Position numbers and translations under genes: made by a program
Origin: a bacterium
GTDB taxonomy: Bacteria; JAAXHH01
Direction: 5' to 3'
Assembly: GCA_965242885.1 (NCBI GenBank)
Contig: CBDETH010000008.1
Location: forward strand, 1,442,225 to 1,506,224
DNA length: 64,000 nt
In this document: positions 1-64,000 of the stretch, piece after piece
How the letters are laid out: every line of letters begins with the position of its first letter
How positions within the stretch are numbered: the first letter of the stretch is position 1
Notes under the pieces: generated by a model
Told to the model about the DNA's origin: nothing
What the model saw: only the letters and a program-made list of their open reading frames with translations
Databases searched by the model: none

Positions 1-428
1 CGCCTTGAGCCACGTATTCGCGGCGGGGGAGAAAATCTGTGGCATATGGACTCGTTCTATCTTTCTCTGTTGCGTTCTTCACCAAATGACCGGATTCCCA
101 AACAACAGTCATGCACGATAAACCGCGACGCATACAAAGTCAATATAAATCGGCAGTTCGATTCGTTTTTTTGACCGTCGGTCCCGCGACCCGAAATACG
201 GGCATATCGCCGCCCTGAAGGTAATACGCAATCGGTCGATGTTTTCGATTTGTGCAGCGCGTTTTCCGACCGGTTGGCCTCCCCGGAACCCGGCCCGATT
301 GCCTTCCCCGGACCCGGGCACTGACCGATTGACACGGAGGACGATCCAGGGTAGATTGATATCAGGTTATGGGGATGGCAGGACAGGCAGGATTGACCGG
401 AGGCGGCACCTAATTCAAGGAGTGGCCC

Positions 429-830
429 ATGAACGAGCAGCAGCCGTCGGAAAAGAGCATGCAGCGCATGGAGAAGTACTGTGACAAGTACTGGGAAAAG
501 ACGGGTACGTCGCCTCATCCGAACGCGGAAGTTACCGACTCGGTGGTCAAGGGTCTCGCCGCCCACGTGGACGAACTGGGCCGCCCCCTTTGTCCGTGCA
601 ATTTCTATCCTGACAAGAAGGCCGAACTGGAACGCAGCCGCGAGTGGGTCTGTGCCTGCGATGAAATGAAGATCTGGAAATACTGCCACTGCCTGCTGTT
701 CGTGACCCCCGAGGGTCTTCCGATCACCGAATACCTTCCCGAAGACCACGAAGGCCGGCAGATGTACGGCCTGGTCAAGGATCCGACGCCGGACAAGGGC
801 AGGGAGGCGCGGCACCGCGCACCGGAGTGA
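429..830 (+). CDS. Ferredoxin-thioredoxin reductase catalytic-subunit-like protein (FtrC-like)
   Basis: Cys pattern CPC-x16-CAC-x8-CHC (CPCNFYPDKK...WVCACDEMKIWKYCHCLLF) matches the FTR catalytic chain signature. SD aaggag sits 7 nt upstream of the ATG. No variable subunit gene is adjacent. Confidence 0.6.
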   Translation: MNEQQPSEKSMQRMEKYCDKYWEKTGTSPHPNAEVTDSVVKGLAAHVDELGRPLCPCNFYPDKKAELERSREWVCACDEMKIWKYCHCLLFVTPEGLPITEYLPEDHEGRQMYGLVKDPTPDKGREARHRAPE

Positions 831-842
831 GCCTCGACGAAG

Positions 843-932
843 CTCGCCACCCTCGATCAGCTCGCCACCCTCGTTAAGACCCGCCACGCGGTCTGTTCCA
901 CCACGCGGCCTGTTCCACCACGCGGCCTGCGC
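843..932. repeat. Two short tandem-repeat families in a convergent intergenic region: gctcgccaccctcg x2, and 17-bp ccacgcggYctgttcca x2.5
   Basis: Direct reading: ctcgccaccctcg at 843-855 and 861-873; ccacgcgg(t/c)ctgttcca at 884-900, 901-917 and a partial copy at 918-932. Confidence 0.7.
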
Positions 933-934
933 TA

Positions 935-1909
935 TCATTTCACGACGTTCTGCGGCCGGCCCTCCAAAAAGGCGATGACGTTGTTCACCGCCCCTTCGTT
1001 AAGCAACTCAACGCCCTCCGGGGTCATGTCCGCGCAGTGAGGGGTCAGGACGACCTGTTCCATCGCGAGCAGCGGATGGCCCGCGGGTAACGGCTCCTCC
1101 TCGAAGACGTCCAGGGCCGCGCCGCCCAGATGACCCGATCGAAGCGCTGCCACCAGCGCGTCCGTATCCACCAGGCCCCCCCGGCCGCAGTTGATCAGCA
1201 ACGCGCCCGGTTTCATGCCCTCCAGCGAATCCCGGTTGATCATGTACCGGCTGTCCTCGGTCAGCATGACGTGCAGCGACACCACGTCCGACTTCTCCAG
1301 CAGTTCGTCGAGTTCCACGTAGGTCACCCCGATCTCCCGGGCCCTTTCATCCGACGGGTTGTACGTCCAGGCGATCACCTCCATGCCCACGCTGCCCGCC
1401 AGTCTCGCCATCTCCGATCCGATGGGGCCGGTTCCGATCACGCCGAGGGTCTTCCCCTTGAGATAAAAGGCGTCCAGCCGGGGCCACTGGCCGGCTTTCA
1501 TGGCGCCCGTGAAGTACGCCGCCCTTTTCGCGAGGGCGAACATCAGGCCGAAGGCGTGCTCCGCGACGACCGGCGCCGTGCGCCCGGGCTGGTTGGAGAT
1601 GACGATGCCGCATTCCCGCGCCGCATCCAGATCGAAACTGTCGACGCCGATCGAACAGGTCGCGATCAGGCGGAGATCGGGCAGCGCGCGGAGGACGTCC
1701 CCGGGCCACTTCACGAGACCCCGGGAGTTGATCATTACCGCGGCACCGCTGGCCCGTTCGATTTTCTCTTCCGCCGTTTCCGGTCGATCGGTGTGCAGGA
1801 CGACCTCTCCATAGGCTTCGAGCCGTTCCAGGTGGGGCGATCCCTGCATCTGGGGCGGGTCGTCCCCGGGTATGACGATACGTAATTGGTCTGGCATAGG
1901 TCTCCTCAA
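935..1909 (-). CDS. D-isomer-specific 2-hydroxyacid dehydrogenase family protein (glycerate / phosphoglycerate dehydrogenase-like)
   Basis: NAD-binding GxGxxG motif (GKTLGVIGTGPIGSEMARLAG) and the catalytic-domain layout typical of 2-HADH; 324 aa. Confidence 0.8.
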   Translation of the reverse strand: MRRPMPDQLRIVIPGDDPPQMQGSPHLERLEAYGEVVLHTDRPETAEEKIERASGAAVMINSRGLVKWPGDVLRALPDLRLIATCSIGVDSFDLDAARECGIVISNQPGRTAPVVAEHAFGLMFALAKRAAYFTGAMKAGQWPRLDAFYLKGKTLGVIGTGPIGSEMARLAGSVGMEVIAWTYNPSDERAREIGVTYVELDELLEKSDVVSLHVMLTEDSRYMINRDSLEGMKPGALLINCGRGGLVDTDALVAALRSGHLGGAALDVFEEEPLPAGHPLLAMEQVVLTPHCADMTPEGVELLNEGAVNNVIAFLEGRPQNVVK

Positions 1910-2162
1910 TGAAGTCGTGAATGATACCGTGCGACAATTGGCGCCGTCGACCCTTTGTCTTTCAGTTCCAGGCTGACTGCCGTGTTGGAATGTACCGGGT
2001 GGAGATCATTCCGGAAAGCATGGAAATAACGAAACATCCTGCATCTGCATCCCTTCATATGTATAATAGTCGAGGATCAGGCTACGTGTCTTGAAAGTAA
2101 TCGGAAGCGGACCGCGGATTGCTGTCCGGTATCAGGCTGTTTTTGGATGAGGAGTGTATGGT

Positions 2163-2945
2163 ATGTCGGAATATGACCGGAAAGACGCCGGGTTATACGA
2201 CAGCTTTTCGACCGGGCTCGAAGGCGACGAGGCATTCTACGTGGAGGAAGCCGCCGGGGCGGAAGGCCCCGTGCTGGAGCTCGGCTGCGGTACGGGCCGG
2301 ATCATGATACCGATCGCCGAGTCGGGCGTGTCCATCGTTGGACTGGACCGGGCTCCCGCGATGCTGGAGGTGGCGCGCCGCAAAGTCGCCGGACTGCCGG
2401 AGGAAACGAGGCAGCACATCCAAATCGTCGAAGGGGATATGAGGACGTTCAGCCTGAATCGGCGCTTTCCGCTGGCCATCATTCCGTACCGCGCGTTCCT
2501 GCACATGATGACCGCCGAAGACCAGCGCCGGGCCCTGACTCGGGTCCGCGAGCACCTGGCGGACCGAGGCCGGCTGGTGCTCAACGTGTTCGACCCCAGC
2601 ATCGAGTTGATCGCAGCCTACATGAAACCGCCCAGGGGCACCCTGAATCACCTGGGGTCGTTCACCCATCCCGAGACGGGACGCCGCGTCCTGGTTTCCG
2701 ATACGCGCCGGTACGATCCCCTGGAGCAGACGCTGGAGGAACACCGGTTTTTCGAAGAAGTGGACGACGAGGGCCGGGTGATTGCGAAGACCACCACCCC
2801 ATTGTATCTACGCTACGTCCATCGATTCGAAATGCAGTATCTTCTCGAACTGTGCGGCTACGAAATCGAGGCGCTCTACGGGGACTTCCAGCGTGGCCCA
2901 TTCAAGCATGGCAACGAACAGGTCTGGGTAGCCCGGAGGATCTGA
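2163..2945 (+). CDS. Class I SAM-dependent methyltransferase
   Basis: Motif I VLELGCGTGRIMIPIAESGVSIVGLDRAPAMLEVARRK. SD gaggag at 2149-2154 favours the ATG at 2163 over the GTG at 2154. Confidence 0.75.
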   Translation: MSEYDRKDAGLYDSFSTGLEGDEAFYVEEAAGAEGPVLELGCGTGRIMIPIAESGVSIVGLDRAPAMLEVARRKVAGLPEETRQHIQIVEGDMRTFSLNRRFPLAIIPYRAFLHMMTAEDQRRALTRVREHLADRGRLVLNVFDPSIELIAAYMKPPRGTLNHLGSFTHPETGRRVLVSDTRRYDPLEQTLEEHRFFEEVDDEGRVIAKTTTPLYLRYVHRFEMQYLLELCGYEIEALYGDFQRGPFKHGNEQVWVARRI

Positions 2946-3015
2946 AGGGATTCAACGAAGATCTGCGTCGAAGGGTCAAAGGACCTGCGAGGACCAAGAA
3001 CGAGGAACATAGAAA

Positions 3016-3861
3016 TTGAGCCGGAATCCCATGCACGAGGCGAATCGCCGGGGCTGGGACGCCGCTGCCTCTCAATGGCAGGCGGGTATAGACGCCAGGG
3101 TGGACTGGCGGAACATTCCGGGCGATATCCGCATTGCCCTGGACGACGTCGAGTTGAAACACCTCGGCGACGTGTCGGGCCGGTCCGCCTGCGTGCTGGG
3201 CAGCGGGGACAACCTGGTCGTTTTCGCCCTGGCCGCCGCCGGGGCCCGTGTCACTTCCGTGGATATCTCGCAGGCCCAGTTGGATATTGCCGCCGGAAGA
3301 GCGAAAGAACTCGGTCTGTCCATCGTCTTTCACCGGGCGGACGTGACCGAATTGGGAGACCTTGGCGACCCGGACGAACCGGGCGACCCGGACGACCTAA
3401 GCGGTCCTCTTGGCGGTGGTTTCGACATTGTCTACACAGGCGGCCACGTCGCCGTGTGGGTGTCCGATCTGGAGCGCTACTACGGAGAAGCCATTCGGAT
3501 ACTCAAACCCGGCGGCCTCTTCATGGTCAACGAATACCATCCCTTCCGCCGGATATGGAAACCGACGGCAGGTCCGTTGAAGCAGGAATACCACTACTTC
3601 GACCACGGCCCGCTAACTTACGACCGTTCCGAAGATTTAACCGAAGACTCAGGCCGATCGGTTCCGTCCGGTCCGCTTCCCAGCTACGAGTTCCACTGGA
3701 CGGTCTCGGACATGGTCCGCGCGATGCTGGATGGCGGATGCGAACTCACGGCCATGGAGGAATATGGGGACGGGCGTCAGGGCTGGGAGGGCGATGCGCC
3801 GCTGGAGAATCTGCCGGCGAACCTGCTCCTGGTGGGGCGGAAGAAACTGAACTCACCGTGA
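3016..3861 (+). CDS. SAM-dependent methyltransferase, paralog of the 5491-6279 gene
   Basis: Motif ACVLGSGDNLVVFALAAAGARVTSVDIS...RADVTELG. The N-terminus MSRNPMHEANRRGWDAAASQW parallels MHDANRRSWDNNAGSW of the paralog. TTG start at 3016 has an SD 9 nt upstream; an alternative ATG lies at 3031. Confidence 0.7.
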   Translation: MSRNPMHEANRRGWDAAASQWQAGIDARVDWRNIPGDIRIALDDVELKHLGDVSGRSACVLGSGDNLVVFALAAAGARVTSVDISQAQLDIAAGRAKELGLSIVFHRADVTELGDLGDPDEPGDPDDLSGPLGGGFDIVYTGGHVAVWVSDLERYYGEAIRILKPGGLFMVNEYHPFRRIWKPTAGPLKQEYHYFDHGPLTYDRSEDLTEDSGRSVPSGPLPSYEFHWTVSDMVRAMLDGGCELTAMEEYGDGRQGWEGDAPLENLPANLLLVGRKKLNSP

Positions 3862-3984
3862 GATTGAGCGTATAGTGAGATGGGGAAGGCTGTAAGATGG
3901 AGAGGGTTTTGTGAAAAAAAGAGGACCGGAAGGCCGTGATGGTCTGGTGGCAGGGTAGGCTGGACTGCCGGGAATGGCCACGGC

Positions 3985-4680
3985 TTACCAGGACCTGAGC
4001 ACCTTCTTCAACAGCTTGCCCCAGACCCGGTCGTAGGGATGGACGACCTGCACGCGCTCGTCGCCCCGGTACACGGGCTTCCCCTCGTTGGCCCAGGCGA
4101 AGATCGATCCTTCCAGGTTGTAGACCTTATCGAATCCCCTCTTCTGCACGAAGGCGGCCATCTCAGACGAGCGGTAGCCCACGGAACAGTAGAGCACGAC
4201 GGGCCGGTCCGGCGGAACGCCTTCAAGCGCCTCTATTGCCGCCTTCTCGGACGAGGCAAGAACGGCGTCTTTCAGGTGGCTGACCTCGTATTCCTCCTTC
4301 GCCCGTACATCGAGGAGCAGCGGATGCTCCGACGGCGCTTGTTCAGACTGTGACTGCTTCGTCAGCGCATGACCCGATTCATCCAGCCAGGTCTGCAGGC
4401 TGTCGGTGGAAAGCTGCGCGACCCCTGGGAACTTTGCACGTATCATCTTAAGTGTGGTCCACCAGAACACGGTGTTATCCTCGGTTTCTTCCTGCGCGGC
4501 AATGGCTGGTACGGAATGGACGGCAATGGGTTTAAACGCCGTGTATACCACGGAGACCGCGATGGCCAGGCCGACCAGACGGACCGCGCAGACCAGGCGG
4601 ACCGCGCAGACCAGGCGGACCGCGTGGCTCACGAAGCGATAGGTAACCGGTTTCGATCCTTGTTGCCCGCCTCGACGCAA
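3985..4680 (-). CDS. Membrane-anchored rhodanese-domain protein (sulfurtransferase-like)
   Basis: C-terminal rhodanese fold with active-site Cys (VVLYCSVGYRSSEMAAF...NLEGSIFAW) and one N-terminal TM helix. TTG start is preceded by SD gagaggag. Confidence 0.65.
   Translation of the reverse strand: MRRGGQQGSKPVTYRFVSHAVRLVCAVRLVCAVRLVGLAIAVSVVYTAFKPIAVHSVPAIAAQEETEDNTVFWWTTLKMIRAKFPGVAQLSTDSLQTWLDESGHALTKQSQSEQAPSEHPLLLDVRAKEEYEVSHLKDAVLASSEKAAIEALEGVPPDRPVVLYCSVGYRSSEMAAFVQKRGFDKVYNLEGSIFAWANEGKPVYRGDERVQVVHPYDRVWGKLLKKVLRSW
4573..4626. repeat. 18-bp x3 in-frame tandem repeat (gaccaggcggaccgcgca) encoding AVRLVC x3 in the N-terminal tail of the rhodanese protein
   Basis: Three consecutive units at 4573-4590, 4591-4608 and 4609-4626, with 1-2 mismatches. 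The unit is a multiple of 3 and preserves the frame. Confidence 0.8.
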
Positions 4681-4788
4681 TTTAACACTCCTCTCCGAGG
4701 ATGATCAACCGCACGTTTCAGGCTTAATCTACTTAGGCTAAATCAAGATTGGATTTTGAATCAGCCTAAAATCGACGAGTCGATCAAG

Positions 4789-5388
4789 CTACGGGCACAT
4801 GCCTTTCACGGCACGAAGGAACGATTCGATCTCCGTATTGGATCCGAGCCTGACAAATGCGACGTGCCGCCATTCGGGATCCTTCATGCAGGCCTCCATG
4901 CGACGGCGCTTCCTGCCCTGTTGGGTAACGATCCACCAGATCAGCGAGTCCTCCCGGTTCCACACCTTCAGCTGGGGCCAGAACCGCTCGTAATTGGTGC
5001 CCCAGAGCAGCTCTTTCGACCGCCAGCGCTTCCACGACCGGGCCAGCACGCGCCAGAGCAGCCGGTGCACGGGCAGGTCCAGCCAGACGACTGTCTCCAC
5101 GCGGGGCCAGAAGACCCGCTGGGAGAAAGCCATGTAGGAGCCGGAGACGACCCATCCTTCCCCGGCCGTCGCGTCGGCGAGGCGCCGGTCCAGTTCCCCG
5201 GGGTCCGTATCCGCCAGGCCGATCCATCCGGGCTGCCAGTTGAGGGCGTCCAATTCGACCAGGGGGACGTCGAGCGCGGACGCCAGTTGATTCGCCAGGG
5301 TGGATTTCCCGGAGCAACTGTTCCCGGTGACGTGAATCCTGCGCCCAATGGGTCTGCCTCGGTAGGTTGCGACTGCGTTCACGTCCAT
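4789..5388 (-). CDS. P-loop NTPase, adenylate/shikimate-kinase-like (AAA-domain small kinase)
   Basis: Walker A GNSCSGKST near the N-terminus; small size (199 aa); kinase-like layout. The exact start is uncertain. Confidence 0.5.
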   Translation of the reverse strand: MDVNAVATYRGRPIGRRIHVTGNSCSGKSTLANQLASALDVPLVELDALNWQPGWIGLADTDPGELDRRLADATAGEGWVVSGSYMAFSQRVFWPRVETVVWLDLPVHRLLWRVLARSWKRWRSKELLWGTNYERFWPQLKVWNREDSLIWWIVTQQGRKRRRMEACMKDPEWRHVAFVRLGSNTEIESFLRAVKGMCP

Positions 5389-5490
5389 GGACGAACCGGA
5401 GTTTGCGGATCAGATACTGCCCATTGTCGCAGACGGATCCCGGCGTTGTTACTGTCGGGCCACCAGCGTTATTGCGTACGGCCTCCGGCG

Positions 5491-6279
5491 TTATCCAGGC
5501 CTTTGCCATGCCGCCGAAAGCCAGAACGGTAGTGCCGCGCGGGGATTCACCTTCCAGTCCACCAACCGCTTGTCCTTGCCCGGACGATAGGAGGCCCCCT
5601 CCCAGGCATTCGAATCCTCCGCGGGACGTTCCAGGATGTGCCGAAGGACCAGGCCTGCATCTGCCCCGGGGTTCAGCAGGTCGGCCATCGTCCAGTTGAA
5701 TTCGAAGGTTCCCTCTTTTTCGTCCCGAATAGGTCCTGTCTGCCAGTAGGGTTTGTCGACTTCAATGGACATGGCCTCATCCGACCACGGACGCTGGAAA
5801 GGATGCACATCGTAGAAGACGTAGTGTCCTCCCGGTCTCAGTATGCGAAAGACCTCCCCGTAAACCGCGCGGAGATCCGCGATCCAGACGAAGAACCCGT
5901 TGGTCGAACAGACCAGGTCGAACGAACGGTCCGCGATCACGCCGAGATCCATCGCGTCCGCCCGCACGAAGTCTATCGCCAGGCCCAGCTGATCCGCCCG
6001 TGTTGAAGCGGTGGCCAACTGTCGCTCGGAAATATCGATGGAAGTAACATGAGCCTTCATGCCCGCGAGGGCGAAGACGGCATGATTGTCCCCGCTGCCT
6101 ACGACGGCGACGTCCTTCCCTTCCACACTGCCGGTAAGGGATCCGATCAACTCGTATGCGCCGCCCGCGAATCCCAGTTCGGGTTCCTCCGGGCATCGGC
6201 GCCACAGACCGTCCCGGTCCCGCATTTCGGCCCAGGATCCGGCATTGTTGTCCCAGGATCGACGATTGGCATCGTGCAT
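5491..6279 (-). CDS. SAM-dependent methyltransferase, paralog of 3016-3861, with upstream in-frame start-codon repeat array
   Basis: Motif VAVVGSGDNHAVFALAGMKAHVTSIDIS...RADAMDLG. The conserved core starts at ATG 6279 (MHDANRRSW...). The open frame continues through four more ATG-containing repeat units (6309, 6339, 6369, 6399) up to 6597. Confidence 0.7.
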   Translation of the reverse strand: MHDANRRSWDNNAGSWAEMRDRDGLWRRCPEEPELGFAGGAYELIGSLTGSVEGKDVAVVGSGDNHAVFALAGMKAHVTSIDISERQLATASTRADQLGLAIDFVRADAMDLGVIADRSFDLVCSTNGFFVWIADLRAVYGEVFRILRPGGHYVFYDVHPFQRPWSDEAMSIEVDKPYWQTGPIRDEKEGTFEFNWTMADLLNPGADAGLVLRHILERPAEDSNAWEGASYRPGKDKRLVDWKVNPRAALPFWLSAAWQRPG

Positions 6280-6410
6280 CTCCACGGTCCGACGATTGGC
6301 ATCGTGCATCTCCGCGGTCCGGTGATTGGCATCGTGCATCTCCGCGGTCCGACGATTGGCATCGTGCATCTCCGCGGTCCGGTGATTGGCATCGTGCATC
6401 TCCGCGGTCC
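6261..6410. repeat. 30-bp x5 perfect or near-perfect tandem repeat (gacgattggcatcgtgcatctccRcggtcc)
   Basis: Units at 6261-6290, 6291-6320, 6321-6350, 6351-6380 and 6381-6410. On the minus strand each unit encodes RTAEMHDANR(H/R), so each includes an in-frame ATG. Confidence 0.9.
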
Positions 6411-6762
6411 GGCGAGGCGTTGTTGCGGTCATGGCGGCTGGCCTGTTCTTGAAACCGTATATACCGGTGTTGACACCCGGGCAATGGGGGAACTGTTGTC
6501 GTCCGTGTATCCGTCGATCGGGCATCCTTAATATATGAAAGAACACTCCGTAGCCGCAAGCGTACCGCATAAGGCGCTCTTCCTTGCAGGATGCCATTGA
6601 AAATCGGGGAATTCAACCGGCGCGCGGATACGAAAAATAGCCTTGACAGTCGCCGCGTGATCGTGCCTTGTTAACAGGTACGAACGTTTGAGAATCCATC
6701 CGACGCCCGTGCCACAGGGAGGCGCGGCACGGATCATGGAACCGCATCCGCGGAGGAGTGTC

Positions 6763-7086
6763 ATGGCAAAGTACATGTACCGTACCAAGTACACGCAAGC
6801 GGGCCTGCAGGGACTGCTCAGGGAGGGTGGTACAGGCCGGCGCGCGGCCCTTTCGCAGACGATCGAAGGGATGGGTGGCGCCCTGGAAGGATTCTACTAC
6901 GCCATGGGGGACGACGATCTCATCCTGATCGCCGAGATTCCCGACGAAGCCACCGCGACGGCGATCGCCCTCAACGTGGCCGCGGCGGGCGCGCTCGAAG
7001 TATCTACGACGGTGCTGATCTCACCCGAGACGATCGACGAAGCGGTGGGAAAGAGCGTGACCTACCGGTTACCCGGAGCGGAATAA
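6763..7086 (+). CDS. GYD-domain protein
   Basis: MAKYMYRTKYTQAGLQGLL...FYYAMGDDDLILIAEIPD fits the GYD family (~107 aa). SD ggaggag lies 5 nt upstream of ATG 6763. Confidence 0.6.
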   Translation: MAKYMYRTKYTQAGLQGLLREGGTGRRAALSQTIEGMGGALEGFYYAMGDDDLILIAEIPDEATATAIALNVAAAGALEVSTTVLISPETIDEAVGKSVTYRLPGAE

Positions 7087-7226
7087 GGCCGGCCAGGTCG
7101 ATGCACAGGCACGCCGGCCAGGCCCGGTCAGCCGTGGCCAGGTCTGGACGGCCGCGGCCTGACCCGATCATCCGTACCCTGGCCCCGTCCGTCGTGACCC
7201 ATTCCCGCGAACCGAAGATTTAACTG

Positions 7227-7254
7227 TTGCCATTCTGTTTTAAGTTGTTATACT
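7227..7254 (+). promoter_or_regulatory. Candidate sigma70-like promoter (ttgcca-16nt-tatact) in the AT-rich region upstream of the aor operon
   Basis: The only AT-rich stretch in this window: ttgcca at 7227-7232 and tatact at 7249-7254, about 180 bp upstream of the ferredoxin-like gene start. Confidence 0.2.
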
Positions 7255-7432
7255 GATTAGTAACCCCAGCAGTATTAGGTAATCACCTTACGTAATACAT
7301 CGTTGTCCTTCGCGATGACGGCCCTTGAAACCGGACGTAAGCGGCCTGTCATATACGCTATTTTTACCGTTGTTCAGGTCTACAGAAAGAAACGCCTCCA
7401 AACCCAGCTCATCGTTACAGAAGGGAGTCGGT

Positions 7433-7924
7433 ATGGCTAAATCTCTACGCATAATCCCTGAAAAATGCACCGGGTGCATGCAGTGCGAACTGGCATGTTC
7501 CTGGGTGCAGACCGGCATGTTTCAACCATCCCGGTCGCTGATCCGCGTGAACATATTCGATGAGCAGGCCAGTTACGCGCCGTACACCTGTTTCCAGTGC
7601 GACGAAGCCTGGTGCATGACGGCCTGCCCCGTGAATGCCATCAGCATCGACGCGGATACCGGCGCCAAGGTCGTGGGCGATGCCAACTGCGTAGGTTGCG
7701 GGTTGTGCACCATCGCCTGTCCCTTCGGCACGGTGTTCTACAATCCCGACACGCAGAAGGCCTTCAAGTGTGATCTGTGCGACGGCAATCCCGCCTGCGC
7801 GGTCGCCTGCCCGACGGGCGCCATCGAGTACACCGAGAGCGAGTCGGCCGACTGGCTGGGCGGCTGGGCTGAGAAGGTCAACGAGTCCTACCTGACATCC
7901 ATCGAGGGAGGGAACGCGGCATGA
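7433..7924 (+). CDS. 4Fe-4S dicluster ferredoxin-like electron-transfer subunit of aldehyde oxidoreductase (AorA-like)
   Basis: Several CxxCxxCxxxCP motifs (CTGCMQCELAC, CFQCDEAWCMTACP, CVGCGLCTIACP, CDLCDGNPACAVACP). SD aagggag upstream. The 4-nt ATGA overlap with the downstream AOR gene indicates translational coupling. Confidence 0.8.
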   Translation: MAKSLRIIPEKCTGCMQCELACSWVQTGMFQPSRSLIRVNIFDEQASYAPYTCFQCDEAWCMTACPVNAISIDADTGAKVVGDANCVGCGLCTIACPFGTVFYNPDTQKAFKCDLCDGNPACAVACPTGAIEYTESESADWLGGWAEKVNESYLTSIEGGNAA

Positions 7925-9768
7925 GCAACGGCGGATGGACAGGCACGATCCTGCGCGTCGATCTGACCACCGGTCGGATCTCCAAAGAGCCCCTCAACAT
8001 GGACTGGGCAAAGTCCTTCGTGGGCGGGCGCGGCCTCGCGGCCAGATACCTCTATGAAGAGATGGACCCGGCGGCGGACGCGCTGGGCCCGGATAACAAG
8101 ATGATTTTCGCGACCGGTCCCATGACCGGCACGAACGCCTCGACGAGTTCACGCTACATGGTGGTCACCAAGGGGGCGCTGACCAACGCCATTACCACGT
8201 CCAACTCGGGCGGCCACTGGGGACCGGAACTGAAGTTCGCCGGCTACGACATGCTGATCGTGGAAGGCCGGGCGCCGGTTCCGTCCTACATCTCCATCTG
8301 TGACGACGACGTCCGGATCTGCTCCGCCGAGCACCTGTGGGGCAAGACGGTATGGGAGACGGATGACATCGTCCGGGAGGAGTCGGGGCAACACGACACG
8401 GTCGTTACCTGTATCGGTCCGGCGGGCGAGAACCTCGTACGATTCGCCGCCATAGTCAATGACCGGCACCGGGCCGCCGGACGATCCGGCGTCGGCGCGG
8501 TCATGGGTTCGAAGAACCTCAAAGCCATTGCCGTACGCGGTACCGGGGGCGTGCCCATCGCCGACCCGCAGAAGTTCATGTCGGCCATGTGGGAGATGAA
8601 GAGCAAGCTGGTCGAGCATCCGGTAACGGGTGAGGGTCTGGCCGCATACGGCACCGCGGTGCTGGTCAACATCATCAACGAGAGCGGCGCACTGCCGACG
8701 AACAACCACCAGGTCTCGCAGCTGGAAGGCGCAGACAATATCAGTGGGGAGACCCTGGCCGATACGCGGCTGGTGGCCAACAAGGCGTGCTTCGGCTGCA
8801 CGATTGCCTGCGGCAGGGTGTCGCAGCTACCGGGCGAGGCGCAGGACAAGTTCACCGTGACCACCCGGCCCCACAACTGGAAGATCGCGGTGGAGGGACC
8901 GGAGTACGAGAACGCCTGGGCCATGGGCGCCGACTGCGGCATCAATGACCTGGACGCCCTCATCAAGGCGAACGCCATGTGCAACGAACTGGGCATGGAC
9001 CCGATTTCCTTCGGGGCGACGCTCGCCGCGGCCATGGAGCTGTACGAAACCGGCGCCGTGAGCGATGAGCAGACCGGCATGCCGCTGAACTTCGGGAGCG
9101 GCGAGGCACTCGTCGCCATGACGGAGAAGGCGGCCTACCGCGAAGGCTTCGGCGATGAACTGGCCGAGGGTTCCAAGCGCATGACCGCCAAGTTCAACCG
9201 GCCCGAGTTCTTCATGGGCGTGCGCGGCCAGGAGTTTCCGGCCTACGACGCACGGGCGATCCAGGGCATGGGGCTGGGTTATGCGACCTCGAACCGGGGC
9301 GCCTGCCACCTGAAGAGCTACACGGTCGCCCCCGAGATCCTGGGGATCCCGGAAAAGATGGATCCGGCCGTGACGGAAGGCAAGGCGGAGATCACCAAGA
9401 TCTTCCAGGACGCCACCTGCACCGTGGATGCGTCGGGCCTCTGCCTGTTCCTCACCTTCGGCGTGGGCCTGGACGAGATACAACCCCAGCTCGAGGCGGT
9501 GACCGGCATCTCCTACACGGTGCCTGAACTGCTGGAAGTCGGAGAACGCGTCTGGAACATCGAGCGCATGTGGAACCAGCGGGCAGGTTTCACGGGCAAG
9601 GACGACACGTTGCCGAAGCGGCTGCTCGAAGAACCGATCCCCGACGGACCGACCAAGGGCGAAGTAAACCGCCTCGGCGAGATGCTGCCGGAATACTACG
9701 AAATCCGCGGCTGGAACGCGGAAGGCGAACCCACTCAGGAGAAACTGGCGTCGCTGGGACTGGCGTAG
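7921..9768 (+). CDS. aor: Tungsten-containing aldehyde:ferredoxin oxidoreductase (AOR family), copy 1
   Basis: AOR-family N-terminus (GWTGTILRVDLTTGRISKEPL...GGRGLAARYLYEEMDP); 615 aa; CxxC cluster-binding region; adjacent ferredoxin-like and FAD subunits. Confidence 0.9.
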   Translation: MSNGGWTGTILRVDLTTGRISKEPLNMDWAKSFVGGRGLAARYLYEEMDPAADALGPDNKMIFATGPMTGTNASTSSRYMVVTKGALTNAITTSNSGGHWGPELKFAGYDMLIVEGRAPVPSYISICDDDVRICSAEHLWGKTVWETDDIVREESGQHDTVVTCIGPAGENLVRFAAIVNDRHRAAGRSGVGAVMGSKNLKAIAVRGTGGVPIADPQKFMSAMWEMKSKLVEHPVTGEGLAAYGTAVLVNIINESGALPTNNHQVSQLEGADNISGETLADTRLVANKACFGCTIACGRVSQLPGEAQDKFTVTTRPHNWKIAVEGPEYENAWAMGADCGINDLDALIKANAMCNELGMDPISFGATLAAAMELYETGAVSDEQTGMPLNFGSGEALVAMTEKAAYREGFGDELAEGSKRMTAKFNRPEFFMGVRGQEFPAYDARAIQGMGLGYATSNRGACHLKSYTVAPEILGIPEKMDPAVTEGKAEITKIFQDATCTVDASGLCLFLTFGVGLDEIQPQLEAVTGISYTVPELLEVGERVWNIERMWNQRAGFTGKDDTLPKRLLEEPIPDGPTKGEVNRLGEMLPEYYEIRGWNAEGEPTQEKLASLGLA

Positions 9769-9878
9769 CGCCCGATCCGGCTTCCGAGCCAGGGAGATCC
9801 ACGGGGCGTGTCCCCGGGCCAGGCGGCCGGGGCGCGACCCCGCATCACCCGGCCTGAGCCGAGGAATGGAGTTTCTTC

Positions 9879-11708
9879 ATGACACACGGGTGGGCCGGAC
9901 ATATCCTGCGGGTGGACCTGTCGCGGGGCAAGGCGACCAAAGAACCCCTGAGACTGGACTGGGCCGAGGAATACATCGGCGGCCGCGGACTGGCCGCCCG
10001 GTATCTCTACGAGGAGATGGACCCCTCGGCCGACGCCCTCGGTCCCGACAACAAGCTCATCATGGCCACCGGGCCGCTTACGGGCACCAATGCCTCCTGC
10101 GCCGCCCGCTACATGGTGGTCACCAAGGGACCGCTCACCGGCGCCATCACGACGTCCAATTCGGGCGGCCACTGGGGCCCTGAACTCAAGTTCGCCGGCT
10201 ACGACATGGTGATCGTGGAAGGCCGGGCCGACCGTCCCTGCTACCTCCTCGTCGACGATGACCGCGTCGAGATCCGCGACGCCGCCGGCGTGTGGGGCAA
10301 AGTGGTCTCGGAGACCGAGGACGCCATCCGCGACGAGACCGGCATGCCCGAACTGCGGGTGGCCGGCATCGGTCCGGCGGGCGAGAACCTGGTGCGGTTC
10401 GCGTGCATCGTCAACGACAAGCACCGGGCGGCCGGCCGTTCCGGCGTCGGCGCCGTCATGGGCTCCAAGAACCTCAAGGCCATCGCCGTACGCGGCAACC
10501 AGGGCGTGCGGGTCGCGCGGCCCCTGGATTACATGTCCGCCATCTGGTCCTACCACGAGCATCTGGCGGAGAGCCCCGGCCGGCAGGGCCTCACGGAACT
10601 GGGCACGGCCCCCACGGTCGACCTGGTCAACACCTTCGGCGGCCTGCCGACCCGCAATTTCACGGCCGGCCAGTTCGAAGGCACCGAGGCGATCAACGGG
10701 GAGAGCATCAAGGACAACTGGCTGATCGCAAACAAGGCGTGCTTCGCCTGCAATATCGCCTGCGGCCGCGTGACCCAGGTGTCCCCCAACGCCGACAAGT
10801 ACATGGTCAACATGCATCCCCGCAACTGGAAGGTCGCCGGGGAGGGACCGGAGTACGAGAACCTCTGGTCGCTGGGGGCCGACTGCGGCGTGGACGACAT
10901 GGACGCCATCGTCATGGCCAACTACCTGTGCAACGACCTGGGCATGGATCCCATCTCCATGGGCGCCACGCTGGCCACGGCCATGGAGATGTACGAGCGG
11001 GGCCTGCTGAACGATGATCAGACGGGCATGGCGCTCCGGTTCGGAGACGGCAAGGCCCTGGTCGCCATGACGGAAGCCACGGGATTCCGGGAAGGCTTCG
11101 GCGACGAACTGGCCGAAGGCTCCAAGCGGATGACCGACAAGTTCGAGCACCCGGAGTACTTCATGGGCGTCAAGGGGCAGGAGTTCCCGGCCTATGATCC
11201 CCGGGGATTCCAGGGCATGGGCGTGGCCTATGCCACCTGCAACCGCGGCGCCTGCCACCTGAGGGCCTGGACGCCCGGCATCGAGACCAGCGGAGAGTAC
11301 GATCCCCACGGCACTGACGGGAAGTCGGTCTGGGTGGCCGAGGAGCAGAACCGGACCACGGCCCACGACGCCACGGGCATCTGCATGTTCACCACGGCGG
11401 GCGCGCCCCTGGACGACCTGATCCCCGTGCTGTCCGCGGCCACCGGCGTGGACTACACCATGGACGACTTCGTGCACATCGGCGAGCGGATCTGGAACAT
11501 CGAACGGCTGTGGAACCTGAAGGCCGGTCTCACCGCGGCCGATGACACGCTGCCGAAAAGACTGATGGAAGAGGCCCACAAGGAAGGGCCTTCGGCGGGC
11601 GTGACCGTCGATCTCGACGCCATGCTGCCGGACTACTACGCCGCCCGGGGATGGACGGCGGACGGACGGCCCACCACGGAAAAACTGGTGGAGCTGGGCC
11701 TCGCGTAG
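9879..11708 (+). CDS. aor: Tungsten-containing aldehyde:ferredoxin oxidoreductase (AOR family), copy 2, a tandem paralog
   Basis: About 65-70% identical to copy 1 along its whole length (GHILRVDLSRGKATKEPL...GGRGLAARYLYEEMDP...). Confidence 0.9.
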   Translation: MTHGWAGHILRVDLSRGKATKEPLRLDWAEEYIGGRGLAARYLYEEMDPSADALGPDNKLIMATGPLTGTNASCAARYMVVTKGPLTGAITTSNSGGHWGPELKFAGYDMVIVEGRADRPCYLLVDDDRVEIRDAAGVWGKVVSETEDAIRDETGMPELRVAGIGPAGENLVRFACIVNDKHRAAGRSGVGAVMGSKNLKAIAVRGNQGVRVARPLDYMSAIWSYHEHLAESPGRQGLTELGTAPTVDLVNTFGGLPTRNFTAGQFEGTEAINGESIKDNWLIANKACFACNIACGRVTQVSPNADKYMVNMHPRNWKVAGEGPEYENLWSLGADCGVDDMDAIVMANYLCNDLGMDPISMGATLATAMEMYERGLLNDDQTGMALRFGDGKALVAMTEATGFREGFGDELAEGSKRMTDKFEHPEYFMGVKGQEFPAYDPRGFQGMGVAYATCNRGACHLRAWTPGIETSGEYDPHGTDGKSVWVAEEQNRTTAHDATGICMFTTAGAPLDDLIPVLSAATGVDYTMDDFVHIGERIWNIERLWNLKAGLTAADDTLPKRLMEEAHKEGPSAGVTVDLDAMLPDYYAARGWTADGRPTTEKLVELGLA

Positions 11709-11720
11709 CGAATCCCAATC

Positions 11721-11764
11721 CACGGATGACAAACAACCACGGATGACAAACAACCACGGATGAC
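11721..11764. repeat. 17-bp x2.6 tandem repeat (cacggatgacaaacaac) between aor copy 2 and the FAD-subunit gene
   Basis: Units at 11721-11737 and 11738-11754, with a partial unit at 11755-11764. Confidence 0.8.
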
Positions 11765-11804
11765 CTGTACTTCGTTTTACGGTACTTAGCTGAAGGAGTG
11801 GATT

Positions 11805-13175
11805 ATGGCTACAGAACACGTGATTATCGGCGGTGGACCGGGCGGGATGAATGCCATCGAAACGATCCGGGGTTATGACTCGGACGCGTCCATTACCCTG
11901 ATCTCCGATGAGCCGGCCTATTCCCGCATGGCCCTCCCATACTACATATCGGGAAACATCCCGGTCGAGCAGGTGAATACCGGAGACGACGACTATTTCG
12001 GCAGGCTGGGGGTGAAGACCCGCTTCGGGGTCAGCGTCTCCGAGGTGAATCCCCACGCGAGCATGCTCACGCTCAGCGACGGTTCCATGGTGCCTTTCGA
12101 CAACCTGCTGATCGCCACGGGATCGTCCGCCCAGAAGCTGAACATCCCCGGCGCCGACGGCGACGGCGTCCATAATCTCTGGACCGTTGCCGACGCGGAA
12201 AAGACCGTGGACGCCCTGGGAAGCGATGCCGAGGTGGCCTTCATCGGGGCCGGGTTCATCGGGTTCATTATCCTCAACGCGATGCACAAGCGCGGCGCCC
12301 GCCTGAAGGTGATCGAACTGGAAGACCAGGTGCTGCCCCGCATGCTGGACGCCCAGGGCGCTTCCCTGGTGGGATCCTGGCTCGAGTCCCAGGGCGTCGA
12401 AGTCCACACCGGCGTAAGCGTACAGGGCATCGATCACGGGCACGACGGCGTCAAGACCCTGGAGCTTTCTGACGGATCATCCACCCGGGCGGACGTGGTC
12501 ATCGTGGCCACGGGGATCAAGGCCAACATAGGTTTTCTCGAAGGTTCGGGCATCGAGACCAACGAGGGCATCCTGGTCAACAACCGGTGCCAGTCCAACG
12601 TGGCCAACGTGTACGCCGCGGGCGACGTGGCCGAGGGACCGGACCTCTCCACCGGCGGACAGGCGGTACACGCCATTCAGCCCACCGCGGTCGACCATGG
12701 CCGGATCGCCGGCGCCAACATGGCCGGCCAGGACGTGGAGTATCCCGGCAGCCTGCTGATGAATATCCTCGATGTGTGCGGACTGCAGTGCGCCAGCTTC
12801 GGCGACTGGTCAGGTGAAGGCGACGTCACCGAGGTCATCAACGCCAACCGCCCCGTCTACCGCAAGCTGATCTGGGACGGGTCCACGATCTCCGGTGCCA
12901 TCATGCTCGGTCCTGCCGACGACGTGGCCATGTTGAACGACATGGGGATGATCAAGGGACTGATCCAGGCCAAGACGGACCTGGGCGCGTGGAAGCAGCA
13001 CATCCAGGCGAACCCGACGGACATCCGGCGGCCCTACGTGGCTACGAAGACCGCGGAGAAGATGCTGGCCCTTACCTCGCTGGGCAAGCCGTCCGAGCAC
13101 CGGTCGTACCAGCATGCCCAGAATGCCGGCAAGGACCGCAGCGCGCACCAGGTCTTCGTCGATTCAACTGGTTAG
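11805..13175 (+). CDS. FAD/NAD(P)-binding pyridine nucleotide-disulfide oxidoreductase family protein (AorC-like electron-transfer subunit)
   Basis: N-terminal FAD Rossmann fold (VIIGGGPGGMNAIE) and a second dinucleotide site (AFIGAGFIGFIILNAM). SD aaggag upstream. Position matches the AorABC-type operon. Confidence 0.8.
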   Translation: MATEHVIIGGGPGGMNAIETIRGYDSDASITLISDEPAYSRMALPYYISGNIPVEQVNTGDDDYFGRLGVKTRFGVSVSEVNPHASMLTLSDGSMVPFDNLLIATGSSAQKLNIPGADGDGVHNLWTVADAEKTVDALGSDAEVAFIGAGFIGFIILNAMHKRGARLKVIELEDQVLPRMLDAQGASLVGSWLESQGVEVHTGVSVQGIDHGHDGVKTLELSDGSSTRADVVIVATGIKANIGFLEGSGIETNEGILVNNRCQSNVANVYAAGDVAEGPDLSTGGQAVHAIQPTAVDHGRIAGANMAGQDVEYPGSLLMNILDVCGLQCASFGDWSGEGDVTEVINANRPVYRKLIWDGSTISGAIMLGPADDVAMLNDMGMIKGLIQAKTDLGAWKQHIQANPTDIRRPYVATKTAEKMLALTSLGKPSEHRSYQHAQNAGKDRSAHQVFVDSTG

Positions 13176-13257
13176 TGTAGGGTTGGCGGCCGGATGAGGC
13201 GGGACACCGGCCGGTCGGGGCAGGAGAGAAACAGGCTCCGGGTAGTGTCGGTCAGCG

Positions 13258-14157
13258 TCAATTTCCAAACAGGAATCGCACGTTCAGTGTCACGGACCAG
13301 TGGTTTGTGGCGCTGAACGTGTTTTTGTTTGTAAGCGAAGGATCCGTGTCGAAATGGGGATGGTACTCGTACGTCCCGATGTGTTCGACGTCGTCCACCC
13401 TCGCATAGGCCGCTTTGAGACCGACTGCGGCACGGTCGTTCAAGCTGTAGTCGGCGCCCGCGTACACATGCCCCGCGAATACCGTATCGGATAACCGGGT
13501 ATCCTGCTTGCTGTTGTAGAAGGACAGCGGCGGATCGTAGACCGTACCCTCTCCGGAGGGGTCACTGTATTCGATCGAGAAGAAGATCCGGGTCAGTTCC
13601 ACGAACGCAATGCCGGTGCCCACCCCCACGTAGGGCGTGATCCTGCTCGGTCCGAAGGGAAGATCGTAGTACGCGTTCAGGGTCACCGTTCTCGTCACGA
13701 GGTCTTCAAAGAAATTGGTGCTGGCAGCCTGTACCAGACCCTGGCTGAGGAATGTACTGGCGCCCGCTGTGCTGCCATCGAGGTAAGTTATCTCAAGGGG
13801 CGGTCCCTGGTCGACCTTGTTTCTCCGATGTGCGTATGAGACCTCGATGCGGGTGCGGTCGAATATCCGTCCGACGGCCGCATCGAAACCGATACCCCGT
13901 TCGGCGGATGGGTCGTAACGCCACCGATAGCCTGGAATGTCCCGCAGAATCATATCGAAACAGGCGCTGGTGGGATAACACGTGGACTCCGTGTTCGAGC
14001 CTGACTGGTCCAGGCCATAAACGAAATTTCCACCGAGTCCGCCTGAGACGTACCAGCCGGAATCCCTCCGATCCTGTGCCGCCGCTTCGCCGTGCGCGGC
14101 GAGGAGCAGGCAGATCGAAAGCGCGAAAGCCACGGTAATTTGTCTCTGTAGATTCAT
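13258..14157 (-). CDS. Outer-membrane beta-barrel protein (OmpW/porin-like)
   Basis: Signal peptide MNLQRQITVAFALSICLLLAAHGEAAAQ; alternating amphipathic beta-strand pattern; aromatic C-terminus (..RFLFGN). Confidence 0.5.
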   Translation of the reverse strand: MNLQRQITVAFALSICLLLAAHGEAAAQDRRDSGWYVSGGLGGNFVYGLDQSGSNTESTCYPTSACFDMILRDIPGYRWRYDPSAERGIGFDAAVGRIFDRTRIEVSYAHRRNKVDQGPPLEITYLDGSTAGASTFLSQGLVQAASTNFFEDLVTRTVTLNAYYDLPFGPSRITPYVGVGTGIAFVELTRIFFSIEYSDPSGEGTVYDPPLSFYNSKQDTRLSDTVFAGHVYAGADYSLNDRAAVGLKAAYARVDDVEHIGTYEYHPHFDTDPSLTNKNTFSATNHWSVTLNVRFLFGN

Positions 14158-14287
14158 AATAAACCGTTCATTCCGGGTTGTTTTCATTAATAAGAAGGCA
14201 GGTCATAAACGGCAAGGATATTGTTCCCTGAACCTGACTGTTAGTTGCTTAGGGATAATTGCCGGTGTCCGTACGGATGGAGTCAGC

Positions 14288-16867
14288 CTACAGGTTGAAC
14301 AGGTAGGAGACCTTGGCCACGATCTGCTGGTCCCGCAGTCTTAGCGGCGTCCGTTCGTAGACCCCGAAGCTTCCGTCGGTATCGAGGTCGTCGTCACGGA
14401 ACTGGTTGAAAGCCAGGAAGAACGAGTGGCCGAAGGGCGACCGGTAGGCGAGAAGGAGGTTCATCGTGACCGTATTGGTGTGGAAGTCGTCGATCTCCCG
14501 TTGACGGTCCGCGTTGAACTGGATGAAGGAGGAGAACGATAGGTTCGGCGTGAAGGCGTAACTCATTCGGACGCTCGGTATGAGCTGGGTACGATGATCG
14601 TATTCGTCGTCCTCCAGCCCCTCACGGTTGCCCCGGTCGACGCGGCTGCGCGTGATGCCCGGTTCCAGCGCGAAACGGGGATTAGGCTTAATCGAAAGTT
14701 CGCTCGAAAGACTGAGCAGATCGGCACTGTAGAACCGACCGAACCGGACATTGCCCCGCAAGGAGACCTTCCGGCCGCTGTCGGTGAAGAGGAACATGTT
14801 CCCCTGGTTGTAGGAATAGGATCCTTCGGGGAAATGCACACCGGCGATGCGCGTTGTTTTGCTCAGCGTATCGAATCGCATGTCGTATGAAGCGGAAATC
14901 CACAGCCCCCGCTCCAGTTCCAGGAACACGTTGGGCGAGAAGGACCAGGAGTCGGCATCGGAGAAGTCCGTGTCCTTCCGGGTCACGTAATTACTCCGAA
15001 AACCCCCGTTGATGCGGCGTATGCCGAACCGGCGCAGAAAGGTGTTGGCCGTTAGTCCGCCCCCAATCCGCTGCAGGCCCTCGTCCCGGACCAGTCCGGT
15101 CTGGCTGATGAAATCGTCTCCGATATCCAGGAAGGAAACGCCGTACATCAGCCAACGATTCTGCCAGCGTTGGATAGCCCGGAAGGTCCAGTCCTGGTTG
15201 CTGGTGCTCACCGTATCCGTCCAGCTCTTGGCGAAGGTGATCTGTCCCCGGTGATTGGTCGCCTGTGAGGCCAGGTTCAGGTCGAAGCCCACCACCCGGT
15301 TGTAGTCCGATTCCGCGTATCTGGGCAGGGCCATTCCGACACGGTCGTCGAATCGGGGATTCGGTTCCTTGAAGGTGGCCAGCATGCCCACGCTGGACCG
15401 TGATCCAAAGTCCTGCCGCACGCGCAGGGCCTGCCAGTTGGTCAGCGGTTCCGTCTTCTCTTCGCCGTCGTCGTCGTACTGGGTCTCCCGGGTCTGGACG
15501 TTCAGAAATCCTACGGTCGTGCGACCGAGCTTCCCTGTGAGACGCATCCCGAGGTCGATGGGAACGGTCTGCCCGTCCGGCAACTGCCGGCCGACGCGCC
15601 GGCTGAAGAAGAGCTGAGGCGTCAGGTCACCGAAGTTGCGCTGAGGTCCGCGGCGCTGCGGCCGCTCGTTCAGGGTGAAGATATCGCTGCGTTCCAGGAA
15701 GAATGGCCGCTTCTCGGTGAACTGGAATTCGAAGCGGGAAAGGTTCACGACCTCATCGTCCGCTTCCACCTGGGCGAAATCGGGGTTGACCGTGGCGTTC
15801 AGTGTCATCCCGGAAGTAACGCTGACCTTCAGGTCGCCGCCCAGTTTCCGCTGCATGTCGTTGTCGAGGGCCGTCGCCGCGATGGGCTGTACGGGCGACG
15901 GAGCGGTTTCCGTGAACCGGGAAGACTGGCCGCCGAGTACGGTGAAGGGGGTCACCTGCACCCGCCCACCCGGCGTGATGTCGGACAGGGTCGTCAGCCG
16001 GCCGCCCTTGCCGAAACGGTACAGCGCCTGGTCGCCGTCCCTCAGGCTCAGTGGAACCCAGAACGATTCCTCCCTGTTGCGCTGAATGCGGCGTCCGAAG
16101 TTTATGCCCCACGTCTGATCGCGGCGATCCGGAAACCGGAGGGTGTGGAACGGGATCACGTACTCGGCCGACCATCCGTAATCATAGACCTGGCTGGCCG
16201 CGTTCCAAAGCCCGTTCCAGTCGCGGTCGGTGTTATTGCCCTCGGCGCTGACGAAGGAGTCTGACCGGGCGCCGTTGGGATTGGTCTGGAATTCGAAGGC
16301 TTCGCGGTAGTGGTCGAGCGATGCGATGACGACCGTGACCATGTCGTTCGACCAGCTCATTCTCGTATCGCGTTGCATGTCCGGCGCCATGATCTGTTTC
16401 GGATTCGGATCGAAGCAGACGAATCCCACGTACAGGTTCTTGTCGTCGTACATTACCCGGACTTCGGTAGGATATGTGGCCGGTGCGCCCTCAACCGGCT
16501 CGAGCTGGAAGAAATCTTTGGCGACATCCGCCTGCTGCCATTCGGCTTCGTCCAGATGGCCGTCCACTTGGATGGCAGCATTAACCCGTCTGGCCTCCAG
16601 CATATAGTCCGCGGGATCCAGGGTCCTATAGTCGAAGGGCGACTTGGATACGGGAAGAGGAACGCTGAACGGTCGCGGGTCCGATGTCCTTTCGATTTCT
16701 CCCGTCATGGCCACTACGGATTCCGTCATGGCCGTTTCGGTCGCGGTCCGATCCTGGGGCGATTGCGCCCCCGTGATGCCTGGGAGGAACAGCAGACAGG
16801 CCAATATGAAACAAGTGCCGCCGGTTTTGCGGACGGGTGGGAATAATGACATTAAGTCCTCCAGCAT
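14288..16867 (-). CDS. DUF5916-family outer-membrane protein with an N-terminal CBM9-like domain
   Basis: Signal peptide; a CBM9-like segment (VDGHLDEAEWQQADVAKDFFQLEPVEGAPATYPTEVRVMYDDKNLYVGFVCFD); a long beta-rich C-terminal region ending ..SYLFNL; 859 aa. Confidence 0.45.
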   Translation of the reverse strand: MLEDLMSLFPPVRKTGGTCFILACLLFLPGITGAQSPQDRTATETAMTESVVAMTGEIERTSDPRPFSVPLPVSKSPFDYRTLDPADYMLEARRVNAAIQVDGHLDEAEWQQADVAKDFFQLEPVEGAPATYPTEVRVMYDDKNLYVGFVCFDPNPKQIMAPDMQRDTRMSWSNDMVTVVIASLDHYREAFEFQTNPNGARSDSFVSAEGNNTDRDWNGLWNAASQVYDYGWSAEYVIPFHTLRFPDRRDQTWGINFGRRIQRNREESFWVPLSLRDGDQALYRFGKGGRLTTLSDITPGGRVQVTPFTVLGGQSSRFTETAPSPVQPIAATALDNDMQRKLGGDLKVSVTSGMTLNATVNPDFAQVEADDEVVNLSRFEFQFTEKRPFFLERSDIFTLNERPQRRGPQRNFGDLTPQLFFSRRVGRQLPDGQTVPIDLGMRLTGKLGRTTVGFLNVQTRETQYDDDGEEKTEPLTNWQALRVRQDFGSRSSVGMLATFKEPNPRFDDRVGMALPRYAESDYNRVVGFDLNLASQATNHRGQITFAKSWTDTVSTSNQDWTFRAIQRWQNRWLMYGVSFLDIGDDFISQTGLVRDEGLQRIGGGLTANTFLRRFGIRRINGGFRSNYVTRKDTDFSDADSWSFSPNVFLELERGLWISASYDMRFDTLSKTTRIAGVHFPEGSYSYNQGNMFLFTDSGRKVSLRGNVRFGRFYSADLLSLSSELSIKPNPRFALEPGITRSRVDRGNREGLEDDEYDHRTQLIPSVRMSYAFTPNLSFSSFIQFNADRQREIDDFHTNTVTMNLLLAYRSPFGHSFFLAFNQFRDDDLDTDGSFGVYERTPLRLRDQQIVAKVSYLFNL

Positions 16868-16950
16868 CGGACAACAGGTTACACACAGCAGTCACGTCAC
16901 TTACGATGGGCACAGTCTTATATTCTACAACTTACACCCGTCGCTTCTTC

Positions 16951-16988
16951 AAGTGATACGCCAGATATCAAGTGATACGCCAGATATC
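16951..16988. repeat. 19-bp x2 tandem repeat (aagtgatacgccagatatc) in intergenic DNA
   Basis: Identical units at 16951-16969 and 16970-16988. Confidence 0.85.
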
Positions 16989-17045
16989 ACGGCGGGCCGA
17001 ATATAGCCGCCCGCTTCCGATTTGTCCAGTTCGGCATCCTGTGTG

Positions 17046-17969
17046 CTAGGACACCCTCCATCGTTCCCACCCGGTGTGCTCGTGTTTCGAGCCGAAGACG
17101 CCTGGGTGGATAATCTCTGCCAGAATCTCTGCCGATTCAACCAGGCGCGGTCCGGGACGGTTAAAGAACTGGTTGCCGTCGGTATAGAATACCTGCCCCT
17201 CCTGTACGGCATGCAGGTTTTGCCATGGCGATTGACGTGTGAGCGAAGCTGACTCGATTCGCGAACGGTGCATATCGAAACCGCAGGGCATTAGGATGAT
17301 GATGTCGGGCTGGGTTTCGACCATGTCTTCCCACGCCAGGTACGGTGAATGTTCCCCGTTCGAGGTATAGAGGTTATGGCCACCGGCGATTTCCACCAGT
17401 TCGGGAATCCAGTTTCCCGCGGCCATCAGTGGTTCGAACCACTCGATACAGGCCACTCGCGGGGTGTTTTCCGTTCTCCGGGCGCGGTCGGCTATCGTGC
17501 GCAACCGTTCGTTCAGCTGATCTACCAGAACGCCACTTTCGTCCTCCTTACCCAGTGCGGAGCCCACCTTTTCTATGTCGTGCCACACTTCGTCCAGCGT
17601 ATTCGGTTGCAATGACAGGATCTTCGGCCTGGAACGTACCAGTTGGAAGGCCGCTTCCTGGACATCCCGGAGACTGACGGCGCAGACTTCGCAATGGGAT
17701 TGCGTCACCAGCAGATCCGGAGCCAGCTCATCGAGCTGTTCGGCGTCTAACCGATATACCGAGGTTGCTTCCTGCAGGATGGCTTTGACCCGCTGGTCGA
17801 TCTGGTACGAGGTGCCGTCCGGATCGAATTTCGGTGAGGTACAAATGGGCAGGCTGGCGACACCGGGAGGATAGTCGCATTCGTGAGAACGACCAACGAG
17901 GCGCTCGGCGCAGCCTAGGGCGCAGATGATCTCGGTACTACTGGGCAGAAGTGAAATGATGCGGTTCAT
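17046..17969 (-). CDS. BtuF / Fe-siderophore-type (class III) periplasmic-binding-protein-like protein; no signal peptide apparent
   Basis: The N-terminus MNRIISLLPSSTEIICALGCAERLVG resembles the mature start of cobalamin/heme-binding proteins. SD ggagg lies 8 nt upstream of ATG 17969. Confidence 0.55.
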   Translation of the reverse strand: MNRIISLLPSSTEIICALGCAERLVGRSHECDYPPGVASLPICTSPKFDPDGTSYQIDQRVKAILQEATSVYRLDAEQLDELAPDLLVTQSHCEVCAVSLRDVQEAAFQLVRSRPKILSLQPNTLDEVWHDIEKVGSALGKEDESGVLVDQLNERLRTIADRARRTENTPRVACIEWFEPLMAAGNWIPELVEIAGGHNLYTSNGEHSPYLAWEDMVETQPDIIILMPCGFDMHRSRIESASLTRQSPWQNLHAVQEGQVFYTDGNQFFNRPGPRLVESAEILAEIIHPGVFGSKHEHTGWERWRVS

Positions 17970-18170
17970 CGATAGTGCCTCCATCCAAAGCCGGAAGTAA
18001 CCCCATACCGGAATATGCGCGTGCCCTCAGTTGCTTGCAACGGGAAGATAGGTAATACCAGGGCTGCCACGTTTGTCGTATCGGCCGCGCCAGTTTGCCC
18101 TTGCACTTTTATCACGCTGATGCCATCATCTAACCACGCCCGGGCGACCGTACGGTACCGGGCTTTGCCA

Positions 18171-18230
18171 GCGCGCCACCTCGCGCGTGCGCCACCTCGC
18201 GCGTGCGCCACCTCGCGCGTGCGCCACATC
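18171..18230. repeat. 16-bp x3.75 tandem repeat (gcgccacctcgcgcgt) in the 5' leader of the dehydratase gene
   Basis: Units at 18171-18186, 18187-18202 and 18203-18218, with a partial unit at 18219-18230. The unit is not a multiple of 3, so it is non-coding. Confidence 0.85.
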
Positions 18231-18263
18231 AGACATGAAATCGGTGATCGGAAGGGTACAGCG

Positions 18264-19223
18264 ATGCTGATCAACCTGGAAGAAATCGAACAGGCGAGAA
18301 GGGAACTACCGCCGGAGGTCGTATATACACCCGTCCTGCATTCAGGTGCGATTTCCGATCAGACCGGCGCGGACGTCTGGCTGAAGACGGAAAACCTGCA
18401 GGTGACGGGGTCTTACAAGACGCGCGCGGCCTATACCATCCTGAACCGACTTTCCGCGGACCAGAAGAAAATGGGCGCCGCCATTTCCTCCTCCGGTAAT
18501 TTCGCGACGGCCTTCGCTTACATGGGCACGCTGCTGGGGATTCCGACGGCTATCGTGATGATGGAAAAGACTTCGCCCTACAAGGTGCAGCGCACGATGG
18601 ACTACGGCGCCGAAGCGGTGCTGTGCGAAAACCACAACCAGGCGAGATGGGACACGCTGGACCGGCTGGGCAGGGAACGGGGGATCACCGCGATCAATAC
18701 GTGGGAAGACGAGAACGTCGTTCGGGGCCACGGCAGCATCGGCGCCGAGATCATGGAACAGGCACCGGACCTGGACGCCGTGATCGTCCCCGTGAGCAGC
18801 GGAGGCCTGATCGGCGGCATCGCCACGGCCGTGAAGACGCTAAATCCCGCGGTGAAGGTGATCGGGGTGCAACCCGAAGGGTCGCAGGCGGTTTACCGGT
18901 CTTTTCTGAAGAAGGAGATCTGCGAGGTGCCGGAACCGGACACGATATGCGATTCGCTGGTGGCGCCCCGCCCCGGTGACCTCACCTTCGAGCACGTAAT
19001 GGCCTACGTGGACGAGATGGTCCTGGTATCGGATGAACAGGCGATCGACGCGGTGAAGTACCTGATCGGGGCGATGAAACTCGTGGTCGAGCCGGGCGGC
19101 GCGGTCGGCGTCGCCGCGCTCCTGAACGGCATCGTTAAGCTGGAAGGCAAGAAGGTCGTGGCACTGCTCAGCGGCGGGAACATCATGCCTGAGCAACTCG
19201 CGGGGTACCTGGGCGCGGCCTGA
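18264..19223 (+). CDS. Threonine/serine dehydratase (PLP-dependent, fold type II)
   Basis: PLP-lysine motif LQVTGSYKTRAAY; GGGLIGG glycine loop; about 320 aa from ATG 18264, with SD gaaggg upstream. Confidence 0.8.
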   Translation: MLINLEEIEQARRELPPEVVYTPVLHSGAISDQTGADVWLKTENLQVTGSYKTRAAYTILNRLSADQKKMGAAISSSGNFATAFAYMGTLLGIPTAIVMMEKTSPYKVQRTMDYGAEAVLCENHNQARWDTLDRLGRERGITAINTWEDENVVRGHGSIGAEIMEQAPDLDAVIVPVSSGGLIGGIATAVKTLNPAVKVIGVQPEGSQAVYRSFLKKEICEVPEPDTICDSLVAPRPGDLTFEHVMAYVDEMVLVSDEQAIDAVKYLIGAMKLVVEPGGAVGVAALLNGIVKLEGKKVVALLSGGNIMPEQLAGYLGAA

Positions 19224-19315
19224 TGGGCAGTCGCCAGGCAGGGCCTGATGGCGGCCGTCGGGCGGGGCTTGATGACGCGGCCTGATCCTCGACTGCTGAG
19301 CAGTTACGATACAGT

Positions 19316-20611
19316 TCAGCGACTCCTTTCCTTGATGTAGATATTCCCGCTGTTCGTCTTCAGACGGATCCGATCGCCACCGCCGTTGAGGTCGCCGCTG
19401 GCTTCGCTCTGCACGTAGAAAAAAACGCCCCATTCGCTCTGGTTCAGGCGGAAATCCGAATCGATGTGGCCCAGATCATCGCGCCACAGCCGGCTTAACA
19501 GGAGTCCACCCGACGATCCCTCCGCATCGATCGTAGCCGGCAGGTCTTCGGGCAGATAGATGGTGACGTCTCCTTCGGTGGTTTCAAGGTTACGTTGGGT
19601 TTCAGGGCCGCGTTCTGTATCTTGAGAGTCGGTTTCCGTCTGTGCTGTATCCCGGCTTGTGCGGGCAACATACACTTCGATGCTGCCGCGAATAGCCTGC
19701 GCCTTTACTGAGCCCCGTGCGTCGAAGAGGTGTATATTGCCGTCGAGCGCGCCTGCGTCAATCTCTCCATCCGTTGTATCCGTTTCGATGTTTCCATCCT
19801 CGGTATCTACTGTCACTGCGCTCTGTGCGCCGCGGACCGAAATGTCGCCGTCTGTCGTCGAGGCGCTGACATCGCCCGTCACGCGACGGATGTAGATATT
19901 GCCGTCCACGGATTTCGCCGCTACAGTGCCTCGCGTGTTGTGGATTTCGATATCGCCATCGGTCGAACGAGCCGTGACGGGACCGCGGGTGGAGTTGATT
20001 TCGATGTCGCCGTCCACGGCGTGGGCCGTGACAGAACCTGTTACCTCTTCAATCTCGACGTTGCCGTCCGTCGTGCCTGCGTCGACCAGACCTTCCGCCG
20101 TGCGGATTTCGATGTCGCCGTCCACGGTTCGGGCTGTGACGGGACCCATCACCTCTTCTATCTCGATATTCCCATCAACGGTCGTGAGATCCAGTGTGCA
20201 CGATACGGGCACGCGTACGTTCATTTCAACGGTTACACGATTGCGAAAGAAAATCGACTCATCTTTGTCAACAACCCGGATATGCACTTCGTTATCCCGC
20301 CGCGACAGTACCACCTCGACTTCTTCGAAAGCGTTGCGCGCCCGATCTTCACGCCGGCCTTCGATCCGTTTTTCTATATGAATCTCCACCTCGTCGTTCG
20401 TCCAGCTGTCCACCTGGATCGATCCGATCTCGGCCTCCAACGTCAAGGTTGCTGCCGGGTCGACCGTGTATCGCCGCTCGATGGTTTCCACGAACCCGTC
20501 TTCATCGCGCGCGAAGGTGGCTTCCTGTGCGTCACCTGGCGAAGGCGCTACGATGAACAGGGCGAGCCATGTACAGCATACAACTGCGCGATACAGGGGT
20601 TTCATTATCAT
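19316..20611 (-). CDS. DUF4097-family beta-strand-repeat ('putative adhesin') protein, paralog 1
   Basis: Signal peptide, then repeated VDGNIEIEEVxGxVTAxxVDGDIEI... units. Confidence 0.6.
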   Translation of the reverse strand: MIMKPLYRAVVCCTWLALFIVAPSPGDAQEATFARDEDGFVETIERRYTVDPAATLTLEAEIGSIQVDSWTNDEVEIHIEKRIEGRREDRARNAFEEVEVVLSRRDNEVHIRVVDKDESIFFRNRVTVEMNVRVPVSCTLDLTTVDGNIEIEEVMGPVTARTVDGDIEIRTAEGLVDAGTTDGNVEIEEVTGSVTAHAVDGDIEINSTRGPVTARSTDGDIEIHNTRGTVAAKSVDGNIYIRRVTGDVSASTTDGDISVRGAQSAVTVDTEDGNIETDTTDGEIDAGALDGNIHLFDARGSVKAQAIRGSIEVYVARTSRDTAQTETDSQDTERGPETQRNLETTEGDVTIYLPEDLPATIDAEGSSGGLLLSRLWRDDLGHIDSDFRLNQSEWGVFFYVQSEASGDLNGGGDRIRLKTNSGNIYIKERSR

Positions 20612-20671
20612 GCTGACCGAGTTGGTTGAGTTCGACCTTCACTTAAAAGGATTTGACCGCACAGAACGGTT

Positions 20672-21541
20672 TCAGGAGGAGCCGACCGTAACGCGTCCCC
20701 CCAGGGCACTGGAGTTCACTTTACCTCCCACTTCGTCGATATCGATACTTCCGCCGATCGTCTTCACGTCCACATCGCCAAGCGTTGGGCCGATTTCGAT
20801 GTTCCCGCCTACCGTCCCGGCTTTGACGTTACCCTGGACCCTGCCGATTTCGATGTTTCCACCCGTCGTTTTCACGTCGACATCTCCACCGGTGTCACCG
20901 ATTTCAATGTCACCACCCGTAGTCTTCGCCTTCACGCCGCCATCCGCCCGTTCGACCGTGATGTCTCCACCGGTCGTAGACGCCTCGGTTTCCCTGCCGC
21001 CGCCCCGTATCCTGATGTCTCCTCCGGCGGTGCCGGCCGTGACGTCGCCGTCCGAGACGGTGCCGATATCCACGTCGCCTCCCGCGGTCCTGGCGTTGAT
21101 GTCGCCGTTCAGGTCGCCGGTCTCGATGTCCCCGCCCGATGTCTTGAGTTCCAGGTTGTAGGTTTCCGGCACCCGCACTTTCACTTTTACCGAAACCCGG
21201 TTGTTCCTGAACCATCCCGGCCGGTCGATCTCGACGCGCACGCCGTCCCGGTCCTGCGATATTTCCACTTCCACCTCTTCAAGTTCCTGCCGGGCCCGCT
21301 CCTCGTCGACTCTCCGGATCCTTTTCTCCACGAACACATCCACTTCGTTCCTGGACCAGGGCTCGACCTGTATGGAACCCATATCCGCATCTACGGTCAG
21401 GGTACCGCCCGGTTCTACCGCGTACTGCTCCTCGATCTGTTCCACATGACCGCGTCCATCCACCATGGAAGTAACCTCCTGCGCGCTGCATCCCGAAGCG
21501 ATGAACGCGAACACCATCGTCAACAGTCCTGAAGGTCTCAT
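20672..21541 (-). CDS. DUF4097-family beta-strand-repeat protein, paralog 2
   Basis: Signal peptide MRPSGLLTMVFAFIASGCSAQE; repeated TGGDIEIG/TGGDVDVKT units; SD gagggagg upstream. Confidence 0.6.
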   Translation of the reverse strand: MRPSGLLTMVFAFIASGCSAQEVTSMVDGRGHVEQIEEQYAVEPGGTLTVDADMGSIQVEPWSRNEVDVFVEKRIRRVDEERARQELEEVEVEISQDRDGVRVEIDRPGWFRNNRVSVKVKVRVPETYNLELKTSGGDIETGDLNGDINARTAGGDVDIGTVSDGDVTAGTAGGDIRIRGGGRETEASTTGGDITVERADGGVKAKTTGGDIEIGDTGGDVDVKTTGGNIEIGRVQGNVKAGTVGGNIEIGPTLGDVDVKTIGGSIDIDEVGGKVNSSALGGRVTVGSS

Positions 21542-21607
21542 AGCCTCCCTCGCTCGCTATACTGCTAATCTACCACTATGGACGCGCATCCGCAACGCTG
21601 TCCGGCG

Positions 21608-22915
21608 TCACTGTTTCTTGATTTCGATATTGCCGTTCGTCGTTTCGATCCTGATCGTGTCGCCGCCGCCGTTGATGTCGCCCCGGACCCTGGCCTGGCC
21701 GCCGCTTCCGTATCCGTATACCCGTGCCCATGTCGAATTGCGGCTGCCGATGTTGTCGTTACCGTCGATGTCGAATTCCGAATACACGCGGTAGTCGCGG
21801 CGTTTCCAGAATCCTGAAACACCGAGATCGACCGTGGCGTCGATAGTCGCCGCCAGGTCTTCCGGCAGATAGACCGTCACTTCGCCGCCGGTCGATTCAA
21901 GATGGCAACTGCGATCGACTGAGGGGTCTGTTCCGCCAAGTGCGACATTGAGGTCGCCCCCCGAGGTCTTTGCCGTCACGCCGCCCTGTGCGTTTTCAAT
22001 CTGGATGTCCCCGCCCGTGGTCCTGACCGTGACGGTTCCTCTGGCGTTTTCGATGTCGATGTCCCCGCCTCCGCTTTCGGCATCCACGCCATCCATCGCG
22101 TTTTCGATCTGGATATCGCCCCCCGAAGTTTCTATCGACAACCTGCCCGATGCGTTTTCGATGTCGATATCTCCACCGGACGACGTCGCCGTCAGCTTGC
22201 CGGCCGTGTTTTCGATCTCGATGTCTCCGCCGGATGTCCTGACATCCACGTCCCCATCGGCGTGTTCGATCTGGATATCGCCCCCGGAGGTCTGCACTAC
22301 CGTCCTTCCGCCGGCGTTTTCAATCCGAACGTCCCCCCCGGACGTTTTCATCCTGGAATCCGCGTCGCTGCTTTCCAAACGGATATCGCCTCCCGACGTG
22401 CGGACGTCGACGTTCGACTCGCGGATGTTCCCCATGACCACGTCGCCTCCCGACGACCGGGCGCGGACGTCACCTCGCAGGTCATCGATTACGATATCGC
22501 CGCCGGAGGCTTTAAGATCAAGATGGTAGCGTTCGGGGACCCGCACCGTGATACTTACGGTTACTCTGTTCCGCCGATTCGAATCCGGGCCGTCCACGCT
22601 GATGTGCACGTCATCGTCCCTTTTTTCCGTTCTGACCTCGATGTCGTCGAAGGCCCTGCGCGCCCGGCCTTCGTCTAAGAACTCCGACCGTTTTTCAACC
22701 GTCACGTTCACTTCGCCCTTCGCCCAACTGCTGATCTCAATCGATGCGAACGCGTTGTCCGTCGTCAGCGTACCCCCGGATTTCACCGGGAAGCTGTATT
22801 GGGACTGTTCTACGTAGTCCGCGCCGTCACGCATAAACTTTGTCTCCTGTGCACTGCTCGTATACACAGCGGATATTGAGGCGCAAATCAGCGCCGCCAT
22901 CCCCAGCGATCTCAT
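21608..22915 (-). CDS. DUF4097-family beta-strand-repeat protein, paralog 3
   Basis: Repeated SGGDIxIEN units. The ATG at 22915 (MRSLGMAALICAS...) has a strong SD gggagggg 4 nt upstream; the ORF frame extends to 22966 with a TTG. Confidence 0.6.
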   Translation of the reverse strand: MRSLGMAALICASISAVYTSSAQETKFMRDGADYVEQSQYSFPVKSGGTLTTDNAFASIEISSWAKGEVNVTVEKRSEFLDEGRARRAFDDIEVRTEKRDDDVHISVDGPDSNRRNRVTVSITVRVPERYHLDLKASGGDIVIDDLRGDVRARSSGGDVVMGNIRESNVDVRTSGGDIRLESSDADSRMKTSGGDVRIENAGGRTVVQTSGGDIQIEHADGDVDVRTSGGDIEIENTAGKLTATSSGGDIDIENASGRLSIETSGGDIQIENAMDGVDAESGGGDIDIENARGTVTVRTTGGDIQIENAQGGVTAKTSGGDLNVALGGTDPSVDRSCHLESTGGEVTVYLPEDLAATIDATVDLGVSGFWKRRDYRVYSEFDIDGNDNIGSRNSTWARVYGYGSGGQARVRGDINGGGDTIRIETTNGNIEIKKQ

Positions 22916-23028
22916 AGCCCCTCCCGTGATCATGGAAACGTCGCGTCGATGTGTGCTGAACTGCAACTACCTATAAGACTGTGGGGAAGGGGAAAATGTT
23001 GCGTGCGAGACAAGGATTTCCCGGTTGC

Positions 23029-23823
23029 CTACTCCACCCAGTGAGACACGAGGGGCTTCAACTCAACGGGCAGGCTGTCAAAGACTTCCATTGGAAGGGT
23101 GGGAACCAGGTTTTCCGTTCCACCGGTTTCGTCCACCAAAGTCCGGCGGTCTGCCGAACCGGGCCGCAGCACGTTCAGATTGAGCCACCAGGGCGCGTAG
23201 CGGACGACGACTGCCACGCGGGGATCCTTGTAGGTGTTGGCGGCCGTCGAATGCCAGAGCCGGCTGTCCATGACGAGGACGCTACCCGCCTCGCCGGTCA
23301 CGTTCAGCTCGTTCGGATGGGGTTCGTCGGGAGGTACCCCATTGTTGCCGGTAGGATTGTTGTCGTCGCGGTGGCTGCCCGGGACGATGAGCGTGCCCCC
23401 GTTTTCGCCGGTGAAGGAGGAGAGCATCCAGATGGTCGTGAGGTGCATGACCGCGTCCGGATACGGTGCGGGCACATGTCCCGCGTTCCGCTGGTTGAAG
23501 GGCCAGTCCGCGTGCCAGCCCCCGCGGTCGTTTCCGGGTTCGTTGATGGTGGCCGTGGTGAAAGAGATGCGGAAATGGTGACCGAGCAGTGCGCCGGCCA
23601 GGTCGAGGAGCCGCCGGTCCGCGAGCCAGGGCGCCAGCGACTGGTCGTACTTCAGGAAACCGCTCACGTGGCCGATGTTCGCGGGTGCGTCGGGATTTCG
23701 GTGTCGGTTGGTGGAGGCGATGACCCGGTCGCGTATCTCATCCAGCCTGTCCCCCGGGATGATGCTGTCCAGGACGCACCAGCCGTCGAGTCGCATGCGC
23801 TGTTTCAGTCGCTCCAAAGACAT
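23029..23823 (-). CDS. Phytanoyl-CoA dioxygenase (PhyH) family Fe(II)/2-oxoglutarate oxygenase
   Basis: HxD...H facial-triad context (IVPGSHRDD ... LWHSTAANT); 264 aa; lies 12 bp downstream of the epimerase gene on the same strand. Confidence 0.65.
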   Translation of the reverse strand: MSLERLKQRMRLDGWCVLDSIIPGDRLDEIRDRVIASTNRHRNPDAPANIGHVSGFLKYDQSLAPWLADRRLLDLAGALLGHHFRISFTTATINEPGNDRGGWHADWPFNQRNAGHVPAPYPDAVMHLTTIWMLSSFTGENGGTLIVPGSHRDDNNPTGNNGVPPDEPHPNELNVTGEAGSVLVMDSRLWHSTAANTYKDPRVAVVVRYAPWWLNLNVLRPGSADRRTLVDETGGTENLVPTLPMEVFDSLPVELKPLVSHWVE

Positions 23824-23835
23824 GCCGTTTCGTCC

Positions 23836-24807
23836 CTACAGGTCGTCGGTGCTCAGCGTGCCGGCTTCGTGATGACGGCGGAATACGTCCCAGGTCTCCC
23901 TGATTCCCTCGTCCAGCGGCGTGTAGGGGATCTCGCCCACATCCTCCTGGATGGCGCGGTCATCGAGGTCGGGCGCAATGGGCAGGTTCAGGTCCAGGTG
24001 GGTGATGAGTCCCTCCGAACCCGGGACGACGCGCTCGATGGACGCGATGACTTCGTCGATGGTTACGACGTCGCCGCGGATGCTGTAGGCCCCGGCGCCA
24101 TCGGTGGCGGCTTCGCCGCAGCGGATGAAGGTTCGCGCCGTGTCGTTCACGTACTGCATGTTGTTTCGCCCGCCGTACCCGATCACGTACGGCCGGCTCA
24201 ACAGGGCGGCCTTGACCGCCTTCGTGGGGTCGGAGGTCAATCCGAAGTCCCGGCCCGGGCCGTACACGGTCCATGGCCGAAGACCGATGCTGGAAATGCC
24301 GTGGTCGAGGAAATACACCCGCGCGTTCGCCTCGTTGCATTGCTTGAAGACGCCGTAGTGGGTGACGGGCCGCAACACCGCGTCGTTGCCGACCGGACCC
24401 GCATCGTAGTCGTCCTCCATGCCGTAGACGGCCGCGGAACTCGCGTAGACGACGCGCTTGACGATGTCGTGGTGGGTTTTCGCCGCCTCGAAGACGTTCA
24501 GGGTGCCGATGACGTTGACCGTTGCGCCCTTGATGGGGTCGGCCCGGCACACGGGCACCTGCAGCCCGGCCAGGTGGATGATGCGGGAAGCGCCCGTTTC
24601 TCCGACTACCCGGGTGAAGTGGGTCCCGTCGGCGATGTCGCCCTTGATGAACCGGACCCGGGCAATCTGATCCTCGTCCATGATGAGCGCCATGCGGGCG
24701 GTGTGTTCCACCAGGTCGTAGATGGCGACGTCGTGTCCGTCGTCGACCAGGTTCTTCACAATCCACGAACCGATGCAACCATATCCGCCGGTGAGCAGAT
24801 ACTGCAT
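23836..24807 (-). CDS. NAD-dependent epimerase/dehydratase (extended SDR)
   Basis: N-terminal Rossmann fold LLTGGYGCIGSWIVKNL; YxxxK-type catalytic region; 323 aa. Confidence 0.8.
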   Translation of the reverse strand: MQYLLTGGYGCIGSWIVKNLVDDGHDVAIYDLVEHTARMALIMDEDQIARVRFIKGDIADGTHFTRVVGETGASRIIHLAGLQVPVCRADPIKGATVNVIGTLNVFEAAKTHHDIVKRVVYASSAAVYGMEDDYDAGPVGNDAVLRPVTHYGVFKQCNEANARVYFLDHGISSIGLRPWTVYGPGRDFGLTSDPTKAVKAALLSRPYVIGYGGRNNMQYVNDTARTFIRCGEAATDGAGAYSIRGDVVTIDEVIASIERVVPGSEGLITHLDLNLPIAPDLDDRAIQEDVGEIPYTPLDEGIRETWDVFRRHHEAGTLSTDDL

Positions 24808-24941
24808 AAAAAGGTCCTATTCTGCAGGGTGCAGGGACCAAAAATCATGGGCCGAAAAACCTCGTCCATGGTATGACGCGCAAGGTCGAGTGTCAAGGGA
24901 AACAGCCGCCTTCCCACGGGCCGGTCCGCGGCTCACATGGC

Positions 24942-25040
24942 GGCCCGCCGGCAACCTGTTCGAGGTACGTCCCACGGCCCGCCGGCAGCCTGTTCGAGGT
25001 ACGTCCCACGGCCCGTTTCCGGCCCGCCGGCAGCCGTTTT
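24942..25040. repeat. ~34-bp x2 (plus a degenerate third) tandem repeat (ggcccgccggcaRcctgttcgaggtacgtcccac) in the divergent intergenic region
   Basis: Units start at 24942 and 24976; a degenerate copy runs from 25010 to 25040. Confidence 0.8.
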
Positions 25041-25097
25041 AGTCCTTGATCGGACCCCGCCGGGCCGATACATTGTGCCCATCCCGGAACGACCGGC

Positions 25098-25157
25098 GAT
25101 CAACCGGCGATCAACCGGCGATCAACCGGCGATCAACCGGTGATCGACCGGTAAACG
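25098..25157. repeat. 12-bp x5 tandem repeat (gatcaaccggcg), each unit carrying GATC and ACCGG
   Basis: Units at 25098, 25110, 25122, 25134 and 25146. With a further GATC at ~25176, there are six GATC sites within ~80 bp. Confidence 0.85.
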
Positions 25158-25223
25158 GCCGGTATCTGTACGGAGATCGTCCGGTAAATCCAGTAGTTAC
25201 CATCCCCTCAAGCGATCTGTTTC

Positions 25224-27221
25224 ATGAGCGTACGCCAGCGGTCTTCCGCGCCGTCCGGAAAGCCGGATTCCCATCCTCCCGGTACGGGGCCTCCCGCCCG
25301 GCATGGCGGACTGGCGTCGGGCATGACGCTCCGGGCGGTGGGTCTCGGCCTGGGACTCTCCGTGTTCATGGCGTGGTGGGTGGTGCATTCCGCCTTCGAA
25401 GCTCATTCTTCCTACCTTTCCATTACCCACTTGCCCATGGCGGCGCTCTTCCCCTTCATGCTGGTCGTCTTCGTCATAAACGGCCTGTTGAAGCGTTTCG
25501 CGCCCACGCGGATCTTCACCGCGCCGGAACTGATCATCATCTTCTTCATCGTGTTCACGGCCTCGGCCGTCCCGGGATGGGCCTTTACCACCTACTGGGT
25601 CGCCATCCCATCCATCCCCCACTACTACGCCAATTCCGAGAACAGATACGTCGAGTTGTTCTTCGAGTACCTGCCGACCTGGCTGATCGTCCCCGACGAA
25701 CGGCGGGCCGTGCACTGGTTCTACGAGGGCCTGCCGTCTACGGGTATCATTCCCTGGCGGGACTGGATCATCCCCATGAGCTGGTGGGGTACCTTCTTCC
25801 TGGCCCTCTTCTTCGCCAGCGCATCGCTCATGGTGATCCTGCGCAAGCAATGGATCGAAAGGGAGCGGTTGACCTTCCCGCTGGCCCGCGTTCCCCTGCT
25901 GCTCGTCGAGGATGACGACAGCGGTTCCGTGCTGCCCCGGATCGCCCGGTCCAGGGTGTTCTGGTACGGTTTTTCTATCCCCCTCTTCGTCATCCTGTGG
26001 AATATCGTCTCGTACTGGGACTTCGTGCCGCCCATCAAACTGGGCGGCGATTACCGCATCCCGATCACCCTGGCCGAATCCTTCCCCCCGATACAGTTCA
26101 AGATCAGTTTCGCTTTCATCGGCATCGGCTTCTTCACGAACCTCAATATCCTGTTCAGCATCTGGGTATTCTTCCTGTTGGCCACAATCCAGATCGGCAT
26201 CATGAGCCGGTTCGGCATTCCGAAGACGACCGAGATCGTCACGGCGCAGCACCTGGGCGGTTTTTTCATGTACACGCTCTTCGGACTCTGGATGGCGAGA
26301 CGCCACCTATACGACGTGGTGCGAAAGGCCATCGGCCGGGGACAAGACATTGATGATTCGGGGGAGTTCTTCTCGTACCGGACCGCCATGGCGGGCGTGG
26401 TGTTCGGCATCGTCTACATGTTTTTCTTTCTGATCAGCATGGGCATGTCATTTGCCGCCGCGGCCACGCTGCTGGCCACCTGCATGCTGCTCTTTATCGG
26501 GGTCACCCGCGTAGTGGCGGAAGCCGGTCTGATCTACCTGGACCTGCCCTACAACGCCCACGAATTCACGGTTTTTTCCTTCGGGTCGGCGAACCTGCAC
26601 CGGGCCGACCTCACGATACTGACGCTGTCCCAGACCTTCTCGAGGAACTGGCGGACACTGGGCATGTGCGCCATGGCACACGTCAACAAGATGGGCGACG
26701 AGATCGGCGGGGCCCGGCGCGGGATTTTCCCGGTCATCGTCTCGGCCCTCCTCATGGCCGCGGTCATATCGGTCGTCTATACGGTGTTCCTGGGTTACGA
26801 TACCACCGGAGCGGACGGGTTCGAGGACGCCTTCGGCAATGCAAAGAGAGGCTACGAGACGCTGGCGACGTGGATCAACAACCAGACGCAGTTGACCGGC
26901 GGCGAGTACATGGGCCTGGGGGTCGGCGCGCTCACCGCCTGGCTGCTGATCCTGGCCCACCACAACTTCCACTGGTGGCCGCTGCATCCCATCGGCTGGG
27001 CGGTCGCCAAGACCTGGGCCATCGGGATGATCGCCACTTCGATTTTCATGGTCTGGCTCATCAAGGCCATAATCATGAAACTGGGCGGCACGAGACTCTA
27101 CCGCCAGTCGCAGCCCTTCTTCATCGGCATGCTGGTGGGGTACGTACTGGGTGTCGCACTTTCCTACGGCGTGGATGTGATCTGGTTTCCCGCCTCGGGG
27201 CATATCGTGGAGACGTGGTAA
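25224..27221 (+). CDS. Polytopic integral membrane protein, uncharacterised family, paralog A (665 aa, ~14 predicted TM)
   Basis: Many hydrophobic helices. Conserved blocks shared with paralogs B and C: ILRKQWIERERLTFP, VAEAGL, WWPLHPIG, GQPFFIG. Confidence 0.6.
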   Translation: MSVRQRSSAPSGKPDSHPPGTGPPARHGGLASGMTLRAVGLGLGLSVFMAWWVVHSAFEAHSSYLSITHLPMAALFPFMLVVFVINGLLKRFAPTRIFTAPELIIIFFIVFTASAVPGWAFTTYWVAIPSIPHYYANSENRYVELFFEYLPTWLIVPDERRAVHWFYEGLPSTGIIPWRDWIIPMSWWGTFFLALFFASASLMVILRKQWIERERLTFPLARVPLLLVEDDDSGSVLPRIARSRVFWYGFSIPLFVILWNIVSYWDFVPPIKLGGDYRIPITLAESFPPIQFKISFAFIGIGFFTNLNILFSIWVFFLLATIQIGIMSRFGIPKTTEIVTAQHLGGFFMYTLFGLWMARRHLYDVVRKAIGRGQDIDDSGEFFSYRTAMAGVVFGIVYMFFFLISMGMSFAAAATLLATCMLLFIGVTRVVAEAGLIYLDLPYNAHEFTVFSFGSANLHRADLTILTLSQTFSRNWRTLGMCAMAHVNKMGDEIGGARRGIFPVIVSALLMAAVISVVYTVFLGYDTTGADGFEDAFGNAKRGYETLATWINNQTQLTGGEYMGLGVGALTAWLLILAHHNFHWWPLHPIGWAVAKTWAIGMIATSIFMVWLIKAIIMKLGGTRLYRQSQPFFIGMLVGYVLGVALSYGVDVIWFPASGHIVETW

Positions 27222-27354
27222 TCGCCGGCAACGAGGCGGCGCGCGGTACCGAGGCGGAACGAGATATCGAGGCGAACCGCACGGTCGAGGCGGCCGCACA
27301 GTCAAGGCGGACCGCGCCGCCGAAAATGAAGACGAAAACGAAAGGAGTACCTGT

Positions 27355-27792
27355 ATGAGCGTGGAACAGGTCATGCCCGACGAGGCGGCCAGGCTGGTCG
27401 AATCCGAGGGGTACACATACATCGACGTCCGGTCGGTTCCTGAATTCGACCAGGGCCATCCCGCGCCGGCCGTGAACATCCCCTTGCTGCACGCGGACGA
27501 GCAGACCGGGCAGATGACGCCCAACCCCGATTTCGTGCGGGTGATGAAAGCAAATTATGCTGAGGATTCGAAGCTGGTACTGGGTTGCCGCACCGGCCAG
27601 CGTTCCAATCACGCCGCCGAACTGCTGCAGTCGATGGGATACCAATCGGTCGTCAACATGCGCTGCGGGTTCAGCGGCGAGATGACGCCCTTCGGCCAGG
27701 TGGTCAATCCGGGATGGGAGGAAGTGGGCCTGCCGGTGAGCCATGACAGCGGTGAGGGCGTGAGTTACGCGTCGCTCGCGGCAAAAGGGTGA
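27355..27792 (+). CDS. Single-domain rhodanese (sulfurtransferase)
   Basis: Active-site loop LGCRTGQRS; rhodanese fold; SD aaaggag 7 nt upstream. Confidence 0.8.
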   Translation: MSVEQVMPDEAARLVESEGYTYIDVRSVPEFDQGHPAPAVNIPLLHADEQTGQMTPNPDFVRVMKANYAEDSKLVLGCRTGQRSNHAAELLQSMGYQSVVNMRCGFSGEMTPFGQVVNPGWEEVGLPVSHDSGEGVSYASLAAKG

Positions 27793-27852
27793 GTTACGCA
27801 TCGCTCGCGGCAAAGTCGGAAGTGGACTGGCGGGGTCGTCGGCGGGTTCCGG

Positions 27853-28974
27853 CTATCCCCGCAACACCTCTTCGTAGTAGGCTTCGTATTTCGGGACCAC
27901 GGCCTCTTCCGCGAAGTTATCCAGCACCCGTTGCCGGGCCTTCCGTCCGACCGCCTCTCGCAAGCCGTCGTTTGCAAGCAGGTCCGTGGCGTGCCGGGCC
28001 ATCTGCCCGATGTCGCCCACTTCGGTGATGTAGCCCGTTTCCCCGTGGCGTACGAGTTCCGGCAGGCCGCCGGCGTTGGCGCCGATCACCGGGACGCCGC
28101 AACTCATCGCCTCCAGGGCCGACAGGCCGAAGCTCTCCTGTTCGCTGGGAAGCAGGTACAGGTCGGAACAGGAAAGAATCCGGTCCACTCCCTCCTGCTC
28201 TCCCATAAAGACCACGCCGTCCTCCAGGCCCAGTTCCCGGGCCAGTTCCTGCATGGGGATGCGCTCCGGACCTTCCCCCACGAGCAGCAGCTTGCACTTG
28301 ACTACTCGCCGCACCTCCGCGTACATGCGGATGATGTCCCCGATGCGCTTGACCGGCCGGAAATTCGAGACGTGCGCGATGACCTTCTCGTCATCGTCGA
28401 CGAAATTGCTGATGTCGCAGTGGCCGTCCCCCCTGCGGAACCGTTCGACGTCGACGAAATTGGGGATCACACGGATGTCCTTATCGATGTCGAAGAGGGA
28501 CAGCGTGTCGCGCTTGAGGGACTCGGAGACCGCCGTGACCCCCTGGCTTTCCTCGATGCTGAACCGGGTGATCCGGTAGAAGGACTTGTCGCTTCCCACG
28601 AGGGTGATATCGGTGCCGTGCAGGGTCGTGATGACCTTGACGTCCCGGTCGCGCAGCATGTGCCGCGCCAGGAAGGCGCAGGTGGCGTGGGGCACGGCGT
28701 AGTGCACGTGCAGGATATCCAGATTCGCCTCGGAGGCCACGTCCGCCATTTTCGCCGCGAGCGCGAGGGTGTAGGGCGGGTACTTGAACAGCGGGTAGGG
28801 CATGACCTCCACGTTGTGGAAGGAGATGTTCTGGCTGTATTCCTGCAGGCGGAAGGGGATCGAATAGCTCACGAAATGGACCCTGTGCCCCTTCCGGGCC
28901 AGTGCCTGTCCCAGCTCGGCGGCGATGGCGCCGCTTCCTCCGTAGGTGGGATAGCAGGTGATGCCGATGTTCAT
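27853..28974 (-). CDS. bshA: N-acetyl-alpha-D-glucosaminyl L-malate synthase (GT4 glycosyltransferase)
   Basis: N-terminus MNIGITCYPTYGGSGAIAAELGQALARKGHRVHFVSYSIPFRL is near-colinear with Bacillus BshA ([43 protein letters not shown]); GT4 C-terminal domain. Confidence 0.8.
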   Translation of the reverse strand: MNIGITCYPTYGGSGAIAAELGQALARKGHRVHFVSYSIPFRLQEYSQNISFHNVEVMPYPLFKYPPYTLALAAKMADVASEANLDILHVHYAVPHATCAFLARHMLRDRDVKVITTLHGTDITLVGSDKSFYRITRFSIEESQGVTAVSESLKRDTLSLFDIDKDIRVIPNFVDVERFRRGDGHCDISNFVDDDEKVIAHVSNFRPVKRIGDIIRMYAEVRRVVKCKLLLVGEGPERIPMQELARELGLEDGVVFMGEQEGVDRILSCSDLYLLPSEQESFGLSALEAMSCGVPVIGANAGGLPELVRHGETGYITEVGDIGQMARHATDLLANDGLREAVGRKARQRVLDNFAEEAVVPKYEAYYEEVLRG

Positions 28975-29702
28975 CGGTTTCCGCCTCTGCCCACGAAATG
29001 GGCCAGGGGATCGTCGACCTGAAGGTACTCCCGGACGACGAAAGGCTCTCCGTACCGCGCGCCGATCAGCTGTCCGTAGTAACGGCTCTGGGCTTCCACC
29101 TCCTCGAGGAACTCGGGCCGGCTGATGAAGGTCTCCGGCTCGGTAGAGTCCGGGTCGTGGAACTGCGACCGGTGGGCCTTCACCGCCTCGATTTTCCGGC
29201 TGAACGTCGACGTGATGTCGACGATAAAGGAAGGCCGGGGTTCCCGGTAGCGGTGGTGGGTAAGGTAGAAGACCACCTTCCGGGGCCTGAAGGCCGGGTG
29301 GTCCGTCTCGAGTTTCTCCAGACCGGCCAGAAAGGCCGCGTCCCGGGCCAGCCGGGCGGTCGCCCCGTGATCGGGATGGCGGGCGACCTCGTGAGGTACG
29401 AGGAGCATATCGGGCTTGTACCGGCGAATGGCGTCGATGAGGGCGTCGCGGTGCGTCGGGCTGGTGCCGACTCGGGCGTCCGGCAATTCGAGGTTCAGCC
29501 TTTCGGACAAGCCGAGCACTTCCGCCGCCGCCGCCGCTTCCCCTTTCCGTCCGTCGACCGTTCCCCGGGTACCCATCTCGCCCAGGCTCATGTCGACGAT
29601 ACCGGTGGCATATCCCAGGTCGGCGAACCGGATCATCAGTCCGCCGCAGTGCAGCTCCACGTCGTCCGGGTGCGGGGATACGGCAAGCACATCGAGTTTC
29701 AT
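28971..29702 (-). CDS. bshB1: N-acetyl-alpha-D-glucosaminyl L-malate deacetylase (PIG-L/LmbE family)
   Basis: LAVSPHPDDVELHCGG ... YKPDMLLVPHEVARHPDH motifs of LmbE-type deacetylases; colinear with BshB1; 4-nt overlaps with both bshA and bshC. Confidence 0.75.
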   Translation of the reverse strand: MKLDVLAVSPHPDDVELHCGGLMIRFADLGYATGIVDMSLGEMGTRGTVDGRKGEAAAAAEVLGLSERLNLELPDARVGTSPTHRDALIDAIRRYKPDMLLVPHEVARHPDHGATARLARDAAFLAGLEKLETDHPAFRPRKVVFYLTHHRYREPRPSFIVDITSTFSRKIEAVKAHRSQFHDPDSTEPETFISRPEFLEEVEAQSRYYGQLIGARYGEPFVVREYLQVDDPLAHFVGRGGNR

Positions 29703-31333
29703 AACGGGGTCATCCTGTGTCTGAAGTCCGTTTCGTCCGTGGCCTCGATGAGGGTATTCATGACGTCGAAACCGTGAAGGGCGACGTACTGCCAGATGTT
29801 GGCCACCCGTTCCTGGAGGTGCCCGTTGGGATACAACAGGCGGTCCGCCCGCATGATCTGTCCGCGCATGACCCCGTCCGCCTTCTTCAGGGCGCGGAGC
29901 GTCTTTTCTTCCAATCTGCCCAGGGCGAAGCGGGTCTTCCGCTCCGAGGCCTCGACGATCCGGCTCAGCCCGGGGTCGATGGAAGTCACGTGCCCTTTGA
30001 GGTTTCTGTAGTGGGCTTCCACGTCGCCCCGTGCGGCCCGGAGACCCTCGGTGACCGGTACCGGCATCTCTTCCCGGAGTTTCCGGTCGACCACGGATTC
30101 GATGCCCTGGACGAAATGGGAGATCGCGAGGCCGTGTTTCTCCAGGATCCGGGCGGTCCTCGCGCCCACCAGCGTATGGGACGCGCGGGGATAGACCACG
30201 GGGAAGGGCAGGCCGAACTGCCGGTAGACCCCGCCGAGCTGGCCATAGTAGGCGATTTCCGCCGGACCGCCGATATAGGTCAGCGTCGGAAACAGCGTGT
30301 CCTGCACCAGGGGCCGGGTGATGACGTTGTGCGTGAACCGACCGGGCGTATCCTTAAGTATCCCTAGCAGTTCCTCGCCGCTAAAGGAGAGGCCTTCGTC
30401 CCGGCTGCTGAACCGCCCGTCCTCGTAGCGCAGGGCATTGCGCTGCCCGTCCTGGTACAGAAACAAGTTCACCGCGTCCTGGGACCGGGAGACCTGAGGA
30501 TGAAACCCGGCGTGCTCCAGATCGCGGGACGCCTCCAGGACCGAACGGGTAGTCGTGAGCGGTGCGCGGATTTCCTGCTCGAAAACGGGACGCATAAGGG
30601 GTTTCAGCGCCGGGTCGGTGGGGTCGACGAGGACCAGGCCATGGTCCCGGAACAGCAGCGTCATGAGACGAGCGAAGGCATCGGACAGCGAAGTCCCGGC
30701 CGTACAGTGCCGCCGAAGCGCCTCGATGGCGGACGGGCGGTATTCCGAGTCGGGCAGGGCCTCGGCGAACTGCCCGAGCAGCGTTTCGATTTCGGGTCCG
30801 AGCAGGCGGTCGCTCGCGGACCGGCGATCGGCGGGGTCGTCGGGGCTCAGTTCGAACCTGAGGGCGTCCCCGTCCGTCCGGCAGACGTGGACATGGTTGA
30901 TTTCGGCGTAGTCATGGTCGTCGGCGGCCATCCAGAAGACGGGCACGGCCCGCACGCCGGTTTCCTCAGAGACCCTTTTCGCCAGCTTGACCGCCGTTAC
31001 AGCCTTGTAGATGGTGAACAGGGGACCGGTCAACAGGCCCGTCTGCTGTCCGGTGGATACGACGAAGGTATCGTCCCCGGCGAGGGAACGGGCGTTGGCC
31101 AGGACCGTCTCGTCCGCTCCGAACCGGCCGTTCTGGACCTCGAGAATCCTGGCGAGCGCCTTTCTCGGCGGCGGCGCGGCGCGGGACTGGACGGCCTCGA
31201 TCATGCGCGGCCATACATCCGGATCGCGTGGATCGTGGGTGTAGAAAGGCCGCAACGACTCGAAGTCTTCGAGAAAGGTATGCAGCAGGTGGTCCGGCAA
31301 CACCTGTCGGTAGTCCACTGCATGATTGTTCAT
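29699..31333 (-). CDS. bshC: Bacillithiol biosynthesis cysteine-adding enzyme
   Basis: BshC signature VVSTGQQTGLLTGPLFTIYKAVTAVKLAK; about 545 aa from ATG 31333 (MNNHAVDY...). The ORF frame extends upstream to 31507 without homology. Confidence 0.75.
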   Translation of the reverse strand: MNNHAVDYRQVLPDHLLHTFLEDFESLRPFYTHDPRDPDVWPRMIEAVQSRAAPPPRKALARILEVQNGRFGADETVLANARSLAGDDTFVVSTGQQTGLLTGPLFTIYKAVTAVKLAKRVSEETGVRAVPVFWMAADDHDYAEINHVHVCRTDGDALRFELSPDDPADRRSASDRLLGPEIETLLGQFAEALPDSEYRPSAIEALRRHCTAGTSLSDAFARLMTLLFRDHGLVLVDPTDPALKPLMRPVFEQEIRAPLTTTRSVLEASRDLEHAGFHPQVSRSQDAVNLFLYQDGQRNALRYEDGRFSSRDEGLSFSGEELLGILKDTPGRFTHNVITRPLVQDTLFPTLTYIGGPAEIAYYGQLGGVYRQFGLPFPVVYPRASHTLVGARTARILEKHGLAISHFVQGIESVVDRKLREEMPVPVTEGLRAARGDVEAHYRNLKGHVTSIDPGLSRIVEASERKTRFALGRLEEKTLRALKKADGVMRGQIMRADRLLYPNGHLQERVANIWQYVALHGFDVMNTLIEATDETDFRHRMTPL

Positions 31334-33876
31334 GTAACCGGCCTTGTTCGGCGCTTTTCCATGATGAGCAGGTAGGCGGGCAGCGCGACCAGGGCTGTCG
31401 CCAGCGTGGCGATCTCTCCCACGTTGGCCATGATCCCGAAGGAATGCAGGCCCCGGTTGGACGTGAGCATGAGCGAGGTGTACCCGATCAGCGTCGTGGA
31501 CGAGCACATGACCAGGGCCGCGCCCGTATGCTGTACCATATTACCGATGGAACCCCGTCCGTCAAGGCGGTAGCGTTGATACAGGTTCACGCTGTAGTCT
31601 ACCCCGATGCCCAGCGTAGTGGGTATGACGATGAAGTTGAAGAAGTTCACCTTGATGTCGAAGAGCGCGATGAAGCCGCCCATAACCAGCATGCCGCCCA
31701 GCAGGGACGCCAGGATGACCACCGACGCGTGGATGCTTCGGAAGGCCAGTACGAGGAGCGTGATCACGCCCACGAAGCAGGCGATGGTGGCGATGGGCCC
31801 GTCGCTGTCCACGGCCTTCAGCATGTCGGCGAAGACCACGGCCTCTCCGGAAGAATAGATGACTTCATCGTCCGGAAGTTGGTTGGAACGGACGACCTCC
31901 GCGAACCGGATCAGGTTCCGGCCGTTCCAGAGCCCGGCGTCCGACCGCGGGTAAACGTAGATCAGCCTGCCCACCGTCCCGTCCCGCTCCTCGTAGGGCC
32001 GCGTTAGCGCTTCGGGCAGGTCGTCCACGGTGATCCCGTCCAGGCTCAGGTTGTCGCGGAAATCGTTGATCTTCGCGAGCTGGTCGGGCGGTATGCCGAG
32101 TTCGTCGGGCGGATTCGTGTCGAGCATGTACTCGATGTCCCAGAGGACGTCGATCTTGTCCTCCTGGTCCTCCGGCAGCAGGTCGTAAATGGTCCGGACC
32201 CGGTCGATGGTCGGATTGGGCACTTCCTTTTCGGCCTCTTTCTTGTCCAGCACGGCCCGGCGTATGCCCGGCACCTGGTCCAGGCGGTCCGCCAGGATGA
32301 CGGCAGGCGACTGCGATATGCCGAAGAGGGCGTTGACGCGGTGGTTGAGGATCCGCTCGTAAGTGTCGCCCCGCGGCTCGTTGCGCAGCTTCGAGAAGTC
32401 GTACTCGAAGGAGTTCGGAAGCCACCACACCAGCAGGGCGGCGCCCAGCACGACCAGGGAGAAACTCGTGCCCACCACGGCCCGCGGCTTCTTCTGCACC
32501 AGGTTGGCGAGACGGCTCATCGACCTGCCCCGGGAAACCTTCCGGGTCCAGGTCTTCCGTCCGAAGGCGGTGCGGTCCCAGAGCATCAGCAGCGCCGGCA
32601 GGATCGAGAAGGTCGAAAGCCAGCACAGTAGCATGCCCAGGCCGCCGATAAACCCGAAATGGTTGAAGCCCCGGAAATCGGTGATCATGAGGGTACCGTA
32701 GGCCAGGCCGGTGGACGCCGCCGAGGTGACCGTCGCCGTGAGCGTGTTCCGGAAGGCGATCTGCACGCCGTCCCGGGCGTTCTCTCCCCGCAGCCGCTCT
32801 TCCTTGTACCGGGACATCAGGATCAGGCCGTAGTTGATGCCGTTCCCAATGATGATGGCGCCCAGGAAGGCGGTCTGCATGTTCAGGTAGCCGATGCGGA
32901 AGTAGGTCAGGCAGAACGTCCAGAGGATGCCGACGACCACGACCAGCGTGATGTTGATGACCGGGACGATTGTACGGAAGTAGAGGAAGATGGCCAGGGC
33001 GACCAGTGACAGCGTGACGCCGGCCGACGTGAAGATCTCCCGGTTTACGGACTCGTACTGATCGAGGATCAAGCGGTACTTGCCGGTGAGCCCGACCTTC
33101 AGCGACGGGTGGTAGGACGCGGGTTCGAGGCCTTCCGCGATGGCCAGGACCCGTTCGCACAGGTCTCGCGAGAAGGACACGCCGGTCGACGACCCGAAGG
33201 GTTTCAGCACCATGACGAGAAACTGCCCCTGCTCGTCCTGTCCCGTGAAATAACCGTCGACCCACTTGTCCAGCTTCTCCGACGCCTGTTTCTCGTACTT
33301 CTCCTCCAGGTCGCTCACGGTGAACGGTTCGTCTTCCGTCTCCAGGCCGAGGTCTTCCTCGGAAACGAAAAGGGGATTCTGTTCCAGTTTCGTCTTCAGG
33401 ATCTGCCGGCTCAGCCGGCTCTGGATCTCTTCCAGGTCCTCCAGGTCGGCGTACAGGTACTTGTGGTTTTCGTAGAACCGCTTTTCGTCGTCCACCCTGT
33501 ACTCGATGTAACGGACATATCCTTCCGGGAGATCGGACCGGAGCCGGCCGGCGAGGTCGTCGGCGTACCGCCGGGCGGCGGCCAGGTCTTCCGTTTCAAT
33601 TACGACCGTCAGGTTGCCGATGCCGCCGACACGCTCCGTGAGCCGGTGTATGTCGTCGACGCTCCGGTAGCCTTCGGGGAGCAGTTCGACAAAGTCGGTT
33701 TTCAGCTGAAGTCTGGAGGCGAAATGGACGGAAAGCAGGGCGGAAAGCAGCGCGAACAGCAGGACCTTTGCCGGATGGCGGCAGATGAAGGCGATGTACC
33801 TGTTCAGGAAGCGGTCTAGGGCGGCTCTGGTTTCGGCCTTCACGGTGCATTCCTCGTGTGAAACGCGCGCATCCAA
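31330..33876 (-). CDS. MMPL / RND-superfamily exporter (HpnN-like, 12-TM with two large periplasmic loops)
   Basis: 848 aa. Two 6-TM bundles (SSD-like), each preceded by a large soluble loop. Its stop overlaps the bshC start (ATGA). The start codon is uncertain: TTG at 33876 or GTG at 33840. Confidence 0.7.
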   Translation of the reverse strand: MDARVSHEECTVKAETRAALDRFLNRYIAFICRHPAKVLLFALLSALLSVHFASRLQLKTDFVELLPEGYRSVDDIHRLTERVGGIGNLTVVIETEDLAAARRYADDLAGRLRSDLPEGYVRYIEYRVDDEKRFYENHKYLYADLEDLEEIQSRLSRQILKTKLEQNPLFVSEEDLGLETEDEPFTVSDLEEKYEKQASEKLDKWVDGYFTGQDEQGQFLVMVLKPFGSSTGVSFSRDLCERVLAIAEGLEPASYHPSLKVGLTGKYRLILDQYESVNREIFTSAGVTLSLVALAIFLYFRTIVPVINITLVVVVGILWTFCLTYFRIGYLNMQTAFLGAIIIGNGINYGLILMSRYKEERLRGENARDGVQIAFRNTLTATVTSAASTGLAYGTLMITDFRGFNHFGFIGGLGMLLCWLSTFSILPALLMLWDRTAFGRKTWTRKVSRGRSMSRLANLVQKKPRAVVGTSFSLVVLGAALLVWWLPNSFEYDFSKLRNEPRGDTYERILNHRVNALFGISQSPAVILADRLDQVPGIRRAVLDKKEAEKEVPNPTIDRVRTIYDLLPEDQEDKIDVLWDIEYMLDTNPPDELGIPPDQLAKINDFRDNLSLDGITVDDLPEALTRPYEERDGTVGRLIYVYPRSDAGLWNGRNLIRFAEVVRSNQLPDDEVIYSSGEAVVFADMLKAVDSDGPIATIACFVGVITLLVLAFRSIHASVVILASLLGGMLVMGGFIALFDIKVNFFNFIVIPTTLGIGVDYSVNLYQRYRLDGRGSIGNMVQHTGAALVMCSSTTLIGYTSLMLTSNRGLHSFGIMANVGEIATLATALVALPAYLLIMEKRRTRPVT

Positions 33877-34079
33877 GGTATGGAAATATCCCCGTAAACC
33901 ACTGGGGTGTCAACCACTAAAACCGCTAGAACAACGGGGCGGAAGGACTTCGTAGAAAGGCGTTTTTCTTTGACTTATCCCGTGCACGACCTTACATATG
34001 CTGGACCCGTATTTTTAACACAATCCATTGCTGAAAACGCACGGACCGTTCTCCGCCCACTACATTTTCCGCCTACTCC

Positions 34080-36074
34080 ATGGCCTCAGTACAGCAAAGT
34101 GTTTCCGCCTCCGCTGTCCGTGCGACCGCGACCCGGATCATTACGCCGCGGTCCATTCTCCTGGGCCTGCTGAGCGTCGTCCTGATCTCCCTCATCGTCC
34201 CCTATTTCCAGTACACCATGGCCTCGTCCCAGCTGGGCGCGGATCATCTCCACATCGGCGCGCTGTTTCTGGCCTTCGGGTACCTGGTCGTTTTCAACGT
34301 GGTGCTGGCCAGGTGGAAGAAGGACTGGGCCCTCACGCCCCACGAGTTCGTCATACCCCTGGTCATGGGCATGGCGGCATCGGGGCTGACGACCAACGGC
34401 ATGGGCGCCCCGTTCATCTCCACGCTGATGGCACCCTACCTGCTGGCGACGCCCGAGAACCAGTGGGCCGAGTACTTCTACCCGTACCTGCAACCCTGGG
34501 CGACGGTCACGAACCAGGGCAACGCCCTCACGTGGCTGGTAGACGGTATACCGCCCGGCGTGTCCATTCCCTGGAGCGTGTGGGGCATTCCGCTGTTCTG
34601 GTGGCTGACTTTCATCGTCCCGGTCATCTTCATGGGCCTGTGTCTCGTGGTCATCCTCAGGCGGCAGTGGGTCGAACACGAGAAGCTTGTCTTTCCCATG
34701 ATGCAGATCCCCCTCGCCTTCACCCGCGGCATGGAGTCGCCGAGCCGCGTCCCGGCCTTTCTCTCGGAGAAGCGGTTCTGGATCGGCTTTTCCATCCCCT
34801 TCTGCGTGATGATGTACAACATTGTCGGGTTCTTCACCCCGGTCGTGCCCCAGTTCCCCTATTTCGGGTCGGCGCCGCCCATCGTATTCGGCGAGGGATT
34901 CCCCCCGCTGGAAATCAACTTCCGCCCGGCCATCCTGGGCATTTCCTATTTCGTCAATTTGGATGTCCTCGCCGGTTTCTGGGTGTTCTACATGATCGGG
35001 ATCATCCAGGTGGGCATCGCCCACCGGATCGGGTACGACATCCCGGGACGGGACAACTACACCTCGATCCATCCCATGCTGGACTGGCAGAACATGGGCG
35101 CGTTCATCCTGTTCGTGGGATGGGGGCTGTGGCGGGCGCGGTTTCACATCCGCGCCGTGTGCTCACAGGCCTTCGGCCGCCGGTCGGACCTGGATGACTC
35201 GGACGAGATGCTGCCCTACCGGGTCGCGGTTTTCGGGTTCATCGGAGGCTTCGTCTACGGGGTGGTCTGGCTGAACCAGCTGGGCATGGGCGTACCCATT
35301 GCCGTGTTCCTCCTCGCCGGGGTATTCATCATCTACATCGGCGTATCCCGCATCATCGCCGAGGCCGGGCTGCCCTACGTGCGTTCGCCCATGATCGCCC
35401 AGGTGCTCGTGTTCTATTCGGTCGGGTCGGCCAACCTTTCCATGTCCACCATGACGGCCATGGCCCAGACGTACGGACCCGTCAGCGAGATCAAGTCTAC
35501 CTTCATGCCCGCCTTCATGCAGGCGGCCAAGCTATCCGAGATCGGCACGCGCTGGCAGCGCGGCCTGGGTTGGTCGCTCCTGTCCGCCGCGGTGATCGGC
35601 GTGGTGATCTCGCTGGTCTGGACGATCTACCTGGGGTTCGACCTGGGCACGCGCCAGTTCACCAACGGCTGGTGGTTCGGCCGGATCGGATCGACCATCC
35701 CCTATAATGAAACGCTCACCAAGATGCGGGACCCCTTCGGGCCCGACACGTCGCGGCTCATGTTCTTCCTGGTGGGCGGTGCGCTCATGTTTCTGCTCAT
35801 GACGCTGCGGGCCCGGCTGCCGGGCTGGCCGCTGCATCCCCTCGGGTTCTTCCTTTCATACTCCTGGCCCGCCCGGGCGATCGTCTCGTCCATGTTCGTG
35901 TGCTGGGTCATCAAGAGCATCATGATGTGGGTCGGCGGCATCGAACTGTACCGGAAGGGGCAGCCCTTCTTCCTGGGCCTGATCTTCGGCGTGGTCACCG
36001 GCGTGGTCATCTCCATGTTCGTCGACTACGTGTGGTTTCCCCACGCAGGTCATCACATCTACGGGATAGACTAG
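34080..36074 (+). CDS. Polytopic integral membrane protein, uncharacterised family, paralog B (664 aa)
   Basis: Colinear with paralog A (ILRRQWVEHEKLVFP, IAEAGLPY, GWPLHPLG, GQPFFLG). Its stop TAG lies 1 nt before the GTG start of the downstream fusion gene. Confidence 0.6.
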   Translation: MASVQQSVSASAVRATATRIITPRSILLGLLSVVLISLIVPYFQYTMASSQLGADHLHIGALFLAFGYLVVFNVVLARWKKDWALTPHEFVIPLVMGMAASGLTTNGMGAPFISTLMAPYLLATPENQWAEYFYPYLQPWATVTNQGNALTWLVDGIPPGVSIPWSVWGIPLFWWLTFIVPVIFMGLCLVVILRRQWVEHEKLVFPMMQIPLAFTRGMESPSRVPAFLSEKRFWIGFSIPFCVMMYNIVGFFTPVVPQFPYFGSAPPIVFGEGFPPLEINFRPAILGISYFVNLDVLAGFWVFYMIGIIQVGIAHRIGYDIPGRDNYTSIHPMLDWQNMGAFILFVGWGLWRARFHIRAVCSQAFGRRSDLDDSDEMLPYRVAVFGFIGGFVYGVVWLNQLGMGVPIAVFLLAGVFIIYIGVSRIIAEAGLPYVRSPMIAQVLVFYSVGSANLSMSTMTAMAQTYGPVSEIKSTFMPAFMQAAKLSEIGTRWQRGLGWSLLSAAVIGVVISLVWTIYLGFDLGTRQFTNGWWFGRIGSTIPYNETLTKMRDPFGPDTSRLMFFLVGGALMFLLMTLRARLPGWPLHPLGFFLSYSWPARAIVSSMFVCWVIKSIMMWVGGIELYRKGQPFFLGLIFGVVTGVVISMFVDYVWFPHAGHHIYGID

Positions 36075-36075
36075 C

Positions 36076-39000
36076 GTGTATTCGCGGATATTCGGTTTTT
36101 TCTTCCTCGCCGTGGGCGTCCTGTTGTTCCTCGCCGTGGCCGTCGCCGGCCCGGCCTGGGTGACAGAGCACGTGATCCTCAGGATCGTCTCCATTCCGGA
36201 AGACGTGCCGCCCAGGCCCCTCGAGGAAGCGCCGGTGTCCTGGGAGGAAGTTTCCGAAATCGTTACGCGGGAGCGTGTGGAGGCTCATGTCCGGGCGATG
36301 AGCGAGAACCCGTCGCGCGTCGTCGGCTATCCGGGAAACCGGGCGGCCATGGAATACGTGGTCGATGCCTTCCGTGCCGGAGGCCTGGCAGAGGTCACGG
36401 TCGACACCTTCACGGTATCCTCGCCCGTCGACCATGGTTTCACGCTGACCGTGCACGACGCCGTGGAGACCGAGATACCGGTGTATCAGTTCTGGCCCAA
36501 CCTGGTCCGGCTGAATTCCTTTCCTGACGGGATCCGGGGACCCCTGCACTACGGCCAGCGGGGCGAATTCCAGGCCTTCAACGGGAAAGAGATCGAGGGC
36601 AGCATCGTCCTGGTCGATTTCGACGGGCGCGACCAGTACCTCAACGCGCGGATGCTCGGAGCCCGGGCCGTGCTGTTCCACGACAGCGGCCCCGGTTCCG
36701 TGACCAACAACCAGGCCCAGCGCAAGATCCTGGACGTGCCCGCCGACGTGCCGCGCTTCTGGGTCCCGGACCCCCACGCCGCCGCTGTCCTGGCGGCCGC
36801 GCGGTCCGGCGATGTCGAAGTGACGATCCGTGGACACATGACGTGGGAACGGGCCGAGACCTGGAACGTCATGGGGTGGATACCGGGCCGGGACGAACCG
36901 CTGCCGGGGAGCGACGGCACGGAGAAATGGAAAGACCGGATCGTCGTGCTGTCGGCGTTCTACGACGCCATGTCGGTCGTACCCGGTCTGGCGCCGGGCG
37001 CCGAGAGCGCGGGGGGTATCGCCGCCATGCTGGAGCTGATGGACGTGCTCCGGGCCCATCCGCCGGGATACACCGTGCTGTTCCTGGCCACGTCCGCCCA
37101 TTTCCACGGGCTGCAGGGCGTAAACGACTTCCTGGACCGGCACCAGCGAAAGGACGAGTTCTTCCTGGAACGGATCCCCGAAGAGGACCGGATCCCCTTC
37201 GACCTGTTCCTGGGCCTGGACCTCACCAGCAGGGCGGACCAGGTCGGCCTGTTCAGCTACGGCGATTTCATCTTCTTCACCTCGAATCTGGATATCCTGT
37301 ACGAACCCTATGCGGACCGGTACCTGAATTACGCGCGCAAGGCCGGGGTCCACGATGATGAGGATAGCCGGACGGCCTATCTCAACACGCTGACGCACCC
37401 GCTCCGGTCGCAGGAAAGCTTCATGCCCGCCGGTCCCGCCTTCGACCACGAGATGGTCACGCTCGCCGGGCTCCACGGCATGACCTTCGCCACGGTAAAC
37501 GACAACAGACTCCTCATCGACACCCCGAAGGACCGGATCGAGTACGTCGATTTCCCCAACCTGGTCCGGCAGATCCGAACGCTGGGCACGCTGCTGCCGG
37601 CCATGCTGTCCGATCCCGTGGCCTTCGACGTGGACGAGTCGATTCGGCTCAAGGACGAGGGCCGCGACATTGAAGGCCGGGTCCTCGAATTCGACCGAAC
37701 GGTGGATTTCTTCAAGCCCAATACCCCGGTCTCCGACGCCCTGGTCGTCTACGAGCCCGGATACCAGAGCCACAGCGGCGTTCGTGGGTTCATGGTTACC
37801 CACGCCGACTCGCTGGGGCATTTCCGGCACTCCATGGTCCGGTTCCCCCGGGGACCGACGGAACTGCGCAGTTACGGCCTCGCCGCCGACGGCCGGATCG
37901 TGTACGCCCCCGACCTCGGTGAAGAAGGCAACGCCACCTTTCCCCTCGCGGTGCCGAACTCATCCAAGGTGAACAATACCATACAGGTCCTCTTCCCCTG
38001 CGAGGAGATCAACCTCTTCGATATCGTGGACCCCGGCGTCTTCGTCGCCCTCGACAACCTGACCGTACTCGGCCGGGACAACAGCCCGCTGCGCAAGTAC
38101 GGCGCGGCCTTCGTGGAAGACCAGAGTTTCTTCGGCAACTGGATGACCAACGCCGCGGTGGTCTTCGCCCGGCCCGAGGACCGGGTCAAGATGTTCATGA
38201 GCTCGGGTCCCCGGGGTGTCAAGTACCTGCTGACCAACACGCCCGAATCGTGGCTCGACGAACCGCCGGTAAGCATCTCGGACGACGCCATGGCCCTGGC
38301 CCAGGGACGGGGATTCACGGCGGACCAGGGCCTGATCCTCTACCCCTTCTACCAGAGCGCCCTGGACCTGTGGTCGCTCAACCGGGCCCGCCTGATGAAA
38401 CTGGAGGATCACGGCGTGACCAACGCCCGGGCCGCCGAGCTGCACGAGGAGAGCACCGAAGCGCTTCGGGCCGCCCGGGAGGCCCTGGAGAACCGCCGAT
38501 ACGACGCCTTCGCCGCGCGGTCGAGAGAGGCGTGGGGCTTCGAGGCGCGGGCTTATCCCGACGTGCGGTACGCCGCGGACGATACGGTGGACGGCATCGT
38601 GTTCTACTTCATGCTGCTGGTCCCCTTCTGTTTCTTCCTCGAACGGCTTTTCTTCGGTTTCACGGACATTCGGAAGCGGCTGGCCTCGGTGGGCGTCATC
38701 TTCGCGGCGGTCTTCATGCTGCTGCAGAACGTGCACCCCGCCTTCCAACTCAGCCTGACGCCGTACATGGTCTTTCTCGCCTTCCTCATCCTGGCCATGG
38801 CGCTGATCATCATCACCATGATCGTCACCCGGTTCGACACCGAGATGAAGAACCTGACCCGGTCTGCGGCCGGCCTCCACGAGGCGGACATCGGCCGGCT
38901 GAGCGCCACGGCCGTGGCCATTTCCCTGGGGATATCGAACCTGCGCAAGCGGAAGATGCGCACGGCGCTGACCGCGGTCACGCTGACCCTGCTGACCTTC

Positions 39001-40644
39001 ACCGTCTTGTCCTTCACTTCCTTCCGGACCGGCATCCAGTTCTATACGCTGGACCGCGAAAACACCCCGCCGTACGACGGCGTCCTCATGCGCAGCCTGT
39101 CGTGGCACTCCCTGCCCACGTCCTTCCTGCCCTACGTGGAGAACGCCTTCGAAGACCAGGCGGACGTGGTACCCCGGTCCTGGTACGAGCCGGAGGACAT
39201 GGTCAGCCCCTATATCGACCTGCGTGTGCGGGGCAAGGGGACCGCCACCACGGTACAATCCATCCTGGGACTGCACGCCGACGAACCGGCCGTCACCGCG
39301 CTGGACCGCTACCTGGTGCCGGGCGGACGGTGGTTCGCCCCGGACGAAAGGGCGGCCTGCCTGCTGCCCACGGAACTGGCCGAGCGGCTGGACGTGGGGC
39401 CGGAGGACGTGGGTACGGCGGAGGTGGAGATCCTCGGTGGACGCTATACGGTGATCGGACTGCTCGATTCCGAGGGGTTCGACGCCTACCGGGACATGGA
39501 CGACGAGAGCATCATGCCCGCCAGCTTCTCCATGACACGCTCGCTTACCGATATGGACATCGAAGTGTTCATGTCCACCATCCAGGCCTCCGAACACCTG
39601 CCGTCCCGCAACGTGCTGGTCCTGCCCTACCGGCAGACGCTCGACCTGAACGGGTCCACGCGGTCCGTGGCCATCGCGGGGTTCTCAGGCGGCGAAGAGC
39701 TCCGCGATTCCGTTGAGGCCTTCATGTCGCGGGTCCTCCTGGCCGTGTTCGTCGGCATGGAAGACGAAGTGAGGGTCTACAGCTCCCTGGGCGCTACTTC
39801 GGTCTCGGGCCTGGCCAACCTGATCATCCCGGTGCTCATCGCGGCGTTCCTGGTGTTGAATACCATGATGGGCGCCGTGTTCGAACGGTTCCGGGAAATC
39901 GGCGTGTACAGCGCGGTCGGGCTGGCCCCGAACCACGTCGCCGCCCTGTTCATCGCCGAAGCCGCCGTATTCGCGACGCTCGGGGCCGTCTTCGGTTACC
40001 TGTCCGGCCAGATCATCACCATGGGGCTCTCGCAATGGGACCTGCTGGGTGGCATGTCGCTCAACTATTCCTCCCTTTCGACCGTTTACGCCACGTTGGT
40101 CGTCATGGCCATCGTCTTCCTGTCCACCCTCTACCCGGCGAAGAAGGCCGCGGACATGACGGTAGAGGACGTGACGCGGCGCTGGTCGCCCCCGCCGCCC
40201 GACGAAGACGACTGGTGCTTCGAGTTCCCGTTCACGGTGACCGTACCCGAAGCGTTGCCGCTGTCGGGCTACCTGAACCACATCTTCCAGACCCATGAAG
40301 ACAGTTCGGCAGAGGACTTCGTCGCCGAGGGGACCACGCTCGACGCGATACCGGGGGATACCTACGACACGTATCACGTGGCATCCACCGTCTGGCTGGC
40401 GCCGTACGACCTCGCCATCAGCCAGGACGTGCGGCTTGAACTGGAGCCCGTGCTTCACGAAAGACTGTACCGCATCCTGATCGTGATCCACCGCCGCAGC
40501 GGTGACCTGGCGCAATGGCAGACGATCAACCGGCGGTTCTTCACCGTATTGAGGAAGCGGTTTCTGGTATGGCGGACCCTGGCAGAGCCCATAAAGGCGC
40601 GGTACCGGGATATCAAAGCCTTCGATCGCCACACGGCCCTGTAA
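36076..40644 (+). CDS. Fusion protein: N-terminal TM + M28-peptidase-like/PA ectodomain + two FtsX-like permease modules (1522 aa)
   Basis: PA domain (GSIVLVDFDGRDQYLNARMLGARAVLFHD). M28-like core (VVLSAFYDAMSVVPGLAPGAESAGGIAAMLELMDVL...LATSAHFHG). FtsX/MacB-type TM1 (LRKRKMRTALTAVTLTLLTFTVLSF). C-terminal FtsX domain (GAVFERFREIGVYSAVGLAPNHVAALFIAEAAVFATLGAVFGYLSG). Confidence 0.7.
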   Translation: MYSRIFGFFFLAVGVLLFLAVAVAGPAWVTEHVILRIVSIPEDVPPRPLEEAPVSWEEVSEIVTRERVEAHVRAMSENPSRVVGYPGNRAAMEYVVDAFRAGGLAEVTVDTFTVSSPVDHGFTLTVHDAVETEIPVYQFWPNLVRLNSFPDGIRGPLHYGQRGEFQAFNGKEIEGSIVLVDFDGRDQYLNARMLGARAVLFHDSGPGSVTNNQAQRKILDVPADVPRFWVPDPHAAAVLAAARSGDVEVTIRGHMTWERAETWNVMGWIPGRDEPLPGSDGTEKWKDRIVVLSAFYDAMSVVPGLAPGAESAGGIAAMLELMDVLRAHPPGYTVLFLATSAHFHGLQGVNDFLDRHQRKDEFFLERIPEEDRIPFDLFLGLDLTSRADQVGLFSYGDFIFFTSNLDILYEPYADRYLNYARKAGVHDDEDSRTAYLNTLTHPLRSQESFMPAGPAFDHEMVTLAGLHGMTFATVNDNRLLIDTPKDRIEYVDFPNLVRQIRTLGTLLPAMLSDPVAFDVDESIRLKDEGRDIEGRVLEFDRTVDFFKPNTPVSDALVVYEPGYQSHSGVRGFMVTHADSLGHFRHSMVRFPRGPTELRSYGLAADGRIVYAPDLGEEGNATFPLAVPNSSKVNNTIQVLFPCEEINLFDIVDPGVFVALDNLTVLGRDNSPLRKYGAAFVEDQSFFGNWMTNAAVVFARPEDRVKMFMSSGPRGVKYLLTNTPESWLDEPPVSISDDAMALAQGRGFTADQGLILYPFYQSALDLWSLNRARLMKLEDHGVTNARAAELHEESTEALRAAREALENRRYDAFAARSREAWGFEARAYPDVRYAADDTVDGIVFYFMLLVPFCFFLERLFFGFTDIRKRLASVGVIFAAVFMLLQNVHPAFQLSLTPYMVFLAFLILAMALIIITMIVTRFDTEMKNLTRSAAGLHEADIGRLSATAVAISLGISNLRKRKMRTALTAVTLTLLTFTVLSFTSFRTGIQFYTLDRENTPPYDGVLMRSLSWHSLPTSFLPYVENAFEDQADVVPRSWYEPEDMVSPYIDLRVRGKGTATTVQSILGLHADEPAVTALDRYLVPGGRWFAPDERAACLLPTELAERLDVGPEDVGTAEVEILGGRYTVIGLLDSEGFDAYRDMDDESIMPASFSMTRSLTDMDIEVFMSTIQASEHLPSRNVLVLPYRQTLDLNGSTRSVAIAGFSGGEELRDSVEAFMSRVLLAVFVGMEDEVRVYSSLGATSVSGLANLIIPVLIAAFLVLNTMMGAVFERFREIGVYSAVGLAPNHVAALFIAEAAVFATLGAVFGYLSGQIITMGLSQWDLLGGMSLNYSSLSTVYATLVVMAIVFLSTLYPAKKAADMTVEDVTRRWSPPPPDEDDWCFEFPFTVTVPEALPLSGYLNHIFQTHEDSSAEDFVAEGTTLDAIPGDTYDTYHVASTVWLAPYDLAISQDVRLELEPVLHERLYRILIVIHRRSGDLAQWQTINRRFFTVLRKRFLVWRTLAEPIKARYRDIKAFDRHTAL

Positions 40645-40727
40645 CCTGCGGAGAGGCAACGCGATGCGCGGTGCGATCCGGAATGAGGAAAAGCGATGTG
40701 CGGCGCGAACATGAGAGAGGAGCGGCC

Positions 40728-41885
40728 ATGTACGACCTGATCATCAAGGGCGGCCATGTCATCGATCCCGATAACGGCATCAACGGAAGCCGGGACGTCG
40801 CCGTCGACGGCGGCCTGATCGCGGCGGTGGAACACGACATCCCGGCGGAACACGGTCGAAGGGTCGCCCGCGTCCACGGCCATTACGTCACGCCCGGGCT
40901 GATCGACATCCACATGCACGCTTACGGCGGCTACCGGGGGTGGGTTTTCCCCGACGCCCACGTGCTTCCCAACGGCGTGACCACGGTGCTCGATACCGGG
41001 GGCGCGGGCTGGAAGAAGTTCGAAGACTTCAAGGACACGGTCATCGCGGATTCCACAACCCGGGTCCTGGCGCTGATCAACATCGTGGGCGCCGGCATGG
41101 AAGGCGCCGTGGAGCAGGACGTTTCGGAGATGGACCCGGTACCCTGCGGGGACATGATCGCCCGGTACCCGGAGCACGTCGTCGGGTCCAAGACCGCCCA
41201 TTTCGGCGGTCCGGGCTGGGAGGCGGTGGACGGCGCCGTCGAAGCGGCCCGTCGAAGCGGCACCATCGCCATGATCGATTTCGCGCCGAAGCCGACCCGG
41301 AGCTACCGGGACCTGCTGCTGAAGAAACTGAGCCCCGGCGACATCCATACGCATCTCTACGCGCAGCACATACCCCTGCTGGACGAGCACGGCCGGGTGA
41401 ACGACTACGTCCGGGAAGCGCGGGACAAGGGCATCCTGTTCGACCTGGGCCACGGCGGCGGCAGCTTCTGGTTTCGCATCGCCGTGCCGGCCATCGAGCA
41501 GGGGTTCCTGCCGGATACCATCAGTACGGACCTCCACAAGTACAGCGCCCTGATGCCGAACGCGAGCATGAACACGACCATGTCGAAATGCCTGAACATG
41601 GGGATGACGCTGGAGGACGTGGTCATGCGCTCCACGCGGAACCCCGCCCGGGCCATCCGGCGCCCCGAACTGGGCACGCTGAGCATCGGCGCGGAGGCGG
41701 ACGTCGCCGTGCTGGAGCTGGAATACGGAGAGTTCGGTTTCGTGGACTCGGGCCACGCGCGCATGCGCGGCGACCGGCGTCTGAGGTGCCTGTTGACGGT
41801 GCGTGCCGGCGAGGTGGTCTGGGACCTGAACGGCCTGACGCGGCCGGACTGGGACAAGGCGGGAAAATACATCAGGGCGGATTAG
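40728..41885 (+). CDS. Amidohydrolase-superfamily metallohydrolase (dihydroorotase / D-aminoacylase-like)
   Basis: N-terminus YDLIIKGGHVIDPDNG ... GLIDIHMHAY (HxH metal site). SD gagaggag lies upstream of ATG 40728. Confidence 0.75.
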   Translation: MYDLIIKGGHVIDPDNGINGSRDVAVDGGLIAAVEHDIPAEHGRRVARVHGHYVTPGLIDIHMHAYGGYRGWVFPDAHVLPNGVTTVLDTGGAGWKKFEDFKDTVIADSTTRVLALINIVGAGMEGAVEQDVSEMDPVPCGDMIARYPEHVVGSKTAHFGGPGWEAVDGAVEAARRSGTIAMIDFAPKPTRSYRDLLLKKLSPGDIHTHLYAQHIPLLDEHGRVNDYVREARDKGILFDLGHGGGSFWFRIAVPAIEQGFLPDTISTDLHKYSALMPNASMNTTMSKCLNMGMTLEDVVMRSTRNPARAIRRPELGTLSIGAEADVAVLELEYGEFGFVDSGHARMRGDRRLRCLLTVRAGEVVWDLNGLTRPDWDKAGKYIRAD

Positions 41886-41970
41886 CCGGACGGACCGGGT
41901 TGAGTACGGGCGCGGCTGAAAACCGGTACGCGCCGCACCCATTCGGAAATGCCATGACCGAGCGTAAACC

Positions 41971-44022
41971 ATGAGCGACACCACCAGGCGTGAACACCAG
42001 GATCGGCACGACCGGGAAGCCGATTCCGCCGGACAGGACGACCGGTGGCAGATCGTGCCGGACAGCCTGCCCTACGAGGACGGGTTCAGCAGCCGGATCA
42101 TCTGGGCCGCCTTCTTCGTCGGGCTGGTCATGCTTCCGGGGGCGATCTACCTGGAACTGGTGACCGGAAAGAGTTTCGCGGGCGCCGCGGAATGGGTCAC
42201 CATCATCATGTTCATCGAGATCGGGAAGCGCCTGTTCATCAAGCTGAAGCCCCAGGAAGCCATCATCCTCTACTGGCTCGCTGCCGGCCTGGCGGCGACG
42301 GGACTGGGCGCCAGCGGCATGGCGGCCGGGTCATCGGTGCACGGCGCGCCTTTCGCCAAGATGATCTGGTTCCAGTATCTGATCCAGTCCCCCCAGGCGG
42401 ACGGCCTGGCCCAGCTTCTGCCCCAGTGGGTATCGCCGCCCAGAGGTTCCGATTCCCTGATCACCCGGACCCTCTTCTCCATGGAGTGGCTGGAACCCAT
42501 CCTGCTGGCCGTCCTCGTGTCCATCCTCGGCCTGGTCAACGCCCTTTCGCTGGGATACGTGCTCTTCCGCATCACGGCGGACACCGAACGCCTGCCCTTT
42601 CCCCTGGCGCCCGTACAGGCGGCCGGCGCCACCGCGCTGGCGGAATCGTCCGCGGGCGAAGAGACCTGGCGGTGGCGCCTGTTTACCGTCGGCGCCATGA
42701 TCGGCCTGGGTTGGGGTATTCTGTACGTCGTCGTTCCGACGGTATCGGGCGTGGTGCTGACCAAGGGGGTCGAAGTCTTCCCCATTCCCTTCGCGGACTT
42801 TACGCCGCGGGTCCGGGACGTGCTGCCCGCGTCGCCCATCGGCATCGGCACGGACATGGCCACGCTCCTGGTGGGTTTCGTTCTGCCCTTCTGGATCGTG
42901 GTCGGTACTTTCATCAGTTCTTTCGTCGTCACCTTCATCGCCAACCCGGCCCTCTACCACTTCGGCCTTTTGCACAGCTGGGCGCCGGGGATGAGCACCA
43001 TCCCCACTTCCATCAACAACACCATCGATTTCTGGCTGAGTTTTTCCTCCATCGGCACTTCGCTGGTCATCGGCCTGATCGGCCTGGTCGCCTTCGCCCG
43101 CGCCCTGCGACGAGACCCGGACGGCCCGTCGGGCGCCCAGGGACCCCGCCGGCCGCCGCCGGACCGGGGCGATTTCAGGCTGCCTATCCCCATCGCGCTC
43201 TGGGCGGTCTCGACCCTTTGCTTCATTCTCCTGGTCTACTACCTCGAACCCACGTTTCCGGTATGGATCTCCCTGGTATTCGGGTTCCTGTGGACGCCCT
43301 TCTTCTCCTACATCGGCGCGCGCATGATCGGTCTCACGGGCTCGCCCTACGGATCGTCCTTCCCCTACGCGAGGGAGGGCTCCTTCTACCTGTCGGGCTA
43401 CAAGGGCGTGGCCATCTGGTTCGCGCCGGTTCCGCTCTTCGATCACAGCGGCGTGGTCGCGACCTTCCGGCAGCTGGAACTCACCCGAACGCGATTTCCA
43501 AGCCTGGTCAAACTCTATATATTGAGCCTGTTGCTGCTCATCGTATTCAGTTTCCTGTTCTACGCCCTGATCTGGAAACTGGCGCCCATACCGTCCGCGG
43601 CCTATCCCTTCGTCGAGAAGATGTGGCCGCTGCAGGCGACGATGGAGACGATCTGGATCAAGTCGACCCTGCCGGGCGGATCGGATGTGATCGGGCAGCT
43701 CATCAAGTGGGAGTACATCGGCGCCGGGATGGGGTTCACGGTGGCCCTGTACGGGGTCCTGAGCCTGCTCAAAGCGCCGCCGCTGCTGTTCTACGGCCTG
43801 GTCGCGGGACTGGGCACCGGCGCTTGGATTCATTACACGTTGCCCACGTTCATCGGAGCGATGCTGGGCCGGTTCTATTTCGGGCGGCGCTATGGCGAGA
43901 AGAGATGGCGGGCCTACGCGCCCGTGATCCTCGCCGGGTACGGGTGCGGCCTGGGCCTGATCGGCATGGCGGCCGTCTCCCTGGTGCTGATCGCCAAGTC
44001 CACGTCCCAGATCCTGTTCTGA
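41971..44022 (+). CDS. Polytopic integral membrane protein, uncharacterised family, divergent paralog C (683 aa)
   Basis: Same overall layout as A and B. Weaker shared blocks (FRITADTERLPFP; C-terminal ...RWRAYAPVILAGYGCGLGLIG). Confidence 0.55.
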   Translation: MSDTTRREHQDRHDREADSAGQDDRWQIVPDSLPYEDGFSSRIIWAAFFVGLVMLPGAIYLELVTGKSFAGAAEWVTIIMFIEIGKRLFIKLKPQEAIILYWLAAGLAATGLGASGMAAGSSVHGAPFAKMIWFQYLIQSPQADGLAQLLPQWVSPPRGSDSLITRTLFSMEWLEPILLAVLVSILGLVNALSLGYVLFRITADTERLPFPLAPVQAAGATALAESSAGEETWRWRLFTVGAMIGLGWGILYVVVPTVSGVVLTKGVEVFPIPFADFTPRVRDVLPASPIGIGTDMATLLVGFVLPFWIVVGTFISSFVVTFIANPALYHFGLLHSWAPGMSTIPTSINNTIDFWLSFSSIGTSLVIGLIGLVAFARALRRDPDGPSGAQGPRRPPPDRGDFRLPIPIALWAVSTLCFILLVYYLEPTFPVWISLVFGFLWTPFFSYIGARMIGLTGSPYGSSFPYAREGSFYLSGYKGVAIWFAPVPLFDHSGVVATFRQLELTRTRFPSLVKLYILSLLLLIVFSFLFYALIWKLAPIPSAAYPFVEKMWPLQATMETIWIKSTLPGGSDVIGQLIKWEYIGAGMGFTVALYGVLSLLKAPPLLFYGLVAGLGTGAWIHYTLPTFIGAMLGRFYFGRRYGEKRWRAYAPVILAGYGCGLGLIGMAAVSLVLIAKSTSQILF

Positions 44023-44070
44023 CGTCCCGGATCCTGTGCTGACACGCGAATTGACCTGGAAACCTGTTCC

Positions 44071-45105
44071 ATGCCCAATGATTTCCGCGTAGCCCTGGTC
44101 GCCGATCTGCTGGGTCCCGACGGCGGGGTCGTCTTCGACGATTTCGGCGTCGACCTGCTGGACGATGCAGGGGTCTTCCATGCCTTCCTGGAAGAGGACC
44201 GGTCGCCCGTCACCCCGGATCAGCTGGAGGACTTCGACGCGGTGATCTCCATGGGCCAATCTTACACGCGAGACTCCTTTGCCCGAGTCGAGCGCCTGGC
44301 GCTGATCGCCCGTACGGGCGTGGGCTACGACATGATCGATATGGACGCCGCGACGGAGGCGGACGTCATGGTGACGATCACGCCGGAGGCCACGCGCAGG
44401 CCCGTGGCCAGCGCCACCATGGCCCTGATGCTCGGTCTCTGCCACCGGGTGACGATCAAGGACGCCATCGTCCGGAACGACGACTGGGACATCCGGTTCG
44501 ATCACATGGGATGCGAGATCCGGGGACGGGTGGTCGGCCTCATCGGCATGGGCATGATCGGCCGCGAGGTGGCCCGCATGCTGGCGCCCTTCGAGCCTTC
44601 CGAAATCCTCGTCGCCGATCCGGCGGTGACCGCGGAAGAGGCCGCGCGACTGGGCGTTACGCTGGTGGATTTGGAGACGCTGCTCCGGCGCAGCACGTTC
44701 GTTACCATCCACTGCCCGTTGAATGAGCACACCCGGTACCTGATCGGTGCGCGTGAGCTGCGCATGATGCGGGAGGGCGCCTACCTCGTTAACACGGCGC
44801 GTGGCGCCATCGTAGACCAGAAAGCACTGGAGCAGGCGTTGCAGGAAGGCTGGATCGCAGGCGCGGCCATTGATGTTTTCGAGCAGGAACCGCCAGCCGC
44901 CGACGATCCCCTGCTTTCCCTGCCGAACGTCATCCTGGCACCTCACGCTTCGTGCTGGACCTACGAGCTGTTCCGTGATATCGGACACGACTGCATGAAG
45001 GCGGCCCTGGCCGTTTCCAGGGGAGAAGAGCCTCCTTACGTGGTCAACCGGGAAGTACTCGAGCGGCCCGGATTAAGGAGAAAACTGGAACGATTCAGCG
45101 GATAA
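44071..45105 (+). CDS. D-isomer-specific 2-hydroxyacid dehydrogenase family protein (PGDH-like)
   Basis: NAD site GRVVGLIGMGMIGREVARML; catalytic-domain signature ...LVNTARGAIVD...; 344 aa. Confidence 0.8.
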   Translation: MPNDFRVALVADLLGPDGGVVFDDFGVDLLDDAGVFHAFLEEDRSPVTPDQLEDFDAVISMGQSYTRDSFARVERLALIARTGVGYDMIDMDAATEADVMVTITPEATRRPVASATMALMLGLCHRVTIKDAIVRNDDWDIRFDHMGCEIRGRVVGLIGMGMIGREVARMLAPFEPSEILVADPAVTAEEAARLGVTLVDLETLLRRSTFVTIHCPLNEHTRYLIGARELRMMREGAYLVNTARGAIVDQKALEQALQEGWIAGAAIDVFEQEPPAADDPLLSLPNVILAPHASCWTYELFRDIGHDCMKAALAVSRGEEPPYVVNREVLERPGLRRKLERFSG

Positions 45106-45123
45106 CACCAGGAAAGGAAGAAA

Positions 45124-46182
45124 ATGCCAGTAATTTCCCCCGAGAAACTGCATCGAATCGGCTGTGAAGTGATGGAGGCGGCCGGCTGCACGGCGGACGA
45201 CGCGCGCAGCGTCGTGGACCACCTCGTGGATTCCAATCTCTTCGGTCATGATTCCCACGGCGCTATCCGGATCCCGGAATACGTCAAGGCCATCAAGGAC
45301 GAGGGCCGGTTCAAGGCCAGGGCGGACGTGCGAATCCTGATGGAGAGTCCTTGTACGGCCGTGGTGGACAACGGAGGCGCGCTCGGCCAGGTGGGCGGAA
45401 CCGTCGCCATGCAACTGGCCATGAAGAAGGCGAGAGCGCACGGCACGGCCACGGTTTCGCTAAGGCGTACCAGCCACGTGGGGCGCGTGGGCGCTTATCC
45501 GCTCATGGCGGCCCGGGAGGGCCTGATCGGACTGGCCTTCGTCAACGCGGGCCGGTTCGGACGCCAGATCCCGCCCTTCGGCGGTATCGACGGACGCATC
45601 AGCACCAATCCCATTGCTTTCTCGGCCCCCCGCAGGAACGACGACCCCGTCATGGTGGACCTGACCACTTCCGTCGTCGCGGAAGGCAAGGTGCGTGTCG
45701 CCGCGAACAAGGGCGTGCGGGTTCCCGAGGGCTGGTTGATCGACCACGAAGGAAATCCCACCACGGACCCGACCGTGATCAAGGGCCCGCCGCCCAACGG
45801 CGCCATCCTGCCCATGGGTGGCATCGTCGCCCACAAGGGCTACAGCCTGGGGCTGCTCGTAGAGATCCTGGGCGGCACGCTGAGCGGACAGGGATGCGCG
45901 CAGGGCGAGCAGACCGTATCGAGCAACGGGGTGCTCTTCACCGTTTACGATATCTCTTTCTTTACCGATCTGGACTGGTACTACGAGGAAGTCGAAGGAA
46001 TGATCCGCCACGTGAAAGCCAGCCGTACAGCACCGGGATTCGACGAGATCCTCATACCGGGCGAACCGGAGTTCCGACTGGCGGCGAAGCGACGTCAGGA
46101 AGGGATCAGCATCGACGACACCACCTGGCAGCAGATGAAAGAGGCCGGGACCCGAGTCGGTCTGAATCCGGAGCAATGGTAA
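45124..46182 (+). CDS. Ldh_2-family (malate/L-lactate/sulfolactate/ureidoglycolate dehydrogenase type 2) oxidoreductase
   Basis: GHDSHGAIR and GGALGQVGGTVAM...HVGRVGAY are colinear with E. coli AllD/YbiC-type proteins (GIHSHGAVR ... NAAGQVAAKMGM). Confidence 0.65.
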   Translation: MPVISPEKLHRIGCEVMEAAGCTADDARSVVDHLVDSNLFGHDSHGAIRIPEYVKAIKDEGRFKARADVRILMESPCTAVVDNGGALGQVGGTVAMQLAMKKARAHGTATVSLRRTSHVGRVGAYPLMAAREGLIGLAFVNAGRFGRQIPPFGGIDGRISTNPIAFSAPRRNDDPVMVDLTTSVVAEGKVRVAANKGVRVPEGWLIDHEGNPTTDPTVIKGPPPNGAILPMGGIVAHKGYSLGLLVEILGGTLSGQGCAQGEQTVSSNGVLFTVYDISFFTDLDWYYEEVEGMIRHVKASRTAPGFDEILIPGEPEFRLAAKRRQEGISIDDTTWQQMKEAGTRVGLNPEQW

Positions 46183-46199
46183 GCCCGCGGTAAACCGAA

Positions 46200-46233
46200 A
46201 AAGGGACAGGAGCATAACTACCCCTGTCCCTTT
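46200..46233. terminator. Bidirectional rho-independent terminator hairpin (11-bp perfect stem aaagggacagg/cctgtcccttt, 12-nt loop)
   Basis: Lies between the convergent genes ending at 46182 (+) and 46264 (-). Flanked by an A-run on the left (a U-tract for the minus-strand transcript) and ttt on the right. Confidence 0.6.
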
Positions 46234-46263
46234 AGAGATGTGCTTACAGGATCGCGGCGGAAT

Positions 46264-46824
46264 CTACTTGGCCGAGAAACTGCCCATGAGCCGGTGGGTT
46301 CCCCACGAGACGGTCAATTTGCCCATCCCATCAGAATCCCCAAGCTCCACGGTGAGGCGCTCCACCGATTCGTCGCCCGTGCTGTAACTCAGCGGCACTT
46401 CCAGCACGTCGTTCTCCCGGCTGGCGCCCGGTGCGCCCCAGATCCCCACTTCGCTGTTGAAGATGAGCGCCCACGAGTCGCCTTCCACGTGCTTGATCCA
46501 TGCGCTGTAGGATCCCTTAGTCAGGGTCTGGTCACCGAACATCAGATCGGCGTCCGTAGTAAAAGTGGTGGATTTGTTGCTGCCGAAACGCCATACGAAT
46601 CCCGCCGGCGCCATGGCGAGCATGTCCCTGCCCTTCATTTCGGGACGGCCGTAGTCGATGGACACCTTGCCGCCTGACAATGCGACCTCCGCCATTCCGC
46701 GGCCGGGGTCCATCGCCTCACCGCCCGAGGGCATAGTCGTTTGGGCATCGGCGATCCCACTACTCAGGGAAGTAAGGGTCATGACAAGGGCCAGGCCGCC
46801 GATCATACGGGTAATGCGAAGCAT
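46264..46824 (-). CDS. DUF2911-family secreted protein
   Basis: Signal peptide MLRITRMIGGLALVMTLTSLSSGIADAQ. The pattern KVSIDYGRPEMKGRDM...GFVWRFGSNKST.FTTDADLMFGDQTLTKGSYSAW is typical of DUF2911. Confidence 0.55.
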   Translation of the reverse strand: MLRITRMIGGLALVMTLTSLSSGIADAQTTMPSGGEAMDPGRGMAEVALSGGKVSIDYGRPEMKGRDMLAMAPAGFVWRFGSNKSTTFTTDADLMFGDQTLTKGSYSAWIKHVEGDSWALIFNSEVGIWGAPGASRENDVLEVPLSYSTGDESVERLTVELGDSDGMGKLTVSWGTHRLMGSFSAK

Positions 46825-47142
46825 AAATCCCTCCTGTAAACGGTTCTTGTTTTGACATGCCGTAAAAGCAGGTCGTACGAGCAAAAATGAGAAGAATAAG
46901 CGATGCTGTCAACGTAATTGCATCGAGCCGACGATACCCGGGAAACGGACCAGGGAAAAGTCGACACGAATGCCGCGGCCGGCCTCGGGAGACGGTAAAC
47001 CGGCGGTGTATTTCCCTTGATTTCTGGCCCGCCCCGGTCGATTTTAGCCCTTGGGGCCGGAAGGTTCAACAACCCCTTCCTTCAGTGACGATTCATTATA
47101 CGTCAGATTTCCGCATTTCTTCATTTTAAAGGAGCTACTGGG

Positions 47143-47817
47143 ATGACCCGCGTAGACGATGCCGTATTGAACGGTCTGGCCGAATTCGACTCGGCCACGG
47201 TTTACAATGCCGTGGAAAAAGTGCAGGGCGTATCCAACGACGACTATACAGGACCTGAAATCCAATACCTGACGCCCGAATTCGGCGCCGTGATCGGGTA
47301 CGCGGTGACGTCCGAGGTCACCCCGCTGGACGCCACACCGGCCAATCTGACCTGGCCCGACTACTACGACGTGCTCAACGAAACGCCGGGTCCCATGATC
47401 GCGGTGATGAAGGACGTCGACACCCGTCCGAAGCGCGCCGCCCTCTTCGGAGACGGCATGGCGCATATCCACAGGAAGCTTGGCGTAGTTGGCGCCGTGG
47501 TCGAAGGCTGCGTCCGCGATCTCGAGGGCATCCGGTCAGCGGGCCTGCCCATCTGGGGCATCGGCACGGTATCCGGCCATGGTCCTTTCAACGTGCGGGC
47601 CGTAGGCCGGCCTCTTGTGGCCGGACAGCTGCTCGTGCAGACCGGCGACCTGTTGCTCGCCGACGTGGACGGCGTGGTGAAGATCCCCCTCGATATCGCG
47701 AAAGACACCCTGAGAAAGGCGAACGAGATCAGGACGTGGGAACGGACCCACTTCGACATGATCAACAGCCCCGATTTCTCCTACGAAAAGTGGAAGAACC
47801 GGGAATCGCAGGCGTAA
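47143..47817 (+). CDS. RraA-like (RraA / 4-hydroxy-4-methyl-2-oxoglutarate aldolase family) protein
   Basis: RraA-fold segments ([12 protein letters not shown]...[10 protein letters not shown]...[16 protein letters not shown]...[12 protein letters not shown]); SD aaaggag upstream. Confidence 0.7.
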
Positions 47818-47825
47818 GCCGCCTA

Positions 47826-49475
<1,650 letters not shown>

Positions 49476-49497
49476 ATATCGGAAGCGATGGTCGGAT

Positions 49498-51117
49498 ATG
49501 GCTGATTCCCGGGCCCCCCAGGCCCTCACGGATCCCCAGGCCCACACGGACCCTCTGGCCCTCACCGGCCACGATCTCACTATTGACGACGTGGTCGCCG
49601 TCTCGCGGGGCCGACCCGTCGCCATACACCCCGATGCCCTTCCCCGCATGGAACGGTCCCGGGAGGTCGTGGACCGGCTGGTCTCGGAAGGGCGGATCGC
49701 CTACGGCATCACCACGGGGTTCGGCCGGTTCAAGGACAAGCTGATCTCGGCCGACCAGGTCGCCGAACTGCAGTTGAACCTGATCAGGAGCCACGCGGCC
49801 GGAACCGGTCCGGAACTGGACGAGGAGACCGTGCGGGCCATGCTGGTCATCCGGGCAAATACGCTCGCCATGGGCTATTCGGGCATTCGGACCGAAGTCG
49901 TGCAACTGATGGCGGACATGCTGAACGCGGGCGTACATCCCTGCATACCCGGACGGGGATCCCTCGGCGCGAGCGGGGACCTGGCGACGCTGGCCCACAT
50001 GTCCCTGGTGCTCATCGGCGAAGGCGAGGCCATGTACCGGTCCAGGCGGCTCGACGGCGCGTCCGCGCTGCGGGAGGCCGGCCTCCGGTCCGTAACCCTG
50101 GGTGCCAAGGAAGGCCTGGCCCTGACGAACGGCACCACGCTCATGGCCGGCCTCGGCGCCTTGCTGGTCCACCGGGCGACCTACCTGGCCCTCACGGCGG
50201 ATATCGCTGCCGCCATGACCCTGGAGGCGCTGGCCGGCACCGACCGCGCCTACGACGCAAGGGTGCACGCCATACGGCCCCACCCCCGGCAGATCGCCTG
50301 CGCGGGATTCCTGCGGGACATCCTGCACGGCAGCCGGTTGCTGCGTACCGACAATCCTGGCAACGTCCAGGATCCCTATACCCTGCGGTGCGTGCCCCAG
50401 GTACACGGCACGGTCAGGGACACGATCGACTACGCCCGCTGGGTGGTGGGCATCGAGCTGAACGCCGCGAACGACAATCCGCTGGTCTTCGCCAGTGACG
50501 ATCCCGCCGACGCGGAAGTCATCAGCGCGGGAAATTTCCACGGCGAACCCATCGCCGTCGCCATGGACAGCATGAAACTGGCGCTCGCGGACATGGGGAA
50601 CATGAGCGAACGGCGCGCGGCCCGGCTGGTGGATGCCGATTCCAACGGAGGCATTTTGCCCATGTTCCTCACGGACCACGGCGGACTGGAAAGCGGCCTG
50701 ATGCTCGCCCAGTACACGGCGGCGGCCCTGGCTTCTGAGAACAAAGTGCTGGCCCATCCCGCCAGCGCCGACTCCATTCCGAGCGGCGCCAATACGGAAG
50801 ACCATGTGAGCATGGGCGCGGCGTCGGTGCACCACACGCATCAGGTGGTGGAGAACGTGGAGACCATCGTCGCCATCGAGTTGATCGCCGCGGCCCAGGC
50901 CATCGACTTCAGATGCAGGGAACCCGGGATCACCCCTGAATCTCTGGGTGCCGGTACCGGCCTCGCATACCGGTTGATTCGCCGGCACGTCCCCTTCCTC
51001 GATCGCGACGTCCCGCTTTCCCCGCTATTTGAAGACATTCGTTCGCTGGTCGCGAAGGGCGATGTGGTCGCCGCGGTCGCAGAGAAGGTGGAAGTTCCCG
51101 GGCCGACGCTGGACTGA
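49498..51117 (+). CDS. hutH: Histidine ammonia-lyase
   Basis: MIO-forming Ala-Ser-Gly triad in SLGASGDLATLAHMS; 539 aa. Confidence 0.9.
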   Translation: MADSRAPQALTDPQAHTDPLALTGHDLTIDDVVAVSRGRPVAIHPDALPRMERSREVVDRLVSEGRIAYGITTGFGRFKDKLISADQVAELQLNLIRSHAAGTGPELDEETVRAMLVIRANTLAMGYSGIRTEVVQLMADMLNAGVHPCIPGRGSLGASGDLATLAHMSLVLIGEGEAMYRSRRLDGASALREAGLRSVTLGAKEGLALTNGTTLMAGLGALLVHRATYLALTADIAAAMTLEALAGTDRAYDARVHAIRPHPRQIACAGFLRDILHGSRLLRTDNPGNVQDPYTLRCVPQVHGTVRDTIDYARWVVGIELNAANDNPLVFASDDPADAEVISAGNFHGEPIAVAMDSMKLALADMGNMSERRAARLVDADSNGGILPMFLTDHGGLESGLMLAQYTAAALASENKVLAHPASADSIPSGANTEDHVSMGAASVHHTHQVVENVETIVAIELIAAAQAIDFRCREPGITPESLGAGTGLAYRLIRRHVPFLDRDVPLSPLFEDIRSLVAKGDVVAAVAEKVEVPGPTLD

Positions 51118-51193
51118 TTCCTTCATCCCCACGGGTCAAACGCGTCCCGGAAGGGCCGTAAAACCCGGTTCACCGAATGCCACCTGTTTATAG

Positions 51194-52477
51194 ATGGAAA
51201 ACATGGAAACCGTCGATCTGTACCTCCACAACGCGGAACAGGTCGTGACCTGCGCATCGCGCGGACCGAAACGCGGGGCGGCCATGGCGGAGGCCGGCGT
51301 GATCGAGCGCGGCGCCGTGGCGGTCAGGGACGGGCGGATCGTGGCGGCCGGCCCGACCACGCAACTGGACGAGGTTTTTGCGGCTGAGCGCGTGATCGAC
51401 TGCACGGGCCGGTCCGTTTGTCCCGGCTTCGTGGACGCCCATACCCATACGGTCTTCGGCGGCGACCGGGCGGCGGAATTCGAACTGCGGATCAAGGGCG
51501 CTTCGTATCTGGAAATCATGGCGGCCGGCGGGGGGATCGTCAATACCGTCCGGCACACGCGGTCGGCATCCGAGGACGAGCTCGCGCGCTCCGCCACGGC
51601 CCGCCTCGACGAAATGCTGGCGCTGGGCACCACGACCGTGGAGATCAAGACCGGCTATGGCCTGTGTGCTTCCGACGAACTGAAGATGCTCCAGGTCATC
51701 GAAGAACTCGACCGCAACCATCCCTGCGATATCGTACCCACGTTCCTGGGCGCCCACACTGTGCCTCCCGAATTCGATGGGGATGCCGAAACGTACACGC
51801 GGTGCGTCATCGACGAGATCCTGCCGGAAGCGGCGGCCTGGTATGCATCATCCCCGTTCGCGGCACGCGGCGTTCCCATGTACGTCGACGTGTTCTGCGA
51901 AGACCACGCCTTCGATCTCGACCAGTCCCGCCGTGTGCTGGAGGCAGGGATCGAAGCCGGTTTCAAGGCGAAGATGCACGTGGACCAGTTCAATAGTTTC
52001 GGCGGCGTCGCCATGGCCCTGGAGCTCGGCGCCGCTTCGGTGGATCATCTCGACGTGACGGACCGCGCTGAAATCGAGATGATTGCCGGAACCGACACCA
52101 TTGCCGTCCCGCTTCCGGCCGTCAACTTCAACCTGGGCATGACGGACTATGCCGACGCCCGGGCGATGATGAACGCGGGCGCCGCCGTGGCCCTCGCCAC
52201 CGACCTGAACCCCGGTTCCGCGCCCTGTCCATCCATGCCCGCGGTCATGGCCATAGCCTGCAGGTACCAGCGGCTGACCCCGGCGGAGGCGTTGAACGCG
52301 TCCACCATCAACGCGGCCCACGCGATCGGGGAGGGCGAGGAGGCGGGTTCTATCGAAGCTGGCAAGCGGGCCGATATCCTCGTGCTTAAGGCGGGAGATT
52401 ACCGGCATATTCCTTATTTCTTCGGAGGAAACCCGGTGCAGACCGTGATCAAGCGGGGGCGGGTATTCAGCCGATGA
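51194..52477 (+). CDS. hutI: Imidazolonepropionase
   Basis: PGFVDAHTHTVFGGDRAAEF...; amidohydrolase fold; 427 aa; 4-nt overlap with hutF. Confidence 0.9.
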   Translation: MENMETVDLYLHNAEQVVTCASRGPKRGAAMAEAGVIERGAVAVRDGRIVAAGPTTQLDEVFAAERVIDCTGRSVCPGFVDAHTHTVFGGDRAAEFELRIKGASYLEIMAAGGGIVNTVRHTRSASEDELARSATARLDEMLALGTTTVEIKTGYGLCASDELKMLQVIEELDRNHPCDIVPTFLGAHTVPPEFDGDAETYTRCVIDEILPEAAAWYASSPFAARGVPMYVDVFCEDHAFDLDQSRRVLEAGIEAGFKAKMHVDQFNSFGGVAMALELGAASVDHLDVTDRAEIEMIAGTDTIAVPLPAVNFNLGMTDYADARAMMNAGAAVALATDLNPGSAPCPSMPAVMAIACRYQRLTPAEALNASTINAAHAIGEGEEAGSIEAGKRADILVLKAGDYRHIPYFFGGNPVQTVIKRGRVFSR

Positions 52478-53721
52478 ACCCTGGGAACGACGCGCCCGCG
52501 ATCCGATACGAAACCGGCCACTGGGTCCTGCCGGGCCTGGCCACGGCCCACTCCCACGCCTTCCAGCGTGCCCTCCGCGGGCGGACGCAGCGGCGCACGA
52601 CCGGGGCCGGCACTTTCCGGGGCTGGCGGGACGAGATGTACCGGCTGGTCGAAGGACTGAGTCCGGACGACCTGTATGCCATATCGCGTTTCGCCTATAC
52701 CGAACTGGCGATGTCCGGCGTCACGGCTGTCGGCGAGTTCCATTACGTGCATCACGGTCCGGGCGCGCATCCCTATGCGAATCGCACCGAACTGGCGGAC
52801 GCCGTTATCCGCGCGGCCCGGGACGTCGGCATCCGGATCTGTCTGATCCGTGCCGCTTACCTTCGGGCCGGTTACCGGCAGTCAGCGGTCCCGGCGCAGG
52901 AACGATTCATCGACCCGTCGATCGACCACGTGATGCAAGACCTCGATGTCCTGCGAACGCGTTACGCGGACGATCCTCACGTAGCCGTGGCCGCTGCCGT
53001 TCATAGTGTCCGGGCGGTGCCGATATCCGGGATTCGGACGCTGGCCGCGTACGCGGACGAGCACGATATTCTCTTCCACATGCACGTCAGCGAACAACGT
53101 GGTGAGCTGGAGGAATGCAGGGCGGAGCACGGGACGACGCCCGTGGCGCTGCTTGCCAATGAAGGGGTGCTTTCCTCGCGTTTCGTGGCCGTGCACGCCA
53201 CGCACCTGGAGGACGCGGAAGTCTCCGCATTGGGCGAAAATCGCGCTTTCGTGTGCATCTGCCGTACGACGGAAAGGGATCTCGGCGATGGGCTCCCGCC
53301 CACGTCCGGATTGCTTGACACCGGCGCGCGCCTCTGCGTCGGCGTGGACAGCCACGCCTGCGAGAACGCCTTCGAAGAAGTCAGGGCCGTGGAACTCGAC
53401 GAACGATCCCGCCTGGAGAAGCGGCACGCCGCGACGGAGGGACGGGATCTGCTGGACGCGGCCACGAGACAGGGCTACGTGGCCTGTGGATTGGGGGAGT
53501 CGTGGCGGGAAGACCATGTCCACCTGAATCCCGACGACCCGTCCATCGCGGCCATCGATCCGGATCTCGCTCCTGACGCGATCCTCTTCGGCACCACGCC
53601 GAGGGCGGTGAAATCCGTCGTCGTCGCGGGGAGGCAGATCATTGACGAGGGCCGTCACGCCCAATACGACGAGACCTTGGAACTGTACCGCAAATCGCTG
53701 CGTAAACTGGAGTTAATTTAA
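52474..53721 (+). CDS. hutF: Formimidoylglutamate deiminase
   Basis: LPGLATAHSHAFQRALRGRTQ ... FRGWRDEMY ... VGEFHYVHH blocks characteristic of HutF. Confidence 0.8.
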   Translation: MNPGNDAPAIRYETGHWVLPGLATAHSHAFQRALRGRTQRRTTGAGTFRGWRDEMYRLVEGLSPDDLYAISRFAYTELAMSGVTAVGEFHYVHHGPGAHPYANRTELADAVIRAARDVGIRICLIRAAYLRAGYRQSAVPAQERFIDPSIDHVMQDLDVLRTRYADDPHVAVAAAVHSVRAVPISGIRTLAAYADEHDILFHMHVSEQRGELEECRAEHGTTPVALLANEGVLSSRFVAVHATHLEDAEVSALGENRAFVCICRTTERDLGDGLPPTSGLLDTGARLCVGVDSHACENAFEEVRAVELDERSRLEKRHAATEGRDLLDAATRQGYVACGLGESWREDHVHLNPDDPSIAAIDPDLAPDAILFGTTPRAVKSVVVAGRQIIDEGRHAQYDETLELYRKSLRKLELI

Positions 53722-53760
53722 ATAAAGAAAGATGGGCGAACGAAACGAAAGGAGCCCCTG

Positions 53761-54615
53761 ATGGCATCAGTCAAGTTTGACTACGCGGAGATGATCTGGA
53801 ACGAGGTCAGGGACGCCGCGGCCCAGGACCGGGTCGCCCTCCTGCCGGTGGCGACTTATGAAGACCACGGACCGCACCTGCCGGTGGACGTCGATGTGGT
53901 CCTGGCGACGGAGATCTGCCGGCGCGCCGCGGCCCGCATCCCGGAGGAGGTCGTGCTCGCCCCTCCGGTGACCCACGGCTACAGTCCTCATCACATGGAT
54001 TTCCACGGGACGATCACCATCCGGTGGGACACCTTCATCAACTACGTCAGGGACGTGTGCTGCAGCCTGGCCTATCACGGTTTCAAGCGTATCCTCATCA
54101 TCAATGGCCACGGGAGCAACACCTCGCCCCTGGATCTGGCCGCCCGTCTCACCGTGCTCGACTATGAGGGACGTGTTCTTTGCGCCAGTGCGAACCACTG
54201 GGGACTGAGGCAGGCCCGGAAGACGGGTAATGCGCTCCGCGATTCGGACTACGGCGGGACGTCTCACGGCGGGGAATACGAGACGTCGCTCTACCTCGTC
54301 CTGAAGCCCGACCTGGTCGAGATGGACAAGGCCGTGGACAACCGGAGCCCGCTTCCCGACAGTTTCAAGACGGACCTCCTGTCCGGCGGACATCCCGATG
54401 CTTCCGACGCCCGCCTGGTACCCTACTGGAGTTCGATTTCTCCCAGCGGAGTCATGGGAGACGCCACAAAAGCGACGAAAGAGAAGGGAGAGAAGTTCCT
54501 GGAGGCCGCCATCAACGGCGTGATCGAGCTCGTCCGGGAATTGCGCGGGACCCCCATACTTGCGCGGCGCGTGCAGCACGGAGATGTTCCAGATACGAAG
54601 TGGAAGATGACCTAG
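53761..54615 (+). CDS. Creatininase-family amidohydrolase, a candidate N-formylglutamate deformylase occupying the HutG position
   Basis: LLPVATYEDHGPHLPVDVDVVLATEICRRAA matches the creatininase-family core (LPxGSxEQHGPHLPLxTD). Confidence 0.65.
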   Translation: MASVKFDYAEMIWNEVRDAAAQDRVALLPVATYEDHGPHLPVDVDVVLATEICRRAAARIPEEVVLAPPVTHGYSPHHMDFHGTITIRWDTFINYVRDVCCSLAYHGFKRILIINGHGSNTSPLDLAARLTVLDYEGRVLCASANHWGLRQARKTGNALRDSDYGGTSHGGEYETSLYLVLKPDLVEMDKAVDNRSPLPDSFKTDLLSGGHPDASDARLVPYWSSISPSGVMGDATKATKEKGEKFLEAAINGVIELVRELRGTPILARRVQHGDVPDTKWKMT

Positions 54616-54639
54616 GGGATTGCGAGCGACAACCCGCAC

Positions 54640-55476
54640 TCAGCCCCGCGACGGCTCGCTCATGGTTTCCCTGGCCTGGCGGCTCAGTTCCGGCAGATGA
54701 TCGTCATTGGCCATGACCTGCTCGAGGTGACGCATGCGGTCGGGGGAAGCAGTTCGCAGCATCGCCGGGCCATACGCTTCGTCCAGCCAGAAGCGGGAAG
54801 CGCCGCTGATGTAATCGCGCAGTTCCGGGACGAGACGGTCGGGATAGCGCTGGCACAGGTTCATGGTGAACATCCGCCGGCGCCCACCGCCGCCGAACGA
54901 GGCGTGCTTGGTATTGTGGTTGAAGCAGACGATATCGCCCGGCCGGGTCTCCAGCGCCTGGGCCGGTACGTCCGCGGGCGCCGTATCCCACAATGACAAA
55001 CTCTCGCCTACGTTTTTCTGCAAGCCAGCTCCATAGATGTCATCCCGCTTATGGCTGCCGGGAATGACCCGCAGACAGCCGGTGTCCCGGGTTAACGAAT
55101 CCAGGTAATAGGCGATCTTGATATGAAGGATTTCGGGATGCCATCCATCGGAGTGCCACCTCGTATCGCCGGCATAGTAGTTACCGTCGCTGCCCATGTA
55201 ATTGAAATCGTCACCCAGAAGACTGGTCGCGATCCCCCGGATCCGCTCGTCGTCCAGCAGCGAGGATAACCGGTCATGCTGGTCGATGAACGGTACGATG
55301 CAGGAGCGTTCCTTTCCGTCATGCGGCCGTCCGTGGTGCCCGCCTCCTCGACTTGCCCAGACCGCTTCGAAGTCATTGATGATCTCGTCGATACGGTCAT
55401 CCAGCAGACCCGGGAATCCCAGGTAACCGAACGTATCGAAGAAAGCGAGTTGCTGCTCAGTCAATTTGTAGCCCAT
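54640..55476 (-). CDS. Phytanoyl-CoA dioxygenase (PhyH) family oxygenase, second copy
   Basis: VIPGSHKRDD ... FNHNTKHASFG. A double SD aaggag lies upstream of ATG 55476 (MGYKLTEQQ...). Confidence 0.6.
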   Translation of the reverse strand: MGYKLTEQQLAFFDTFGYLGFPGLLDDRIDEIINDFEAVWASRGGGHHGRPHDGKERSCIVPFIDQHDRLSSLLDDERIRGIATSLLGDDFNYMGSDGNYYAGDTRWHSDGWHPEILHIKIAYYLDSLTRDTGCLRVIPGSHKRDDIYGAGLQKNVGESLSLWDTAPADVPAQALETRPGDIVCFNHNTKHASFGGGGRRRMFTMNLCQRYPDRLVPELRDYISGASRFWLDEAYGPAMLRTASPDRMRHLEQVMANDDHLPELSRQARETMSEPSRG

Positions 55477-55502
55477 AACCTGCGCTCCTTGGCTCCTTGA
55501 GC

Positions 55503-55934
55503 CTACGGATTGGGAGGAGAGGTGCAGATGAGTACGACCAGGGTTTCGGTACCGGTGTTTTCTATACCGTGCAGACACCAGGGCGGCAGATAGACGAAGT
55601 CGCCTTTTTTCACGGCACGTTTGTAATTCGCGAAGGTCATTTCCCCCGATCCCTCAAGGATGACATAGGTTTCTTCGGTGGGATGCGAACCTGGTTCAAG
55701 AATGACATGGGGCGGCACGTAAAACAGCACCAGCCCCATGTTCTCCGCGGGGGCGTTGGGATTGACGGGATGCACCACTCTGACCCCCAGACCGTTGCAT
55801 CCCGGATAGACGACCGGCACGCCGTCCTGGGCGTTGACGATCATGGGATCCGGAGGCGTCTCCGGTTTGGGGATGTCGGGGATTTTGGCCTGGTCTTCAC
55901 CGGTGTATCCTTTGAATTCGGTGATCTTCGCCAT
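55503..55934 (-). CDS. Cupin-domain protein
   Basis: Small (143 aa) RmlC-like cupin motif (EETYVILEGSGEMTF ... GDFVYLPPWCLHGIENTG). Confidence 0.55.
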   Translation of the reverse strand: MAKITEFKGYTGEDQAKIPDIPKPETPPDPMIVNAQDGVPVVYPGCNGLGVRVVHPVNPNAPAENMGLVLFYVPPHVILEPGSHPTEETYVILEGSGEMTFANYKRAVKKGDFVYLPPWCLHGIENTGTETLVVLICTSPPNP

Positions 55935-55978
55935 GTGATGAGCGCTCCCATTCCGTTGCTGCCTGGGCGAAATGTGTA

Positions 55979-56857
55979 TTAACCGTCACGTCTCGACGTG
56001 TATTCGAAATCGAACTCCAGTGTATCGCCCAGAGGCACGTAACCGATTTTCTGATAGATGTGGTTGGAGGCTGGGTTCGACTGGTCGGTAAACAGACTAC
56101 AGAAACTGAACCGGCCCGCAAGCAGTTTCTTCGTCAACGCGTAAACGCACGAAGTCGCGTATCCCCGGTTACGTAACGCGGCAGGAGTGTAAACCATTGT
56201 GACATTCGTACCGTTTCTCATGGCCCGCGACTGCCTGGCGATCGACACCGGTCGATCGTCCTCCCAGATGTACAGGTTTCCCTCCTTGATGTACTTTTCA
56301 GCGTTGCGTTCCGCCTTCCCCGGTCCGCTTTCCTCACCGACCGCTTCCCGCGTGAATGCCGCGACCCACTTCGCCATCAGTCGTTGATCCGCCATTTCAG
56401 CCGGCCTCAGCCCGCCCGGGGCGAGCGGCACATCGATCACGCTACGAGTCTCGAATACCCGCAGCCGTTTTCGCTGTATCGCTGAACACCCTGGAAAAGT
56501 CCTTATCCATTGACTGGAAAAGCTCCGGGCCTCAGCCTCCGGTCCAACTACGCCTGGCACCTGTACCTTCCCGCTTTGCAGGTGCCGAACAAGCCGGTAC
56601 ATGGCACCATCGATTTCCGTGTCGTAAATGCTCAGGACGAGTCTGTAGGGCGGCGACCTGACCGCTACGCCCACCGGATCGCCACTATCCAGAATGCTCA
56701 GAAGCAGCGGCGGTTCGTCGCCGTAGTAGTACGGATCTTCGGCCAGCGTGTACGCCAGGCCCAGGGGCAGGTTGTTCTCGCTCTCGCGTTTTTCCAGGTG
56801 GGAACCGCACAGCGCCAGAAGTTCCCTTGCGTGGCCATGTTGCACGATGTCGTACAT
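55979..56857 (-). CDS. GNAT-family N-acetyltransferase
   Basis: C-terminal acetyl-CoA-binding fold (...RNRGYATSCVYALTKKLLAGRFSFCSLFTDQSNPASNHIYQKIGY...). Confidence 0.65.
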   Translation of the reverse strand: MYDIVQHGHARELLALCGSHLEKRESENNLPLGLAYTLAEDPYYYGDEPPLLLSILDSGDPVGVAVRSPPYRLVLSIYDTEIDGAMYRLVRHLQSGKVQVPGVVGPEAEARSFSSQWIRTFPGCSAIQRKRLRVFETRSVIDVPLAPGGLRPAEMADQRLMAKWVAAFTREAVGEESGPGKAERNAEKYIKEGNLYIWEDDRPVSIARQSRAMRNGTNVTMVYTPAALRNRGYATSCVYALTKKLLAGRFSFCSLFTDQSNPASNHIYQKIGYVPLGDTLEFDFEYTSRRDG

Positions 56858-56866
56858 GACGCGGCC

Positions 56867-57625
56867 TCAGGACAACTCGTACCGGATCCACCACCAGTAG
56901 TTGCCGATATGCACCATGAGGTTTTTCGACAGGGGCTCGAATATGCGCCTCAATTCGTCTTCCGTTGGATCATTCTCGACCATGACGAATTCCGAACCAT
57001 CGGACAACTGTCGCGTCATGAACTGGTCCTCGTGGCCCTCAATCCTGAACAGCCGGCTCACGGCATCGGGACTTGTCGGCCTGGACGACCGCATGAACAC
57101 GACAGAACCCTCCTCGAGCCGTGCGTGGAAGCCATGCAGAAACTCCGCATGCCTCGAAGCAGGGCAGGTGTGCAGAAACCCCGCCGCGAAACCGCCGTCA
57201 AAACGCTTGCCTGGCGCGATGGATCCAAGTTCGAAGGCGTCGCCGGCCAGATAACTGACGTTGGGCGGGTTGTCGTTTTCTGCGGCGATGCGCAACATGT
57301 TGGGAGCGATCTCCACCCCCGTTACGGTCACCGCGGTCACCGCGATTTCCCGGGTCGCCGATCCCGTGCCGCTCGCTACCTCGAGCACCTTCCGGCTGCG
57401 CATGGCTTCCTGCGATTCCCGGACCATCCTGGCCTGTTCGGCCGGCAGATCTGGCGCGGGGCCGCGAGGTACCCTGTGCGGCATGTCGCCATGGACCTGG
57501 CGCAGGTTGTAGTACTCGATGGTCGCTCGATGCAGGTTCTCCGGTTGCAGATTGTCCGGATACGGCACTGGCCCGCGACCGTGCAATTCCGGCGCTGGTC
57601 GACGGTCGCGCGTTTTCCTGCTCAT
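56867..57625 (-). CDS. Class I SAM-dependent methyltransferase
   Basis: Motif I KVLEVASGTGSATREIAV; 252 aa. Confidence 0.7.
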   Translation of the reverse strand: MSRKTRDRRPAPELHGRGPVPYPDNLQPENLHRATIEYYNLRQVHGDMPHRVPRGPAPDLPAEQARMVRESQEAMRSRKVLEVASGTGSATREIAVTAVTVTGVEIAPNMLRIAAENDNPPNVSYLAGDAFELGSIAPGKRFDGGFAAGFLHTCPASRHAEFLHGFHARLEEGSVVFMRSSRPTSPDAVSRLFRIEGHEDQFMTRQLSDGSEFVMVENDPTEDELRRIFEPLSKNLMVHIGNYWWWIRYELS

Positions 57626-58305
57626 TTGCGCACCGTTCCTGTGACGGCGAGGTAGAGCTTTCCGTCGTATTGCACGGTGAAGTCCATTTCGCAGGTATCG
57701 GACATCCGGTCGAAATCCGCCCCTTCGAAGTACCGCTTGTAGATCTCGAATTGCCGCCCGTCATTGAGCGTGCGGACCGTGGTGCCTTCCTTGGACCGGG
57801 ACCCGCGGTAGCGTGTCCAATTGGAGTCCAGAATAACAATGCGTCCGTCAGGTTTCAGTGCGTTCCGCAGCCTAAGGAAAAACTGCTCTATCTGGCTGTC
57901 CGTGACGTGGCTGAGGAAGAACCCCACCAGTACGGAATCGAAGGACCGGTCTTCCAACGACACCTCGAGGGCATCGGTCTTCATGAAACTGGTGATCGGC
58001 TCGACGTCATGGGCGCGCGCCTTCTCCCTTCCCTCCGCGAGCATGTTCCCGGACTGGTCCACGAGCGTGATCGCCGAACAGTTCGCAGCGTAAAACTGTA
58101 GCCAGTAGCCCGTTCCGCACGGGATATCCAGGACGCTGCCGCGACAGTGGTCCCGGACGAGATGCCCCAGGGACCGGGCCTCTTCCTTGTACAGCTCCGG
58201 ATCCGAAACTTTACCGGGCGGCCTGCCCAGCGTGTAGATTTCGTCGAACTCGGCCGCCCGTTCGTTGTAATACTCGTTCATGCTCTGCTGCAGGCGCGGG
58301 TCCAT
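57622..58305 (-). CDS. Class I SAM-dependent methyltransferase
   Basis: Motif I GSVLDIPCGTGYWLQFYA; 4-nt overlap with the downstream methyltransferase. Confidence 0.7.
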   Translation of the reverse strand: MDPRLQQSMNEYYNERAAEFDEIYTLGRPPGKVSDPELYKEEARSLGHLVRDHCRGSVLDIPCGTGYWLQFYAANCSAITLVDQSGNMLAEGREKARAHDVEPITSFMKTDALEVSLEDRSFDSVLVGFFLSHVTDSQIEQFFLRLRNALKPDGRIVILDSNWTRYRGSRSKEGTTVRTLNDGRQFEIYKRYFEGADFDRMSDTCEMDFTVQYDGKLYLAVTGTVRK

Positions 58306-58490
58306 GGATGGATCACTTTCCTGATCGAAACTACAGTTTGCCGCATTACGTCTTGAATGTCCTGGGTATCCAAAGTGTAAAACTGTTTATTACGCAGTCA
58401 AGGATGCATTCCCATTTTAAGTACCGCTCCGAAACCAGGATGCTGGATCGAGGTTGCCGGCGCGACCTCGCAGATCAAAGGAGTATTATC

Positions 58491-59897
58491 ATGAGTTCGG
58501 AAGGCTATGCAAACGACCGCCCCACGGGACACCCGAATACCATGGAACGGCGGCATTTCCTGAAAACCGCCGGCGTGACAGCCGGTTTGGCCACGTTCCT
58601 CGGTCCCGATTCCTTCCGGGGCGTCGAAGCCGCGGTAAGTGAAACCGCGGATCTCACGCCGCTAGAGGCCGCCCGTGACGAAGGGCTCTGGCGCGAAGTC
58701 AAGCGGGCATACACGGTGGACCGCAGCCTGATCAATCTGGATAACGGCTATGCCTGCCCTACGCCCCGCGTCGTCACCGAAGCGTTCATTCGATACATAT
58801 GGGAACAGGAACAGAACCCGTACGGGGTGTTCGTTGACATGGCCAGGGACCGCATGAGTACCGTGAAGAAGTCCGTGGCGCGGCAGTTCGGAAGCATCCC
58901 CGATGAAATCGCCCTCGTGCGCAACACCACCGAGGCGCTCAAGACGGTCCTGTACGGCATCCCGCTGAACCGGGGTGACGAAGTCCTCACGACGACCCAT
59001 GACTATCCTTCCCTGGTGCGGGTCGTGCGGGATCGGGAGCAGAAAGAAGGGATCAAACTGGTCGAGGTGCCCGTACCGTATCCCGCAGGATCCATGGATG
59101 AGCTGGTGAAAGCCATTGAAAACGGCATTACATCGAAGACCCGCGTCATCCTGGTGTCCCACATAACGTACACCACCGGTCAGGTGTTTCCGATCCGGCA
59201 GATCAGCGACCTGGCCCATCGGCACGGGATCGAAGTCGTCGTGGACGGCGCCCATGCCGTCGCCCATTTGGATTTCAAGGCCTCGGACCTGGACTGCGAC
59301 TATTACGGAGCAAGCCTGCACAAATGGCTGAGTGCGCCGAAAGGGACCGGCTTGCTGTACATGAAGCGCGAGCACGTCGAGAAGATCGAGCCGTTGTACG
59401 GCCCGACCATGAGTCTCCGATTCAACCCCCTGACGAGCATGCAGAAATACGAATCCGTCGGCACCCAACCCCTGCCGCCGTTCCTCGCCATCGGCGAGGC
59501 CGTCGCTTTTCACAACGCCATCGGACCGAAGCGCAAGGAAGAACGGCTTCGTTACCTGAAGAATTACTGGGCGGAACGGCTTCAAAGCCACCCCAAGATA
59601 CGGGTATACACCCCGACGGCCCCCGAAATGAGTTGCTGTATCGCCGGGGTTGGAATCGAAGGGGCCGATCCGACCGGTATTCGGGACTACCTTTGGAATG
59701 AACATCAGATTCGGACTTCCCGGGGCCGGTACGACCGGGAGGACACCGGTCGTACGTGGGTTCGTATCACGCCGAATCTGTACACTACTCTGTCTGAGCT
59801 CGATTACTTCAGCGACGTGATGGAAGAGGCGGCAGAGAACGGCCTGCCGGAACCGTACAGCAGGTACGAATTCGATCCGGAACGAATGCGCAGGTAG
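58491..59897 (+). CDS. Tat-signal-bearing aminotransferase class V-fold PLP-dependent enzyme (isopenicillin-N-epimerase / cysteine-desulfurase-like)
   Basis: Twin-arginine signal ERRHFLKTAGVTAGLATFLG; class V AT fold (..ALVRNTTEALKTVLYG...HDYPS...VVDGAHAVAHLDF..SLHKWLSAPKGTGLLY). SD aaaggag lies upstream of ATG 58491. Confidence 0.7.
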   Translation: MSSEGYANDRPTGHPNTMERRHFLKTAGVTAGLATFLGPDSFRGVEAAVSETADLTPLEAARDEGLWREVKRAYTVDRSLINLDNGYACPTPRVVTEAFIRYIWEQEQNPYGVFVDMARDRMSTVKKSVARQFGSIPDEIALVRNTTEALKTVLYGIPLNRGDEVLTTTHDYPSLVRVVRDREQKEGIKLVEVPVPYPAGSMDELVKAIENGITSKTRVILVSHITYTTGQVFPIRQISDLAHRHGIEVVVDGAHAVAHLDFKASDLDCDYYGASLHKWLSAPKGTGLLYMKREHVEKIEPLYGPTMSLRFNPLTSMQKYESVGTQPLPPFLAIGEAVAFHNAIGPKRKEERLRYLKNYWAERLQSHPKIRVYTPTAPEMSCCIAGVGIEGADPTGIRDYLWNEHQIRTSRGRYDREDTGRTWVRITPNLYTTLSELDYFSDVMEEAAENGLPEPYSRYEFDPERMRR

Positions 59898-60321
59898 GAT
59901 CTCCTCTGGGAGGCGGCAGTCTGTTAGACGGCGCTCTGACAGACGGCAGTCTGTTACCCGATGGCAGCCAGTCCGTCACCCGATGTTTGAAGTGGCTTAA
60001 GGTGCCCCAGGGCATTGCTCACGGTCACAAAAATACCTTGCAACGGGGTAGTCCCGGTCTTATCATTTTGAATCATTACAACAGTTTCCAAGACGGAAAC
60101 AATTAGTACATTTCCCAAACCAGAACTTCGTACTGCGATTCCCGGTACAGTCAATGTCCGGCCCGGATACGGTTGCCGGACGGCCGTGAAACTCGTAAGA
60201 CTCACGAAGAGTAACATTCACGGCTCATTTGATGACGAGGAAGCGTATGAGTGGGCGTGACGGTAAAGGTCAATCAGGGGATAGGCCCGGGTCGCCTGCG
60301 CCGTTGTTAACGCGGAGGACC

Positions 60322-61611
60322 ATGTTGCGCCGCGGCCTGGCGGGACTGCTTGCGGTTTCCTGCGCGGGCTTGAAGGACGCCGGTACCTTTTTTGGAGGTT
60401 TGAACATGGTCTCAGCACAGGAAACGGAAACGGGGTTCGAAGGCGCGACGGATGATGAGATCATCCTGGGCATGTCGGCCGCGTTCTCCGGTCCTTCCAG
60501 GGGTCTTGGCAGCGAGCTGTACCGCGGCGCCATGGCCTATTTCAATCATGTAAACGACAACGGCGGCGTGGCCGGACGCAAGATCACCCTGAAGCTCTAC
60601 GACGACGGTTACCAGCCGGATCCATGCGTCCGGAACACCATGAAGCTCATGCTCGAAGACAACGTGTTCCTGCTCTTCGGGTACGTGGGCACGCCGACCG
60701 TTACGCGGGTGCTGCCCCTGCTGAAGAAGTTCCAGGACGAGCAGGTCTACCTGTTCTTTCCCTTTACCGGCGCCCAGCCCCAGCGGGAGCCGCCGTACGG
60801 TGATTTCGCCTTCAACCTCAGGGCGTCCTACCGGCAGGAAACGGCCGGTCTCGTCAACAACTTCCTCGCCGCGGGCAAAAGAAGAATCGGCGTGTTCTAC
60901 CAGGCCGACGCCTATGGAAGAAGCGGATGGGCCGGAGTAAGGGCGGCGCTGGACCGGCACGGCGAACGGCTCGCGGGCGAGGCGACCTACCGCCGGGGCT
61001 CGCGTTTCACCGGCAGCATGCGGGAGCAGGTGGAGATCCTCAAGTCCAATTCTCCGGATGCCGTCATCTGCATCGGGTCGTACGCGGCCTGTGCGGCCTT
61101 CGCCCGCGACGCGGTGGACCGCGACCTTCGCGTACCCATCGCGAATCTGTCGTTCGTGGGCAGCGAGAACATGCTCCAGTTGCTCAGCGATCTGGGGGAG
61201 GACGTGGAGACCTACTCCCGTTACCTCGTCAATTCCCAGGTGGTCCCGAGCTACGAGGACACGTCCATTCCCGCCGTTCGGGAGTACCGCGAACTGATGG
61301 AACGCTACGATCCGGCGGTTCCCGAGGAACTCGTCCAGGAGTCGTACAGCCCCTTTCCACAGAGTTTCGTGAGTCTCGAGGGTTTTCTGGACGCCAAGCT
61401 GATGACCGAGATCCTGCGGCGCCTGGGAGGAAGTCCCGACCGCGACGGGCTGGAGGAAGCCGTGTTCTCGGTCGACAACTACGATCTCGGGATCGGCGAG
61501 CGGGTCTCCTTCGGACCGGACCGCCGGCAGGGTCTGCAGACCGTATACTATACCGTCGTCCAGGAGGGCCGGTTCGTGACCCTGGAGGACTGGCAAGGCT
61601 GGCTATCCTAG
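60322..61611 (+). CDS. Type I periplasmic binding protein, LivK/branched-chain amino-acid-binding family; probable lipoprotein
   Basis: ILGMSAAFSGPSRGLGSELYRGAMAYFNHVNDNGGVAGRKITLKLYDDGYQP is typical of Leu/Ile/Val-binding-protein homologs. Signal MLRRGLAGLLAVSCAG has a lipobox-like AVSC. SD ggagga precedes ATG 60322; the ORF frame extends to 60229. Confidence 0.7.
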   Translation: MLRRGLAGLLAVSCAGLKDAGTFFGGLNMVSAQETETGFEGATDDEIILGMSAAFSGPSRGLGSELYRGAMAYFNHVNDNGGVAGRKITLKLYDDGYQPDPCVRNTMKLMLEDNVFLLFGYVGTPTVTRVLPLLKKFQDEQVYLFFPFTGAQPQREPPYGDFAFNLRASYRQETAGLVNNFLAAGKRRIGVFYQADAYGRSGWAGVRAALDRHGERLAGEATYRRGSRFTGSMREQVEILKSNSPDAVICIGSYAACAAFARDAVDRDLRVPIANLSFVGSENMLQLLSDLGEDVETYSRYLVNSQVVPSYEDTSIPAVREYRELMERYDPAVPEELVQESYSPFPQSFVSLEGFLDAKLMTEILRRLGGSPDRDGLEEAVFSVDNYDLGIGERVSFGPDRRQGLQTVYYTVVQEGRFVTLEDWQGWLS

Positions 61612-61612
61612 C

Positions 61613-62368
61613 ATGAAAGTACAGAAGCTCTTCCAGCGCACCCGCTTCGGGATCTTCCTGCTCTTCGGCGTCATCGTCCTCTGCACGTCCGCCCTGTGTA
61701 TATACACTGTAGATACGCAGTTGACGTCGGAGTACGAGACCAACAGCCAGAATATCGCCAAGAGCATCGCCGACTCCAGTGTCGACATCCTGCTCAACCG
61801 GAACCTGGCCACGCTGCAGTCGATGATTGATCAGTTCGTCGAGATCCAGGGCATCCGGTATATCTACATCACCAGCGAGGACGGCGAGTATCTCGCCCAT
61901 ACCTTCGTGCCGGGGATTCCCGAGGAAATACTGGCAAGCGATCACGCGAATACCGAGCCGGTGGAGCGAAGCATCCCCGGCCTGGGTGATTTCCTGGAGG
62001 TCGGCAGCCCCATCCTGGCGGGTGTCGCGGGCACGGTGCACGTAGGCATGGACCAGGACGAGGTCGCTCTCAAGATCCAGCGCGCCATCGGCCAGCAGGT
62101 CATCCTCATCTGCATATTCCTGGTCGTGGGCGTCCTCGCGTCGATCTGGCTGGTCAATCTCGCCGCGAAGCCCCTTGCGGAACTGCTGGCGTACGCCGTC
62201 AACCTCGCGGGCAACAAAGAGCCGGAGACGACGTCCGACGATCTCCTCGGACGCGACGATGAAGTGGGCGACCTGGCCCGCCTCTTCCAACACATTTCCG
62301 ATCAGCCGTCCGGTTCCGGTACGTCCGGATCCGGTGCACCCGGCGCGCCACCGGGAAACGCCCGGTAA
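61613..62368 (+). CDS. Membrane sensor stub: TM - periplasmic domain - TM - HAMP-like helix, with no output domain
   Basis: Two TM segments flank a ~150-aa extracytoplasmic domain; a HAMP-like amphipathic region (AKPLAELLAYAVNLAG...DEVGDLARLFQ); a Ser/Gly/Pro tail. Starts 2 nt after the binding-protein stop. Confidence 0.45.
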   Translation: MKVQKLFQRTRFGIFLLFGVIVLCTSALCIYTVDTQLTSEYETNSQNIAKSIADSSVDILLNRNLATLQSMIDQFVEIQGIRYIYITSEDGEYLAHTFVPGIPEEILASDHANTEPVERSIPGLGDFLEVGSPILAGVAGTVHVGMDQDEVALKIQRAIGQQVILICIFLVVGVLASIWLVNLAAKPLAELLAYAVNLAGNKEPETTSDDLLGRDDEVGDLARLFQHISDQPSGSGTSGSGAPGAPPGNAR

Positions 62369-62382
62369 GAGGAGGATAAGCG

Positions 62383-63690
62383 ATGCGCATTCCCCGAAGC
62401 GCCATCGCGCTCTTCTGCACGGCGCTTCAGATCTGCTTCGGTACGGTCTACGCCTGGAGCTTCTTTCAGACGATTCTGGTGCGCCAGATCGGCTGGACGC
62501 ACACCGAGACGGCCTGGGCTTTCAGCATCGCCATCTTCACCCTCGGCGTGTCGGCGGCGTGGGCCGGGAACATGCTGCCGAAGATGGGTCCGCGCAAACT
62601 CGCGCTGATCGGCAGTTTCATGTTTGCATGCGGGTACCTGATCTCGGGCCTTGCGCTGGAGATGGAGTATATCCCGCTGTTCTATCTCGGATACGGGGTG
62701 GTCGGCGGCGCCGGCATCGGGCTGGGATACGTCACGCCGGTCGCGACGGTCGCCAAGTGGTTTCCGGACCGCAAGGGACTGGCTACCGGTATCGTGGTCA
62801 TGGGGTTCGGGGTCGGCGCCTTTCTGCTCAGCAAGGGCCTGGCGCCTTTCCTCATTGTGCGGACCGCGGGCGCCCTGCCGGAAGTCTTCATCTGGCTCGG
62901 CATCATCTTCGCCCTGATTCTCATCCCCTGCAGCCTGGCCCTGTCCGATCCGCCGCCGGATGCCACGGGTCCTTCGACTTTGGCCTCTGCCGATCCCGAC
63001 GAGGCCGACGAACCGAAGTACGCCCGAACCTACCTGGGCACCACGCAGTTTGTCTTCATGTGGATCGTCTTCTTCTTCAACATCGCGGCCGGGATTTCGG
63101 TCGTCAGCTTTCAGTCGGAGATCCTCCAGGAGATCTGGGGCCTGGCGGATGACAGCATCGAACCGACCGTCCTGGCCGAATACGGCGCCACGCTCATCGC
63201 GGTGAGTTCGATCTGCAACGGTCTCGGAAGGCTCTTCTGGGGATTGCTGTCCGACCGGTTCGGCAGGGTGACCGTCTTCCGGGTGCTGCTCGGCAGCCAG
63301 ATGGTGGTCTTCGGCATTCTGATGACCGAAACCAATCCGTGGATTTTCTCCGCCCTGGTCTGCTACGTGCTGCTCTGTTTCGGCGGCGGTTTCGCCACCA
63401 TGCCTTCCTTCGTCCTCGACGTGTTCGGCACGAAGAAGATGTCCACCATCTACGGTGCAGTGCTGACCGCGTGGGCGGCCGCGGGGATTTTCGGACCGCT
63501 GTACGTGGGATACCTCAAGGACGTCTATCCCGACCGTGCGGTCATGTACTGCTTCCTCATCGGGATCCTCATGCTCGGAGCCGGCTACCTGTTCTCCTAC
63601 TTGCTGAACGACGGCCGGATCCGCCTGGGTCGCCCGACGCTCGAGACTACGCTGCAGCGGTACGGGATCGCCGTGCCGGGGCGGGGTTGA
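62383..63690 (+). CDS. MFS transporter, oxalate/formate antiporter (OFA) family
   Basis: 12-TM MFS layout. N-terminal block CTALQICFGTVYAWSFFQ...GWTHTETAWAFSIAIFTLG is typical of OFA/OxlT-like members. Confidence 0.8.
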   Translation: MRIPRSAIALFCTALQICFGTVYAWSFFQTILVRQIGWTHTETAWAFSIAIFTLGVSAAWAGNMLPKMGPRKLALIGSFMFACGYLISGLALEMEYIPLFYLGYGVVGGAGIGLGYVTPVATVAKWFPDRKGLATGIVVMGFGVGAFLLSKGLAPFLIVRTAGALPEVFIWLGIIFALILIPCSLALSDPPPDATGPSTLASADPDEADEPKYARTYLGTTQFVFMWIVFFFNIAAGISVVSFQSEILQEIWGLADDSIEPTVLAEYGATLIAVSSICNGLGRLFWGLLSDRFGRVTVFRVLLGSQMVVFGILMTETNPWIFSALVCYVLLCFGGGFATMPSFVLDVFGTKKMSTIYGAVLTAWAAAGIFGPLYVGYLKDVYPDRAVMYCFLIGILMLGAGYLFSYLLNDGRIRLGRPTLETTLQRYGIAVPGRG

Positions 63691-63726
63691 GCTGGGTGAC
63701 GGCGCTACGGGATCGCCGTGCCGGGG
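63661..63726. repeat. 21-bp direct repeat (tacgggatcgccgtgccgggg) duplicated across the 3' end of the MFS gene
   Basis: Copies at 63661-63681 (inside the CDS, just before the stop) and 63706-63726 (intergenic). Confidence 0.8.
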
Positions 63727-63793
63727 TTTAGAAGCGGGACAGCGCAAATCCGTTTTTCTTTCAATATAGAGTGAAATTCACGGGGGAAATACG

Positions 63794-64000
63794 ATGCCAC
63801 GCCTGAGATTGGGGTTCATAATCGTCTTACTGCTGGGTCTGGATGCATCTCCAGTTTTTGCGCAGGGGGTTACGGGATCCGTCCAGGTGGGCACGCTCGG
63901 GATCGGGGCGCAGGTCGCGACGCCACTCGCAAGCCGGATCAACTTCCGAGGCGGCCTCGATTTTCAGCCGGTCAGCTTCGAAGTACTCGCGGATGATGTG
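63794..64000 (+). CDS. Secreted / outer-membrane protein, 5' partial (truncated at the window end)
   Basis: Signal peptide MPRLRLGFIIVLLLGLDASPVFAQG followed by a beta-strand-like segment; the ORF runs off the window. Confidence 0.3.
   Translation, partial: MPRLRLGFIIVLLLGLDASPVFAQGVTGSVQVGTLGIGAQVATPLASRINFRGGLDFQPVSFEVLADDV

Follow-up and report, generated by a model that had tools for sequence, protein, structure and literature searches.

Bacterial coding VNTRs (MLVA; M. tuberculosis, PMC12817950) consist of head-to-tail units of tens of base pairs in frame-preserving multiples of 3, and their copy number is polyphyletic and differs between close strains. The VNTRs with a well-studied function are those of promoters (lpdA, dop) and those of surface or PE/PPE proteins. 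Microhomology-mediated tandem duplication (MTD) is known from S. pombe and also occurs among natural isolates (Dan et al., 2021; PMC8639346); the described MTDs are mostly subclonal two-copy yeast events. The contingency loci of Neisseria, Haemophilus, and Helicobacter (PMC5084427; PMC4081817) carry repeats that are prone to slippage and lie close to a gene's 5′ end, and the number of copies differs from strain to strain. Their units are 1–7 nt long and act through frameshifts or promoter spacing in surface or restriction-modification genes.

The 30-bp array described here lies in a methyltransferase gene within a 64,000-nucleotide stretch of bacterial DNA, hereafter referred to as the window. 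It shares with the coding VNTRs the head-to-tail arrangement, the frame-preserving unit length, and the polyphyletic copy number that differs between close strains, although it is situated in the N-terminal tail of a putatively cytoplasmic methyltransferase. Similar to the MTDs, its single-copy allele contains a CGCCG direct repeat one unit apart, its junction falls on CGCCG with the frame kept, and among the relatives single-copy alleles are mixed with duplicated ones, the pattern that would be expected if gains and reversions are frequent; unlike most of them, it is a fixed allele of an assembled bacterial genome, where it has reached five copies. Like the contingency loci, it is prone to slippage, lies close to a gene's 5′ end, and differs in copy number from strain to strain, whereas its unit is 30 nt long and always in frame. 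The array is probably a near-neutral, polymorphic, in-frame coding minisatellite (VNTR) that originated by slippage and that the protein tolerates at its free N-terminus.

The gene, its proposed start codon, and the repeat units are located as follows:

5491..6432, minus strand, class I SAM-dependent methyltransferase gene, coding for 313 aa and the stop codon (Pfam Methyltransf_11/25/31/12)
6430..6432, minus strand, ATG that is most likely the start codon (MTATTPR...), 11 codons 5′ of the ancestral single unit's Met
6411-6382, minus strand, unit 1, RTAEMHDANH
6381-6352, minus strand, unit 2, RTAEMHDANR
6351-6322, minus strand, unit 3, RTAEMHDANH
6321-6292, minus strand, unit 4, RTAEMHDANR
6291-6262, minus strand, unit 5, RTVEMHDANR
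6256..6261, minus strand, partial sixth copy CGATCC, which is the "0.2" in the 5.2 copies called by TRF

TRF calls the array at 6260..6415 with a period of 30, 5.2 copies, 93% matches, zero indels, and a score of 270; it is by far the top-scoring array of the window. In 100 Markov-3 shuffles of the window, the best score at a period of at least 7 never exceeded 84 (median 47), against which the 30-bp × 5 in-frame repeat of the original prediction is real. Unit dissection resolves the call into five head-to-tail units at 6262..6411 of the minus strand; the earlier coordinates (6261–6410) were one base off, and the description was otherwise accurate. Units 3 and 4 are a perfect copy of units 1 and 2 (an exact 60 bp × 2), which gives the array a structure of (60 bp) × 2 plus one extra unit. 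Unit 5 differs by a single GCG>GTG change and corresponds to the deviating first unit that had been noticed on the plus strand. The sequence 3′ of unit 5 is CGA TCC TGG, and the protein there reads RSWDNN. All five units share the reading frame of the methyltransferase ORF (5491..6597, minus strand), and the array qualifies as an in-frame VNTR by a period of at least 10 bp, a unit length that is a multiple of 3, a position within an ORF, and a preserved frame. Iteron, operator-array, and CRISPR-like readings were rejected, as the unit is single copy in most relatives, lacks spacers, and lies inside coding sequence.

A search with the 262-aa core as query identified 645 homologues, the nearest of which (75–92% identity) come from Gemmatimonadota MAGs. 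Related loci were taken from collections of genomes and metagenomes; from their names, we take them to be sponge-metagenome bins, and the lineage is apparently one of sponge-associated Gemmatimonadota. Related loci have a common gene order of GYD protein, methyltransferase, 199-aa P-loop protein, and rhodanese. The nearest solved structures by sequence and fold (Foldseek) are 3bkw, MitM, ToxA, and UbiG, which are small-molecule class I methyltransferases, and the product is a putative cytoplasmic, small-molecule-type methyltransferase. Nothing in Pfam (Methyltransf_11/25/31 only) or in the nearest structures points to a DNA methyltransferase or a surface protein. The methyltransferase core begins at Met 52 (codon ATG 6279..6277). 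Alignment with the paralog at 3016..3861 (plus strand; 34% identity overall) starts at MHEANRRGW opposite unit 5, in agreement with the earlier proposal that the last unit represents the conserved N-terminus. The family-invariant N-terminal residues H53, N56, W60, and W67 are located in or after the last copy, and their context is preserved because this copy runs on directly into the remainder of the protein. In an AlphaFold2 model (58-sequence alignment; mean pLDDT 89, pTM 0.84), residues 8–74 form one long helix in which the repeats prolong the native N-terminal helix outward and leave the Rossmann core intact; the helix over the repeats is a weak prediction whose confidence may be inflated, as the query alone fills the repeat columns.

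Variation in the number of units by slipped-strand mispairing had been anticipated, and the comparison with related strains and MAGs agrees with it. Within the single 90%-identity cluster to which the window's protein belongs, the unit occurs in one, two, or five copies. The alleles are distributed as follows:

One copy, window's 90% cluster: P0123, P0125, P0126, P0128, P0129, P0133
One copy, longer through upstream start calls alone: P0130 (283 aa), P0131 and P0132 (319 aa)
Two copies, window's 90% cluster: P0122, P0124, P0127, P0134, P0004
Two copies, other cluster: P0009
Five copies: the window only

Single-copy alleles also include P0001-3 and P0006-8, and one copy is found in most relatives. 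The six alleles with two copies, given with their loci, are P0134/L142, P0127/L143, P0122 and P0124/L144, P0004/L145, and P0009/L146. In nine further 90% clusters, the proteins have 273 or 262 aa with three exceptions: P0137 (274 aa) and P0166 (300 aa, a longer start call), both single copy, and P0141 (259 aa), which was left out of the copy counting. The L142 scaffold is 97% identical to the window at the nucleotide level and carries exactly the window's H,R pair; the difference between two and five copies is therefore within-species variation. Exact look-ups of the 313-aa protein, its GYD neighbour, and its 199-aa neighbour returned one TARA scaffold only, and the five-copy allele is known from the window's genome alone.

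A separate 13-aa (39-bp) duplication, EMHDANRRSWDYN × 2, was identified in P0005. The 39-bp duplication, seen at L147, occupies the same spot as the 30-bp array, and P0137 is its single-copy sister allele. A neighbour-joining tree built from the core protein places the duplicated alleles in at least two clades with single-copy alleles between them, and both copies at L145 contain a lineage-specific CTG codon. Comparison of the alleles indicates at least two independent duplications (30 bp and 39 bp), probably more, and at least two expansions in the window's lineage. Such recurrent duplications at one 40-bp spot could reflect a mutational hot spot, tolerance, or positive selection for a longer N-terminus.

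Codon comparison of the window with L001, L020, and L142–L147 located two microhomology arms:

6410..6414, minus strand, upstream arm CGCCG
6264..6260, minus strand, downstream arm, CGTCG in the window

The first two bases of the partial sixth copy (CGATCC, 6256..6261) end the downstream arm, and the conserved protein (RSWDNN...) resumes there. Single-copy L001 and L020 read CCT CGC/CGG ACC GCG GAG ATG CAC GAT GCC AAC CGC/CGA TCC TGG, in which CGCCG occurs twice, exactly 30 bp apart (5 nt exact, 7/9 with the following CC). The duplication junction of every 30-bp allele falls on the CGCCG microhomology, and the junctions of L143–L145 read CGC/CGG or CGC/CTG. The more distant clade (L003–L009, L081) lacks the CGCCG pair and has single copies only. 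Taken together, the CGCCG pair and the junction on it are the signature of a presumptive microhomology-mediated tandem duplication. The 39-bp duplication at L147 has 1 nt of microhomology only; therefore, microhomology is not needed for every event.

A minisatellite of this kind would have started by replication slippage between the two CGCCG sequences 30 bp apart, resulting in a tandem duplication in a single-copy gene, and after two copies were present it may have grown by ordinary slipped-strand or unequal exchange. The simplest order would lead from one copy to two (H,R), through a 60-bp duplication to H,R,H,R, and then to one additional unit with the GCG>GTG change. Translation from ATG 6432 would read through all five units and add 40 residues to the product. 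The array might persist by being in frame and at the free end of the protein, in a lineage that would duplicate at a high rate and from which selection would remove only the gene-breaking duplications. The consequence for the methyltransferase would be small, with the conserved core untouched and most relatives lacking extra copies, and the locus could be used as a VNTR strain marker for this uncultured symbiont lineage.

Tandem arrays are abundant throughout the window. Counted with TRF at a period of at least 7 and a score of at least 50, the window contains 18 arrays (2.8 per 10 kb), compared with 0.5 arrays per 64 kb after shuffling. The homologous loci of Gemmatimonadota relatives contain 4.2 arrays per 10 kb, and the controls contain 0.42 (Chloroflexota and other MAG loci with the same 61% GC), 0.48 (Paenibacillus), and 0.55 (Clostridia) per 10 kb. 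Short tandem repeats are about six times richer in this lineage than in controls of equal GC, in a comparison in which the loci are homologous to each other and the window's other 60 kb is the sole independent sample. Arrays within confident coding sequence have periods of 9, 18, 30, 18, and 15, and periods of 17, 20, 17, 19, 16, 34, 11, and 32 are seen for the arrays that lie between genes or 5′ of likely starts; many arrays of the window are 95–100% perfect. The rhodanese gene (3985..4680, minus strand) contains an in-frame 18-bp × 2.9 array that encodes VRLVCA three times in an N-terminal hydrophobic segment, and the rhodaneses of relatives have different in-frame expansions at the same N-terminal place. 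The methyltransferase 5′UTRs of relatives have their own 13–18-bp duplications. High genome-wide tandem duplication together with reading-frame selection explains this pattern, so the methyltransferase array needs no special role. A literature search on repeat richness in sponge-associated Gemmatimonadota found nothing relevant. The roughly six-fold excess of short tandem duplications, many of them perfect, with frame-sorted periods and recurrence at N-termini, is of broader interest, and the lineage would be a natural system for bacterial microhomology-mediated duplication and its filtering by selection.

It is unlikely that the copy number of the 10-aa unit is instead selected and tunes the methyltransferase, with slippage supplying heritable, reversible variants. 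Such tuning could operate through a longer or shielded N-terminal lid helix, decoy MHDAN motifs, translation efficiency, or protein stability. It would fit the occurrence of two and five copies within about 97% nucleotide identity, the repeated hits at the site (including the independent 39-bp event), and the presence of the family-invariant H53 and N56 in the unit. In structurally related methyltransferases such as ToxA, the N-terminal residue Tyr7 is probably functionally important; mutants of it (Y7A, Y7F) are listed in PDB entry titles. VNTR copy number has been reported to alter lpdA expression in M. tuberculosis (PMC12817950). One copy suffices in most relatives, however, and arrays of the same type occur throughout the window and in the gene next to it, so that no special explanation is needed. 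The host gene is a putative cytoplasmic methyltransferase and neither a surface nor a restriction-modification gene. A lineage-wide version, in which duplication, much of it microhomology-mediated, is used as a reversible "length rheostat" on protein N-termini and its recurrence is partly due to selection, is equally doubtful when taken jointly with its proposed targets, namely the methyltransferase lid helix and the signal/anchor-like segment of the neighbouring rhodanese.

A further point against copy-number tuning is that the unit is in frame and downstream of a promoter-like element:

6530..6559, minus strand, TTGCGG-N18-TATATT, a promoter-like element conserved in each of the 12 related loci

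This element is a putative promoter that would give a 5′UTR of approximately 91 nt, and the array lies at least 100 nt downstream of it. A consensus scan of 5300..6900 found no promoter-like sites in the array on either strand; the same scan also misses the conserved TTGCGG-N18-TATATT, which is below its sigma-70 consensus threshold. In predicted mRNA folding, the mean unpaired probability around AUG 6432 stays at 0.59–0.62 with one to five units; this flat predicted accessibility likewise argues against tuning, and RNA-structure tuning by copy number was rejected on it. The Rfam search of the conserved 91-nt leader found no element, the anti-hemB hit being a chance-level match outside the leader (19.8 vs. 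a gathering threshold of 49.5 bits), and a SAM riboswitch or other known RNA element in the leader was rejected on this result. The unit is a multiple of 3, and therefore no on/off frameshift can result; with 30-nt in-frame units downstream of the promoter-like element, a change of promoter spacing is not found either. The gene does not appear to act at the host or environment interface, as Pfam and the structures indicate a small-molecule methyltransferase. The idea of a contingency or expression-tuning locus is thus not upheld, given the in-frame unit, the flat accessibility, the presumed cytoplasmic enzyme, and the similar arrays scattered over the window.

Initiation at some or all of the five repeated ATGs, which would produce a graded series of isoforms that differ at the N-terminus or change the effective 5′UTR length, is decidedly improbable. 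Each unit does contain GGAG followed by an in-frame ATG, the repeated Met is the start of many distant homologues and the choice of some gene callers, and several pipelines call this second ATG in single-copy relatives (262-aa entries). In every unit, however, the GGAG abuts its ATG with a spacing of 0 nt, whereas the neighbouring GYD gene has a normally spaced GGAGGAG-N4-ATG. From what is known of E. coli ribosomes, a 0-nt spacing is too close for a Shine-Dalgarno site. Nor is the repeated Met conserved: it is replaced by Ile in the single-copy allele P0126, and by Arg in the first copy of P0122/P0124, and the distant homologues P0037 and P0041, both of which begin a few residues earlier, have Ile or Tyr at this position. 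The repeated ATGs thus have neither a usable initiation context nor a conserved Met as alternative starts.

The ATG at 6432, 33 nt upstream of the "MH" codon, is by comparison invariant in 18 relatives down to 75% identity, and the 33 nt that follow it contain zero indels in these relatives, so that the frame is kept. The leader peptides diverge freely (MTATTPRRTAE, MSAKDPAQTNR, MNVKASRRTAE, MTSADPPRTIP); all three codon positions of the 11-codon leader vary among relatives, a pattern that is uninformative about translation. The DNA 5′ of the invariant ATG in relatives is rich in indels and small duplications, with in-frame stops just 5′ of it in several of them. Most close homologues are 273 aa long and read MTATTPRRTAE followed by MHDANRRSW.... 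The exact 313-aa product from ATG 6432 is the public NCBI annotation of the gene (P0121; contig of 3,843,003 bp), and neither shorter nor longer versions of it are present in the public collection. Start annotation is inconsistent across the methyltransferase family (262 vs. 273 aa), and the comparative data favour the upstream ATG.

Judged by this conservation, translation most likely starts at ATG 6432, and the repeated ATGs are improbable start codons. The original prediction, which had regarded the repeated ATGs as duplicated start codons, does not agree with an upstream ATG that is invariant and indel-free in 18 relatives or with the public start. With translation from the upstream ATG, the five repeated Met codons would be internal, and the array is most likely an internal coding minisatellite that inserts 40 extra aa after the 7-residue head MTATTPR, ahead of the native sequence. 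Of the two effects once ascribed to copy changes, variation of the N-terminus stands, as an internal stretch of the tail, and variation of 5′UTR length or start choice does not, with the start likely at 6432.

It is very improbable that a mis-assembled 150-bp repeat has inflated a lower true copy number (e.g., two), as one might suspect from the single public genome with the five-copy allele and the two copies in the nearest strain, but the units differ at three sites, which interrupts the periodicity, the exact 60-bp period spans only about 126 bp so that k-mers longer than about 66 are unique, the 3.84-Mb source contig suggests a long-read assembly, and the site is duplicated in at least five independent assemblies from different assemblers. 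The unit variants and the two-copy alleles in independent assemblies accord with the earlier argument that the repeat is not purely an assembly artefact.

The region also contains an antisense ORF (6049..6531, plus strand) and an alternative-frame ORF (6147..6392, minus strand), both of which were taken as by-products of the high GC content and the repeat.

An imperfect palindrome, CCCGGGTGTCAACACCGG, lies in the 5′UTR of the class I SAM methyltransferase gene (5491–6432, minus strand), about 30–45 nt upstream of its start codon, and is kept at the loci of close relatives (L001, L020, L002 and L142–L147). The palindrome could act as an operator or an RNA hairpin; a search of this 5′UTR element against Rfam gave no match. 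Relatives have tandem duplications of their own, specific to each lineage, in the 5′UTR or close to the promoter; they are 13–18 bp long, present in two to three copies, and located about 100–200 nt 5′ of the methyltransferase ATG at L020, L002, L004, L005/L080 and L008, as exemplified by TGGTCATACCGGATAT, which occurs twice in L004 and three times in L005. An out-of-frame ATG (gATGcc) is also found in every 30-bp unit of the tandem array at the methyltransferase N-terminus, with GGAG 7 nt before it, a good Shine–Dalgarno spacing, and opens an alternative-frame ORF. The same gATGcc is present in single-copy relatives too. This ATG and its ORF are probably meaningless, but the ATG could serve as a decoy start.

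about 6461–6478, minus strand: imperfect palindrome, methyltransferase 5′UTR
6147–6392, minus strand: alternative-frame ORF, 81 aa

Three class I SAM methyltransferase genes are encoded inside 4.3 kb (2154–2945, 3016–3861 and 5491–6432), of which those at 3016 and 5491 are paralogs with 34% identity. The 3016 paralog contains a repeat encoding DPDEPGDPDD; when the two genes are aligned pairwise, this repeat lies inside an insertion that the 5491 gene lacks. In the neighboring rhodanese-domain protein, an array encoding three copies of VRLVCA lies within the N-terminal hydrophobic segment, and at the matching site the in-frame expansions differ among relatives (L002, L006, L007, L008, L146 and L147), that of L006 being a long run of the GAGGAG/GAAGAA type. 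Among close methyltransferase homologues, P0035 (291 aa) is frameshifted or divergent in its C-terminus past about residue 205, which makes its tree branch artefactually long.

3366–3397: 9 bp × 3.6, in the paralog methyltransferase 3016–3861 (plus strand)
4547–4624: 18 bp × 2.9, in-frame, in the rhodanese gene 3985–4680 (minus strand)

Further along the window, a ferredoxin-like gene precedes two tandem paralogous genes, and the counterparts of these genes at the syntenic locus L147 have Pfam matches to AFOR_N/AFOR_C (aldehyde:ferredoxin oxidoreductase) and Fer4.

7325–7924: 4Fe-4S ferredoxin-like gene
7921–9768 and 9879–11708, plus strand: paralogous genes, about 610 aa each
11720–11764: perfect repeat, 17 bp × 2.6, after the second paralogous gene

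Short tandem repeats are unusually abundant across the whole window, where 18 arrays (period at least 7, score at least 50) correspond to 2.8 per 10 kb, compared with about 0.4–0.5 per 10 kb in equal-GC controls; shuffled sequences gave 0.5 arrays per 64 kb. Besides 11720–11764, examples are as follows.

884–929, 7116–7175, 16949–16989 and 18173–18227: tandem arrays
24941–25015, 25092–25151, 44002–44043 and 59914–59956: further tandem arrays

Many of the arrays in the window are 95–100% perfect, and their periods are multiples of 3 within genes and non-multiples of 3 in intergenic regions.

Follow-up and report, generated by a model that had tools for sequence, protein, structure and literature searches.

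A putative AorABC-type tungsten aldehyde oxidoreductase operon with catalytic subunit genes from two clades in a Latescibacterota-like bacterium

Positions 6763-13175 of the 64,000-nucleotide stretch of DNA analysed here (the window), which comes from an uncultured Latescibacterota-like bacterium, hold in order a GYD-domain gene, aorA, a first catalytic gene (aorB1), a 110-bp spacer, a second catalytic gene (aorB2), a 17-bp repeat and aorC (Table 1). The products of the four aor genes each find chains of PDB 8C0Z, the AorABC complex of Aromatoleum aromaticum (Aa), as their best or second-best match, and they fall into the Pfam families Fer4 (AorA), AFOR_N/AFOR_C (AorB1 and AorB2) and Pyr_redox_2 (AorC). 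The stop of aorA overlaps the start of aorB1, each gene has its own Shine-Dalgarno (SD) sequence, and the 110- and 96-bp spacers on either side of aorB2 contain no terminator. We consider it reasonably probable that the locus is one operon encoding a tungsten aldehyde oxidoreductase of Class III (AorABC / WorS-L-N type) with two non-redundant catalytic subunits. An earlier note on this DNA had proposed an AorABC-type locus, which is borne out by the 8C0Z matches and by the conserved W-bis-MPT, FS0, catalytic, FAD and NAD residues; its coordinates, the 110-bp separation and the position of the 17-bp repeat between aorB2 and aorC were all reproduced. Similarly, the Pfam scan agreed with the note in finding neither a tungstate or molybdate transporter nor genes of Moco biosynthesis among 49 ORFs of the whole window (ORFs shorter than 90 aa were scanned only within the locus). 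The metal (tungsten rather than molybdenum), specificity for NAD, the formation of filaments and the substrates are predicted from sequence.

Table 1. Features of the aor locus, in positions of the window.
Feature	Position	Strand	Description
GYD-domain gene	6763..7086	+	ATG start; Pfam PF08734, E=8.8e-23
Candidate sigma-70-like promoter	7227..7254	+	TTGCCA-16-TGnTATACT in an AT-rich stretch 5' of aorA
aorA (WorS)	7433..7924	+	Poly-ferredoxin, 163 aa; four [4Fe-4S] motifs; C-terminal tail
aorB1 (WorL)	7921..9768	+	615 aa; start overlaps aorA stop (ATGA), translationally coupled
B1-B2 intercistronic spacer	9769..9878	+	110 bp; GC-rich hairpin; no T-run terminator
aorB2 (second WorL)	9879..11708	+	609 aa; AFOR_N + AFOR_C; distinct AorB clade
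17-bp tandem repeat	11720..11764	.	CCACGGATGACAAACAA; 2.6 copies, 100% match, TRF score 90; in the B2-aorC spacer
aorC (WorN)	11805..13175	+	FAD-containing, NAD-binding subunit, 456 aa; Pyr_redox_2
Terminator-like hairpin and T-run	13279..13321	+	20-pair stem followed by TTTTTGTTTG; 104 bp past the aorC stop

The GYD gene had been noted as the direct upstream neighbour of the system, which holds for the window but not as a conserved arrangement: it precedes aorA solely in relatives of at least 95% identity (L006, L090, L092 and L093) and is absent from those at 82-87% (L004, L089 and L095). This confined adjacency ruled it out as a component of the system. A gap of 346 bp with a promoter-like site separates it from aorA, and the gene is probably a transcription unit of its own. 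The promoter candidate matches the consensus at 10 of 12 positions and has an extended -10 TG; such sites are no commoner in the region than in shuffled sequence, so what recommends the candidate is its position. The 346-nt leader 5' of aorA has no unusual fold (z = -0.27), and searches for riboswitches and known RNAs upstream of aorA and in the spacers (Rfam, E<=1) returned chance-level matches only. The spacer between aorB1 and aorB2 folds with an MFE of -58.1 kcal/mol (z = -2.2) and holds the aorB2 SD (GGAG) within a conserved 3' stem; in the consensus fold of five relatives, which has almost no covariation, the SD pairs with GCAUC. The expansion of the 17-bp repeat differs from strain to strain: its unit is present as a single copy in relatives at 95-96% identity (L090-L092) and is replaced by different inserts in L006 and L093, which led us to reject a function for it, and conservation of this spacer is limited to the last repeat unit and the sequence 3' of it. 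The terminator-like hairpin overlaps the 3' end of a convergent OMP gene, the 3' neighbour of aorC, and sites of its kind do not exceed their number in shuffles either.

AorA, for which we took the ATG at 7433 as start (the ORF lister begins at an upstream TTG at 7325), has 8c0z_C as its best PDB match (E=1.3e-54) and conserves 16/16 cysteines. Its tail (A-DWLGGWAEKVNxSYLxSI) aligns with the filament helix of A. aromaticum (ADWTGLARMQAWAAKAN); the 25-residue conserved stretch and that helix have a W..WA.K.N motif in common, with a 5-residue gap. An AF2 model of AorA placed a helix at residues 141-162, but its mean pLDDT of 45 was too poor for it to serve as confirmation of the filament helix, and it was discarded. 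AorC, with 8c0z_E as its best match (E=1.3e-77), carries two GxGxxG motifs (GGGPGG at 9-14 and GAGFIG at 148-153), and its R41, M42, R179 and Q292 correspond to R41, M42, R179 and Q294 of A. aromaticum (residue list and numbering from PMC10413684).

Both catalytic ORFs are full length when aligned to solved AORs (query residues 4/5 to 608/614, against 1AOR and 8C0Z), with Pfam E-values for AFOR_N and AFOR_C of 8e-82 and 9e-146 in B1 and 1.6e-84 and 1.9e-139 in B2. The best PDB match of B1 is 9mqx_D (1.4e-224), with 8c0z_A at 5e-219, and B2 matches 8c0z_A at 2e-195. The cysteines of the proximal [4Fe-4S] cluster are C290/293/297/508 in B1 (Aa C295, C298, C302 and C509) and C288/291/295/502 in B2, and the residues that contact pterin, phosphate and Mg (Aa R75, N92, G94, R181, A182, D361 and D504), together with the catalytic Aa E331, H464 and Y443, are identical in B1, B2 and their relatives. 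Measured against the relative L006 at a dS of ~0.3, dN/dS comes to 0.063 in B1 and to 0.055 in B2. The two copies are intact and of old origin, and purifying selection acts on them equally strongly (dN/dS ~0.06).

We give almost no credence to the possibility that one of the copies is a decaying pseudogene or that the pair is an assembly artefact. In its favour, a remnant of B2 persists in a sister lineage, and L132 and L158 have frameshifted copies; however, both ORFs in the window are full length, keep all functional residues and have the low dN/dS given above, and B1 and B2 are both fragmented in L132, which points to sequencing error there. In addition, at least 13 independent contigs share the order A-B1-B2-C (L004/L005, L006, L086, L089, L090-L098 and L132), all of one Latescibacterota-like lineage, so that the arrangement is not an artefact of assembly.

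The copies part ways in the substrate pocket. In 8C0Z, benzoate is held by an aromatic triad (Aa Y468, F511 and F514), and the corresponding Y467/F510/F513 of B1 form the same canonical Y/F/F, which is present in all four solved AOR-clade structures (including 1AOR, 9MQX and 9G7J), i.e., the pocket of B1 is the one known from the enzymes of A. aromaticum, P. furiosus, A. mobile and C. autoethanogenum. In B2 the triad reads W464/F504/A507 against the canonical Y/F/F, and there are further changes: C454 (Aa S458), LGTAPTVD replacing YGTAVLVN, and the deletion of a 3-aa loop. W468, C458, T246, D248 and the loop deletion (Aa numbering) mark the B2 clade without exception; position 514 varies within it (A/G/S/F/M), whereas the Trp at 468 is invariant. 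B1 and B2 are separated by 19 fixed differences, pocket residues among them. Two outcomes, a pseudogene or a common narrow-specificity clade with identical channel residues, had been set beforehand as speaking against two distinct subunits; neither was seen, as both genes are undisrupted and they differ in their pocket residues.

The earlier note had described the second gene as a tandem duplicate of the first at 65-70% identity, a value that applies to codon-aligned DNA (69%) but not to protein (62%). The description as a tandem duplicate was not supported either. B1 is 73-85% identical to the AorBs that other phyla carry in single-copy A-B-C operons (termed here first-type operons), among which it is nested with 87-98% support in neighbour-joining trees with bootstrap, and B2 is 66-73% identical to the AorBs of second-type operons and stand-alone relatives, with which it forms a clade of 100% bootstrap support. 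Each of the two has closer relatives in other phyla than in the adjacent copy, and the term "tandem duplication" oversimplifies this relationship. A simple tandem duplication of aorB within this lineage, with an effect on dosage or slight sub-functionalisation, would account for two adjacent copies of the same strand and length at 62% amino acid and 69% nucleotide identity, and a second B-B' locus (L125/L128, of which L125 carries a ThiS/MoaD-family ORF) shows that such pairs arise more than once, this different pair having arisen independently of B1-B2. We nevertheless hold this origin to be quite improbable: the identities to outside AorBs (73-85% for B1 and 66-71% for B2) both exceed that between the copies, the two fall into separate clades with 97-100% support, no conversion tract was found (none above 76% nucleotide identity between B1 and B2), and fixed differences extend to the pocket. 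A recent duplication is already contradicted by the identities and the trees; the within-genome dS of 0.77 between B1 and B2 was rejected as a sign of recent origin, its low value being attributed to the extreme GC3 that both share (85-90%).

The trees of AorA and AorC contain congruent second-type clades (97% and 99% support), outside which the window's AorA and AorC fall; they group with first-type operons, a placement with support of 38-60% only. As the more parsimonious origin of the arrangement, we lean towards the insertion of a B2-clade aorB into a first-clade operon, behind its aorB1 and ahead of its aorC, and think it less likely that an ancient tandem duplication was followed by repeated losses. 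B2 is retained in the same position, with B1 before it and aorC after it, in relatives down to 78% identity, at which dS is saturated. A B2 of 93-98% identity is also found on 3-4 Mb MAG contigs (P0122, P0135, P0138 and P0141, among others). In the sister lineage L001-L003, the four-gene order was secondarily lost: what is left of B2 between B1 and aorC are fragments covering aa 1-66 (frameshifted), 182-207 and 586-609, and in these lineages, as in L064, B2 is dispensable.

To our knowledge, a single tungsten aldehyde oxidoreductase of Class III (NAD-linked, with three subunits) has been characterised to date; its catalytic subunit is of one type, and every described Class III WOR / AorABC member has one catalytic subunit type per complex. 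The window departs from this pattern in having two AorB genes of different clades between aorA and aorC. An operon with two AorB types is not mentioned in PMC13328260, PMC10413684, PMC6365974 or PMC12318220, and a search for literature on two-AorB operons or on AOR in Latescibacteria found nothing. The characterised system, AorABC of A. aromaticum EbN1 (PDB 8C0Z; Class III WOR, clade 87; PMC6365974, PMC10413684), has the same aorA-aorB-aorC order. Its AorA likewise contains 16 Cys and ends in a homologous tail, its AorB has the residues for cofactor, cluster and catalysis in common with both window AorBs and the aromatic pocket in common with B1, and its AorC agrees with that of the window in the FAD and NAD residues. 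An insertion of ~15 residues (ftv..p.nwk) occurs in the AorBs of both systems but is missing in P. furiosus AOR and in 9MQX. The window differs from the operon of this betaproteobacterium in its two catalytic genes against one, in lacking the accessory maturation genes aorD/aorE (MoaD-like) downstream of aorC, and in an AorC with ~40 extra C-terminal residues. Identity to Rhodocyclales relatives is ~55-58% for B1, ~58% for AorA and ~39% for AorC.

Closer to the window are uncharacterised first-type operons in MAGs of Binatia, Methylomirabilales and Deltaproteobacteria (e.g., L008 and L123), with B1 73-75%, AorA 71-77% and AorC 53-55% identical, a canonical pocket and no second catalytic gene. 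The B2 signature is shared with second-type A-B-C operons and stand-alone AORs from Planctomycetota and unassigned metagenome contigs (e.g., L099-L122 and L087), likewise uncharacterised; in second-type operons there is no AorB besides the B2-type protein, which pairs with AorA and AorC lineages of its own, whereas in the window it follows B1 and is accompanied by first-type-like AorA and AorC. The best PDB match of B1 is WorL of Acetomicrobium mobile WorABCSL (PDB 9MQX; Class IV bifurcating WOR nanowire; PMC12318220), whose WorS is homologous to AorA and forms a nanowire via its C-terminal helix. However, the window has no BfuABC-like bifurcating module, and its AorA matches 8c0z_C (1e-54) far better than 9MQX of A. 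mobile (6e-31).

From these likenesses we propose that AorB1 and AorB2 would both dock on AorA, a four-cluster ferredoxin, and that AorA-AorB protomers, joined through the C-terminal tail of AorA, would polymerise to a short filament, either mixed or homotypic for the two AorBs, capped by AorC, which would exchange electrons with NAD(H). One shared Fe-S wire and one NAD site could then serve the oxidation of two sets of aldehydes or the reduction of two sets of acids. It is plausible that both catalytic subunits would share the AorA/AorC module. A comparison of AorA-interface residues between partnered and solo AorBs gave three signature positions each way, with the solo set partly mislabelled.

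Alternatively, B2 could be a passenger that is co-transcribed with the other genes, works alone and linked to ferredoxin (Class I-like), and does not dock on AorA/AorC. Stand-alone B2-clade genes are known (L087 of Planctomycetota, L088, L110 and L117), around which 5-7 kb contain neither AorA nor AorC and which indicate that the clade can work without this module; moreover, there is a single aorA for two aorB genes, translationally coupled to B1 only, and B2 can be deleted while A-B1-C persists. On the evidence of L087 and L088, all of the nearest outgroups of B2 had appeared to be stand-alone, a view overturned by ~20 A-B2like-C operons in the metagenome scan: most sampled B2-clade genes are the sole AorB between their own aorA and aorC, i.e., the clade is normally partnered. 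Together with the long retention of B2 between B1 and aorC, and with the absence from both copies of the dimer-bridging Glu332/His383 (Fe-bridging) of P. furiosus (K/V in B1 and M/V in B2), this makes the passenger reading unlikely, and we prefer docking of both subunits on AorA.

A bolder version of such docking, to which we assign only a slim chance, is a hetero-decorated nanowire in which B1 and B2 sit on the same AorA filament and electrons pass directly between the two tungsten sites as well as to NAD via AorC. Oxidation of one aldehyde class could then, for instance, drive reduction of a different carboxylic acid. Winiarska et al. suggested swapping the AorBs along the wire, purely as a proposal for engineering (PMC10413684); a hetero-decorated wire, if real, would be a natural version of that proposal, one that seemingly arose at least twice (in the window lineage and in L125/L128).

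A whole bacterial lineage thus keeps two catalytic subunits with different pockets beside one wire and one NAD subunit. Its gain, retention and decay among close relatives make B2 a natural experiment on the purpose of a second subunit. If both subunits dock on the wire, the locus would represent a natural modular decoration of an electron-conducting enzyme filament, would draw attention to an uncharacterised AorB clade (with a Trp468 pocket and a shortened loop) whose substrate range is probably different, and would supply biocatalysis with existing components for reducing acids and oxidising aldehydes.

ORF, Pfam and repeat analysis upheld the locus as the earlier note had described it (gene order, tandem AOR genes, spacer and repeat): a poly-ferredoxin gene (aorA), two adjacent catalytic genes (aorB1 and aorB2, for B1 and B2) and a flavoprotein gene (aorC). 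The identity of 65-70% claimed for the two copies is true for DNA only, because the codon-aligned genes are 69% identical and the proteins 62%. The GYD-domain gene is found upstream of aorA in the closest relatives only, a convergent outer-membrane-protein gene comes after aorC, and the neighbours (methyltransferases, rhodanese, 2-hydroxyacid dehydrogenase, the outer-membrane protein) point to no pathway. Tungstate transporter and Moco genes had been reported absent, and a Pfam scan of 49 ORFs spanning the full 64 kb of the window indeed found neither a tungstate/molybdate transporter nor a Moco biosynthesis gene.

Features of the locus and other features of the window (window positions)
Feature	Position	Strand	Remarks
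Ferredoxin-thioredoxin-reductase beta-like gene	429-830	+	
SAM-methyltransferase ORF, 368 aa	5491-6597	-	Methyltransf domain aa 166-261
30-bp tandem repeat x 5.2	6260-6415		93% match; N-terminal part of methyltransferase ORF; encodes RRTAEMHDAN five times, before the domain; true start codon may be 3' of repeats
GYD-domain gene	6763-7086	+	ATG start; ORF/Pfam
Degenerate 20-bp repeat x 3	7116-7175		65% match; GGCCAGGCCCGGTCAGCCGT; just 3' of GYD stop, in GC-rich half of GYD-aorA spacer
aorA, 163-aa poly-ferredoxin	7433-7924	+	ATG start; 346-bp spacer 5' of gene
aorB1, 615-aa AOR-family	7921-9768	+	ATG shares ATGA with aorA stop
Conserved 3' stem (GCAUC...GGAG)	9850-9878		In aorB1-aorB2 spacer
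aorB2, 609-aa AOR-family	9879-11708	+	110-bp spacer after aorB1
17-bp tandem repeat x 2.6	11720-11764		Perfect; inside aorB2-aorC spacer
aorC, 456-aa pyridine-nucleotide-disulfide-type flavoprotein	11805-13175	+	96-bp spacer after aorB2
Three consecutive toastrack DUF4097 genes	19316-22966	-	
Two DUF6785+DUF6784 membrane-protein genes	25224-27221; 34080-36074	+	One followed by 1522-aa FtsX/M28 fusion
Histidine-utilisation cluster	47736-53721	+	Urocanase, histidine ammonia-lyase, imidazolonepropionase-like amidohydrolases

PDB searches matched AorA to chain C (1e-54) and AorC to chain E (1e-77) of 8C0Z, the Aromatoleum aromaticum AorABC structure, chain A of which was the top match of B2 (2e-195) and the second-best of B1 (5e-219), behind WorL of Acetomicrobium mobile (9MQX). 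The sequences of 8C0Z, 1AOR (P. furiosus AOR), 9MQX and the solved AOR 9G7J were reconstructed from printed alignments, and numbering was verified against residues in PMC10413684. Both B1 and B2 keep the pterin, phosphate and Mg residues listed in that paper (R75, N92, G94, R181, A182, D361, D504), the four FS0 cysteines, and the proposed catalytic Glu331, His464 and Tyr443. All 16 of 16 AorA cysteines are present, and its conserved C-terminal tail aligns to the filament-forming helix of AOR_Aa (an AF2 model has a helix there, at a pLDDT of 45, too poor to count); AorC retains both GxGxxG motifs plus R41, M42, R179 and Q294. An insertion of ~15 residues is common to B1, B2 and A. aromaticum AorB (AaAorB) but missing in P. 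furiosus AOR and 9MQX, whereas the MoaD-like aorD/aorE of the A. aromaticum operon (PMC6365974) are lacking in this one. Every part of the locus is of a known kind, and under the 2026 WOR classification it encodes a Class III (WorL-S-N) enzyme; this class accounts for 5% of the WOR family, and a single member of it is characterised (PMC13328260).

Outside its own species group, B1 is closest to proteins of Zixibacteria- or Latescibacteria-labelled MAGs (83-85% identical), followed by a tier at 73-75% from Methylomirabilales, Binatia and Deltaproteobacteria; the relatives of B2 lie at 78-98%, then in a large set at 66-73%. In a neighbor-joining tree (200 bootstraps) the two fall into separate clades, joined at 97% in a clade that is sister (84%) to a proteobacterial clade with AaAorB, and in a wider tree the B2 clade receives 100% and B1 is nested within the ordinary single-copy aorA-aorB-aorC (A-B-C) clade at 87-98%. 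Compared tract by tract, the DNA of the two copies is nowhere more than 76% identical. The catalytic gene had been described as tandemly duplicated, but the separate clades and the nesting of B1 among single-copy operons argue that the pair is not a simple tandem duplicate and make a plain duplication of aorB improbable.

Both copies are intact and under purifying selection: against L006, a 96% identical locus in a Candidatus Latescibacterota MAG (dS about 0.3), B1 has a dN/dS of 0.063 and B2 one of 0.055, similar to aorA (0.031) and aorC (0.099). Neither copy is decaying, and a pseudogene or artefact is scarcely credible. The substrate triad at 8C0Z positions 468/511/514 is Tyr/Phe/Phe in B1, AaAorB, P. 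furiosus AOR, 9MQX and 9G7J, and Trp464/Phe504/Ala507 in the window's B2. Invariant throughout the B2 clade are Trp468, Cys458 (elsewhere Ser), Thr246, Asp248 and a three-residue deletion in the loop that follows the catalytic His, with position 514 variable (A/G/S/F/M). At 19 positions the B1 clade is fixed for one residue and the operonic B2s for another, and 21 positions with a conservation of 90% or more among partnered AorBs are altered across the B2 clade. The two proteins therefore most likely share their chemistry (aldehyde/acid interconversion at W) and differ in substrate range.

When one genome per GTDB species was scanned, two AORs occurred in only one of the 80 best AorB loci, L006, which likewise has the order GYD-A-B1-B2-C; the majority of the rest had A-B-C. 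More A-B1-B2-C loci came from look-ups and from a scan of metagenomes (L004/L005, L089, L090-L098), along with a B-B-C locus at a contig end (L086) and a frameshifted A-B1-B2-C (L132). The arrangement is present in 13 or more contigs, drawn from roughly twelve datasets, with B2 identity as low as 78% and synonymous sites saturated, and the four-gene order is retained lineage-wide with occasional loss. In three loci on marine metagenome contigs (L001-L003; B1 84% identical), the 447-467 bp between aorB1 and aorC still code fragments nearer B2 than B1 (a frameshifted stretch of residues 1-66, then 182-207 and 586-609), and L064 has lost B2 wholly. Gene callers label a 46-56-aa AFOR_N ORF inside the L001-L003 relic (about 9846-10312).

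The metagenome scan showed that B2-clade genes at 66-71% identity are mostly the sole AorB of their own A-B-C operon (~20 loci, L099-L122), only some standing alone (L087, L088, L110, L117); the downstream flank of L115 is just ~260 bp. In the AorA and AorC trees, the second-type operons group in separate clades (97% and 99%) that agree with the B2 clade, and the AorA and AorC of the window lie outside them, among first-type operons (single-copy, with a B1-like AorB), at a support of only 38-60%. On the simplest account, a first-type operon would have taken up a B2-clade aorB, which came to lie between its own aorB and aorC. Less simple but still plausible is an ancient duplication with repeated, independent losses, because B2 loss is directly seen in L001-L003 and a different pair exists. 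In this second, independently arisen pair, seen in L125 (155-6187) and L128 (66-3193), a canonical AorB precedes a 63%-identical copy that has a different pocket again (Y468F, S458N, F514A) and lacks the B2 signature.

Other operon variants were also seen. L125 has a SnoaL-like and a ThiS/MoaD-family ORF between its aorB pair and aorC. Two betaproteobacterial MAG loci (L032, L050) carry two AorC-like flavoprotein genes, as A-B-C-C and C-A-B-C; therefore the NAD subunit can be duplicated too. A Binatia chromosome (L008, 1197-3979) has a second, distant WorS/WorL-like pair (34%/29% identity to AorA/B1) 2.5 kb upstream of its A-B-C operon (~5 kb start to start).

A good sigma-70-like candidate site lies in an AT-rich stretch 180 bp 5' of aorA and a long hairpin with a T-run 3' of aorC, each of a site class not enriched over shuffles; no intergenic terminator was found between operon genes, and Rfam families, including the Moco riboswitch, gave no match. 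The aorB1-aorB2 spacer folds as a hairpin of high GC content (-58 kcal/mol, z = -2.2), and the B2 Shine-Dalgarno GGAG is paired in its conserved 3' stem (five-relative consensus, covariation almost nil), a hint that B2 translation could depend on ribosomes finishing B1. The 17-mer is single copy in the 95-96% relatives L090-L092, L093 and L006 carry other inserts, and conservation of the aorB2-aorC spacer is limited to the last 17-bp unit and 50 nt downstream. In the 86% relatives (L094-L098), heptamer repeats occupy both B2-flanking spacers in numbers that differ by contig (CACCAAT x 1-5, with inverted ATTGGTG units ahead of it, and ACTTGCC x 2-4). These spacers are hypervariable intercistronic sequences, not conserved elements, and their repeat-rich character appears to be a lineage-wide trait. 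The L086 spacers hold other repeat-rich, hairpin-forming sequences.

Both AorBs would bind AorA and feed the single NAD-linked AorC, on the model of Aor(AB)nC filaments (PMC10413684). We consider such sharing of one AorA/AorC module probable: AorA and AorC are the usual operon partners of B2-clade proteins, and the position of B2 within the operon is maintained. Against it stand the stand-alone B2-clade genes, the coupling of the lone aorA to B1 only, and the dispensability of B2 in relatives, and sequence comparison gave no AorA-interface evidence for B2. A B2 that is co-transcribed but works independently of AorA/AorC seems unlikely. The searchable WOR/AOR literature, of limited coverage, makes no mention of a two-catalytic-subunit operon, which is absence of evidence only. 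What is new here is the placing of two AorB clades on one AorA/AorC module, the recurrence of this arrangement, and an uncharacterised Trp468 clade.

Follow-up and report, generated by a model that had tools for sequence, protein, structure and literature searches.

The gap between two divergently transcribed genes in a 64-kb window (the whole stretch of DNA analyzed here) from a repeat-rich sponge-symbiont genome carries two tandem arrays and a dense cluster of GATC sites, which raises the question of whether these repeats form a dedicated regulatory device, i.e., an operator or a methylation-sensitive switch, or simply accumulated beside the promoters of the two genes. The repeats are real: tandem duplications specific to one lineage, they flank two back-to-back promoters that are conserved. 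Our best reading, which we hold with moderate confidence, is that these are sigma70-type promoters whose flanks were lengthened, in one sponge-symbiont clade, by VNTRs made by slippage. The 416 bp at 24808-25223 make up the entire gap, and the features in and next to it are as follows:

23836-24807, minus strand: NAD-dependent epimerase/dehydratase gene (PF01370), whose start borders the gap
24808-24867, minus strand: predicted 5' leader of the epimerase gene, with degenerate short duplications (TGCAGGG x2, GGGMCSAAAAA x2), hypervariable among species
24868-24896, minus strand: predicted sigma70-type promoter of the epimerase operon (-35 TTGACA at 24896-24891, 17-nt spacer, -10 TACCAT at 24873-24868)
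24941-25015, no strand assigned: 34-bp direct repeat CGGCCCGCCGGCARCCTGTTCGAGGTACGTCCCA, 2.2 copies (TRF, 97% matches), each copy starting with the 16-bp block CGGCCCGCCGGCAGCC
25020-25035, no strand assigned: third, promoter-proximal 16-bp block CGGCCCGCCGGCAGCC, in its ancestral place, abutting the UP-like GTTTTAGTCC on the upstream side
25036-25074, plus strand: predicted promoter of the DUF6785 gene (UP-like GTTTTAGTCC, -35 TTGATC at 25046-25051, 17-nt spacer, -10 TACATT at 25069-25074)
25080-25091, plus strand: leader start CATCCCGGAACG, invariant in the array clade, which the first array unit completes to a CCGG...CCGG hairpin module, probably the one that was multiplied
25092-25190, plus strand: 11-bp array of nine in-phase units (ACCGGCGATCA x4, ACCGGTGATCG, ACCGGTAAACG, GCCGGTATCTG, TACGGAGATCG, TCCGGTAAATC)
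25191-25223, plus strand: conserved distal leader CAGTnnTTnCCATCCCCTCAAGCG, ending at the ATG and without a Shine-Dalgarno-like motif
25224-27221, plus strand: DUF6785/DUF6784 membrane protein gene (665 aa), ATG at 25224

Two conserved promoters and their leaders

A protein-seeded scan of species-representative genomes yielded 21 orthologous loci in which this divergent gene pair recurs (78-94% DUF6785 protein identity), all from uncultured MAGs labelled Latescibacterota or Gemmatimonadota, many of which we take to be sponge-derived from their isolate names. Two further orthologues came from metagenomes (L026 and L027), which brought the total to 23 loci, none of them identical to the window. 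Besides these two array-less loci, the metagenome protein scan returned a distant homologue rich in AT (L028) and a hit with 39% identity (L030), neither of them with an array; a metagenome DNA-pattern scan for more array variants found nothing, and exact-protein look-ups for strain variants of the window had none on record. The copy-number differences described below are those seen between species, not strains. On the epimerase side of the gap, the same operon continues 3' with a PhyH dioxygenase and then three DUF4097 “toastrack” proteins. For the DUF6785 family, we found no characterized member, PDB relative, NCBIfam model or paper.

The gap had initially been annotated as a divergent promoter region, and phylogenetic footprinting allowed both promoters to be placed. 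The epimerase-operon promoter matches 10 of 12 consensus positions in a consensus scan (0.1 expected in shuffles), and takes the form TTGACA-N17-TACCAT/TACAAT across the orthologous loci. Its TGTCAA is invariant in all eight aligned array-clade species, and both TGTCAA and CCAT(T/G)GTA are kept in most other loci, the -10 deviating in L008, L013, L014, L017 and L018. With just 8 of 12 consensus positions matched, the DUF6785-gene promoter does not appear in the consensus-scan list, but all 23 loci maintain its hexamers and 17-nt spacing around a spacer of varying sequence, a footprint that supports it as a promoter. Its -10 reads TACATT, TAAATT or, in three species, TATAAT; its -35 reads TTGATC, a form that contains a GATC (25046-25051 in the window), in 14 of the 23 loci, and TTGATG, TTGATT or TTGCTG in the others. 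Neither promoter is interrupted by repeats in any of the 23 loci.

Sequence identities were read against the fourfold-degenerate sites of the DUF6785 gene as a neutral benchmark (78% for the window vs. L001, 81% vs. L002). The plus-strand promoter is 96% identical in both of these comparisons (91-96% overall). At 58-70% identity to L001 and L002, the epimerase leader falls below the fourfold sites, and the other intergenic gaps of the same loci are 54-92% identical. Judged from the position of the -10, transcription of the DUF6785 gene is predicted to start near 25081 (~7 nt past the hexamer), which would place the 11-bp array at ~+12 to +110 of a 143-nt leader rather than upstream of the promoter.

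Other elements considered for this region were rejected. No in-frame start lies upstream of 25224, as a leader peptide or an N-terminal extension of the DUF6785 protein would require. For a second promoter just past the array, the conserved CCAGTnnTTT block found there does not have the A2/T6 pattern of a -10 hexamer, and the consensus scan is silent at this position. An ECF-type promoter (GGAAC-N15/16-CGTAAT) noticed by eye in some array-less species has inconsistent spacing, and would be destroyed by the array in the carriers. The window also holds a second DUF6785/DUF6784 paralogue (664 aa, 34080-36074), within a 34080-40644 stretch in which it is followed after 1 nt by a 1522-aa protein with PA and M28 peptidase, MacB periplasmic-core and FtsX permease domains (to 40644). 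We also rejected shared regulation of the two paralogues, the second having its own promoter-like TTGACT-N17-TACATA and no CCGG array.

Evolution of the 34-bp and 11-bp arrays

The initial annotation described two copies, plus a degenerate third, of the 34-bp unit. TRF recovered this repeat, and what had been taken for a third copy is just the first 16 bp of the unit. A related 16-bp block stands at the same site, directly upstream of a UP-like GTTTTAG, in nearly all orthologues, and an inverted partial copy lies in the plus-strand promoter spacer (25057-25067). The window has three copies of the block, at 34- and 45-bp spacing. Of the orthologous loci, only L001 and L002 share the 34-bp array itself with the window, at 96% identity to the window copy in either case (binomial P = 2e-5 and 2e-4, respectively) and 92% identity to each other. 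Compared with 78-81% at fourfold sites, the array thus looks constrained. On these alignments, it is an older, constrained duplication that triplicated an ancestral 16-bp block upstream of the plus-strand promoter, and what its first 16 bp consist of, taken with this constraint, suggests that the extra copies are those of a putative binding site. The array would then most likely change the number and spacing of sites for whatever binds the 16-bp block. A repeated operator, as first proposed for the region, is therefore plausible for this array, which multiplied a conserved upstream promoter block and is conserved beyond neutral sites. In a neighbor-joining (NJ) tree, L016 and L018 are nested among the carriers and lack the 34-bp array, so that either the array is dispensable or the single-gene tree is wrong; recombination between 16-bp blocks would delete it cleanly.

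The second array had been described as five 12-bp units. It does exist, but its period is 11 and its units comprise four identical ones, a near-identical one with two changes and four degenerate ones. TRF reports the unit ACCGGCGATCA with a period of 11 and 5.5 copies at 25092-25151, followed by a degenerate tail, and the phasing of CCGG extends the series to nine units (25092-25190). The TRF scores of the two arrays of the locus (143 and 106) are far above chance, with 0 arrays scoring at least 70 in 30 dinucleotide shuffles vs. 12 in the window. Neither this unit nor the 34-bp one recurs elsewhere in the window, and the 11-bp unit is not a generic dispersed minisatellite.

Eight species, including that of the window, carry 6-10 in-phase 11-nt units, and their leaders are longer by 4-8 x 11 nt. 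The 15 array-less loci (L026 and L027 included) have leaders of 64-67 nt, and ~35 bp between the two -35 hexamers. All carriers are monophyletic in the NJ tree of the DUF6785 coding sequence, and this single clade suggests a single origin of the 11-bp array. Between L003 and L004 (fourfold-site identity 0.90), the arrays differ by two clean single-unit indels. The array clade also has tandem duplications at two more sites of the gap, namely the epimerase leader and the inter-promoter stretch, where the window, L001 and L002 have the 34-bp unit, and L004, L018 and L019 have 11- or 22-bp GCGGCCTGT-type units.

Across the clade, 63 units give the consensus RCCGGYGAWCG, with an information content of 1.7-2.0 bits at C-G-G and 0.25-0.4 bits at position 9. 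Deviating cells make up 5.6% at CCGG vs. 34% at the other positions of these units, and the mean pairwise column mismatch in the cross-species alignment is 0.11 vs. 0.40 (permutation p < 1e-4), this column signal being inflated to an unknown degree by alignment bias, as MAFFT tends to pair CCGG with CCGG. CCGG in 11-nt phase is, in these alignments, the conserved feature of the orthologous arrays. Its retention below the neutral rate implies that the array is not purely neutral, although part of the signal may reflect the alignment. Taken as a whole, the arrays are 72-76% identical between species (74-76% for the window vs. L001 and L002), in addition to unit-sized gaps, which is not above the neutral benchmark of 78-84%; the array as a whole thus looks unconstrained, and by this measure evolves at or above the neutral rate except for its CCGG core.

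As for the source of the unit, array-less leaders begin with CATCCCGGAACGTCCGGAAAAC, in which a CCGG...CCGG pair constitutes a short direct repeat and a small hairpin, and MFE folds start with a 4-7-bp hairpin in the first ~20 nt for 11 of 14 array-less leaders. RNAalifold on these 14 leaders gave no pairs and no consensus structure, such that the ancestral leader hairpin is only suggestive. Likewise, the comparison is suggestive of array units being repeated copies of an ancestral CCGG...CCGG leader module. The run of four identical units, each with a GATC, reflects a recent burst of copying in this genome.

Beyond the observed repeats, promoter footprints, clade restriction, unit indels and rate differences, we infer the TSS, slippage as the mechanism, and any effect on expression. 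Replication slippage or tandem duplication would have pulled the two promoters apart and extended their flanks in one clade. The 11-bp array would have arisen once, by duplication of the ancestral CCGG-AACGN-CCGG hairpin/short direct repeat, and would behave as a VNTR within roughly the first 110 nt of the leader of the DUF6785 mRNA, gaining and losing whole units. Self-complementary CCGG (and here GATC too) may allow slipped hairpins, leading both to unit gain or loss and to an enrichment of CCGG-keeping units; alternatively, CCGG may be retained because extra GC-rich hairpins are tolerated or mildly useful in the leader RNA. The arrays may in this way tune the leader RNA and the dosage of the upstream operator. 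Several points sit less easily with the slippage reading, however: CCGG kept below the neutral rate means that the array is not purely neutral, an 11-bp period near one helical turn with ~8 conserved and 3 variable positions is the pattern of a cooperative DNA binder, the TSS on which the leader position depends is a predicted one, and the 34-bp array is missing from L016 and L018.

GATC sites, leader RNA and operators

The count of six GATC sites first reported for this region holds: they start at 25098, 25109, 25120, 25131, 25142 and 25175, five of them exactly 11 bp apart, and their 81-bp span (25098-25178) is the densest spot of the window. The background of about one per 300 bp given with that count does not, as the window has 487 sites, or 1 per 131 bp, and an observed/expected ratio of 0.99 under a second-order Markov model (among other motifs, CTAG is strongly depleted, with 9 sites vs. 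42 expected and a ratio of 0.22, and CCGG is unremarkable at 1.13). The eight orthologous arrays contain 6 (window), 3, 4, 2, 3, 0 (L016), 1 and 1 GATC, and the 15 array-less loci have no GATC cluster, only a single incidental leader GATC in a few. Across the window, the unit contains a GATC in 3 of 18 arrays, which is about the chance level (~1 array in six expected). Because the cluster consists of one 11-bp unit copied several times, it carries no evidential weight of its own, and the high GATC density is an incidental outcome of that copying.

These observations bear directly on the proposed methylation-sensitive switch of the pap/agn43 type, in which phased GATC just past the TSS would be either methylated by Dam or bound by a repressor, resulting in heritable ON/OFF states. 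Known switches of this type depend on GATC inside a regulator site (PMC4872104). The likeness lies in several GATC clustered in cis-regulatory DNA adjoining a promoter (six within 81 bp, and one more in the -35 hexamer TTGATC). Unlike in agn43/pap, the sites here are not conserved among orthologues (0, 1, 1, 2, 3, 3 and 4 in the other species), and are copies of one recently amplified repeat unit rather than parts of a regulator site, of a kind that about one array in six would show by chance. Among the 48 window ORFs, a Pfam scan identified SAM methyltransferases acting on small molecules but none acting on DNA, we saw no OxyR/Lrp-type or other regulator gene in the neighborhood that could compete with Dam, and a GATC ratio of 0.99 is uninformative on the presence of Dam. 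Such a switch is unlikely, to the point that we give it hardly any weight, and a tempting but unsupported epigenetic-switch reading is thereby removed.

A rather unlikely, though more substantial, alternative is that the array acts at the RNA level, with CCGG units adding stable 5'-leader hairpins whose copy number tunes DUF6785 mRNA stability or translation initiation. The array does lie downstream of a conserved promoter, its retained core is self-complementary, and the same CCGG motif forms the small 5' hairpin of 11 of 14 array-less leaders. Expanded leaders also fold more stably (-0.31 to -0.43 kcal/nt vs. -0.12 to -0.29 for array-less ones), with an MFE of -58.1 kcal/mol for the window leader (z = -2.4 to -2.6). 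Yet none of the other seven species has a leader whose z-score against dinucleotide shuffles is significant, RNAalifold found no consensus structure, the flanking R and Y positions prefer no pairing combination (ACCGGC units mismatch each other), and the region has no terminator-like element. Against Rfam, neither the region (scanned permissively) nor the whole window (scanned at gathering thresholds) gave anything but chance miRNA-like matches, which arise because the array is self-complementary. The same period and core could instead serve a DNA operator, on which a regulator would sit head-to-tail on CCGGYGA units, along one helix face and downstream of the TSS, to repress the DUF6785 promoter; OmpR/PhoB-type response regulators and ribbon-helix-helix ParR-like proteins bind in this head-to-tail manner. 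We regard this as distinctly improbable, even though an 11-bp period, a conserved core with a variable tail and the below-neutral rate of that core are all as expected of an operator. A search for CCGGYGA-N4-CCGGYGA pairs across the 64-kb window and 30 loci, a limited sample, gave none outside the orthologous site (the search for a second site covered ~390 kb of related-genome loci beyond the window); no regulator, pho or par gene is nearby, the upstream region of the paralogue does not have the motif, and 15 related species have no array.

Two known systems with 11-bp units help to weigh the operator. In Streptomyces coelicolor, PhoP binds 2-8 tandem 11-nt units with the consensus G(G/T)TCAYYYR(G/C)G, and an A at position 2 blocks PhoP binding in Streptomyces (PMC2275107). 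Like these PHO boxes, the units here are tandem and spacer-free, number 6-10 (overlapping the 2-8 there), have a conserved core and a variable tail, and include poorly conserved units beside core units. The reverse complement of a sister-species unit (GTTCACCGGCC) matches the PhoP consensus, which comes from another phylum, at 9 of 11 positions and resembles GTTCACC. The structural hallmark, i.e., at least two consecutive 11-nt repeats with core and tail, is present. Read from the other strand, however, the window unit (GATCGCCGGTT) agrees with the consensus at just 6 of 11 positions and carries an A at position 2, which is disallowed. Conservation is highest at CCGG and not GTTCA, the array is situated past the predicted TSS with an orientation opposite to that of the gene, and no regulon sites or pho genes were seen in the sequence covered. 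In parC of plasmid R1, two sets of five 11-bp iterons flank the par promoter, act as an operator and bind one ParR dimer per iteron (PMC2241845). The array resembles this cooperative operator in its approximately five near-identical 11-bp direct repeats beside a promoter, and differs from it in being a single, chromosomal set on one (downstream) side of the promoter, with an unrelated unit sequence and, for neighbors, genes for epimerase, PhyH, DUF4097 proteins, DUF6785 and rhodanese rather than parR/parM-like ones. More broadly, it is possible to speculate that the phased CCGG array is a selected cis-element, a cooperative binding platform on DNA or leader RNA whose unit number would set the expression of the uncharacterized DUF6785 membrane protein, and that it represents one case of a lineage-wide habit in which tandem duplication remodels promoters and leaders, the density of repeats being ~ten times what is usual in bacteria, but we consider this broader proposal doubtful.

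Intergenic tandem repeats across the window

Returning to slippage-made VNTRs, the locus fits the definition of an intergenic VNTR on every testable feature, and is as such a further example of an already known feature type. The MIRU-VNTR loci of Mycobacterium tuberculosis are intergenic VNTR/minisatellite loci of bacteria. They share with this locus head-to-tail units of 10-50 bp in intergenic DNA, whole-unit copy differences between related genomes, outgroups without the array and the presence of many such loci in the genome. Unlike MIRU-VNTR, the units of different loci are unrelated here and make up no dispersed family, a palindromic CCGG core has stayed in 11-nt phase in one array, and differences are seen between species only. 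A second point of comparison is repeat-mediated promoter phase variation, as at the TAAA tract upstream of Neisseria nadA or with repeats between -35 and -10. Here too, a tandem repeat in a regulatory region has a copy number that could modulate expression, but units are 11 and 34 bp, not 1-7 bp, and both arrays lie outside the core promoters, with their -35/-10 spacers, and outside the coding frame (which an 11-nt unit would not keep). On/off switching by copy number, as at contingency loci, is thus not expected from the size and position of these units.

TRF array counts in the window and in comparison sequences were as follows:

Window, 64 kb: 18 arrays scoring at least 50, 12 scoring at least 70
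30 dinucleotide shuffles, mean: 0.43 and 0
Sinorhizobium meliloti pSymB, 50 kb, same GC: 2 and 0
Escherichia coli, 50 kb: 1 and 0

This corresponds to a repeat density ~7-14 times that of the two comparator genomes and ~40 times that of the shuffles. Intergenic DNA makes up just about a tenth of the window, yet at least 12 of the 18 arrays fall within it. Their units (9-34 bp) are unrelated, and they occupy divergent, co-directional and convergent gaps, including some convergent 3'/3' gaps where no promoter is expected. Moreover, a given intergenic position can carry arrays in several species whose units are unrelated, which points to a general propensity for intergenic tandem duplication rather than to a locus-specific device.

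Genomes of this uncultured sponge-symbiont lineage thus appear unusually rich in intergenic tandem repeats, a property that may be more useful than the locus itself and that matters for assembly quality, VNTR strain typing and regulatory evolution. Two points are mildly interesting in this respect, namely the retention of CCGG in helical phase and the exceptional density of intergenic tandem repeats in the lineage. The orthologous loci also constitute a natural series, in which the same two promoters come with either 0 or 6-10 units in the leader and either 1 or 3 blocks upstream, that is usable for tests of how duplication affects expression.

Among the other arrays, the top-scoring one in the window (6260-6415, 30-bp unit x5.2, 93% matches, score 270) lies upstream of the likely true start (ATG 6225) of a minus-strand class I SAM methyltransferase gene. 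Tandem units of 17 and 18 bp at 832-929 take up nearly all of a 104-bp gap between convergent genes, where no promoter is expected, and a perfect 16-bp x3.4 array (GCGCCACCTCGCGCGT, 18173-18227) sits in a divergent gap just upstream of a probable PLP-dependent-enzyme start (18264). Downstream of the DUF6785 stop, the gap before the rhodanese gene (27232-27343) is filled with 17-18-bp CGAGGCGG-type units, and unrelated arrays occupy the corresponding position in L008 (8019-8054), L014 (7886-7969), L018 (7973-8098) and the paralogue locus L023 (7999-8094), as if repeats had formed there repeatedly and independently. In L022, a related complete genome, a 32-bp x2.8 array (5864-5953) whose unit is unrelated to those of the window stands directly upstream of a DUF6785 paralogue. 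Further along, L002 has a ~3.6 kb insertion relative to the window between the rhodanese and glycosyltransferase genes (near 8000-11700), and loses synteny with it past the PIG-L gene. Repeats are also found within genes: the three DUF4097 toastrack genes (19316-22966 in the window, and in loci L003-L020) contain in-frame 54- and 108-bp coding repeats, whose copy number and length vary by species, with large gaps in alignments against L001.

Follow-up and report, generated by a model that had tools for sequence, protein, structure and literature searches.

To our knowledge, the characterised OPT / Yellow Stripe-like transporters (OPT/YSL, Pfam PF03169, TC 2.A.67) are importers, and we know of no characterised bacterial relative of the kind described below. 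A family member with a solved structure is barley HvYS1 (PDB 7wsr), described as a symporter that is driven by protons, works in an elevator-like manner and dimerises through its scaffold domains (PMC9691689). The Pfam families DUF6785 (PF20581) and DUF6784 (PF20580) comprise uncharacterised bacterial and archaeal membrane proteins; their entries carry neither an assigned function nor a fold, and a full-text literature search for both names found no paper. Two further groups are relevant here. These are the type VII ABC permeases (MacB, LolC/LolE, FtsX and the orphan duplicated permeases, ADOP), of which the characterised FtsX/MacB-type proteins are, as far as we know, ABC-ATPase-driven exporters, extractors or mechanotransducers, not importers, and the M28 metallopeptidases with their non-catalytic relatives (e.g. 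Nicalin). The transferrin receptor and GCPII family are M28 relatives with a PA domain.

The window, i.e. the whole stretch of 64,000 nucleotides analysed here, contains three genes (A, B and C) that a sequence-only reading had described as encoding large polytopic membrane proteins, each with a different neighbour (a rhodanese for A, an FtsX fusion for B and an amidohydrolase for C). This description was accurate: the three ORFs lie on the plus strand, their products have about 11-12 hydropathy peaks each (GRAVY 0.56-0.64) and the neighbours are as claimed. The FtsX fusion, treated there as a mere neighbour of B, does adjoin B, but it is the key partner in a conserved module and is called GIANT below. 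The features of the region are as follows.

25224..27221, plus strand: gene A, DUF6785+DUF6784 protein, 665 aa (Pfam)
27355..27792, plus strand: rhodanese-domain protein, downstream of A (Pfam Rhodanese, 3.2e-15)
34080..36074, plus strand: gene B, DUF6785+DUF6784 protein with a predicted OPT/YSL fold, 664 aa; opens the module operon
36076..40644, plus strand: GIANT, 1,522-aa permease with PA, degenerate M28, MacB_PCD and FtsX domains (Pfam)
40728..41885, plus strand: amidohydrolase/deacetylase-family metallohydrolase, 385 aa, before C (NCBIfam PRK09237, E 5e-111)
41971..44022, plus strand: gene C, protein with a predicted OPT/YSL fold, 683 aa; family without a Pfam model
44071..45105, plus strand: D-isomer-specific 2-hydroxyacid dehydrogenase, directly after C (Pfam 2-Hacid_dh_C, 1.3e-57)
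45124..46182, plus strand: Ldh_2-family oxidoreductase, last gene of the same-strand run (Pfam Ldh_2, 8e-106)
46200..46233, no strand: palindromic GC-rich hairpin of 15 pairs, flanked by T/A runs (terminator-like pattern match only)

BLASTP aligns A and B over 640 aa at 34% identity (E 2e-116), and the sequence blocks quoted earlier as common to both lie inside this alignment. Both are full-length, high-scoring members of DUF6785 (A: E 1.7e-113, 380.3 bits; B: E 8.2e-110, 368.1 bits; gathering threshold 25 bits) and DUF6784 (A: E 2.6e-22, 79.3 bits; B: 81.0 bits; gathering threshold 26.4 bits), whereas the Pfam search gave C no DUF6785/DUF6784 match and no model at all. The earlier statement that C is the more divergent paralogue came close to being unverifiable from sequence alone, as BLASTP of C against A and B reached no significance (lowest E values 0.017 and 9e-4, in short segments). 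It was borne out by a profile-profile comparison of 25 C-family and 29 DUF6785-family sequences, which aligned the two families over nearly their full length (probability 94.9%, E 4.5e-8, 561 colinear columns), with the motif ERLxFP common to both. The three genes are thus real and code for proteins resembling secondary transporters, from two anciently separated families, DUF6785/DUF6784 (A and B) and the C family, and the profiles indicate that C is a remote homologue of A and B, from a sister family that lacks a Pfam model.

The sequence-only reading left the family unassigned. A match to a solved OPT/YSL transporter was found at the level of predicted fold, and the predicted AF2 structures of B and C had one unique fold match in common, although the model of C is of only moderate confidence (pLDDT 68.6). 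None of A, B and C matches PF03169 in Pfam at E<=1, and a direct match was obtained for only one of 25 C-family members (E 7e-7). The C profile, however, matches the proteins P0427, P0444, P0457 and P0507 (E 1e-63 to 1e-91), which pass Pfam OPT (PF03169 scores of 33-65.5 bits, cut-off 25.8), and the DUF6785 profile aligns with the P0427-tier proteins, several of which are above that threshold (98.9%, E 2.5e-17, 560 columns). Because of the predicted fold and this profile continuity with proteins passing Pfam OPT, A, B and C can be assigned to the OPT/YSL superfamily. A match to a ubiquitous, well-understood transporter family, which the sequence-only reading had named as a refutation, is thus present in part, but the family of this bacterial kind is not well understood. 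Identity to HvYS1 is only 12%, the three proteins fall below the Pfam OPT threshold, and B and C differ further in being encoded beside a giant FtsX-type permease. MAG homologues of C are annotated by NCBI as 'peptide transporter', and one long C-type variant carries a PDZ insertion.

B and C are parts of a conserved gene module, the third and defining member of which is GIANT, encoded between them. C-type and/or DUF6785 genes adjoin GIANT homologues in Latescibacterota, Gemmatimonadota, Zixibacteria and Planctomycetota; these homologues, from MAGs labelled with four phyla, are 99% down to 32% identical to the window protein. Of 80 metagenome loci centred on GIANT, 67 carry an OPT-fold gene no more than 3 kb from it, 8 are truncated and 5 with full flanks have none, which gives a pairing in 67 of 72 assessable loci; C lies immediately downstream of GIANT in 53 of the 80. 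The 67 linked loci carry C only (41), DUF6785 only (9) or both (17). Centred on C, in species-representative genomes, a GIANT homologue was found within 10 kb in 60 of 80 loci and on the strand of C in 61/61 cases; DUF6785 is also present in 39 of those loci, and seven with full flanks have a C-type gene without GIANT. The gene order is permuted among lineages (GIANT-DUF6785-C; DUF6785-C-GIANT in L007; GIANT-C only; DUF6785-GIANT-amidohydrolase-C in the window; a tandem DUF6785-GIANT-DUF6785-GIANT in L090). Intergenic gaps are often near zero, and in many genomes (e.g. L044, L046, L052 and L007) only a few nucleotides part neighbouring DUF6785 and C genes. One Latescibacterota clade has ExbB/ExbD/TPR genes upstream of C. 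No description of an OPT-fold gene beside a giant FtsX-type permease was found in the literature, and the linkage of B and C through this widely conserved module, for which likewise no description was found, is new.

Gene A is a paralogue of the OPT superfamily that stands by itself, without linkage to GIANT and independent of the module; apart from orthologues, it is most closely related to DUF6785 genes without GIANT linkage (L005, 40.6%), which are closer to it than B. This bears on the proposal of a local triplication, which the presence of three homologous genes on one strand within 19 kb would favour. Recent triplication followed by rapid divergence is nevertheless virtually ruled out by the low identity of A and B (34%), by the detection of C, a member of a different family, through profiles only, by the grouping of A with non-module DUF6785 genes and by orthology: orthologues of A, B and C are 93-98% identical in related genomes and all three are syntenic in L001, where A and B each have a 93%-identical counterpart. 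Nor are multiple copies unusual, as had been thought; they are normal for the window lineage. At least 5 DUF6785 genes were found on one related 3.72-Mb contig and two C-type genes on each of several related chromosomes (L010/L050, L018/L064 and L019/L063). Other DUF6785 copies are embedded in operons for sugar ABC importers or in clusters of sulfatase/oxidoreductase genes, and extra paralogues are often within 6-8 kb of the module, in an island-like pattern.

GIANT starts with GTG, 1 nt past the stop codon of B, and is an FtsX/MacB(LolE)-type permease with a predicted eight TM segments and a large periplasmic PA + M28-like domain. It matches FtsX (PF02687, 2e-13, 50.9 bits, cut-off 25.5), MacB_PCD (PF12704, 2e-6, 28.7 bits, cut-off 27), Peptidase_M28 (residues 284-498, 2e-9, 37.9 bits, cut-off 21.3) and PA (4e-4). 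Hydropathy predicts, in order, TM1, an extracytoplasmic region of ~810 aa bearing PA and the degenerate M28, TM2-4, TM5, the MacB core domain in the periplasm, TM6-8 with the FtsX domain, and a cytoplasmic tail of ~170 aa. This tail is conserved among homologues and, taken alone, has no PADLOC, Pfam or PDB match. The FtsX and MacB core domains are shared with type VII ABC permeases, and the 1+3 / 1+3 topology resembles a fused permease dimer of that kind; like ADOP, GIANT has no adjacent ATPase. It differs from them in the ~810-aa PA/M28-like first periplasmic domain, in the conserved tail and in the systematic pairing with OPT-fold genes. Scores on the ADOP, MacB and LolC models are far below the cut-offs (21-26 bits against 473-966), and NCBIfam ADOP TIGR03434 gave 21.1 bits against 622.3. 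The second FtsX repeat retains a conserved ER..EIG loop motif between TM6 and TM7. In MacB this motif forms the NBD-coupling helix, which would point to an ATPase partner from elsewhere in the genome. A phmmer search with a module-linked ABC ATPase as query gave no match among the ORFs of the 64-kb window, and within 10 kb of most module loci there is no ABC ATPase. In ~13 distant loci an ABC_tran ATPase, a small FtsX, PqqD and a ~300-aa protein adjoin GIANT-C, and one of these (L148) also has a canonical M28 peptidase. PqqD is a peptide-binding RRE-type domain.

The PA+M28 arrangement is common to GIANT and M28 relatives, and AAP, YwaD and Nicalin match its sequence around the metal-binding strand. 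The M28 site was mapped by alignment to AAP (2anp) and YwaD (6hc6), with residues counted in 49 GIANT homologues. The full set of co-catalytic zinc ligands conserved in M28 enzymes (His, Asp, Glu, Asp, His), together with the catalytic Glu, is not present: the first His position is variable (F23/H16/Y10), the bridging Asp is replaced by invariant E310, and the catalytic/ligand Glu-Glu pair by invariant H342-F343. The Asp ligand is retained as invariant D382 and the second His position, residue 458, varies (S35/H12); we take these two to be ligand positions from a comparison with the AAP motif rather than from a tool alignment. The domain does not hold a canonical aminopeptidase site, and since the Glu-Glu pair is replaced and the His ligands vary, peptide generation by GIANT cannot simply be assumed. 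The invariance of other residues nevertheless speaks for a site that still binds something or holds metal in an altered way.

The genes around C differ in their conservation. The amidohydrolase (PDB relatives 8je0 'Amidase', 4e-45, and 2ogj, 4e-41) lies between GIANT and C only in the window lineage and close relatives (L001, L008-L015 and L017-L019); module loci at a greater distance lack it. The 2-hydroxyacid dehydrogenase is syntenic in relatives down to ~71-76% C identity (L014-L017), and in distant loci of Latescibacterota too an Ldh_2 homologue is found close to C, there on the opposite strand. The hairpin at 46200..46233 is likely a bidirectional terminator closing the gene run from B to Ldh_2.

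The best explanation, to which we give a probability of roughly 0.5, is that GIANT and the OPT-fold protein(s) form a periplasm-to-cytoplasm uptake module, with A separate; it is drawn wholly from gene neighbourhood and fold. The module would be an inner-membrane nutrient-uptake device, in which a small organic substrate, peptide-like or acylated, would be captured, and perhaps also presented or gated, by the periplasmic PA/M28-like domain of GIANT. Its translocation would fall to the neighbouring OPT-fold protein(s), acting, by analogy with Yellow Stripe 1, as a proton-coupled elevator. In the window genome three putatively co-transcribed cytoplasmic enzymes, the amidohydrolase, the D-2-hydroxyacid dehydrogenase and the Ldh_2 oxidoreductase, may go on to process the cargo. 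A protein of either OPT-fold type could serve, and B and C together would probably widen or split specificity, with no obligatory heteromer. A may have its own, different substrate, being placed, like other DUF6785 copies, among catabolic genes. Uptake and a peptide-like cargo are favoured because catabolic enzymes are co-oriented downstream of the module, because other DUF6785 copies sit in sugar ABC-importer or sulfatase/oxidoreductase clusters, and because of the ExbB/ExbD/TPR genes upstream of C, the PDZ domain in a C variant and the PA/M28 ectodomain. The degenerate M28 domain, the absence of known importers among characterised FtsX/MacB types, the ER..EIG loop, which like the ABC ATPase beside GIANT-C in ~13 distant loci hints at an ATPase partner, the C-type and DUF6785 genes that occur without GIANT and the moderate confidence of the C model count against it.

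Several other readings were weighed. B, C and A might be separate OPT-type importers of different substrates, and GIANT an unrelated envelope protein that shares their nutrient islands, with neither complex nor dependence. C-type genes in seven full-flank loci and many DUF6785 genes (e.g. in sugar-ABC and sulfatase clusters) occur without GIANT, and therefore OPT-fold proteins can work alone; the five full-flank GIANT loci that lack an OPT-fold gene and the island-like clustering of DUF6785 paralogues within 6-8 kb point the same way. Yet the adjacency (67/72), the common strand (61/61), the near-zero gaps and a linkage that survives permutation of gene order down to 32-35% GIANT identity fit functional coupling better than chance co-location, and this reading is rather unlikely. 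We also regard as unlikely, to a similar degree, that GIANT is a type VII ABC (MacB/LolCDE/FtsEX-like) mechanotransducer with its ATPase elsewhere, whose substrate lies in the periplasm or outer leaflet (such as a peptide, a lipopeptide or a piece of cell wall), while the OPT-fold partner supplies that substrate from the cytoplasm or recycles the product. Its FtsX and MacB_PCD domains, the conserved TM6-TM7 loop, an M28 domain degenerate as in regulatory pseudo-enzymes and the ~13 distant loci with PqqD, small FtsX, ABC_tran ATPase and the ~300-aa protein (with canonical M28 in L148) are in keeping with such a role, against which stand the lack of an ABC ATPase in the window and within 10 kb in most module loci, the cytoplasmic catabolic enzymes encoded after C and the import function known for characterised OPT/YSL proteins (HvYS1: PMC9691689).

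A bolder form of coupling is that the OPT-fold proteins and the orphan GIANT make up a physical hybrid transporter, a proton-driven elevator carrier mechanically coupled to a MacB-like periplasmic device with a pseudo-peptidase receptor domain, in which the carrier would replace the missing ABC ATPase as energy source or receive periplasm-captured substrate directly. This is doubtful; if true, it would be an undescribed kind of transporter, a secondary-transporter counterpart of binding-protein-dependent uptake. The earlier suggestion of hetero-oligomer subunits is not without basis, B and C being parts of a single conserved module. An obligatory B-C transporter, i.e. a Yellow Stripe 1-like dimer of two diverged protomers, would agree with the scaffold-domain dimer of HvYS1 (PMC9691689) and with the direct adjacency of DUF6785 and C genes in many genomes (L044, L046, L052 and L007), but it is made very improbable by the linked loci with one type only (41 and 9, against 17 with both) and by the two genes that separate B and C in the window.

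Residues 771-1410 of GIANT match positions 9-601 of 810 in the PADLOC model PDLC01991 'CARF_m8--CARF_LolE_TM' (E 1.2e-56), and other GIANT homologues match it likewise (overall positions ~9-628 of 810). The matched part is taken as the permease core and the last ~200 positions, unmatched by GIANT, are presumed to be the CARF part; the beta-galactosidase-containing variant PDLC01990 has, by its name, a different hydrolase-type domain on the same core. A, B and C have no PADLOC matches, and nothing suggests a defence role for the module.

The linkage of the rhodanese gene to A is loose, and in the related genome L001 an IS element lies between the A orthologue and the rhodanese gene. Upstream of A, a long plus-strand ORF (22981-24876) looks spurious; the same region holds Pfam-supported genes on the minus strand, for an NAD-epimerase and a PhyH dioxygenase.

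The three large polytopic membrane proteins, here called A, B and C, are encoded at the positions at which the sequence-only reading had placed them, and their neighbours are also those it had described: a rhodanese gene follows A, an amidohydrolase gene precedes C, and B is followed, 1 nt past its stop codon, by the gene of a 1,522-aa PA/M28/MacB_PCD/FtsX protein (GIANT).

25224-27221 (+), A, 665 aa
34080-36074 (+), B, 664 aa
36076-40644 (+), GIANT, 1,522 aa
40728-41885 (+), amidohydrolase
41971-44022 (+), C, 683 aa

A, B and C are strongly hydrophobic (GRAVY 0.56-0.64, about 11-12 hydropathy peaks each). The claimed homology of A and B was borne out by BLASTP (34% identity across 640 residues, E 2e-116), and both proteins match Pfam DUF6785 and DUF6784 over their full length. 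Pfam and NCBIfam contain no match to C, and the latter contains none to A or B. BLASTP of C against A and against B returned short segments only, none of them significant, and profiles were therefore needed. Homologues of C and of B were gathered and family alignments of 25 (C) and 29 (DUF6785) sequences were compared. This profile-profile comparison (probability 94.9%, E 4.5e-8, 561 colinear columns) includes the ERLxFP motif common to A, B and C, and shows C to be a remote homologue of A and B. An exhaustive profile search showed that the C family comprises approx. 1,000 clusters at 50% identity (1,056 representative clusters). In a second tier of full-length matches to the C profile (E 1e-63 to 1e-91) some proteins pass the Pfam OPT threshold, and the DUF6785 profile matches the alignment of this tier with a probability of 98.9% (E 2.5e-17). 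None of A, B and C directly reaches the Pfam OPT threshold, the B and C families have no PDB match by single-sequence or profile search, and structural relatives of B and C were found by fold comparison only. On the strength of the profile links between the C family, DUF6785 and OPT-passing proteins, A, B and C are divergent members, from two families, of the OPT/YSL (oligopeptide/yellow-stripe-like transporter) superfamily. Profiles and fold comparison thus supply the assignment that the sequence-only reading had been unable to make.

As single genes, A, B and C add highly divergent new members to a known superfamily, and a fold and a superfamily are now assigned to two uncharacterised families, DUF6785/DUF6784 and the C-type. 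A literature search found no paper with DUF6785 or DUF6784. Latescibacterota, Gemmatimonadota and related lineages, represented here mostly by MAGs, have expanded sets of both families. The long C-type representatives (about 810-1,080 aa) have extra sequence inserted close to profile position ~558; that of P0385 (1,083 aa) holds a PDZ domain, a type of domain that binds peptide C-termini, and that of P0366 (1,055 aa) a weak propeller-like repeat. The barley superfamily member HvYS1 is a dimeric, proton-driven symporter with an elevator-like mechanism (PMC9691689). By analogy, a proton-coupled, elevator-like mechanism would be the default expectation for A, B and C.

The occurrence of three such genes within a short region had been regarded as unusual. 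A related 3.72-Mb contig (L001) carries at least 5 DUF6785 genes, and two C-type genes are found on each of several related chromosomes. Multiple copies are thus the rule in this lineage, and three are not unusual in themselves. L001 also encodes separate orthologues of A and B, each of approx. 93% identity, in the syntenic order A, rhodanese, bshA/B/C-like genes, MMPL, B, GIANT, amidohydrolase, C, 2-hydroxyacid dehydrogenase and Ldh_2 (B itself lacks an entry in the gene-position index, and the 93%-identical P0121 was used instead). A shares only ~35% identity with B orthologues, and its closest relatives beyond its own orthologue are two convergent DUF6785 genes located in a cluster of sulfatase and oxidoreductase genes (40.6% and 38.5%). 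A is thus closer to other DUF6785 genes than to B, and a recent local triplication of A, B and C is effectively refuted. IS elements (DDE_Tnp_1, Transposase_mut) lie beside DUF6785 genes in this 93%-related genome (L001 2136-3077; L088 3208-4443 and 6412-7353); one separates the A orthologue from the rhodanese gene, and others interrupt the stretch from a second GIANT copy to the DUF6785 gene closest to it.

The layout of GIANT was obtained from hydropathy (transmembrane segments, TM) and Pfam (domains), and is as follows (residue numbers).

5-23, TM1
~810 aa, extracytoplasmic region with PA (168-214) and M28 (284-498) domains
837-917, TM2-4
965-983, TM5, followed by the MacB periplasmic core domain
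1243-1352, TM6-8, the FtsX domain
~170 aa, C-terminal tail

This predicted 1+3/1+3 topology is that of a fused FtsX/MacB-type permease pair; we infer the duplication from topology, as Pfam recognises the second repeat only. The M28 domain was aligned to AAP and YwaD and its residues were tallied in 49 homologues. The first His ligand position holds F, H or Y, the bridging Asp is replaced by an invariant Glu (E310) and the catalytic/ligand Glu-Glu pair by an invariant His-Phe (H342-F343), while one Asp ligand is kept (D382) and Ser predominates at the last His position; these final two ligand positions were placed by motif comparison with AAP and not by a tool alignment. Among the few PDB sequence matches of this domain is Nicalin, a non-catalytic M28 relative. 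We read the domain not as an aminopeptidase but as a probable module for binding or with an altered metal site. Although the tail shows strong conservation, neither it nor region 500-836 has a Pfam, PADLOC or meaningful PDB match. Residues 771-1410 match the PADLOC candidate-defence model 'CARF_m8--CARF_LolE_TM' (E 1.2e-56), although GIANT aligns by its permease core only and the presumed CARF part is unmatched. A sister model, also matched, contains, to go by its name, a beta-galactosidase domain. These matches hint at a broader group of giant LolE/FtsX permeases whose periplasmic hydrolase-like domains differ. A defence-system reading was rejected, since the match is limited to the permease core, A, B and C have no such matches and the neighbouring genes are catabolic.

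GIANT and OPT-fold genes make up a module that is conserved. A 5.46-Mb MAG (L007) has, in this order, a DUF6785 gene, a C-type gene and a GIANT homologue tightly packed on one strand. In 80 C-centred loci of species-representative genomes, whose six-frame ORFs were searched with family HMMs, a GIANT homologue was found within 10 kb of C in 60, 39 of them also with a DUF6785 gene, and GIANT lay on the strand of C in 61/61 cases. Of the remaining loci, 5 had DUF6785 without GIANT, 7 with full flanks had neither, and 8 were short contigs. A survey of 80 GIANT-centred metagenome loci, meant to remove the sampling bias of the first, revealed an OPT-fold gene within 3 kb in 67 (C only in 41, both in 17, DUF6785 only in 9); 8 loci were truncated and 5 with full flanks lacked such a gene. 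C was directly downstream of GIANT, on the same strand, in 53 of the 80. GIANT homologues range from 99% down to ~32% identity in MAGs labelled Gemmatimonadota, Latescibacterota, Zixibacteria and Planctomycetota, and the module gene order varies between lineages; an 8.08-Mb genome (L090 1-12545) has a tandem DUF6785-GIANT-DUF6785-GIANT array on one strand, followed by a PhyH gene. As the linkage outlasts wide divergence and rearrangement, it indicates that GIANT and OPT-fold genes are functionally coupled. A candidate Rosetta-stone fusion in L069 was discarded, since its 2,784-codon ORF has no fused DUF6785 part but only an extension, or open frame, ahead of a normal GIANT. Literature searches found no paper on systematic OPT-fold/giant FtsX-MacB pairing and none linking FtsX, M28 and Latescibacteria.

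We propose uptake from the periplasm as the function of the module, with a peptide-like or acylated small organic compound as its cargo: the PA/M28-like domain of GIANT would serve as a gate or tethered receptor, the OPT-fold protein as the proton-coupled carrier, and B and C as alternative or complementary carriers. The OPT/YSL fold, the two old families, the three-part module, the degenerate M28 site and the lack of a local ATPase are results, and the structural and module statements, taken alone, are held with high confidence; to the overall uptake mechanism we assign a probability of roughly 50%. An obligatory B-C heteromer is highly improbable, given the many GIANT-linked loci with only one of the two types. 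That the OPT-fold proteins are independent but co-regulated transporters we consider unlikely, though less so than the heteromer; the persistence of the linkage points to coupling.

As unlikely as independent transporters, in our view, is a machine for export or envelope functions that is driven by an ATPase and in which the OPT-fold protein would be an accessory. The 64-kb window encodes no ABC ATPase, and we know of no established account of how orphan FtsX-type permeases work without an adjacent one. Approximately 13 distant module loci do add an ABC ATPase, together with a ~300-aa protein (no Pfam match), a PqqD-like (peptide-binding) protein and a small FtsX (210-234 aa). This extension lies 3' of the GIANT-C pair (L148 16709-21537; L163 8619-11480) and also occurs at L102, L113, L122, L149, L155, L158, L160, L161, L164 and L166; L148 additionally has a canonical M28 peptidase (E 2.6e-40). 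Irrespective of mechanism, OPT-fold carriers and ~1,500-aa orphan FtsX/MacB-type permeases occur in a strongly conserved partnership. This is a solid comparative-genomic lead, and, for such permeases, a fixed genomic partner makes it a concrete and testable one. If the pairing is a complex, it would be a new coupling of periplasmic substrate capture to secondary transport; if not, the module would still be a useful marker for nutrient-uptake islands in genome annotation.

Other loci show further contexts. In L021 (3-7431), genes for a 1,095-aa TPR/YfiO-like protein, MotA/ExbB, ExbD and two Pfam-less proteins lie 5' of C on the same strand; this set, which looks like a TonB/Tol-like energising system, recurs in related Latescibacterota loci L022-L035 (~17-28 loci, possibly phylogenetically redundant). 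Other DUF6785 paralogues (L002 1-6866; L171 and L005, around 8001-13970) lie inside a sugar-type ABC importer operon (SBP_bac_1, two BPD_transp_1, DUF6785, Peripla_BP) or form a convergent pair among sulfatase, AP_endonuc_2, SDR and GFO_IDH genes. The sugar ABC and sulfatase contexts suggest that some DUF6785 members handle carbohydrate-derived rather than peptide substrates.

In the window, B, GIANT, the amidohydrolase, C, a D-2-hydroxyacid dehydrogenase and Ldh_2 form a same-strand run, bounded by a divergent intergenic region of ~200 nt (33877-34079) and by a hairpin.

46200-46233, palindromic hairpin with a perfect-looking 15-bp stem and T-runs on both sides, between the convergent Ldh_2 and DUF2911 genes

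From its sequence, this hairpin is likely a bidirectional terminator; apart from it, the promoter/terminator scan gave background level only, and an Rfam search of the window yielded no RNA family, riboswitches included, as a ligand clue. Close relatives of the amidohydrolase are NCBIfam PRK09237, PDB 8je0 ('Amidase') and PDB 2ogj. The last is a member of the cog3964 group, for which hydrolysis of acetyl-(R)-mandelate-type esters is reported; such an activity would suit the D-specific 2-hydroxyacid dehydrogenase as the next step, which is only a lead. Amidohydrolase and dehydrogenase genes are limited to this lineage and relatives down to ~71-76% C identity, and are cargo-processing add-ons, not part of the module core.

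A is set apart, divergent from two minus-strand genes, and further genes lie between A and B.

23029-23823 (-), PhyH dioxygenase (Pfam)
23836-24807 (-), NAD-dependent epimerase (Pfam)
27853-31507 (-), BshA-like GT4 glycosyltransferase, BshB-like PIG-L deacetylase and BshC
31330-33876, MMPL-family transporter

A 631-aa ORF at 22981-24876 (+), R/G/V/D/H-rich and without a Pfam match, lies opposite the Pfam-supported genes and was dismissed as a probable antisense artefact. The three adjacent bsh-like genes look like a bacillithiol biosynthesis set (BshC: Rossmann-like_BshC and CC_BshC, E 4e-107), and the MMPL gene comes next, an arrangement conserved in L001. Overall, the window seems well supplied with genes for catabolism and uptake. 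It also encodes two paralogous DUF4097 'toastrack' proteins (19316-20611 and 21608-22966, minus strand), one also with a DUF7330 match, a urocanase of histidine utilisation (47736-49475) and an MFS transporter (62383-63690) scoring above the cut-off of the NCBIfam L-lactate transporter model (331 against 320 bits).
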